IMG/VR virus record: IMGVR_UViG_3300006164_000041
Location: 1 to 25,469 of that record
Strand: one strand, 5' to 3'
DNA length: 25,469 nt
DNA from: a virus
Lineage: Duplodnaviria; Caudoviricetes
Part shown: in pieces, positions 1 to 25,469 of the stretch
Position numbering within the stretch: position 1 is the stretch's first letter
How the letters are laid out: every line of letters begins with the position of its first letter
The notes under the pieces: generated by a model
The model's database searches: none
Told to the model about the DNA's origin: nothing
Seen by the model: the letters and a program-made list of their open reading frames with translations, nothing else
Position numbers and translations under genes: made by a program

Positions 1-100
1 AGGATGGGAGGGAGTCAGCGCGAGTTATCTACTCACCTGATAAACCGCTTAGCTGTGGGGCGAAGGTATGGATTGAAACAACAAACGAAATTAAAACATT

Positions 101-277
101 ATGAAAGAAAATAAAATGAGCTGGAAAACTAGAAGTTACGTAGTATACCGAGTGTTTCAAAACACCGATGAAAAGGAAACATTGTACACAGACCTGACAA
201 GGGAAGAAGCGGTGTCCATAGTGAAGGCTTCACCTAGTGAGGATGGTTCAATGGTTATATTCGATAAAGATTGTTAA
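101..277 (+). CDS. Small hypothetical protein (58 aa, MKENKMSWKTRSY...IFDKDC)
   Basis: Hand-translated ATG..TAA ORF below the track cutoff, A-rich leader ttaaaacattATG. Confidence 0.65.
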   Translation: MKENKMSWKTRSYVVYRVFQNTDEKETLYTDLTREEAVSIVKASPSEDGSMVIFDKDC

Positions 278-282
278 TCTAA

Positions 283-363
283 TGGGGAGTTCGTGTGTTT
301 CATTCTAAAAGAAAAAGGTGAAGACCTTACTTAGCTTTGGATAGCTGCACAATGAGCTCCCTA
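283..363 (+). ncRNA. Putative structured multibranch RNA element
   Basis: Outer stem 285-298 with 347-361 (one bulge, G-U pairs) enclosing hairpins TTCT/AGAA, AAGGT/ACCTT and AGCT/AGCT; fills the intergenic gap. Confidence 0.4.
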
Positions 364-383
364 TTTTATTAAAACAAAACAAC

Positions 384-530
384 ATGAAAAGATTGATAGG
401 CGTAAAAGAACTGAGGGCACTCATGGAAGAGCCCAGACCCATACACGAAAAAGTGGAGGTGATAAACAACCTAGCTAAGAAGTGGATGGAAACAGAAATG
501 CAAATAGTAATTAAACATTACATAAGGTAA
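384..530 (+). CDS. Small hypothetical protein (48 aa, MKRLIGVKELRALMEE...)
   Basis: Hand-translated ORF with A-rich leader aaaacaacATG. Confidence 0.6.
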   Translation: MKRLIGVKELRALMEEPRPIHEKVEVINNLAKKWMETEMQIVIKHYIR

Positions 531-574
531 AGAACTTCGAAAAAAGTTTTAACACAAGGTCATAACGATGACCA

Positions 575-668
575 GTGAGTGTCTGGCGTAGTCCGATAGG
601 GAGTGATGTACCTATCCGACTGACTGCTTTATTGGTTTAGCAGAGGAGTTCGATTCCCCTCACTCACA
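575..668 (+). ncRNA. tRNA-like element without canonical D-stem or anticodon arm
   Basis: Perfect 7-bp acceptor stem GTGAGTG/CACTCAC; T-arm AGGAG-TTCGATT-CCCCT (one mismatch) in the canonical position; internal hairpins GATAGG/CCTATC and CTGCT/AGCAG. Confidence 0.55.
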
Positions 669-688
669 CTAATTTTAATTTATACACA

Positions 689-775
689 ATGACAATAGTA
701 ATTTTAATCGCAGCGGCTTCTTTGATTGCGTGGTATCTCGAACACCAAAACTTAAAACACAATGACAAAAGATAA
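689..775 (+). CDS. Small hydrophobic membrane peptide (28 aa, MTIVILIAAASLIAWYLEH...)
   Basis: Hand-translated ORF with one hydrophobic segment; overlaps the start of the next ORF. Confidence 0.45.
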   Translation: MTIVILIAAASLIAWYLEHQNLKHNDKR

Positions 776-983
776 GATGAAGTTTAACCCCATGAGCAAA
801 GACCCAGTAACGTCGGCTTATACTCAGAACAAATGCTTGGATGCTATGCATCTAGTTAATCTGTTTATGATATCATATGATAAACACAGACACGAGACTC
901 AAACTAAACTCAAGCACTTTGAGTTTGTGAACGCTATGGATGTATTCCATAAGGAGTGTAAGCTATACGGTTTCAAAGAATAA
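762..983 (+). CDS. Hypothetical protein
   Basis: 73-aa ORF with A-rich leader, co-oriented with neighbours. Confidence 0.65.
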   Translation: MTKDKMKFNPMSKDPVTSAYTQNKCLDAMHLVNLFMISYDKHRHETQTKLKHFEFVNAMDVFHKECKLYGFKE

Positions 984-1049
984 TAATAGTCAAACAATTT
1001 ACAGTCAATGTATTAACCGCTTTCAAGTAAAGCAAAACTTTAATTTATA

Positions 1050-1529
1050 ATGAATAATTTATTTTCAAACCAAGACTTTAAGACTAAGTCTTTAAAATCA
1101 GTCACACCGATCATACCTAAGCACAAGCACCGATCTTGGGTTAGTTACATAAGCAAAAAACTTCTTAAAAGTCGTAATGTAAAGCAGTTGTCCATTCTTA
1201 TGGGTGGGTATACAAGTAACTACATGTACAGCATATTAAACGGAACGTACAAGCCTACTCAAAGATTTATAGACACAGCTTACAACTCTCTTCTGGTTCA
1301 CGGAATAGACCCTATTACAGGATTAAAGATTCAAGAAAAGATTAATGTTAAAGAATCTGATTTTGTGAATCAAACACCCTCAGTAGAAGCAGTTAAAGTT
1401 AAGGATGAGTTAACAGAGTCTAATACACCTGATAGTCAGCTGGTTAAAACTTTGATCAAGCTTTATAAAACAGGAGTTATCAATAGCAGTACTCTTAACG
1501 AATCTTTAAAATCTGTGTGTGGAATTTAA
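1050..1529 (+). CDS. XRE/Cro-type helix-turn-helix DNA-binding protein
   Basis: VKQLSILMGGYTSNYMYSILNGTYKP resembles the XRE HTH signature ending in NG..xP. Confidence 0.55.
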   Translation: MNNLFSNQDFKTKSLKSVTPIIPKHKHRSWVSYISKKLLKSRNVKQLSILMGGYTSNYMYSILNGTYKPTQRFIDTAYNSLLVHGIDPITGLKIQEKINVKESDFVNQTPSVEAVKVKDELTESNTPDSQLVKTLIKLYKTGVINSSTLNESLKSVCGI

Positions 1530-1531
1530 TT

Positions 1532-1600
1532 CCCCCTTATATAACCCCCTATATACAGTATATAAACTATATATAAACATACAAAAAGAAAACTGTATAG
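1532..1600. repeat. AT-rich cluster of short direct and inverted repeats
   Basis: CCCCCT(T)ATATA twice, TATATAAAC twice (1559-1567, 1570-1578), inverted repeat TATACAGT (1552-1559) / ACTGTATA (1592-1599). Confidence 0.5.
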
Positions 1601-1631
1601 AGTGTTAGAGTTAATAAAGTTAGTGAAAAAC

Positions 1632-1662
1632 TTGCTTTTTAGAAAACTTCAATATAAATTTG
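1632..1662 (+). promoter_or_regulatory. Bacteroidota housekeeping-sigma promoter (-33 TTG / -7 TAnnTTTG)
   Basis: TTG at 1632-1634, 20-nt spacer, TAAATTTG at 1655-1662, directly upstream of the replication operon. Confidence 0.75.
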
Positions 1663-1666
1663 CAAA

Positions 1667-1686
1667 CAATTCAATTCAATTCAATT
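1667..1686 (+). repeat. (CAATT)4 microsatellite in the 5' leader
   Basis: Four perfect pentamers between the promoter and ATG 1690. Confidence 0.8.
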
Positions 1687-1689
1687 CCA

Positions 1690-2253
1690 ATGAGTAATTA
1701 TAAATTCAAGACAGTTAATATTCGCGGTAAAAAATACGTGGAAGTTAAGGAGCGTGTTAAGTACTTCCGCCAAGAGAAAAAGTACGAGGGTTGGTCAATA
1801 GAAACTGACTTCACGGTATTAGATGGAGAGCAGTGTGTCTGCAAGACAACTGTTTCTAGTGCTGATGGACAGGTTATAGCCACTGGGCATGCTCATGAGT
1901 TAAGGAACTCTTCAAGCATAAACAAAACAAGCTATATTGAAAACTGTGAGACTTCATCTATTGGAAGAGCTCTAGCGGTAATGGGTATAGGTGTTGATGA
2001 TTCCATGGCGTCTGCAGGTGAAGTGTCTGAGGCTATCGCAAAACAAAGCGAGCCCGCAAAGAAACCCAACGTTAAACCTTCTGCAATATCAAAAGATAAA
2101 CCCTCCCCACCTGTAGATAATATTATGGACAAGGCAGTTGGTTACATTAAAACGTCAGGTGATAAGAACGCTGCTTTTGACATGATCATGAAGAAGTATT
2201 CATCTCAGCTTAGTGACAAGCAAGTCGAGGGTTTAAAGAAGTTTGTACGATGA
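1690..2253 (+). CDS. Putative single-strand annealing protein (Rad52/Sak/Erf-like recombinase)
   Basis: N-terminal IRGKKYVEVKERV and YIENCETSSIGRAL..MASAGEV motifs; Pro/Lys linker; near exonuclease and SSB-like genes. Start moved to ATG 1690 because TTG 1660 lies inside the promoter. Confidence 0.65.
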   Translation: MSNYKFKTVNIRGKKYVEVKERVKYFRQEKKYEGWSIETDFTVLDGEQCVCKTTVSSADGQVIATGHAHELRNSSSINKTSYIENCETSSIGRALAVMGIGVDDSMASAGEVSEAIAKQSEPAKKPNVKPSAISKDKPSPPVDNIMDKAVGYIKTSGDKNAAFDMIMKKYSSQLSDKQVEGLKKFVR

Positions 2254-2705
2254 AACCTGCTCAACGTAAAGACCTATGGGCTAAATGGGAGAAGCTTTTA
2301 GCCGATGATAAAAAAAATAAGAACAGACGTCATCGCTTTAAGGTAAGAGAACTGACTTCGTTATTGAGTCTTTGGTGGGAAAAAGAAAACAAAGATGTAG
2401 TAGCTGCATTCTTAAATGAAGAGCGTTTTGATTCCGTTATAGGTGACTCAGGAGAAACTTGTTTTGAGTTCGACAAAGAGGCTGCAGATTCTCTTAGGTT
2501 TATAGCAGACTTAATGGACGGTAGCGCTAACATACAAGATGTTAGTTTCCCTCAAATATGGAATGCTTGGATGAACCTTAGATTCTCTGATGAGTTTATA
2601 TCTAACACATGTTTAGATGGCGTTATAAGTTCTGAAGGTTTTAGTACTCCATACGTAAACTTAAATATGGCTGAGGATTTAACAGAAAAATTTATAAAAT
2701 TATGA
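2250..2705 (+). CDS. Hypothetical protein
   Basis: 151-aa ORF coupled by ATGA overlaps at both ends. Confidence 0.75.
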   Translation: MKPAQRKDLWAKWEKLLADDKKNKNRRHRFKVRELTSLLSLWWEKENKDVVAAFLNEERFDSVIGDSGETCFEFDKEAADSLRFIADLMDGSANIQDVSFPQIWNAWMNLRFSDEFISNTCLDGVISSEGFSTPYVNLNMAEDLTEKFIKL

Positions 2706-3484
2706 GTTTAAGAGATCAATTACAGGAGCGAGTAGGCAAGGGTCACTTGTCATACTCGTCAATAAAGTATGCGCTTGGAGACATGCGTCTATGGGAAATG
2801 AAAATGAAGGGTGAGATGAAGTACACCTCGGATGCTTTAACTTTTGGAACGCTATATGATATGCTTCTATTTGAAAAAGAAAAAGCTATGAAAGAATACT
2901 TAGTTTTAGATTCTGACCAGATACTTTCTAACTGCTCTCAAAAAACTCAAGATTCAAAGAGCCCCAACTTGACAAAAGAGTACAAAGAAGCTAAGTCTGT
3001 CTTAGTGAATGAAGCGAAGGACAAAGGCAGAACGTTGGTGTCTGGCGAGGACTGGAAAAAAGCTAACGATATGATTGACAGATTGCATGCTTGTGGTCTT
3101 GTAGAGAAGAGGCTGAAAGGCAAGTATCAGGTTGAGTTTAACGAGGAGTTAGACGGCGTACCTCTTAGAGGGTTCTTAGACTGTCTTGGTGATGATTACA
3201 TCACTGATAGCAAGTCCTCAAGAAGCATAGATAAATTTAAATGGGATGTTGGTTCATTTAGCTATGATATACAAGCCTATATATATACGCAAGTTTTTGG
3301 AATAAAAAACTATTACTGGGTGGTACAAGAGAAGACGTATCCGTTTTACCCAGCGGAGGTTAAGTGCTCTGAAGAGACTCTATTTAGAGGTGAGATGAAG
3401 TTTCATCAAGCCTTGGGGAATATTCAGCGCTACCTCTCAGGAAGCCAGAATACAGATTCACACCATGCTGTATTTAACGTATGA
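2702..3484 (+). CDS. PD-(D/E)XK exonuclease (RecE/DUF3799-like)
   Basis: LSYSSIK, FGTLYD, RGFLDCL...ITDSKS and YDIQAYIY motifs. Confidence 0.8.
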   Translation: MSLRDQLQERVGKGHLSYSSIKYALGDMRLWEMKMKGEMKYTSDALTFGTLYDMLLFEKEKAMKEYLVLDSDQILSNCSQKTQDSKSPNLTKEYKEAKSVLVNEAKDKGRTLVSGEDWKKANDMIDRLHACGLVEKRLKGKYQVEFNEELDGVPLRGFLDCLGDDYITDSKSSRSIDKFKWDVGSFSYDIQAYIYTQVFGIKNYYWVVQEKTYPFYPAEVKCSEETLFRGEMKFHQALGNIQRYLSGSQNTDSHHAVFNV

Positions 3485-3539
3485 TTTGATGATAGTGATT
3501 CTTCTTGTTGCTTTTATCTACAGTTATTTTAATGTTTAA
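3465..3539 (+). CDS. Possible small membrane peptide (24 aa, MLYLTYDLMIVILLVAFIYSYFNV)
   Basis: Hand-translated hydrophobic ORF filling the gap; could be chance in T-rich DNA. Confidence 0.3.
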   Translation: MLYLTYDLMIVILLVAFIYSYFNV

Positions 3540-3556
3540 TTTTTAATTTTTTTATC

Positions 3557-3856
3557 ATGAGTGATTTAAAGTATGATTCCGTACTCGTAGGGTACACAGA
3601 AGAGCCTCGTCGCAACGACGCAGGCGAAATTACAAGCTGGTCCGTCCGTTTAAAGGACCACGAAATGAAAGAGATGGTAGATAAGTACGCTACCTCTCGA
3701 AATGCTGAAGGGCAAGGGGGTAACGTATACCTAACTCTCTTCATGTCTAAGAACGGCAAATCTTGCTGCAGAGCGTTCGATCCGAACAGCGAGGCTGCAA
3801 AAGAAAAGCGAGCCCTAAAGGCCGCAACAACAGAAAGTGCCGATATGCCATTCTGA
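3557..3856 (+). CDS. SSB-like single-stranded DNA-binding protein
   Basis: Small beta-rich protein with acidic SSB-type C-terminal tail (ESADMPF) within the recombination cluster. Confidence 0.55.
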   Translation: MSDLKYDSVLVGYTEEPRRNDAGEITSWSVRLKDHEMKEMVDKYATSRNAEGQGGNVYLTLFMSKNGKSCCRAFDPNSEAAKEKRALKAATTESADMPF

Positions 3857-4133
3857 TAAACCGTCAGTTAAGTACATGCGTGTTCGTGTCGCGTTTAAAA
3901 AATCTAAACGTGTACACGAGCACGATATGTGGATAGTTACGGTATTTGACACCCCTTCAGATATTATGCGTTACGCTAATCGAGCTATGAGTCAGATGAA
4001 AGAAAAGCTTTTTACAAAGAAAGCCAAGAACAAAGACTTGATAATTCGCAAGATATTAGAGGTGGTAGAATTAGAACATTCAAATTTAACAATAGATGAG
4101 CACAAAAGACAAAATAAACAAAAAATGTCGTGA
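3837..4133 (+). CDS. Hypothetical basic protein (true start may be ATG 3876)
   Basis: ORF in the operon, overlapping both neighbours. Confidence 0.65.
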   Translation: MPICHSDKPSVKYMRVRVAFKKSKRVHEHDMWIVTVFDTPSDIMRYANRAMSQMKEKLFTKKAKNKDLIIRKILEVVELEHSNLTIDEHKRQNKQKMS

Positions 4134-4479
4134 GCTTAATGAGTTACTACTTGAAAAGAATAACGCCTATGGGGACTCAGCTTTGAGTCCTCTGGGCGTT
4201 TTTTCTTCATGTAGCGCCTCAATAGGTTTAAAAGTCAGATTAGACGATAAGCTAAAAAGAATAGCTAATTCAGGCTTAATTCAAGACACAGAAGACACCT
4301 TAAAAGATATTGCAGGTTATATTATACTGCTAATGATTGCAAAAGAAAATGAAAGTAACGATATTCAAAAACGTATACGAGAAGGAGCACCCTCATCACG
4401 TACAACTACAGACTGCGCTCAAGCGCATACAGGAGGGGAAGTCTTTATCGACTATAAAGAAAGTAAGGGAAGGGAATAA
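4096..4479 (+). CDS. DUF1599 / nucleotide-modification-associated all-alpha protein
   Basis: LLEKNNAYGDS...RLDDKLKRI...EDTLKDIAGYIIL signature. Confidence 0.75.
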   Translation: MSTKDKINKKCRELNELLLEKNNAYGDSALSPLGVFSSCSASIGLKVRLDDKLKRIANSGLIQDTEDTLKDIAGYIILLMIAKENESNDIQKRIREGAPSSRTTTDCAQAHTGGEVFIDYKESKGRE

Positions 4480-6154
4480 AGACGAAAAACTAAACCTCCC
4501 CGTTGTATTATTTAGCGGAGAGTTTTCACATAGGTCTGACGAAGCTCTTTTTGAGCATAGCGGATATATAGTTCTTGACTTTGACCACGTAAACGTTAAG
4601 GAGGTTAAAAGCGCTATAGCAATTGATGAGTATGTGTACTCATGCTGGATGTCTCCATCAGGTGACGGTGTTAAAGCTTTGGTTCGTGTAACCAATCCAG
4701 AACGACACAGAGACCACTTTAGGGCTCTAATTAAATACTTTGACAAACAATATGGGTTAGAGTTAGATGAATCAGGAATAAACGAGTCTCGCGCATGCTT
4801 TGAGTCGGAAGATCCTGACATTATAGTTAAAGACAGTTCAACTAAGTTTGGTGCGTTTACTTCAGAAATGGCTGAGGCTCAAACAACTACGAACGAGGCT
4901 TACGATTATACAGACTATATGAGGTTGAACTTGGCGGCTCGTATGATACGTAACGCTGAGGACGGTGAAAAAAACTCTGTACTTATAAGAGCGGCTAAGC
5001 TGTGTGGTGGATACATATCTGCTGGAAGGATGGAAGAAGATGAGGTTTTTAGAATACTTTTAAGAGAAATTCTTAAGAGAGATATAAACTCTGAAGAGCA
5101 GGCCAAGCAGACTATAGTTGATGGGATCGAGAGAGGCAAGACCATGCCTATTAGAGAGCTCATAGACGAAGAGAAAACAGCCAAAAGAGAGATGCTTATT
5201 AATGATGGGGATATGTCATTCATTTCCTCGGACGATGAGGACTTTAGATGGATTGATGACTTCGCTCAAGGTAAGATAGAGATGGGCTTAGACACGGGTG
5301 ACTCAGAGCTGGACGAACACTTTAGATATAAGAAGGAGTTCTTGATAATGAACGGACACTCAAATGTGGGGAAAACAACATGCGCTCTTTACCTTATGGT
5401 GAACTCTGCCATAAGACATGATTGGAAATGGGTTATATACTCTTCTGAGAATAGAACTGCCTCGGTAAAAATGCAATTGATGCAGTTCGCTGTTAACAGA
5501 AAAGCATCAGACATGACTTACGCTCAAAGAAAGATTGCTTACAAATGGGTTCAAGATCACTTTACGGTAATCAGCAACAACCAGGTGTACAGTTATTCTG
5601 ACATGTTGGTATTTATGGAAAAAGTTATTAGACAACAGAAAGTAGATGCTATATTTGTGGACCCGTACAATAGTCTTAAGTTAGACATGGGTAAGAGTAA
5701 TATTGGCGTTCATGACTACCATTATGAAGCAGCATCTGAGTTTTTAACTTTTAGTAAAGCTAATGACGTGGCCGTTTGGTTAAACATGCATGCTGTAACT
5801 GAAGCTCAAAGACGTAAAGGCGCAGACGGGTTACCCATAGCTCCTTATGCGGAAGATACAGAGGGTGGAGGTAAGTTTGTCAATAGATCTGACTGCTTCT
5901 TGACCTTGCACAGAAAGATACAGTCACCTGACCCTAACATAAGATCTATGACAGAGATACATATAAGGAAGGTTAGAGAGGTTGAAACGGGTGGTCGTCC
6001 TTCACCCTTAGACTCTCCTTACAGGATGAGCATGAACCTCTCTCATACAGGTTTTTCTTCATGGGTAAATCAAAACAGTTTATTTAAACCTGTAGATGTT
6101 TCTTCGGAGGCTAAACAAATCCCAATAAACTTAGATTTTATTGCTAAAGTTTAG
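4349..6154 (+). CDS. Primase-helicase: BT4734/VirE-N-like primase domain fused to a DnaB/SF4-like helicase
   Basis: LPVVLFSGEF, HSGYIVLDFDH and SPSGDGVKALV (VirE-N-like); Walker A GHSNVGKT; Walker B IFVDP; ATG 4349 preferred over TTG 4337. Confidence 0.85.
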   Translation: MKVTIFKNVYEKEHPHHVQLQTALKRIQEGKSLSTIKKVREGNKDEKLNLPVVLFSGEFSHRSDEALFEHSGYIVLDFDHVNVKEVKSAIAIDEYVYSCWMSPSGDGVKALVRVTNPERHRDHFRALIKYFDKQYGLELDESGINESRACFESEDPDIIVKDSSTKFGAFTSEMAEAQTTTNEAYDYTDYMRLNLAARMIRNAEDGEKNSVLIRAAKLCGGYISAGRMEEDEVFRILLREILKRDINSEEQAKQTIVDGIERGKTMPIRELIDEEKTAKREMLINDGDMSFISSDDEDFRWIDDFAQGKIEMGLDTGDSELDEHFRYKKEFLIMNGHSNVGKTTCALYLMVNSAIRHDWKWVIYSSENRTASVKMQLMQFAVNRKASDMTYAQRKIAYKWVQDHFTVISNNQVYSYSDMLVFMEKVIRQQKVDAIFVDPYNSLKLDMGKSNIGVHDYHYEAASEFLTFSKANDVAVWLNMHAVTEAQRRKGADGLPIAPYAEDTEGGGKFVNRSDCFLTLHRKIQSPDPNIRSMTEIHIRKVREVETGGRPSPLDSPYRMSMNLSHTGFSSWVNQNSLFKPVDVSSEAKQIPINLDFIAKV

Positions 6155-6179
6155 GCGTTAGTATGTATTTTTACACCAC

Positions 6180-6620
6180 ATGAAAAAGAAAGTAAAGCGT
6201 CCTTCAAAAAAAGTCAATTTAGGTAAGTTTAAAAGCGGTTTAGAAAAGTACTGTGCTGAAGCTTTAGATGCTAGCGGGCTTGAGTTTAACTACGAAGAAA
6301 AAGAGTTTACCTTAATGGATAAATTTAGGTACCCCTACACTTACTTTAAAATGACCGCTAAAAGAAAAGACATGACGAACAGGACGGGCAAGGTACAACA
6401 ACCTATTAGGTACACCCCTGACTTTATGTGCAAAGAAGGCAAATGGGTAATAGAAACAAAAGGATTCTTACACTCTCATCATGATTTCACCATGCGGTGG
6501 AAACTTTTTTTAAAACATATAATTGATAACGATCTTAAATACATGGTGTTTATAGCAAAAAACAAACAACAAGTAAATGCCGCTATACAAGAGATACAAA
6601 AATCTAGAAACAATGACTAA
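6180..6620 (+). CDS. T7 endonuclease I-like Holliday junction resolvase
   Basis: FKSGLE...YEE...YTPDF...VIETKG motif series. Confidence 0.8.
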   Translation: MKKKVKRPSKKVNLGKFKSGLEKYCAEALDASGLEFNYEEKEFTLMDKFRYPYTYFKMTAKRKDMTNRTGKVQQPIRYTPDFMCKEGKWVIETKGFLHSHHDFTMRWKLFLKHIIDNDLKYMVFIAKNKQQVNAAIQEIQKSRNND

Positions 6621-6828
6621 GGAACAGCTGTCAGGTAAATATTTCCTTGCAACAAACAGAATTCACTCATTAACTAATGAGTTGTATGAAAAACTGCACG
6701 ACAAGAAAGGCAGTCCTTTAAATGAAGTTGTGGACGTGTCTGCAATACTTCACGATTACAAAAAGTCTTTAACAGAAGAGCTTGCATTAATAACAGAATC
6801 AATTAAAGAATATGCAGAGCTCCGTTAG
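6613..6828 (+). CDS. Hypothetical helical protein
   Basis: ORF in the operon; ATG 6613 minimises overlap with the upstream gene. Confidence 0.65.
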   Translation: MTKEQLSGKYFLATNRIHSLTNELYEKLHDKKGSPLNEVVDVSAILHDYKKSLTEELALITESIKEYAELR

Positions 6829-7351
6829 TAAAGAAAGATATAAGCACTCTTGGAAAGCAGGTGGGGTTTCAGCCACAAGGTATCAAAGAGCTTGCATAGA
6901 CGCATATAAGTCAACAAAGTCAGAGGACATAAATATGCACGTTGATTACTGGCACCCTAAAGAAAACGGAGAAAGAGATGGTGTAGACGTAAAAGGCAAC
7001 AACCTTCCAGATGAAATTTGGGTAGAGTTTCGAAATGTTAGAGGAGATTTAGGTTGGCTTTTAGGGGAGGCTAAATGGATTGCTTTTGAAATGCCTGAAG
7101 TTAATGGATTCATAAGGGTTGAAAGAAAAGATCTGTATCTTTGGTGTAGAAAAAACATTGACTTTAAAGATTACGTGCTTCTCAAAGAAGACGCATACAG
7201 AAGAATATATCAAAGAATAGGTAGACAAGATAAAATATCTAAGCTAACTATTAAAGACCTTCAAGATCTAAAAAGCTATACTGTAGTTCCTTACAGTTGT
7301 GAATTTATTCACCCAGAAACAGATAACAGGGAGGTTATTTTTGTACCTTAG
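6812..7351 (+). CDS. PD-(D/E)XK restriction-endonuclease-like protein
   Basis: HVDYW...GVDVKG...IWVEFRNVRGDLGWL pattern. Confidence 0.6.
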   Translation: MQSSVSKERYKHSWKAGGVSATRYQRACIDAYKSTKSEDINMHVDYWHPKENGERDGVDVKGNNLPDEIWVEFRNVRGDLGWLLGEAKWIAFEMPEVNGFIRVERKDLYLWCRKNIDFKDYVLLKEDAYRRIYQRIGRQDKISKLTIKDLQDLKSYTVVPYSCEFIHPETDNREVIFVP

Positions 7352-7416
7352 CCACCCGTAAATTTTTAATTTTCTTATAATGAAAACACCTAAGGAAACC
7401 CCTTGGGTAGAAAATA

Positions 7417-7501
7417 TCCTAGCCCACAATTGGAAGATGGGGGTGTCTATTACTGTTGGTTCGGGGGTAGTTATCAGGAGGTTCGAATCCTTCGCTAGGT
7501 T
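7417..7501 (+). ncRNA. tRNA-like element / pseudo-tRNA with aberrant anticodon arm
   Basis: Acceptor (T)CCTAGC/GCTAGG(T), D-arm-like CCA-CAATTGGAAGA-TGG, T-arm GGAGG-TTCGAAT-CCTTC; no 5-bp stem with a 7-nt anticodon loop. Confidence 0.55.
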
Positions 7502-7564
7502 CAATACAATAAAGTCCGTACAAGCGGGCAAAACTATACATCATAACTACTTAAATAAAATAAA

Positions 7565-7933
7565 ATGAAAGAATATTTAATCGAAGAAATTGTTTCTGAA
7601 ACTTACGAAAAACTGGACGTTCCAAGAGATAGATCAAGAATAACAGATAGAGCTCAGACTAGGGCAGCTGTTGGACAGGCTTTGTCTGTTCATTTTAATC
7701 ACAGCCAAATTGCAAAATCTTTAAAAATAGATAGAACCACTGTTAGTCACTACAAAAGAAACCATAAAGAAAATCTTAATCATTGGATTGGGTATAAAAA
7801 CAAATACGAAGTTGCAGAGTACATAACAAAAAACAAAGTTTATCTTGATGTTTCGGAAATAAGTATTGAGTCTGTAAAAGAACAAATAAAAAACCTACAG
7901 AGAAAGCTTGATTATTTAATGCTGTCTGTTTAA
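7565..7933 (+). CDS. DnaA C-terminal-like HTH DNA-binding protein with coiled-coil tail
   Basis: RSR....R...HSQIAKSLKIDRTTVSHY resembles DnaA domain IV (RDHTTV). Confidence 0.6.
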   Translation: MKEYLIEEIVSETYEKLDVPRDRSRITDRAQTRAAVGQALSVHFNHSQIAKSLKIDRTTVSHYKRNHKENLNHWIGYKNKYEVAEYITKNKVYLDVSEISIESVKEQIKNLQRKLDYLMLSV

Positions 7934-9538
7934 AGATTTGTTTTCTGCTAATCTGGATATGAGGTTGGTGGGGTTTTTTAGTTTAAGAACTCCGCCACCT
8001 TCGTACTCTTCCTCTGATTGCGAAGCAGAAGACCCAATTGCAATGGGAGTTAAAGACATTAAGTTGTTTAAAAGGTGTTGAAGCGTTTGAATTTTATCGT
8101 CTACATTGCCTCCTCTTAAGCTTTTAAAAAATTCAACCCCGCCTCTAGGCACCCTTGCACCTAAAACATTGTATGAGCTTTTCTTCATTAAGTCTTCTAC
8201 CTTGATGTCGTCTCTCATTGTAAACTCTATCCATCTATCTAGAGCTTCTTTTGTTTCTTCTGTATTCCATTTTGTGTTGGTTGTTACAGGTTTGTTTGTT
8301 GCCACCTCAGCTAACAACCTCATCTCCATTACTCTGGCTCTAATCTCTTCAGGCTCAGTAGTTTGGGGGTAATTAGGGTTTTCTTGAGTATACTTTTTAA
8401 GTATCTGCAAGTCTCCTGACTCTTCCATAAAAGTTCCAAGAGTTGTATGATCTATTTCATGAATCATAGTTAAAAACGGATCTGGATCTGAAGGGTTTAT
8501 TGTAATCAATCGGTCATTTGCACTGTACTTAGAAATAGTAGCTTTTCCAACAGAGTTCTCCATAAACTTGTATCTTACAGGAACGTCTAAACCTTTTTTT
8601 ATTTTATCGTACAGTATCGAAGCAGCTTTTTGTGGGTCGTTGACTTGCAAATATTCTATATCTGGTAAACCATCGTCTCCCTCAACCATTTCAGACGGGC
8701 GAGTAGCTTTAGGTTTTGCTTGAGCTGTCTCTAGTTTGGTTTTTATTGCAGGATCGTTTAAATAATTCTTCATCCAATCTAAACCTTTTTCCGTATCTGC
8801 AAGTAAACCTTCAGTAACTCCGTTTGAACCGTAATTAGTAAGATTTGTTGATTTTAGATTTATTGAACTAAGTTCTTTCTTAGCTTTTACACCTTTGTTT
8901 AACTGTTTAATAACGTTAACCTTATTTTCGTTATCTGAAAAGATACCTAAAGACCGTGTTTGCGGGGCTCGCTTACCAAGTACACTCTTCCAAACGTTTG
9001 CTGTAGGTTTAGCCCCTAATAAAAACAGAGCGTTCCATGCTGCATCGCTTAATTCATCCCAAACATTATTTAAATCGCTTCCAGAAAGATTGCCGTTTTT
9101 AAAAGATTGTAACAAAACTTTATCAGCTTCAGTTAAAGACTCATCAATTTTCAGTACACTTTCTGCAAACGTAGCTGGGTTTAAAACCTGAGCAGTAAAG
9201 TCCATAGCGCCGTCAGGCGTTGAATCCCATTCAGCTGGAGTAGGTTTTCTGTATTCTTCTGACTCTCCTAGTCCAGGATTACTTATAGCCCATCGAGCAG
9301 CCTTCATAGGGTTTGACAACATACTTAACCAAGAAACTGTTTCCTGTTCATCTGGAGCCTGTGATAACCTGTCTGGTCGAGACAATAAACGTACCTCCTC
9401 TTGAGGCAGTCCAGGCATAACAACGTTAGTAGATTCAGAAACTAACCCATCAGGAGGCCAATGAACACCACCGTGATCGTAACTTTTTTTAACAGACCTT
9501 CGTCCTTTTTTTTTCTTTTTGTTATAAATCACTACCAC
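7916..9538 (-). CDS. Putative virion cargo protein with zincin-like metallopeptidase domain
   Basis: HEIDH (HExxH) plus downstream PEEIRAR; YxxGG motifs near both termini; GTG start. Confidence 0.65.
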   Translation of the reverse strand: MVVIYNKKKKKGRRSVKKSYDHGGVHWPPDGLVSESTNVVMPGLPQEEVRLLSRPDRLSQAPDEQETVSWLSMLSNPMKAARWAISNPGLGESEEYRKPTPAEWDSTPDGAMDFTAQVLNPATFAESVLKIDESLTEADKVLLQSFKNGNLSGSDLNNVWDELSDAAWNALFLLGAKPTANVWKSVLGKRAPQTRSLGIFSDNENKVNVIKQLNKGVKAKKELSSINLKSTNLTNYGSNGVTEGLLADTEKGLDWMKNYLNDPAIKTKLETAQAKPKATRPSEMVEGDDGLPDIEYLQVNDPQKAASILYDKIKKGLDVPVRYKFMENSVGKATISKYSANDRLITINPSDPDPFLTMIHEIDHTTLGTFMEESGDLQILKKYTQENPNYPQTTEPEEIRARVMEMRLLAEVATNKPVTTNTKWNTEETKEALDRWIEFTMRDDIKVEDLMKKSSYNVLGARVPRGGVEFFKSLRGGNVDDKIQTLQHLLNNLMSLTPIAIGSSASQSEEEYEGGGVLKLKNPTNLISRLAENKSLNRQH

Positions 9539-9801
9539 TTAACTTTGTTAGCCCAGTAAGCTGCAGAGAGAATTCCACGAGCTATATTTTTAGCATGCCT
9601 AGCTTTAAAAGCTTTATTACGTTTACTTCCGTCAGGACTTCCAGTTTTTCCCTGCTGTCCAAAACGAATCAGTTTTGTTTCACTTCCTTTTTTAGCTACA
9701 ACAACGTGAGATTTTGTTTTATGACTTGGAGTTCTTTTGGCTTTGTTGTACCCAGAGACTCCCGCTATAGTTAATTTAGAATCTTTCTTTTTTACTTTCA
9801 T
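9532..9801 (-). CDS. Small, highly basic conserved phage protein
   Basis: KLIRFGQQG...FKARH...SAAYWANKVKW pattern typical of a widespread phage family. Confidence 0.75.
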   Translation of the reverse strand: MKVKKKDSKLTIAGVSGYNKAKRTPSHKTKSHVVVAKKGSETKLIRFGQQGKTGSPDGSKRNKAFKARHAKNIARGILSAAYWANKVKW

Positions 9802-10163
9802 TAGAACGAGCTCATTAAAATTTCATCCACTGCATCTTGAACATCTCTCTTGCTAGCTTCTAGCTGCATCATAATATTTGCTTGAAACCTTTCAACTTCT
9901 TCACCGTCGTTAAATATTATAACGGTAGGAACTACAACGATTTTATGTTTCTTCTGCATGTCAGGAGAAGATCCTATGTCCACCCTCCTTCCTTTACAAT
10001 CGCTTAGTTCATCTATCCATACAACACTGTTAGAGGAATTAAACCCAGCATTAAACTCTACTACACATAAGCCTTCATCAGGTAGATAAGGACGTTCAAC
10101 AATAGGGGAGTGAACTGCGGGAGCCAATAGAATTAGCCAAAAGGTAAGAATTAAGGTTTTCAT
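9801..10163 (-). CDS. Secreted thioredoxin-fold protein lacking CxxC
   Basis: Signal peptide; VVEFNAGFN at the position of VDFWAxWCxxC; VVPTVIIFNDGEEVERF cis-Pro motif. Confidence 0.7.
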   Translation of the reverse strand: MKTLILTFWLILLAPAVHSPIVERPYLPDEGLCVVEFNAGFNSSNSVVWIDELSDCKGRRVDIGSSPDMQKKHKIVVVPTVIIFNDGEEVERFQANIMMQLEASKRDVQDAVDEILMSSF

Positions 10164-10169
10164 AAGTTG

Positions 10170-10448
10170 TTACTTTAGTTCATCAATTTTTCTTTCAATG
10201 TTTTTAAGATCAGCTTTTATTTCAAGAACATCTTCTTGTGTAGTCATGATCGTCTGACGAACCAGCTTGTCCTTCATGTCAAACTCCATACGTGTGATCT
10301 CAGGATCAGGAGGAATAGGCAGTTCCATTGCTCTCGCTATGTCTGCTTGAAGTATAAACCACATAGAGATTACAGTCACCATCGCCGTCCCTATCCCTAT
10401 CAATGTTTTTACATTTATTGTAAAACCTGTATTCTCATCTAACTTCAT
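10170..10448 (-). CDS. Single-pass membrane protein with C-terminal coiled coil
   Basis: Transmembrane segment LIGIGTAMVTVISMWFIL; heptad tail VLEIKADLKNIERKIDELK. Confidence 0.7.
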   Translation of the reverse strand: MKLDENTGFTINVKTLIGIGTAMVTVISMWFILQADIARAMELPIPPDPEITRMEFDMKDKLVRQTIMTTQEDVLEIKADLKNIERKIDELK

Positions 10449-10453
10449 ACCTA

Positions 10454-11545
10454 TTATTTTATTACGTAATTAACACCCATTGTTAAACTCCCGTATGGTC
10501 TTCCCCAATACTCACTAAAATTACCCTCCGTAAAAACCCCTAAATGTTTACCTATGTTTGCTCCAAATACAATACCTGCGTTGTAGTCTATCCAGGAGTT
10601 ACCTACAACTCTACCGTAAGAGTATTCCCACTCCCCAAACTCTTTGTGATAAGGCATAACATTAGCCCAAGTGTGCAACCAAAAGTCTTTAGAGTAGTGG
10701 TAAAAGTCAACCCCTACTGCAGCTGATATCTGGTATTGGTTTGGTAGTAAGCTTCTTACATCCCTGTTGTAATCGTTAACGATCTTCCCGTATTTGTATC
10801 TTCTAAACTCGGAGTCGGTTTCTGCCACTAAGTTACCTTCAGGCCCGTACCATTCCCAATCGCTCCACTCCCCATTAGTATACTCCCCGTCATCGTTAGA
10901 GTCAACGTAAACCCAGCTGTCTGTATAGTTGTAATCATAAGCCAACAACCACCACGCCCCTGAATTTTCTTCTATCCAGTCTTCAATAGGTGCTACGGTG
11001 TAGGATGGATGCCTACGACCCGCTACACCTGCAGTAAAATTTAGTTTTTTACCTACCTTAACGCGTAACTTTAAACCAGCTTCTAAATACTTTATATCCG
11101 CTCTTGCGTTCTCTAGGAAGTCAAGCTCTGCTACGAACCATTTAGAGAGGTGTCTAAGGAAGTATCTCTGGTCTATAGACTCTCTACCCGTAAGCCTTAC
11201 CTCCGAGCGCTCAAACACGTACTCAAAACCGCTTACGCTACCTACGTTAGCTTCTTCCGACATGGAAACTTCAGAACCGTCATAGAAGTTCTTTGCTTTG
11301 ATTTCGTATTTAAACCTAGCTAACTTTCTTAACCCTACGGAAAAAGTGTAGTTTGGCTCATACTCCATAGGCAGAACTGTTAATACGCCATCTCGAACAG
11401 CATAGACATCATCCTGAACCATAGAGTTCGATTGATTAAAAGAAGCGTATAATGTACTGTACTTAAAAAAATCTTTTATAACCCCTTGAGCGCTTACAGG
11501 AAGGATAAATAACCAAAGAACATTTAAAAAGAATAGTTTTTTCAT
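10454..11545 (-). CDS. Predicted outer-membrane beta-barrel protein
   Basis: Signal peptide ending VSA|Q; many alternating amphipathic strands; aromatic-rich; terminal strand GSLTMGVNYVIK. Confidence 0.6.
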   Translation of the reverse strand: MKKLFFLNVLWLFILPVSAQGVIKDFFKYSTLYASFNQSNSMVQDDVYAVRDGVLTVLPMEYEPNYTFSVGLRKLARFKYEIKAKNFYDGSEVSMSEEANVGSVSGFEYVFERSEVRLTGRESIDQRYFLRHLSKWFVAELDFLENARADIKYLEAGLKLRVKVGKKLNFTAGVAGRRHPSYTVAPIEDWIEENSGAWWLLAYDYNYTDSWVYVDSNDDGEYTNGEWSDWEWYGPEGNLVAETDSEFRRYKYGKIVNDYNRDVRSLLPNQYQISAAVGVDFYHYSKDFWLHTWANVMPYHKEFGEWEYSYGRVVGNSWIDYNAGIVFGANIGKHLGVFTEGNFSEYWGRPYGSLTMGVNYVIK

Positions 11546-11559
11546 TTTTGCCTATATTA

Positions 11560-11730
11560 TTAAGTAATCACTTGTATTGATCTAATTAATTTCTCAGTTA
11601 ATACCGTAGAGCTTGCCGCTAAAGGTTTTACAGATATAGAGGGAGTGCTTTTTTTAAAATTTACAGCAAGGCTTCCGCTAACGGATACACTAATAGTACT
11701 TTCAAGGGATGTGCTTATAGATATACTCAT
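11560..11730 (-). CDS. Small Ser/Ile/Val-rich protein (56 aa, MSISISTSLESTISV...)
   Basis: Hand-translated; TAATG coupling to the upstream gene; beta-strand-like composition. Confidence 0.6.
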   Translation of the reverse strand: MSISISTSLESTISVSVSGSLAVNFKKSTPSISVKPLAASSTVLTEKLIRSIQVIT

Positions 11731-12230
11731 TAGTTCTCAAACGCTTCAGTAATATCTGGGTTAACTATAAATTTACCTCTTAAAACAGTTCTATGAGTGT
11801 CCAATCCAGAACTGTTAGGTAAGATGTATTGCAAGTCATATGAATAAGAACCAGAAGGAACTTTACTCATAGTTTCCGCAGATGCTTTTATGGTTACATT
11901 TCCCACATCGTCTAGTGTAGGTGCTTCAAATGTATTGCGTCCAGAAACAGAAGGTATTTGTATTGCTGGAGTCCTAGTCTTTGATTTGACTCGAACTTGA
12001 TCTTTAGCGGCTGCATTAGGAGTGCCTAGTATTAAAGATGAAACACTAGATCTTCCTCTTTTGCTTATCTCTTTAGATTTTACTTGCATTAAAAAAACAT
12101 ACTCACTTGTAGATAACGTGAGTAGAGTACCCGCTGAATCTTTTAGAGTAATTGTAATAGAAAAAGTATCACCTTTTCTACAGGTTATATTTAATACATC
12201 TGAAGTATCTAAATTTACTGAACTAGCCAT
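11730..12230 (-). CDS. BppU-N-like (Ig-like) tail/baseplate-associated structural protein
   Basis: RKGDTFSITITLKD...YSYDLQ...VLRGKFIVNPDIT pattern. Confidence 0.6.
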   Translation of the reverse strand: MASSVNLDTSDVLNITCRKGDTFSITITLKDSAGTLLTLSTSEYVFLMQVKSKEISKRGRSSVSSLILGTPNAAAKDQVRVKSKTRTPAIQIPSVSGRNTFEAPTLDDVGNVTIKASAETMSKVPSGSYSYDLQYILPNSSGLDTHRTVLRGKFIVNPDITEAFEN

Positions 12231-12231
12231 T

Positions 12232-14670
12232 TTATTCGTTTAATAATGCATTAATTAGTTTGTTTGAGCTTTCAGGCAACTCACTTCTTTTTCCTTGTCT
12301 TTGAGAAATCAGCTTGCTTTGATCGGAAGTCTGTTGGTCTAATCTATCGTCTTTTCGAGTCTCTTTTAAAACCTCTAACTTTTCTTTAAACTCTTTGTCG
12401 TCTTCTTTAAACCCAAGTGTAGCTTGAGCTTTAATCATCTCAATCTCCTTTTTAAACTCATGACGCATTTGCTCCATCTTCATGTTAACCTCAGCCTCCA
12501 TCTGTATCTTCTGTCCTTCAAATTGAGCTGCTGCTTGCATCTCACTCATTTTAGCCTGTTGAGATTGTTGAGCTATTTGAGACTGAATTTCCGCTTGTTG
12601 TTTTGAGTTTTGCATAGCCATCTCTTGTCGTAAAGCCATACGTTTTTTACGCCTAACAACTAAAAGTCTTTCCGCTTGATTAATATCCTTGAGCCCACGA
12701 ACAGCTATAGCATCTTCTAAGTCTAACTCCTGCTGTTGTAAAGCCATCTGAATGTTTTGTTCTAAATAGGCTTTATCCTTTTCCTCCATGTCTTTAACAA
12801 CAACCACCCCAAAGTTATACATTGGGAGATCTTTAAAAGAAGCCAAAGCTTTCATGTTAGTATCCCCTATAGCGTTTTGATAAACTTTATAAAGAACAGA
12901 CTCAACGGGGATAATTTGAATGCACTTAACTATATCCTCACAAACCTTTTTAAATAAGATCATTGAAGCATTAGTTATATCGTAGATGGCGTTATTCCCT
13001 GCAGCTATGGCTTGTTGTTGAACACCAACCAAAGCATCCCCTTTGGGAGAAGAAGCATCCATAGCCTCATTAATACCCGTAGTGTCTCTTATTAAACCTA
13101 AGTAATGATTATACAAACCTATAAGCTCGTTAATATTCCTTATGCTATTGCCTATCTCTCGTACTGGAGGGTTTTGAAATCCACCTTCTGGGTTTTTACT
13201 TCTGTAATAAAAAACACCAGTTTGCTCGTATATATCGTGAAGGTCTAGAGGTTGTAGATCTCCCCCTTTACCTAATTGAACATTTTCTAAACCTTCTATG
13301 TCTATAATTAAACCGTCTGGTTTAGCTTTTGCTATAGCTTGCTGTATTTTTAAATGAGTCAGTTGAAGCATGTCAGCAAACCCTACACAGCTATCTACCA
13401 TAGACTTAGGCATCATGTTCCGAAGGTTTGTAGCCGTTACAGAGTAGGATAGTCTAGCCTTAGATATATCGTGAATATTTTTAGGTACATTTTTAGTCTT
13501 ACCGTAACCAAATAAATAGTTGCAACCTAAAACGTAGCTACCACCATAAACTGTAGATATCTCTAATTTATGAGGGGTACGTTCAAATACGCTGTTTTTA
13601 TTGGCTCTCGCTTCAAAGCCTTTAAAGTAAAAACCAGTGTTCCCATGTCGGTTTTCTTTCTCCTCAAAATGTATACAATCAACAGCAATAAACTCAAAGT
13701 CTAAAACCTCAACCATATACTCATCATAACCAAAACCAGTAACACCTAAGGCGTCATTGTAGCTTTTTTTATTATACTTACTGGAGTCGTTACCGTTACG
13801 ACCTTTAGATTTCTCTGCTATCTTCTGAAAATCCTCTTCAGAAAGCTCACCCCCTGAAATGCGTTTTAACTCCTGTATGGAGATTTTTTTAATATGCCCA
13901 GCATATACAAGGTCGTCGAAATTTGGATCTTCTGTATGACTATGTATAAACATGCAAGGATCTACATAAGATGTTTTAATACCCTCATTAGGGTCGTTAG
14001 ATCTTTTTACTACAGACATACCTAATGTGGCTAGATCATTAACGCATCTACGGAATGTATTGTCAACAAAATTATTCCAAGTAAGAGTAAGCTCTGTACC
14101 TAATTGAGCAGAAATCTCTCCGTCGCTTTTAATGTTGGTGTCAAATAAAATCTCCGCTTCTTCTGGTGTGTCTGGAATAGAGTCTGGATCCATATCTAAA
14201 ACAACCCCTGTCTTATCTTTAAGTTCTTTTAACTTACTTTTAGACTGAACCTGCATTAAAACCTTTTTCTTTTTTTCATTCTTTTCAGAAGAAGACAAAG
14301 GGTCTACAGCCTCTAAATTAGGATAAGGGTTTACAGATAAGATCTTATTGACTACAATTCTAACAAACTTAGGCAGAATAGGAACTGGAGTGTAATCCAT
14401 GTTCAATAAAGCTCCATCTGCTTTGTTAGGTTGAAGAGAGTTTAATAACTGCTTGTATATACTTGTATCTTGTACTCCAATAGCATAATCTCTATCTTTC
14501 TCAAATATTCTGTTTCGCTTACCTACTAAAGAAGATTCGTCAGTAGTCTTTCCCCATTGAGACTCAATAGCTCTTGCGTATTGAATACCATATTCTTTAG
14601 ATTGCTTTTTCTCCGTAGACTCTAGTGGACTAGGAAACCCTTGCTTACTTTTATTGTTGTTATTGTACAT
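12232..14670 (-). CDS. Portal protein
   Basis: 812 aa directly downstream of the terminase; YTPVPILPKFV motif and Gln-rich C-terminal coiled coil. Confidence 0.85.
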   Translation of the reverse strand: MYNNNNKSKQGFPSPLESTEKKQSKEYGIQYARAIESQWGKTTDESSLVGKRNRIFEKDRDYAIGVQDTSIYKQLLNSLQPNKADGALLNMDYTPVPILPKFVRIVVNKILSVNPYPNLEAVDPLSSSEKNEKKKKVLMQVQSKSKLKELKDKTGVVLDMDPDSIPDTPEEAEILFDTNIKSDGEISAQLGTELTLTWNNFVDNTFRRCVNDLATLGMSVVKRSNDPNEGIKTSYVDPCMFIHSHTEDPNFDDLVYAGHIKKISIQELKRISGGELSEEDFQKIAEKSKGRNGNDSSKYNKKSYNDALGVTGFGYDEYMVEVLDFEFIAVDCIHFEEKENRHGNTGFYFKGFEARANKNSVFERTPHKLEISTVYGGSYVLGCNYLFGYGKTKNVPKNIHDISKARLSYSVTATNLRNMMPKSMVDSCVGFADMLQLTHLKIQQAIAKAKPDGLIIDIEGLENVQLGKGGDLQPLDLHDIYEQTGVFYYRSKNPEGGFQNPPVREIGNSIRNINELIGLYNHYLGLIRDTTGINEAMDASSPKGDALVGVQQQAIAAGNNAIYDITNASMILFKKVCEDIVKCIQIIPVESVLYKVYQNAIGDTNMKALASFKDLPMYNFGVVVVKDMEEKDKAYLEQNIQMALQQQELDLEDAIAVRGLKDINQAERLLVVRRKKRMALRQEMAMQNSKQQAEIQSQIAQQSQQAKMSEMQAAAQFEGQKIQMEAEVNMKMEQMRHEFKKEIEMIKAQATLGFKEDDKEFKEKLEVLKETRKDDRLDQQTSDQSKLISQRQGKRSELPESSNKLINALLNE

Positions 14671-14696
14671 CCTTAAGATATGGTATTTCTATTTAG

Positions 14697-14704
14697 CAAA
14701 TATA
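14697..14704 (-). promoter_or_regulatory. TAnnTTTG (-7) promoter element upstream of portal
   Basis: TATATTTG on the minus strand in a short intergenic gap; no clear -33 TTG. Confidence 0.5.
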
Positions 14705-14709
14705 GTAAA

Positions 14710-16827
14710 TCATCCGATTACTTGATATCTCCTAAAGAATTGTTTTTCAGTTAAGTCCGAAGCCTTTTTAGTTTTAGATTTTTGCGCTCCTAATAGAGCT
14801 AATCCAGAACTAATAGTAAGGTCATACTTAGTTCTATCGTCTATTTTGTATCCTATCCAGTCTTCTAATGTTTTGTTAAAATACATTTTTCCAACCTCTC
14901 CTGTCTCTCTATTTATACCTACGTGATCATGTATAAAGGCTTCAATAGCATGAGCATGAGCCTGAATTACATCTTGAGAGTTTGAAGGAATGCCTTTTGT
15001 TTTAGACTTACTACCGCTTGCGCTAAGTAAATGTTTAGGTCTATCCATTAGGTATCCATCATAACCCCTTGACTCAAAGTACCTTGCGATACCGTACTTA
15101 TTGTTCTCAATTAAGATAGGGTAACCATAAAAAACCGCAGCCATTAAAACATCTTCATAGAATATTTTTGCTAAAGGAGGCCTAGAAGCATACTCTAACA
15201 CAAACATATTAGAAGGGTTCTCTATATGGAATTTGTTATATAGATGTAAAGCGCCTTTAGATCCTCTGCCATCTACCGTAGCATCCAAGTCATATGAGTC
15301 TACTCCACCTACACCGAAGTCTGGATGTGGTGGAACACGTTTTCCTCTTTCTGTTCTTTTCTGATTGCGAAAATCAACAGGAGGCATCCAAGCAATTTTA
15401 AACCTACCCTGAGGGTTTGGGTTAAACACTACCTCAGTGTCTTTTAAACCTCCCTTCCAAGTAAAGTTACCTTTAACTACAGGGTTTGGAAAAAGCTCAT
15501 CATTATGTTCAACTTGCTCATATATTTGACCTATGTTAAATACACTTCCATCTATACTATCTCTAAAGGCTTCATCCTCCGTAAAAGGAAACTGTCTTAC
15601 TACCTCGTTCAACTCTGAAGCGTCATTTTTCAATGAGTCTCTTTCGTTCTTTAGAAAAGTTTTTGCACCTGTGTAAATATACTCATCGTCTATTCCCTCT
15701 ATGGTTTCTGACGGGTCTTCAATAATTGGACAACCATATTTATCAAAGAAGCCTTCTAAAGACTCGTAAGCAGGTATAAAAAGTCTATACAATCCCGTTC
15801 TAGTCCTGCCATTCTTGTTCCTCTCCAAAGGATTTGAATCCTCCCATAGATCTTTGTACTGACTTCCCCCTTTGTTCATTGGGTTTACCGTGCTTCCTAC
15901 CATTGCTTTCCCTACGATTTTTCTTCCGACGATCAAACACGTCCTCTGAATCCTCCAAGCGTCCCTTATGTCTGTAGGTCTTTCCCATTTTCCTGCTTCA
16001 TCTAGATATAACAAGTGAAGTTTTTCACCGTCATATGCGTTATTAGTTGTGTTTTTCCAGTTTATAACTGTATTAAGAGCCTCTCCTATATGTGAGGTTT
16101 TGTTCTTTTTTGTTATACGTTTTGAAGGCTCTCTAAAAGCTAGCTCCATACGTGGGTTCGTTGTACCGTCCTGTATGGGCTTAAAGAAAAAAGGATAGTT
16201 TCTAAACATAAACACCACCTTTTTCATAAATATATTCTCTTGAGCGTCTTTACCAGTTTTAGACTGTATACCTAAAAGCTTTTCTTTTACTTGCGTTCCT
16301 TCGTCTACAAGGACAGCAGAGCACATATTGGTATAACCAGATCTACGACACTTAGTGTATAGCTGACCGATACATCTAGGGTCAACTTCACAAGCAGCTA
16401 AGTGTGTAAAAATATCTTTTTGAAAGTTTAAAAAATAAGGGTAACCAATATCTAGCTTGGTCCACTGAAGCATCATGTAGTGCCTCCCCGTAATATATGT
16501 AGGTGTACCGTTGTTATAAAACCAAAAACCCTCACGCCTACGCCGAAATTCTTCCTCGATATATGGACGAAACCTCGCTCGGAACTCTCTTGGCATTTCT
16601 TCCCACTCATCCATAGAACGAATACGAGACAGTTCCTTCGGCATAGATATCCTTCTCCACATTTGCACAGAGTTTGCGTCTTTATATCCAAAAATTTCTT
16701 TCTTCGGCGGCCTTTTCGGAAGACAAATGAGTAGCCCACTGAGTTCGACAATCTCACCTTCCGTACTATTTGGGCAAATTTTAATTGCTGGATCTTCATA
16801 TTCCTTTACGTCTAATAAGACACTCAT
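14710..16827 (-). CDS. terL: Terminase large subunit
   Basis: Walker A-like KCRRSGYT, Walker B LLYLDEAGK, coupling motif GST, RNase H-like GGVDSYD, IENN and YDLTIS. Confidence 0.92.
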   Translation of the reverse strand: MSVLLDVKEYEDPAIKICPNSTEGEIVELSGLLICLPKRPPKKEIFGYKDANSVQMWRRISMPKELSRIRSMDEWEEMPREFRARFRPYIEEEFRRRREGFWFYNNGTPTYITGRHYMMLQWTKLDIGYPYFLNFQKDIFTHLAACEVDPRCIGQLYTKCRRSGYTNMCSAVLVDEGTQVKEKLLGIQSKTGKDAQENIFMKKVVFMFRNYPFFFKPIQDGTTNPRMELAFREPSKRITKKNKTSHIGEALNTVINWKNTTNNAYDGEKLHLLYLDEAGKWERPTDIRDAWRIQRTCLIVGRKIVGKAMVGSTVNPMNKGGSQYKDLWEDSNPLERNKNGRTRTGLYRLFIPAYESLEGFFDKYGCPIIEDPSETIEGIDDEYIYTGAKTFLKNERDSLKNDASELNEVVRQFPFTEDEAFRDSIDGSVFNIGQIYEQVEHNDELFPNPVVKGNFTWKGGLKDTEVVFNPNPQGRFKIAWMPPVDFRNQKRTERGKRVPPHPDFGVGGVDSYDLDATVDGRGSKGALHLYNKFHIENPSNMFVLEYASRPPLAKIFYEDVLMAAVFYGYPILIENNKYGIARYFESRGYDGYLMDRPKHLLSASGSKSKTKGIPSNSQDVIQAHAHAIEAFIHDHVGINRETGEVGKMYFNKTLEDWIGYKIDDRTKYDLTISSGLALLGAQKSKTKKASDLTEKQFFRRYQVIG

Positions 16828-17015
16828 TAAAATGTCTGTCCAAATCTATTAGATCTAAAGCTAGGTGCACCTGACTTAGGGTTTGCCAGCTCTAGATACT
16901 CTCCACATTTTTCACATTCGATATCGTTTATAGCTCCCTTGCCCTCAACGTATCTTATTGTAACGCCTGATTTGCTTACAACGTTTTCGTTGCATTCACA
17001 TTTGTAATCTGCCAT
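16827..17015 (-). CDS. Zinc-ribbon protein (62 aa, FmdB-like)
   Basis: MADYKCEC...IECEKCG; ATG 17015 follows the upstream stop and is preferred over 17108. Confidence 0.65.
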   Translation of the reverse strand: MADYKCECNENVVSKSGVTIRYVEGKGAINDIECEKCGEYLELANPKSGAPSFRSNRFGQTF

Positions 17016-17019
17016 TTTA

Positions 17020-17229
17020 TTAAAATTTTGCTTTAACGTAACCTTTACTATGTTTATACGGAGACATGTATTTTGGAGCTGGGCCATCACAACACCACTC
17101 CCCTGCACCTCCCCACGGATCTATACACCAACATTGGTTGTACTTACGTGCTTGAGATCGTCTATGTTTATTTTGCACAGAACATGACGCTAATAATATA
17201 GCCGCCATGAAGATAAGTAAATATTTCAT
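17020..17229 (-). CDS. Small Cys-rich lipoprotein
   Basis: Lipobox LLAS|C after a hydrophobic stretch; CWC and WCC in the mature part. Confidence 0.65.
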   Translation of the reverse strand: MKYLLIFMAAILLASCSVQNKHRRSQARKYNQCWCIDPWGGAGEWCCDGPAPKYMSPYKHSKGYVKAKF

Positions 17230-17253
17230 TATATATAAATTTAATTTAATAGC

Positions 17254-17481
17254 TTATACGCTATTCTTTTTTTTAGGTCTATTGTTAGCTCTGTTTATAG
17301 ATTGAGCTTGAGGTCTAGTCTTGCCCCCTTTATCAAAATGAGCCTCGTCTAATCCGTCTCCGTTTCCGTAGGTCCCTTTTTTTCTATTAATCTGATTTAA
17401 ATTCGCACGATATTTCTTAGCTTTAAGCTTAGACCCGTATTTAGCGTACTCTTTTTTATAATCTCTTTTTATAGCTTTCAT
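17254..17481 (-). CDS. Small basic protein with degenerate HNH-like motif
   Basis: RDYKKEY...GDGLDEAH...SINRANN. Confidence 0.65.
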   Translation of the reverse strand: MKAIKRDYKKEYAKYGSKLKAKKYRANLNQINRKKGTYGNGDGLDEAHFDKGGKTRPQAQSINRANNRPKKKNSV

Positions 17482-17483
17482 AA

Positions 17484-17843
17484 CTATTGCAAGTTACGAA
17501 TATTTTCTCGCCTCTCATGAGTTACTTTTCTGTGACAATTGGAACACCTTACTTCGCATTTATCAATTTCTTTTTGTATAGTTTCAAAACAATATGATTG
17601 ATTAACCATGTCTGAGATGTTGTTCTTCTTTTCTCCTCTTACGTGATCAAAATCTAATACCACGGGGTTATCTTCTCCGCAATCTATACATCCGTAAAGT
17701 TCTTTTATAAAAGAGACATACCCCCTGTTTTTATAATTTTGACTTCTATTTCTTTTTAAGGTCCTAGATTTTATCTTTTCTTTATTTTCTTCGTAGTGAC
17801 GTTTAGAAGCTGCCGCTTGATCTTCTTTGTTTGTATAAGCCAT
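17484..17843 (-). CDS. HNH endonuclease
   Basis: CIDCG...LDFDH...CEVRCSNCHR. Confidence 0.85.
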   Translation of the reverse strand: MAYTNKEDQAAASKRHYEENKEKIKSRTLKRNRSQNYKNRGYVSFIKELYGCIDCGEDNPVVLDFDHVRGEKKNNISDMVNQSYCFETIQKEIDKCEVRCSNCHRKVTHERRENIRNLQ

Positions 17844-18133
17844 TATTTCGAGAATCTTTCAGCAAACCCACCTGAATAGTCCTTTATGTCTTTTATGTCT
17901 CCGCTTACTTCAAGGTCTTTAACCATTTGAGCTAACCTTTGTCTTTCAACAATAAGCTCTTTGCAGTCTGTAGCAGTTTGTTTTATAGACTGAAGCTCTG
18001 CTTTACGAGCACTACCGTTGATTTCAGGATCTACAGGTTTTTTAATCTCTTCGATCATATTATCTATAGCTGTCTCCATGCTCTTCATAAGCCTTTTAGA
18101 AGCACTGACTGTTGTGAATTTATATTTCGACAT
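17843..18133 (-). CDS. Helical protein, possible terminase small subunit
   Basis: Short coiled-coil protein upstream of terL ending GFAERFSK; the function is a positional inference. Confidence 0.45.
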   Translation of the reverse strand: MSKYKFTTVSASKRLMKSMETAIDNMIEEIKKPVDPEINGSARKAELQSIKQTATDCKELIVERQRLAQMVKDLEVSGDIKDIKDYSGGFAERFSK

Positions 18134-18716
18134 ACATTAAATCTTCTGCGCGGGTTCGGTAATATTCCGTTCCGTCTATAGTTATACGATAATCTCTGTT
18201 TTGCTTAAACCCTACAATATCTCCTGGGAGAACACCCATCTCGTCAGCTTCTGAACATGTGTATACGACCTCTGCTTTTGTAGGTAGTTTTTCTTGCAGG
18301 TCTACTATTTCTATAATATCCGATTGAAGAGTCAGCTCCTCTTGCTCAACTGATTTCAGTAAACACCACCCCGTAAGACAACGTATCTTTCCGTCTTTTT
18401 TGCTCTTGTATGCTATAGCTTGATTGCTAATTGCGTGAACTGGGTCATAGTTTACTATATACGTGTTGTCCTCTTCTGTGAATATCTGACCGTTGTTATC
18501 TCCACCAAGAACTACTAGATGATGAAAGTATAATGTATCTCCTATTTCTACACCTGTTTCGTATTTAAAAGGTACACAAACTACTGGGCCTTCTGTTGTC
18601 CTGTTTTTAAAGTCGTCGAACCTAGCGTCTATATATAACTCAAATCCTGTATCAGAAGTTATAGTGTCTTTAAGCCTATCCTCTAGCTTAACAACAAATA
18701 AATTAAAGGTTTTCAT
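18120..18716 (-). CDS. Tandem GroES/Cpn10-like co-chaperonin
   Basis: Two units: GPVVCVP...VEIGDTLYF and AEVVY...GVLPGDIVGF...ITIDGTEYYRTRAEDL. Confidence 0.7.
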   Translation of the reverse strand: MKTFNLFVVKLEDRLKDTITSDTGFELYIDARFDDFKNRTTEGPVVCVPFKYETGVEIGDTLYFHHLVVLGGDNNGQIFTEEDNTYIVNYDPVHAISNQAIAYKSKKDGKIRCLTGWCLLKSVEQEELTLQSDIIEIVDLQEKLPTKAEVVYTCSEADEMGVLPGDIVGFKQNRDYRITIDGTEYYRTRAEDLMYVEI

Positions 18717-18719
18717 GTG

Positions 18720-18959
18720 TTAAAAGTTACAGTCAAACTCTAACATACACGGCATTCCGTCTATAGCTTTCCATAAGGTCTGAAGGCCTTCTTCGTCTTT
18801 CATGTATACAAGATATCTATTTTTGCTGTATTTAGCTAAGTATCTTTCATCTTGAACTATAGTGCTAACCTTACCCGCACCAGCTCTCATTCCAATATAA
18901 TAAGCCATACCGTCTTTAGGGTCTTTACCTATTACAATTTTTCTAATAATTCCTTCCAT
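18720..18959 (-). CDS. Hypothetical protein
   Basis: 79-aa ORF tightly packed in the operon. Confidence 0.75.
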   Translation of the reverse strand: MEGIIRKIVIGKDPKDGMAYYIGMRAGAGKVSTIVQDERYLAKYSKNRYLVYMKDEEGLQTLWKAIDGMPCMLEFDCNF

Positions 18960-18960
18960 T

Positions 18961-19293
18961 TTATTCAGTTTCTATTCCTAAGTCGTCTAAAAAATTATCT
19001 AAATCTTCTTCAAACCCTTCAAAATTATCTTCTTGATCTTCTTGATCTTCTTTGTCTTCTAATTCTTCTACAAATGTAGTACTTACAAAGTCTAACATTT
19101 CGGTCAACTCAAAAAAACTATCTAAATGATAACTGTATATAGCATTCATTTTTAAATCCCCGTATTCATCCTCCTCCATAAAGCCTGAAACCAATATAGA
19201 CATAAATCTATCTCTCATATTGTACTTGTCTACAACTTTATCCATTTCTATGGCTAATTTTTGTATCTCTAATAAAAAAGCTATATCTTTCAT
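18961..19293 (-). CDS. Highly acidic hypothetical protein
   Basis: D/E-rich C-terminus EELEDKEDQEDQEDNFEGFEEDLD. Confidence 0.75.
   Translation of the reverse strand: MKDIAFLLEIQKLAIEMDKVVDKYNMRDRFMSILVSGFMEEDEYGDLKMNAIYSYHLDSFFELTEMLDFVSTTFVEELEDKEDQEDQEDNFEGFEEDLDNFLDDLGIETE
19261..19291 (+). promoter_or_regulatory. Near-consensus Bacteroidota promoter for the lone + strand gene
   Basis: TTG-N20-TATCTTTC (one mismatch to TAnnTTTG) within the start of the opposite-strand gene. Confidence 0.4.
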
Positions 19294-19310
19294 AATATAC
19301 TATAGATTAA

Positions 19311-19733
19311 ATGCCTAAAAGTAAAGTGCCTAAAAAAAGGCTGTTTAGAGAGTTCTCTCCGCAAGATAAGAAATATATTCGCAGAAATTATCTAAAGAAA
19401 CTAAAGACTGTAAAACATTTTGTTAATAAAGAATATGACATAAAATTCGCTTCTGTAGAGTTTTTGCTGTGGGGGTATGACCTTCAGTTCTTTACAATAA
19501 AATATGCTTCGAAAAGCCTTCTTATGAACAAGAATAATACTCAAAACAGGTTTATATATCCGTTGGTAAATAAAGGATATCTATATAAACATTTTGATAA
19601 ACTAACTCCTTCTCAGAGTTTTGAAGACCACTTATTCAGAGAGGAGACTAAGTTTAATTACCGAGTAAGGTATGCTTTAACTCAGAAAGCTAGGCTACTT
19701 GTTCAAAGAGTTTATAGGGATCTTGAAGATTAA
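19311..19733 (+). CDS. Winged-helix (MarR-like) putative regulator
   Basis: IYPLVNKGYLYK...RVRYALTQKARLLV matches the MarR-type helix/wing signature. Confidence 0.6.
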   Translation: MPKSKVPKKRLFREFSPQDKKYIRRNYLKKLKTVKHFVNKEYDIKFASVEFLLWGYDLQFFTIKYASKSLLMNKNNTQNRFIYPLVNKGYLYKHFDKLTPSQSFEDHLFREETKFNYRVRYALTQKARLLVQRVYRDLED

Positions 19734-20221
19734 ATAGATAAAGGGTCTAAGACTAGAGCTTTGGAAAAGTCTCTGTATGTTATAATTACATCTCCTTCTG
19801 AAAGGGCTTCTGCTATTTCTTGGTACACTCTATAATATGCGCGTGTCGAACTTCCAATAAAACCGTCTTTTTTTACGTTGTTGTTTTCTTGCGAATCACC
19901 CAGTAGTAAACAACCTGCAGTGTCCTCATCAGTATTACCGCAATGAATAAGAATATGAGTAAAATTAGGGACGTTAAGGATTTCAAGCATTCCAACATGT
20001 ATGTCAGCAAACCTGTGAGCGTATTTGGCGTCAAAACCACCCACAGTTCGAAAACCGAGACAATACTCTCCTTCAGGTATACAAGTTTCTTTATAAACCT
20101 TTTTGGTGCGGCTCTCATCTTCGAGAGTATAACATAAAAATTTTCTTTCATTTGTTACGTCAAATAGTATTCCGTTAGTCGAGTCCTTTCCTTTGTTGAA
20201 CCTTATTACTTCTAGTCTCAT
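19730..20221 (-). CDS. DUF5675 / YkuD-like L,D-peptidase, candidate endolysin
   Basis: CYTLE, CIPEGEY and ILIHCGNTDEDTAGCLLLG (His...Cys catalytic motif). Confidence 0.75.
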   Translation of the reverse strand: MRLEVIRFNKGKDSTNGILFDVTNERKFLCYTLEDESRTKKVYKETCIPEGEYCLGFRTVGGFDAKYAHRFADIHVGMLEILNVPNFTHILIHCGNTDEDTAGCLLLGDSQENNNVKKDGFIGSSTRAYYRVYQEIAEALSEGDVIITYRDFSKALVLDPLSI

Positions 20222-20306
20222 TTTTAATTTTATTTAGTCTAGTTTTCTCGGCTTCTTTTGCAGCGTCTCTTCTTTTACGTACAGGGTTGAAATAGAACTT
20301 TTTCAA
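20175..20306 (-). CDS. Possible small basic protein (43 aa, TTG start, KKFYFNPVRKRR...)
   Basis: Hand-translated ORF filling the gap between neighbours. Confidence 0.35.
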   Translation of the reverse strand: MKKFYFNPVRKRRDAAKEAEKTRLNKIKNETRSNKVQQRKGLD

Positions 20307-20582
20307 TCAACCAAATTGTCCACAGCTCCCGCCTTCACAATGTCCTTCTTGTTTCTGCTGAAAACCTTTTTTTATTTTTACTTTATTTCTTTTGCCTTTT
20401 TGTTTTTTACTCCTCATCATAAGTATATATGCGTCTAATCCAGCTTGTCCGCGATTCCTGAACCTAGCAGGGATCATACCTTCTTCATCTTCTTTTTCTT
20501 GTTTTCTTTTTTCCCTTCTAGTTTGCTCTTCTGGAATATCCCAGTGCATACCACCATGCTCATATCTTTTTATAGGTTTCAT
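20307..20582 (-). CDS. Small basic protein with N-terminal YEHGG motif
   Basis: MKPIKRYEHGGMHW; TAATG-coupled to the upstream gene. Confidence 0.7.
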   Translation of the reverse strand: MKPIKRYEHGGMHWDIPEEQTRREKRKQEKEDEEGMIPARFRNRGQAGLDAYILMMRSKKQKGKRNKVKIKKGFQQKQEGHCEGGSCGQFG

Positions 20583-21043
20583 TATGAAGCTATAAAAATC
20601 TCCATTGTAACGGCATTAGTTCCTGGGTCTACAAGTATACTTTCTAAATCAGTTAAAGCTGTAACAATATCAGCGTTTGCATCAGATACAGATATACCGT
20701 CATGAACAGCGCCCATGATGTAAGATGTTCCCGCAGCTAACAATATAGTAGCAGACATATTTTCCGTTCCATTTTCACCCCCTGAAACTTGTAAGGAAAG
20801 GTTTACTGGTTGGGCACCAAGATTTGTTACTCTTAAATACTTTGCATCTTCTAAATCTAAAGCGTTATCGGTAGTGCTTGTTAAAGTCTGGAATGTAGCT
20901 ATAGTAGTATCTGAGGACGCTGGACAAGTAACTATCCTATGATAAACTTGAGTAACAGAAGATACAGCAAGAGTGTTTGTAGAACCCCTGTCAGCACCAT
21001 TGAGTGTTAACTCTTCAGTTATAGTGACGTTTAAAGTAGCCAT
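20582..21043 (-). CDS. Putative beta-rich virion structural protein
   Basis: Thr/Ser/Ala/Val-rich with almost no Lys; YLRVTNLG strand; late-block location. Confidence 0.6.
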   Translation of the reverse strand: MATLNVTITEELTLNGADRGSTNTLAVSSVTQVYHRIVTCPASSDTTIATFQTLTSTTDNALDLEDAKYLRVTNLGAQPVNLSLQVSGGENGTENMSATILLAAGTSYIMGAVHDGISVSDANADIVTALTDLESILVDPGTNAVTMEIFIAS

Positions 21044-21046
21044 GTA

Positions 21047-21322
21047 TTATTGCATCTGCATAGGAGAAGGAGGTATATTCATACCAACACTTTCCCCGCT
21101 ATTGTTTAGCATTTTCTCTTTAATCTCCCCAACAGTTACTTCATCTGGAATACCAAACGAATCTAACATCTCCAACAACATACTCACTTCTGGTGATGAT
21201 CCTCCTTGAGATTCTCTTTGCATTTGACCTTGCATTTGACCACCCATGTTGTATTGTGGCACTTGGCCTCCAACTAAATATTTTGGTGATTGACCACCCA
21301 TGTTGTATTTTTTAATCTGCAT
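21047..21322 (-). CDS. Small protein with three tandem YxxGG motifs
   Basis: KYNMGGQSP-KYLVGGQVP-QYNMGGQMQ. Confidence 0.7.
   Translation of the reverse strand: MQIKKYNMGGQSPKYLVGGQVPQYNMGGQMQGQMQRESQGGSSPEVSMLLEMLDSFGIPDEVTVGEIKEKMLNNSGESVGMNIPPSPMQMQ
21236..21309. repeat. 27-nt-period coding repeat with a perfect 20-nt direct repeat
   Basis: TTGACCACCCATGTTGTATT at 21236-21255 and 21290-21309 (54 nt apart). Confidence 0.85.
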
Positions 21323-21338
21323 AACTTTTTATTTTTTA

Positions 21339-21346
21339 CAAATATA
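21339..21346 (-). promoter_or_regulatory. TAnnTTTG (-7) promoter element
   Basis: TATATTTG on the minus strand, identical to the element before portal, 16 nt upstream of ATG 21322. Confidence 0.5.
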
Positions 21347-21351
21347 AGGTA

Positions 21352-21504
21352 TTATGAACCACACCCTTCGCACTCATGCGGAGACTCTATATTGCAAGTT
21401 GTCTCTCCAGACTTTATTTTATCCTCTTGTTTTTTTAACTTTTCTGGGTTAAGGAAAGAAGGTTGATCGAACTCTTCGTTAGGGTTGTTAGTTTTGTTAT
21501 TCAT
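21352..21504 (-). CDS. 50-aa peptide ending CNIESPHECEGCGS
   Basis: Hand-translated ORF missed by the track; fills the gap exactly. Confidence 0.7.
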   Translation of the reverse strand: MNNKTNNPNEEFDQPSFLNPEKLKKQEDKIKSGETTCNIESPHECEGCGS

Positions 21505-21508
21505 TTAG

Positions 21509-22147
21509 TTAAAAGTCTTTATGGATAAATTGCATGGTGTTTTCATCTGGAAACATAGGTAGGAAAAACGAATTCGAAGGTTTATCTTTAGGTTCAGGGT
21601 CTGGCATATTTTCTTGAGTGTGCTTAAAGGACGCTCGTCTCGTCTCTTTATCCTCATCCTTCCCCCTCCAATGACCGTCAAGCCATTGATTATCCCACTG
21701 AGACTTATCAGTCAATATAGTAGCTATGGAAGTACTTGGAGATTTTGCAATATTAGCCGTAAACAGAAGATCTTGTATCTCTGGGGAAACCTTATCCATG
21801 TTCTTAAAATCCTCGTTAGTTAGTTCAGGAATACTGTAGCCTCTATCGGTAGCTATAGTTTTTAATCTATTATAAGCTGTTTTAGCTGATTCTTCGTCAA
21901 ATTGATATCTCCCTTTTCCTGGACCTCCTCCTATTTGACTAGCGGAATAAGCCCCAATACCACCTTCATGAGTACCTACTAAATCCCTAAATTCAGAGAA
22001 TTCAAAAATAGGAGAATCTACACTAGAGGATAATATGCTGTCTAATTTAGCTGTGTTAAGATCTCCATGAGGATGTCCAGGACCTTTCCCTCCGTTATGG
22101 AACTTCCTCACCCTCATACCTGGAATAGTTCTTCTATTTATATTCAT
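21509..22147 (-). CDS. Lysozyme-fold (muramidase-like) putative virion protein
   Basis: Helix-end Glu (GTHEGG), GPGKGRYQF and SPEIQD motifs; N-terminal KFHNGG. Confidence 0.65.
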   Translation of the reverse strand: MNINRRTIPGMRVRKFHNGGKGPGHPHGDLNTAKLDSILSSSVDSPIFEFSEFRDLVGTHEGGIGAYSASQIGGGPGKGRYQFDEESAKTAYNRLKTIATDRGYSIPELTNEDFKNMDKVSPEIQDLLFTANIAKSPSTSIATILTDKSQWDNQWLDGHWRGKDEDKETRRASFKHTQENMPDPEPKDKPSNSFFLPMFPDENTMQFIHKDF

Positions 22148-25100
22148 CTTATAGACTTAAGGATTAAATCCCTTTGTTCTTTAGTAAACTTATTACTCAT
22201 AAACTTCATTAAACCTCTCATATTATTAGTAGGGGAAGGTATATTTTTCAATTGAGAAAGTATTTCCTCAAACGAAGCGTTAAAGTTAACTCCTTTTTCT
22301 TTTGCTGCATTTACACCTGTGTCTAATACCGCCTCAAACTCTTCCCCTTTACCTAAAACATACTGACCAGCAGGATTGAACGATCTATCGTCAACCATAT
22401 TTCTCCCGCTAGTAAGCTCTCTATATGCTTTTCTCTTTGATGGGTCTTGTATCCTAGCGCTCCTTTCATCATTCATTCTTTTAGCTAAGCGTTGTAAAGG
22501 ACCATATTGTGTTGCATGTACCTGTTCGTGCTTAAGTGTATCTGGATCATCCTTATACATAACGATCTCTTTCTCTCTAGGATCGTACTCCCCTTGCATC
22601 ATAGGGCTGTCAGCCCCGTAACTAGCAAGCATTTCTAATACCTCCTGGCTACTAGCATCTCTAACAGGTGTTTTCTCTATTCTACGATCAGCCCTTCTTT
22701 GTCTTAGTTTTTTAAAAATACCCCCACCGTCTTGATATTTTTTTACAAGCTTATTTAATAACCCCCCTTTTTTATATGTCTTAATCTCTAAAGGTTTAGA
22801 TGGGTCTGTTTGGAAGAACTTTTCTGGGACTACGACACGGTTGTATGTATTACCAAACTCATCCGTAAAGGGAATAGCATCTGTACCAAATGTGCTTTTA
22901 AATAATTTAGGGGTATTTCTGTAGTCTTCGGTTAAAGAATAGAACTCTGCCATCTTCTTTTTCTGTTCGTCTGTAGGGTTCTCCCCACCTATATCTTTAA
23001 TATCAAAAGGGCGAGATTTTATATTATCTATTTTCTTTTGACTTGCTTTATACTTTATTATATTCTCTTGTGCTTTTTTAGCATCTAAAGATTTAATCTT
23101 TTTAATCTCAATTAAGTAGTTCTTTTTTAGATCATTTACTTTTTTTGAAAAAGTCAACGGTTTTATACCACTATCGTATTCTACTGCCATTGCCTGTTTA
23201 AGGTCTAAGTACATATCCTCAAAATCCGCACCTTTATTTAATTTATAAAACACACCTATAGCAACGGGGTTGTTCTTTTCAATACTATTAATTAATAGAT
23301 CGTAAATTACCTCTTTTTCTTTAATTGTATTTTTTATTAACGCCTCTACACCAACTCTGGACTCGACGTTATTAATAGCTTGAATTCTTTCGTTTGTCCC
23401 ATCAAGCGAATATGAACTTATACGTGGGAAATTAGTATCATAAAGCTTAACTATGTCAGATTGTTCCTCATATAAAGGATCTAACTTAACATCATTAGGT
23501 TTTGTCCACCCCTCAATAGTAAATACCGTTTCCGCTGTAGGTACGTCTAAATACTTCTTACCTTGTCTCGCAGCATCTAAAAGAGACTCGTTTAAAAACT
23601 TAAGTGAGAGGCCTTCTGCAGCGGCTTCTACCTCCTTAAAACTAGGTGTTTTCATAGCTTGCTTTCGATGGTCTAATGCTATTTTTAAACCTTTCTCCAT
23701 TTTTGCTAAAGTATCTTCATAACCTAATTCGTTTCCTTTATAATCTCTCTTTAGGTTTTTTATTTGATGTTTAAATATTTTAATCTGCTTATCTACACTA
23801 AGCATTACATCTGGATCCCCATCAAAGACACTCCCACTTATTTGCTCAGGATAATAATCTGCAGCCTCTTTAGATCCTGGAAGGACATTTGAAGGAATTT
23901 TTAACTTCCCTACATCCGTTTGCCACTCTAGGATTCTTAATGAGTTTTCATAAGGGAAACTTCTTATCCAGAAGCTATGAGGAGTATCTGGGAAGTGACT
24001 CTCCCCTTCTTTTGTTAACCCTAAAGAAGCATCTTTATAAAGATTAGTTTTTGTGGTTATATTATACTTCCACTTTCTATACTCTGACAACTCTGGGATC
24101 CCTACATTAGAATATACATTTGTAGGTATAATATCAGCAGAACGTATATCTAAAGCTAAAGACTGTTTAAAATTTTCATACGGGATCCTCTTGCCTTCAA
24201 ATTCACCTAAAACATCTTTAACAGCTGTAGCTTCACTAGTTCTAGTGTTTTTATTCTTTACTAACTGTTCTAATGCAGATCTAGCTATAGTCCCGTCTTT
24301 AGGTGAAACCTGCTTCTCTATCTTACTACCCGTCATAAACGATGGGTATTGGTATACACCAGTATTATCGACACCAAAACCGAGTTCGCTTTGTATATCT
24401 TTAGCTCTTTTTAGAGCATTTTTAAAATTGTTTAATTGGGAGGTATAGTTATTAATATCTGCTGCTCGATCACCCCAGGTGTCATAATGAGCTTCGCTTA
24501 TTCCTTTCTCTAAACTTACAATGTTGTTTTTAATAAAATCAATCTGTTTATTTAGCGTCTTCATGCCCGTTTTATCAGAACCACCATAGAGTTGAGATAC
24601 TTCTTTACTAAAAGGGATTGATGAAGTAGATGTGGTTTGAGCCACATTACTCTCCTCGTACGCATTCACAGGTTCGTATTTCTTATTTTTTACTTTAGGT
24701 TTTTTGCCAGCTAGTTGTTGTAAAGGGTCCTGAGAAGCTGCTGGTTCAGTAATAGACGATATAAGCTTAGGGTTTGCCTCTTCAGCAAGATTAAACCACT
24801 CTTGTTCTGCCTGAGTCATCTTTCTCCAGTCCTTTGCCGTATCATCCCATAGGAAAGTACCCTCTCCAGCCGCCCCTCTTTTAAATCTAGCTAATGTTTT
24901 AGCTTCTTGAAAGGCTTTTATTGAAGCTGGGATACCTTTTCTAAGCATACTTATAGCTGGAACACCCATTAATGCATCCCATGTTACATGAAGGGCTTGA
25001 CCAGGAGAAGGGTTCTCTATAAACTCCCCTATAGCTTCTGGCGTCTCTGTAATCATATGATTAAGCCCCATAGCACTCAAGACATGATGCCCCGTTAAGC

Positions 25101-25469
25101 CTTTTAAACCTGGTATAGCCCAAGTCATAGGGGTATATAAAGTATTAAATCCGCTCCCTATTAACCCTAATCCACCAGGTGCAGCTGCAACGGCAGGTAC
25201 AAGAGAGGCTAGAGTTGTTCTCCAATCACTTGTAACATTAGATCCGCCGCCTGGAAAGCCATACATCTCCATAGAAGCCCTTTCTGATCCACTTAATTCT
25301 CTGTCAAACCCGTAATTAGGCTTAGGTATTAAGTCTATTTTCTTCTCTTCAGGTAGGACTGGTGCAGTGTATCCTGATGGTTGAGTACTCTCAGATACTA
25401 AGCTAGATAACACCTCTTTATCCTTAGGATCTGCACTTCCAAATGCATTTAGCATCTTAAGCAAGTCAT
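22144..25469 (-). CDS. Large multidomain putative virion cargo protein with C-terminal zincin domain (5'-truncated)
   Basis: Frame is open to the window edge; hydrophobic Gly/Ala N-terminal segments; SHF...R...ILEWQTD core; double YxxGG; HEQVH. Confidence 0.7.
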   Translation of the reverse strand, partial: DLLKMLNAFGSADPKDKEVLSSLVSESTQPSGYTAPVLPEEKKIDLIPKPNYGFDRELSGSERASMEMYGFPGGGSNVTSDWRTTLASLVPAVAAAPGGLGLIGSGFNTLYTPMTWAIPGLKGLTGHHVLSAMGLNHMITETPEAIGEFIENPSPGQALHVTWDALMGVPAISMLRKGIPASIKAFQEAKTLARFKRGAAGEGTFLWDDTAKDWRKMTQAEQEWFNLAEEANPKLISSITEPAASQDPLQQLAGKKPKVKNKKYEPVNAYEESNVAQTTSTSSIPFSKEVSQLYGGSDKTGMKTLNKQIDFIKNNIVSLEKGISEAHYDTWGDRAADINNYTSQLNNFKNALKRAKDIQSELGFGVDNTGVYQYPSFMTGSKIEKQVSPKDGTIARSALEQLVKNKNTRTSEATAVKDVLGEFEGKRIPYENFKQSLALDIRSADIIPTNVYSNVGIPELSEYRKWKYNITTKTNLYKDASLGLTKEGESHFPDTPHSFWIRSFPYENSLRILEWQTDVGKLKIPSNVLPGSKEAADYYPEQISGSVFDGDPDVMLSVDKQIKIFKHQIKNLKRDYKGNELGYEDTLAKMEKGLKIALDHRKQAMKTPSFKEVEAAAEGLSLKFLNESLLDAARQGKKYLDVPTAETVFTIEGWTKPNDVKLDPLYEEQSDIVKLYDTNFPRISSYSLDGTNERIQAINNVESRVGVEALIKNTIKEKEVIYDLLINSIEKNNPVAIGVFYKLNKGADFEDMYLDLKQAMAVEYDSGIKPLTFSKKVNDLKKNYLIEIKKIKSLDAKKAQENIIKYKASQKKIDNIKSRPFDIKDIGGENPTDEQKKKMAEFYSLTEDYRNTPKLFKSTFGTDAIPFTDEFGNTYNRVVVPEKFFQTDPSKPLEIKTYKKGGLLNKLVKKYQDGGGIFKKLRQRRADRRIEKTPVRDASSQEVLEMLASYGADSPMMQGEYDPREKEIVMYKDDPDTLKHEQVHATQYGPLQRLAKRMNDERSARIQDPSKRKAYRELTSGRNMVDDRSFNPAGQYVLGKGEEFEAVLDTGVNAAKEKGVNFNASFEEILSQLKNIPSPTNNMRGLMKFMSNKFTKEQRDLILKSIR

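Follow-up and report, generated by a model that had tools for sequence, protein, structure and literature searches.

A basic [YF]xxGG motif as a candidate head-cargo tag on late proteins of an uncultured podovirus clade

Introduction

How podoviruses choose the proteins carried in their heads is poorly understood; P22-type loading proceeds via the scaffold, with no defined signal (PMC8402733). The window analyzed here, a 25,469-nucleotide stretch of the viral record IMGVR_UViG_3300006164_000041, raises this question at the level of a short motif. A first-pass annotation had found [YF]xxGG, mostly with basic residues just upstream, on five late proteins and had proposed a portable signal that directs cargo into the head and/or marks it for cleavage after Gly-Gly. 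Is the motif a signal of this kind, and what would read it? Such a tag, short, transferable and paired with a candidate reader, would give a rule to predict injected cargo in an abundant uncultured clade; the wider capsid family comprises an estimated 5,900 or so stored stretches.

Results

Motif copies in the window

Nine [YF]xxGG pentapeptides were located in the window's ORF translations, all on the minus strand. All nine of the copies claimed earlier are present, and seven have K or R within two residues upstream, as described. The 540-aa protein (7916..9538, minus strand) joins an N-terminal giant-family module to a C-terminal HExxH (HEIDH) zincin-like region. It carries YDHGG near its N-terminus after a KKKKKGRRSVKKS basic run (9467-9481) and YEGGG 27 residues before its C-terminus (7991-8005). 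YEGGG is not conserved: EEYEGGG is EKEYEGSG in the near-identical P0001, and so this C-terminal copy, which sits in an acidic context, is doubtful.

YEHGG (20550-20564) occupies residues 7-11 of a 91-aa ORF (20307-20582), and the site is kept in 7/7 homologs listed, the first of which is identical to the window protein. Another 91-aa ORF (21047-21322) has three tandem tags with 9-residue spacing, YNMGG (21293-21307), YLVGG (21266-21280) and YNMGG (21239-21253); one to three copies occur in each of its homologs (5/5 among the matches listed). FHNGG (22088-22102) lies in the leader of a 212-aa ORF (21509-22147), which is disordered in prediction (mean pLDDT 46, residues 1-20), and 21/23 aligned sequences carry it. 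The giant modular protein (22144..25469, minus strand) is truncated by the window end. Its paired copies, YKKGG (22762-22776) and YQDGG (22723-22737), mark the joint ahead of a C-terminal HExxH module, where the 11 giant homologs listed have equivalent tags.

Three further matches had been left out of the earlier list: FPGGG in the giant protein (25243-25257), FGVGG in the terminase (15304-15318), which is probably fold-related, and FDKGG (17323-17337, minus strand), a tenth candidate copy in a 75-aa ORF (17254-17481, phrog_6437). The homologs of this ORF have [YF]xxGG with variable xx in 12/13 of those listed, and four listed homologs have a second copy near the N-terminus. FDKGG may belong to an HNH-like hairpin instead of the tag set. 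Context genes on the minus strand include the untagged portal protein (12232..14670; phrog_6547, E=7.8e-190) and the terminase large subunit (14710..16827; phrog_6681, E=5.9e-207). Most small basic ORFs, which count among the likely internal proteins, are untagged, for example ORF 9532-9801.

Compared with shuffled proteins, the motif exceeds the compositional background. The 23 late ORFs have 12 copies of [YF]xxGG against a shuffled mean of 2.14, and 7 copies of the strict form [KR].{0,2}[YF]xxGG against 0.71; neither count was reached in any of 1500 shuffles. The 16 plus-strand ORFs have no copy, as had been noted, and this says little since only 0.42 would be expected there.

The five tagged proteins had been called unrelated, but not all of them are. 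The N-terminal half of the 540-aa protein is 28-40% identical to the giant-family module, and the motif heads the homologous module in relatives' giant proteins as well. An intact giant counterpart in locus L147 (1354 aa) starts MPRVRKYHNGG, the same leader that opens the 212-aa protein. The leader of the 212-aa ORF also fronts an SLT (PF01464) domain in P0024-P0027; one leader fronts two different catalytic bodies and is portable between domains. Homology breakpoints in the giant family show a modest excess near motifs (47/276 vs 30.1 expected). The enzymatic labels given to these proteins hold up less well. The zincin label has the HExxH motifs in its favor and no Pfam support; the zincin-like region of the 540-aa protein has a single database relative, and the resemblance of this protein's layout to phi14:2 gp81 is not significant in pairwise comparison (E=0.1). 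For the 212-aa protein, lysozyme is a weak lead: an invariant Glu, E61, ends helix 50-62 in the predicted model, and Foldseek gave MltE as the best lysozyme-fold row at E=1.7 (MltE and phi6 lysin rows, E 1.7-2.0).

The tag across relatives

The tagged phages are a group of uncultured Bacteroidetes-type phages, a large aquatic podovirus clade. The relatives' consensus is M-[KR]-[IV]-[KR]-[KR]-[YF]-x-x-G-G. Within the first 25 residues, the strict motif occurs in 88 of 1106 non-redundant late proteins, compared with 3.25 after shuffling, and these 88 sequences make up 44 families. Position is well defined, with 58 sites at residues 6-10. Tandem arrays reach five copies with a spacing of 8-9 residues, and tags are also found on proteins of only 50-75 aa. 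None of the 88 tagged proteins has a signal-peptide-like N-terminus, versus 64 of 1018 untagged late proteins. The xx positions are free, the codons are varied and the distance to the start codon is variable; the residues following GG are unconstrained in the motif logo, which counts against the proposed cleavage after Gly-Gly. The logo shows no conserved Glu. The pattern is kept in phages whose portals share only ~70% identity, and it recurs in a separate lineage; some leaders of neighboring genes are almost identical over 15-25 residues.

N-termini of capsid, portal and tail proteins in the relatives' head/tail loci lack the tag; C2 and C3, which are probably internal, are untagged as well. 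Regex matches inside the capsid (FTRGG), tail-tubular and terminase proteins were treated as fold-related and were not accepted as tags. No N-terminal tags were found in 50-kb stretches of Elemo, phi38:1 and phi19:3, so the tag is dispensable for ejection as such. The first-pass annotation knew of no functional description of the motif, and our search of the openly accessible literature found none either.

The first core ejection protein and its tail domain

One protein outside the accessory set is tagged. The first core ejection protein, C1, was assigned in relatives by gene order after homologs of the muzzle protein (PF25729/PF25731) and by profile matches to proteins annotated as structural in phi38:1 and phi19:3. 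Its gene, which lies outside the window, directly follows the muzzle gene in relatives, and the protein has a hydrophobic N-terminal helix. An N-terminal tag is present in 35/65 C1 sequences, directly before this helix, and missing from the other 30, compared with 1/543 other late proteins of the head/tail loci (L197-L275).

C1 ends in a domain of ~65 residues with invariant His, Glu, Thr-Gly and Glu, and a GG lies within 40 residues upstream of it in 46/52 fused copies. The strict tag pattern occurs in 31/35 records with this domain and 2/20 without it. Kinship confounds this comparison, the domain itself served to select 30 of the 35 positives, 12/14 MCP-selected negatives are <90% complete, and the negatives include crAss001 and phi14:2, both of which have motif variants. 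In five negatives (G010, G014-G016 and G018), the pattern matches fall inside the giant C3 protein and none is N-terminal. Genome G045 offers one independent joint gain. Its portal lineage is otherwise negative for both domain and tag, and the domain is encoded there as a free 67-aa ORF, itself without the motif, immediately before two tagged ORFs. Judging from these sequence associations, we infer that the His/Glu/Glu domain is the best candidate reader of the tag.

The model of the domain is confident (pLDDT 89), and the leader is outside its fold. A connection to the crassvirus cargo protein CARG1 is suggested by synteny, by the resemblance of the motifs and by a lead from the ESM Atlas (0.88). 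Sequence and profile searches gave no detectable match between the domain and crAss CARG1, and the PF25725 profile matched 2/25 records, both crassviruses, and 0/54 members. VIA structure searches returned generic helical hairpins (best Z 5.5) with gp45 unlisted, and no sequence search connected the domain to gp45, T5 pb2C or lambda gpH.

At the module borders of crAss001 gp45 there are 8 GG variants, compared with 1.2 after shuffling, for a pattern picked post hoc, and phi14:2 gp80/gp81 (annotated from MS/MS) have GG variants at module joints. According to the accessible part of the crAss001 structural report (PMC10172136), gp45 is a virion protein by MS and cryo-EM and the cargo zone is mostly unresolved; that part does not mention the motif.

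Cleavage and the search for a protease

The idea of a cut after Gly-Gly fared poorly. The portal-bound gp45 model (segment 425-552) begins A425-F-G-G, implying that this protein is uncut behind its GG. In T5 pb2, cleavage follows R1127 (PMC10038345), and the C-terminal piece starts A-E-G-G. In P22, host OpdA removes a 20-residue leader from gp7 and the mature protein starts K-G-G (PMC8402733). These cuts precede the glycines; the T5 and P22 sites are analogies. Our prediction is that any cut at the tag lies immediately ahead of the glycines and not behind them.

A co-occurring protease did not emerge. Among 147 proteins (ORFs >=62 aa) of two near-complete relatives, G002 and G003, a Pfam search at E<=0.001, which a remote protease could escape, detected no adenain-, pS273R- or C39-like protease, and no prohead protease. 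No protease label is attached to any family that G001-G005 share and tag-less relatives lack. Ubiquitin-like JAB/ThiF machinery was considered and not found in G002/G003. The tagged zincin-like domains were rejected as a general processing enzyme for their patchy distribution: HExxH is absent from G001 ORFs and from the tagged proteins of G003-G005.

Discussion

We regard it as somewhat probable, from the sequence patterns, that [KR]-[KR]-[YF]-x-x-G-G is a portable tag addressing late proteins into the procapsid for injection. The cargo half of the original proposal is thereby retained, and it draws good support from where the motif sits, its portability, its confinement to C1 and accessory proteins and the GG variants of virion-proven crassvirus cargo; the cleavage-after-GG half is not. 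Tags on C1 and the accessory late proteins, whether N-terminal or at module joints, would bind a receptor present as the head assembles, and the proteins would be sent inside the procapsid and later injected. The candidate receptor is the C1-tail domain, which would encircle the portal much as the portal-bound domain of gp45 does in crAss001. Repeats in tandem would strengthen binding through avidity, and tags at internal joints would be left over from gene fusions. With about even chances, the site may also be trimmed 1-2 residues ahead of GG, either by a peptidase of the host, in the manner of OpdA on P22 gp7, or by the His/Glu domain, a step that would free leaders and modules.

Such trimming might be all that the motif does. 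As a maturation cut site 1-2 residues before GG, with loading left to scaffold or basic tails, it could be recognized by a host oligopeptidase or by the C1-tail domain with its invariant H/E/E; the boundaries of T5 pb2, P22 gp7 and gp45 all lie just before GG, internal copies part swappable modules, and C1 tags sit immediately ahead of a hydrophobic helix. We consider this possible but unlikely. The T5 and P22 sites are only analogies, such a boundary would arise by chance in ~5% of cases for gp45 and gp7 and 0.8% for pb2, and tandem arrays at 8-9 residues, tags on 50-75-aa proteins and the motif-free G045 domain ORF fit poorly. Cleavage after Gly-Gly by a phage-encoded adenain-, pS273R- or C39-like enzyme is highly improbable. 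Invariant glycines, basic leaders and tails, polyprotein-like giants and HExxH domains in two tagged window proteins would suit it, but the Pfam and family comparisons, the patchy HExxH and the gp45 model spanning GG argue against it.

Two further readings dispense with a specific reader. The motif could be a generic sticker or hinge for DNA binding, a disordered cargo phase or easier unfolding. The disordered leader outside the C1-tail fold, the flanking basic runs and repeats and the mostly unresolved crAss001 cargo zone are compatible with this, but the fixed spacing with free xx, the single copies at residues 6-10 and the gain of the tag together with one specific domain indicate a shaped binding site, and we think this reading quite improbable. 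That the motif is left over from gene-start duplication (promoter/RBS and first codons) and has no protein function is, in our estimate, very improbable: near-identical leaders of neighboring genes and internal copies resembling fused starts speak for it, and against it stand a pattern kept at the protein level with free xx and varied codons, its presence in a separate lineage and its variable distance to the start codon.

If the cargo-tag reading holds, the tag hints that the injected proteins form a hypervariable kit, with muralytic, HExxH-bearing and small basic members, and the idea is checkable in the culturable crAss001 and phi14:2, which carry GG variants. A bolder version, which we consider doubtful, is a single x-[x]-x-G-G code across crassviruses, this podovirus clade, P22-like phages and T5/lambda tape measures, in which the His/Glu/Glu domain behind the motif, mounted on the portal as reader, both recruits tagged cargo and cuts it right ahead of GG. 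It would make crAss001 gp45 a polyprotein cut into modules, which would explain how the tail-barrel segment (214-245) can sit apart from the portal-bound one (425-552) with no need for portal threading. It would also place the lambda gpH cut, stated as unmapped (PMC12617516), at F733/A734 with a C-terminal piece of ~12.5-12.7 kDa (~14 kDa reported). The tag and its candidate reader also yield residue-level predictions for two questions, gp45 cleavage and the gpH cut site.

Among known systems, crassvirus C1 (gp45; PF25725; phi14:2 gp80/gp81) likewise follows the muzzle in gene order, has GG variants where modules meet and bears a compact His/Glu-bearing domain right behind a GG motif. The crassvirus variant is mostly x-A-[FYEK]-G-G on one or two proteins, whereas here the tag is on dozens of ORFs, and domain homology is undetected by HMM or fold search. 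P22 gp7 and T5 pb2 are likewise ejected proteins, cut directly before x(x)-G-G, and P22 gp7, like tagged C1 (35/65), has a basic leader followed by GG, a likeness in pattern only. They are single sites on single proteins and no common cargo tag; P22 can mostly do without the gp7 leader, and its E-proteins are loaded by way of the scaffold instead of the portal (PMC8402733).

Basic core-like proteins and leaders that carry a di-glycine resemble the substrates of adenovirus protease, ASFV pS273R and C39 peptidases (double-glycine leaders), where a dedicated cysteine protease cuts after the glycines; in contrast, no such protease was found here (G002/G003). The closest parallel is likely the T4 CTS, and we likely have a CTS-like cargo tag in a podovirus without a detected protease. 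The CTS is an N-terminal leader of about ten residues, common to the internal proteins IPI-III and Alt, which ends in a Glu cut site; it is proposed to load variable late proteins into the prohead and is removed by the gp21-type prohead protease. Both are short shared N-terminal leaders on unrelated late proteins (here 88 proteins, 44 families). Unlike the CTS, the tag serves a head with P22/crAss-type portal and scaffold and no prohead protease found, ends in GG and not in a Glu cut site, also occurs internally and in tandem, and has as its candidate reader a domain of an ejection protein.

Motif copies in the window

The first-pass annotation had reported nine copies of a [YF]xxGG motif in late minus-strand proteins of the window. 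Each was found at or beside its reported place, although one copy is doubtful. The proteins had been counted as five unrelated ones, but two share modules or leaders with the family of the giant modular protein (22144..25469, minus strand). The labels "lysozyme" for the 212-aa ORF (21509-22147, minus) and "zincin" for the 540-aa protein (7916..9538, minus) serve as leads only. The motif is above compositional background in the 23 late ORFs of the window: [YF]xxGG was seen 12 times compared with 2.14 expected, and the strict form, [KR].{0,2}[YF]xxGG, 7 times compared with 0.71. Neither count was reached in any of 1500 shuffles.

Genome setting and relatives

The window record is 42% complete; its plus strand carries the replication genes and its minus strand the late genes. 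Matches to its portal and terminase came from 87 phage records at <60% identity (Elemovirus, Pachyviridae, Pervagoviridae, Panino, Gundel, MW202828), and from these matches we infer a Bacteroidetes host. Five near-complete relatives (G001-G005; terminase identity 74-91%) have the head and tail module missing from the window, with scaffold-like, capsid-like and tail genes. In relatives, a crassvirus-type muzzle (PF25729/PF25731) is followed by three genes named C1, C2 and C3, C1 being the first core ejection protein; their order in G001-G005 is that of crAss001 gp45-47. The scaffold-capsid-tail-ejection block, which comes after the portal in these five, is absent from window 7916-12230, where replication genes directly follow the 540-aa gene. 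Either gene order differs from G001-G005 or the assembly is rearranged.

Several other features were seen. A 198-aa GroES-like protein (18120-18716, minus), directly upstream of the terminase, is kept in all relatives, cultured ones included. A conserved plus-strand gene inside the late cluster (19311-19733), a possible regulator, is found in G002-G005. A cluster kept in G002-G004 (9801-11545, minus) comprises three ORFs, a thioredoxin-like one with a signal peptide (weak PF00085), a small membrane one and a secreted, aromatic-rich one of 363 aa, and is possibly a host-envelope module. Doubled modules, which are chimeric assembly or duplication, occur in G005 (two terminase-portal sets, L096 and L100) and in another genome, G037 (two tail/ejection modules, L369 and L370, with two C1-tail domains). 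Late-region phage genes at L084:3721-6195, L089:5274-7343 and L089:7343-8575 combine signal-peptide-like starts with PF18962, the type IX secretion C-terminal sorting domain; their products are apparently addressed to the host T9SS.

An N-terminal tag on late proteins

Complete ORFs were called mechanically from 186 loci and clustered at 90%. The strict motif lay within the first 25 residues of 88 of 1106 late-strand proteins (shuffle mean 3.25, maximum 6, 20 shuffles), compared with 0/768 opposite-strand ORFs, many of them spurious (0.8 expected). The tagged set spans 44 families, with the consensus M-[KR]-[IV]-[KR]-[KR]-[YF]-x-x-G-G and free positions after GG. Signal-peptide-like starts were seen in 0/88 tagged and 64/1018 untagged late proteins. 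A second set (L197-L275), centred on C1, consisted of unique, unclustered sequences and had some contigs in common with the first; there the N-terminal tag was present on 35 of 65 C1 proteins, 1/543 other late proteins and 1/265 opposite-strand ORFs.

Of 23 aligned 212-aa sequences, 21 retain the leader of the 212-aa ORF, which also stands on an SLT domain in four other proteins. In giants, tag copies flank modules that elsewhere are stand-alone tagged ORFs, as with the SLT-type module ending the L161 giant. The global breakpoint test of the giant family was weak (47/276 compared with 30.1 expected).

A candidate reader at the end of C1

In the tag-bearing clade, the C-terminal end of C1 is formed by a ~65-residue domain in which His, Glu, Thr-Gly and Glu are invariant. 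The short C1 proteins encoded by Elemo, phi38:1 and phi19:3 lack this domain. Of 52 fused copies of this C1-tail domain, 46 are preceded by GG and 21 by [YF]xxGG, and an AlphaFold model places the motif outside the fold. The domain occurs in 35 of 55 records, namely 30 chosen by the domain itself plus G001-G005; it was found in none of the 14 records selected for a capsid similar to that of MW202828 and in none of the 6 GenBank phages. The strict tag pattern was present in 31/35 domain-positive and 2/20 domain-negative records, a difference inflated by kinship and incompleteness. A more telling case than these counts is G045, where the domain is a free 67-aa ORF immediately followed by two tagged ORFs; the G045 portal groups with those of tag-less G008, MW202828 and Elemo (support 1.0, FastTree, 13 sequences).

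Position, the S-H-E-x-N / G-E pattern that both have in common and a lead from the ESM Atlas (0.88) suggest that the C1-tail domain is homologous to the portal-bound domain of gp45, the crAss001 cargo protein C1 (CARG1, PF25725). No profile or fold search returned homology between the two.

Crassvirus counterparts

gp45 was found by MS, and parts of it are resolved within the capsid and the tail (PMC10172136). It has GG variants at 20, 209, 263, 332, 373, 427, 562 and 828, by a pattern fitted after viewing the sequence. Similar GG sites occur in phi14:2 gp80 and gp81, whose annotation is based on MS/MS; two of these sites lie ahead of HExxH modules. In phi14:2 (L106:33984-37142) the CARG1 profile falls on two proteins, gp81 covering positions 16-74 and gp80 positions 75-126. 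GG-then-polylysine tails are alike in proteins of G003 and G005 and in gp45 (RYGGVVPKKKKK, LNGGRIRSVKKRKK, AKGGKVRTKKKK; L091:7220-8062, L098:12439-14145, L104:26988-29516). A ubiquitin-like cluster, crAss001 gp75-78 (L108:16583-21066), carries annotations of ThiF and of a metalloprotease domain and could act on di-glycine; a cluster of this type was not seen in G002 or G003.

Loading, cutting and rival explanations

On balance, we lean towards a reading in which the tag serves to load accessory proteins and C1 into the procapsid. The tag would bind a receptor, probably the C1-tail domain, the tagged proteins would be packaged, and trimming just before GG may occur. What is shown concerns the sequences; binding, packaging and cutting are inferred from them. 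That the tag is purely a cut site before GG seems unlikely. Boundaries precede GG in T5 pb2, cut after R1127 (PMC10038345; R|AEGG), in P22 gp7, cut after residue 20 by host OpdA (PMC8402733; E|KGG), and at the start of the gp45 model (N|AFGG). The published cuts adjoining GG in ejected proteins, those of pb2 and gp7, fall before it; like the gp45 boundary, they are analogies. A protease cutting after GG is the least probable reading. Among 147 proteins encoded by G002 and G003, no protease family of the prohead, cysteine or JAB type turned up. PMC10172136 quotes four gp45 peptides, which are tryptic and cross no motif, and therefore do not decide whether gp45 is cleaved. Lambda gpH carries FATGG (733) and YATGG (778); its cut site and enzyme are given as unknown in PMC12617516. 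A generic sticker or hinge is improbable, and a functionless relic slightly more so.

Comparison with known systems

Literature searches turned up no description of the motif. Passages from 10.1101/2020.03.07.982082, PMC13434306 and PMC11972413, which treat zincin domains or tape-measure cleavage, do not mention a [YF]xxGG-type motif. New here are the N-terminal tag statistics, the link to gp45, and a candidate reader that was independently gained along with the tag in one case. Although the tag does not share the protease feature of the T4 capsid-targeting family, it would work much as the T4 capsid-targeting sequence does.
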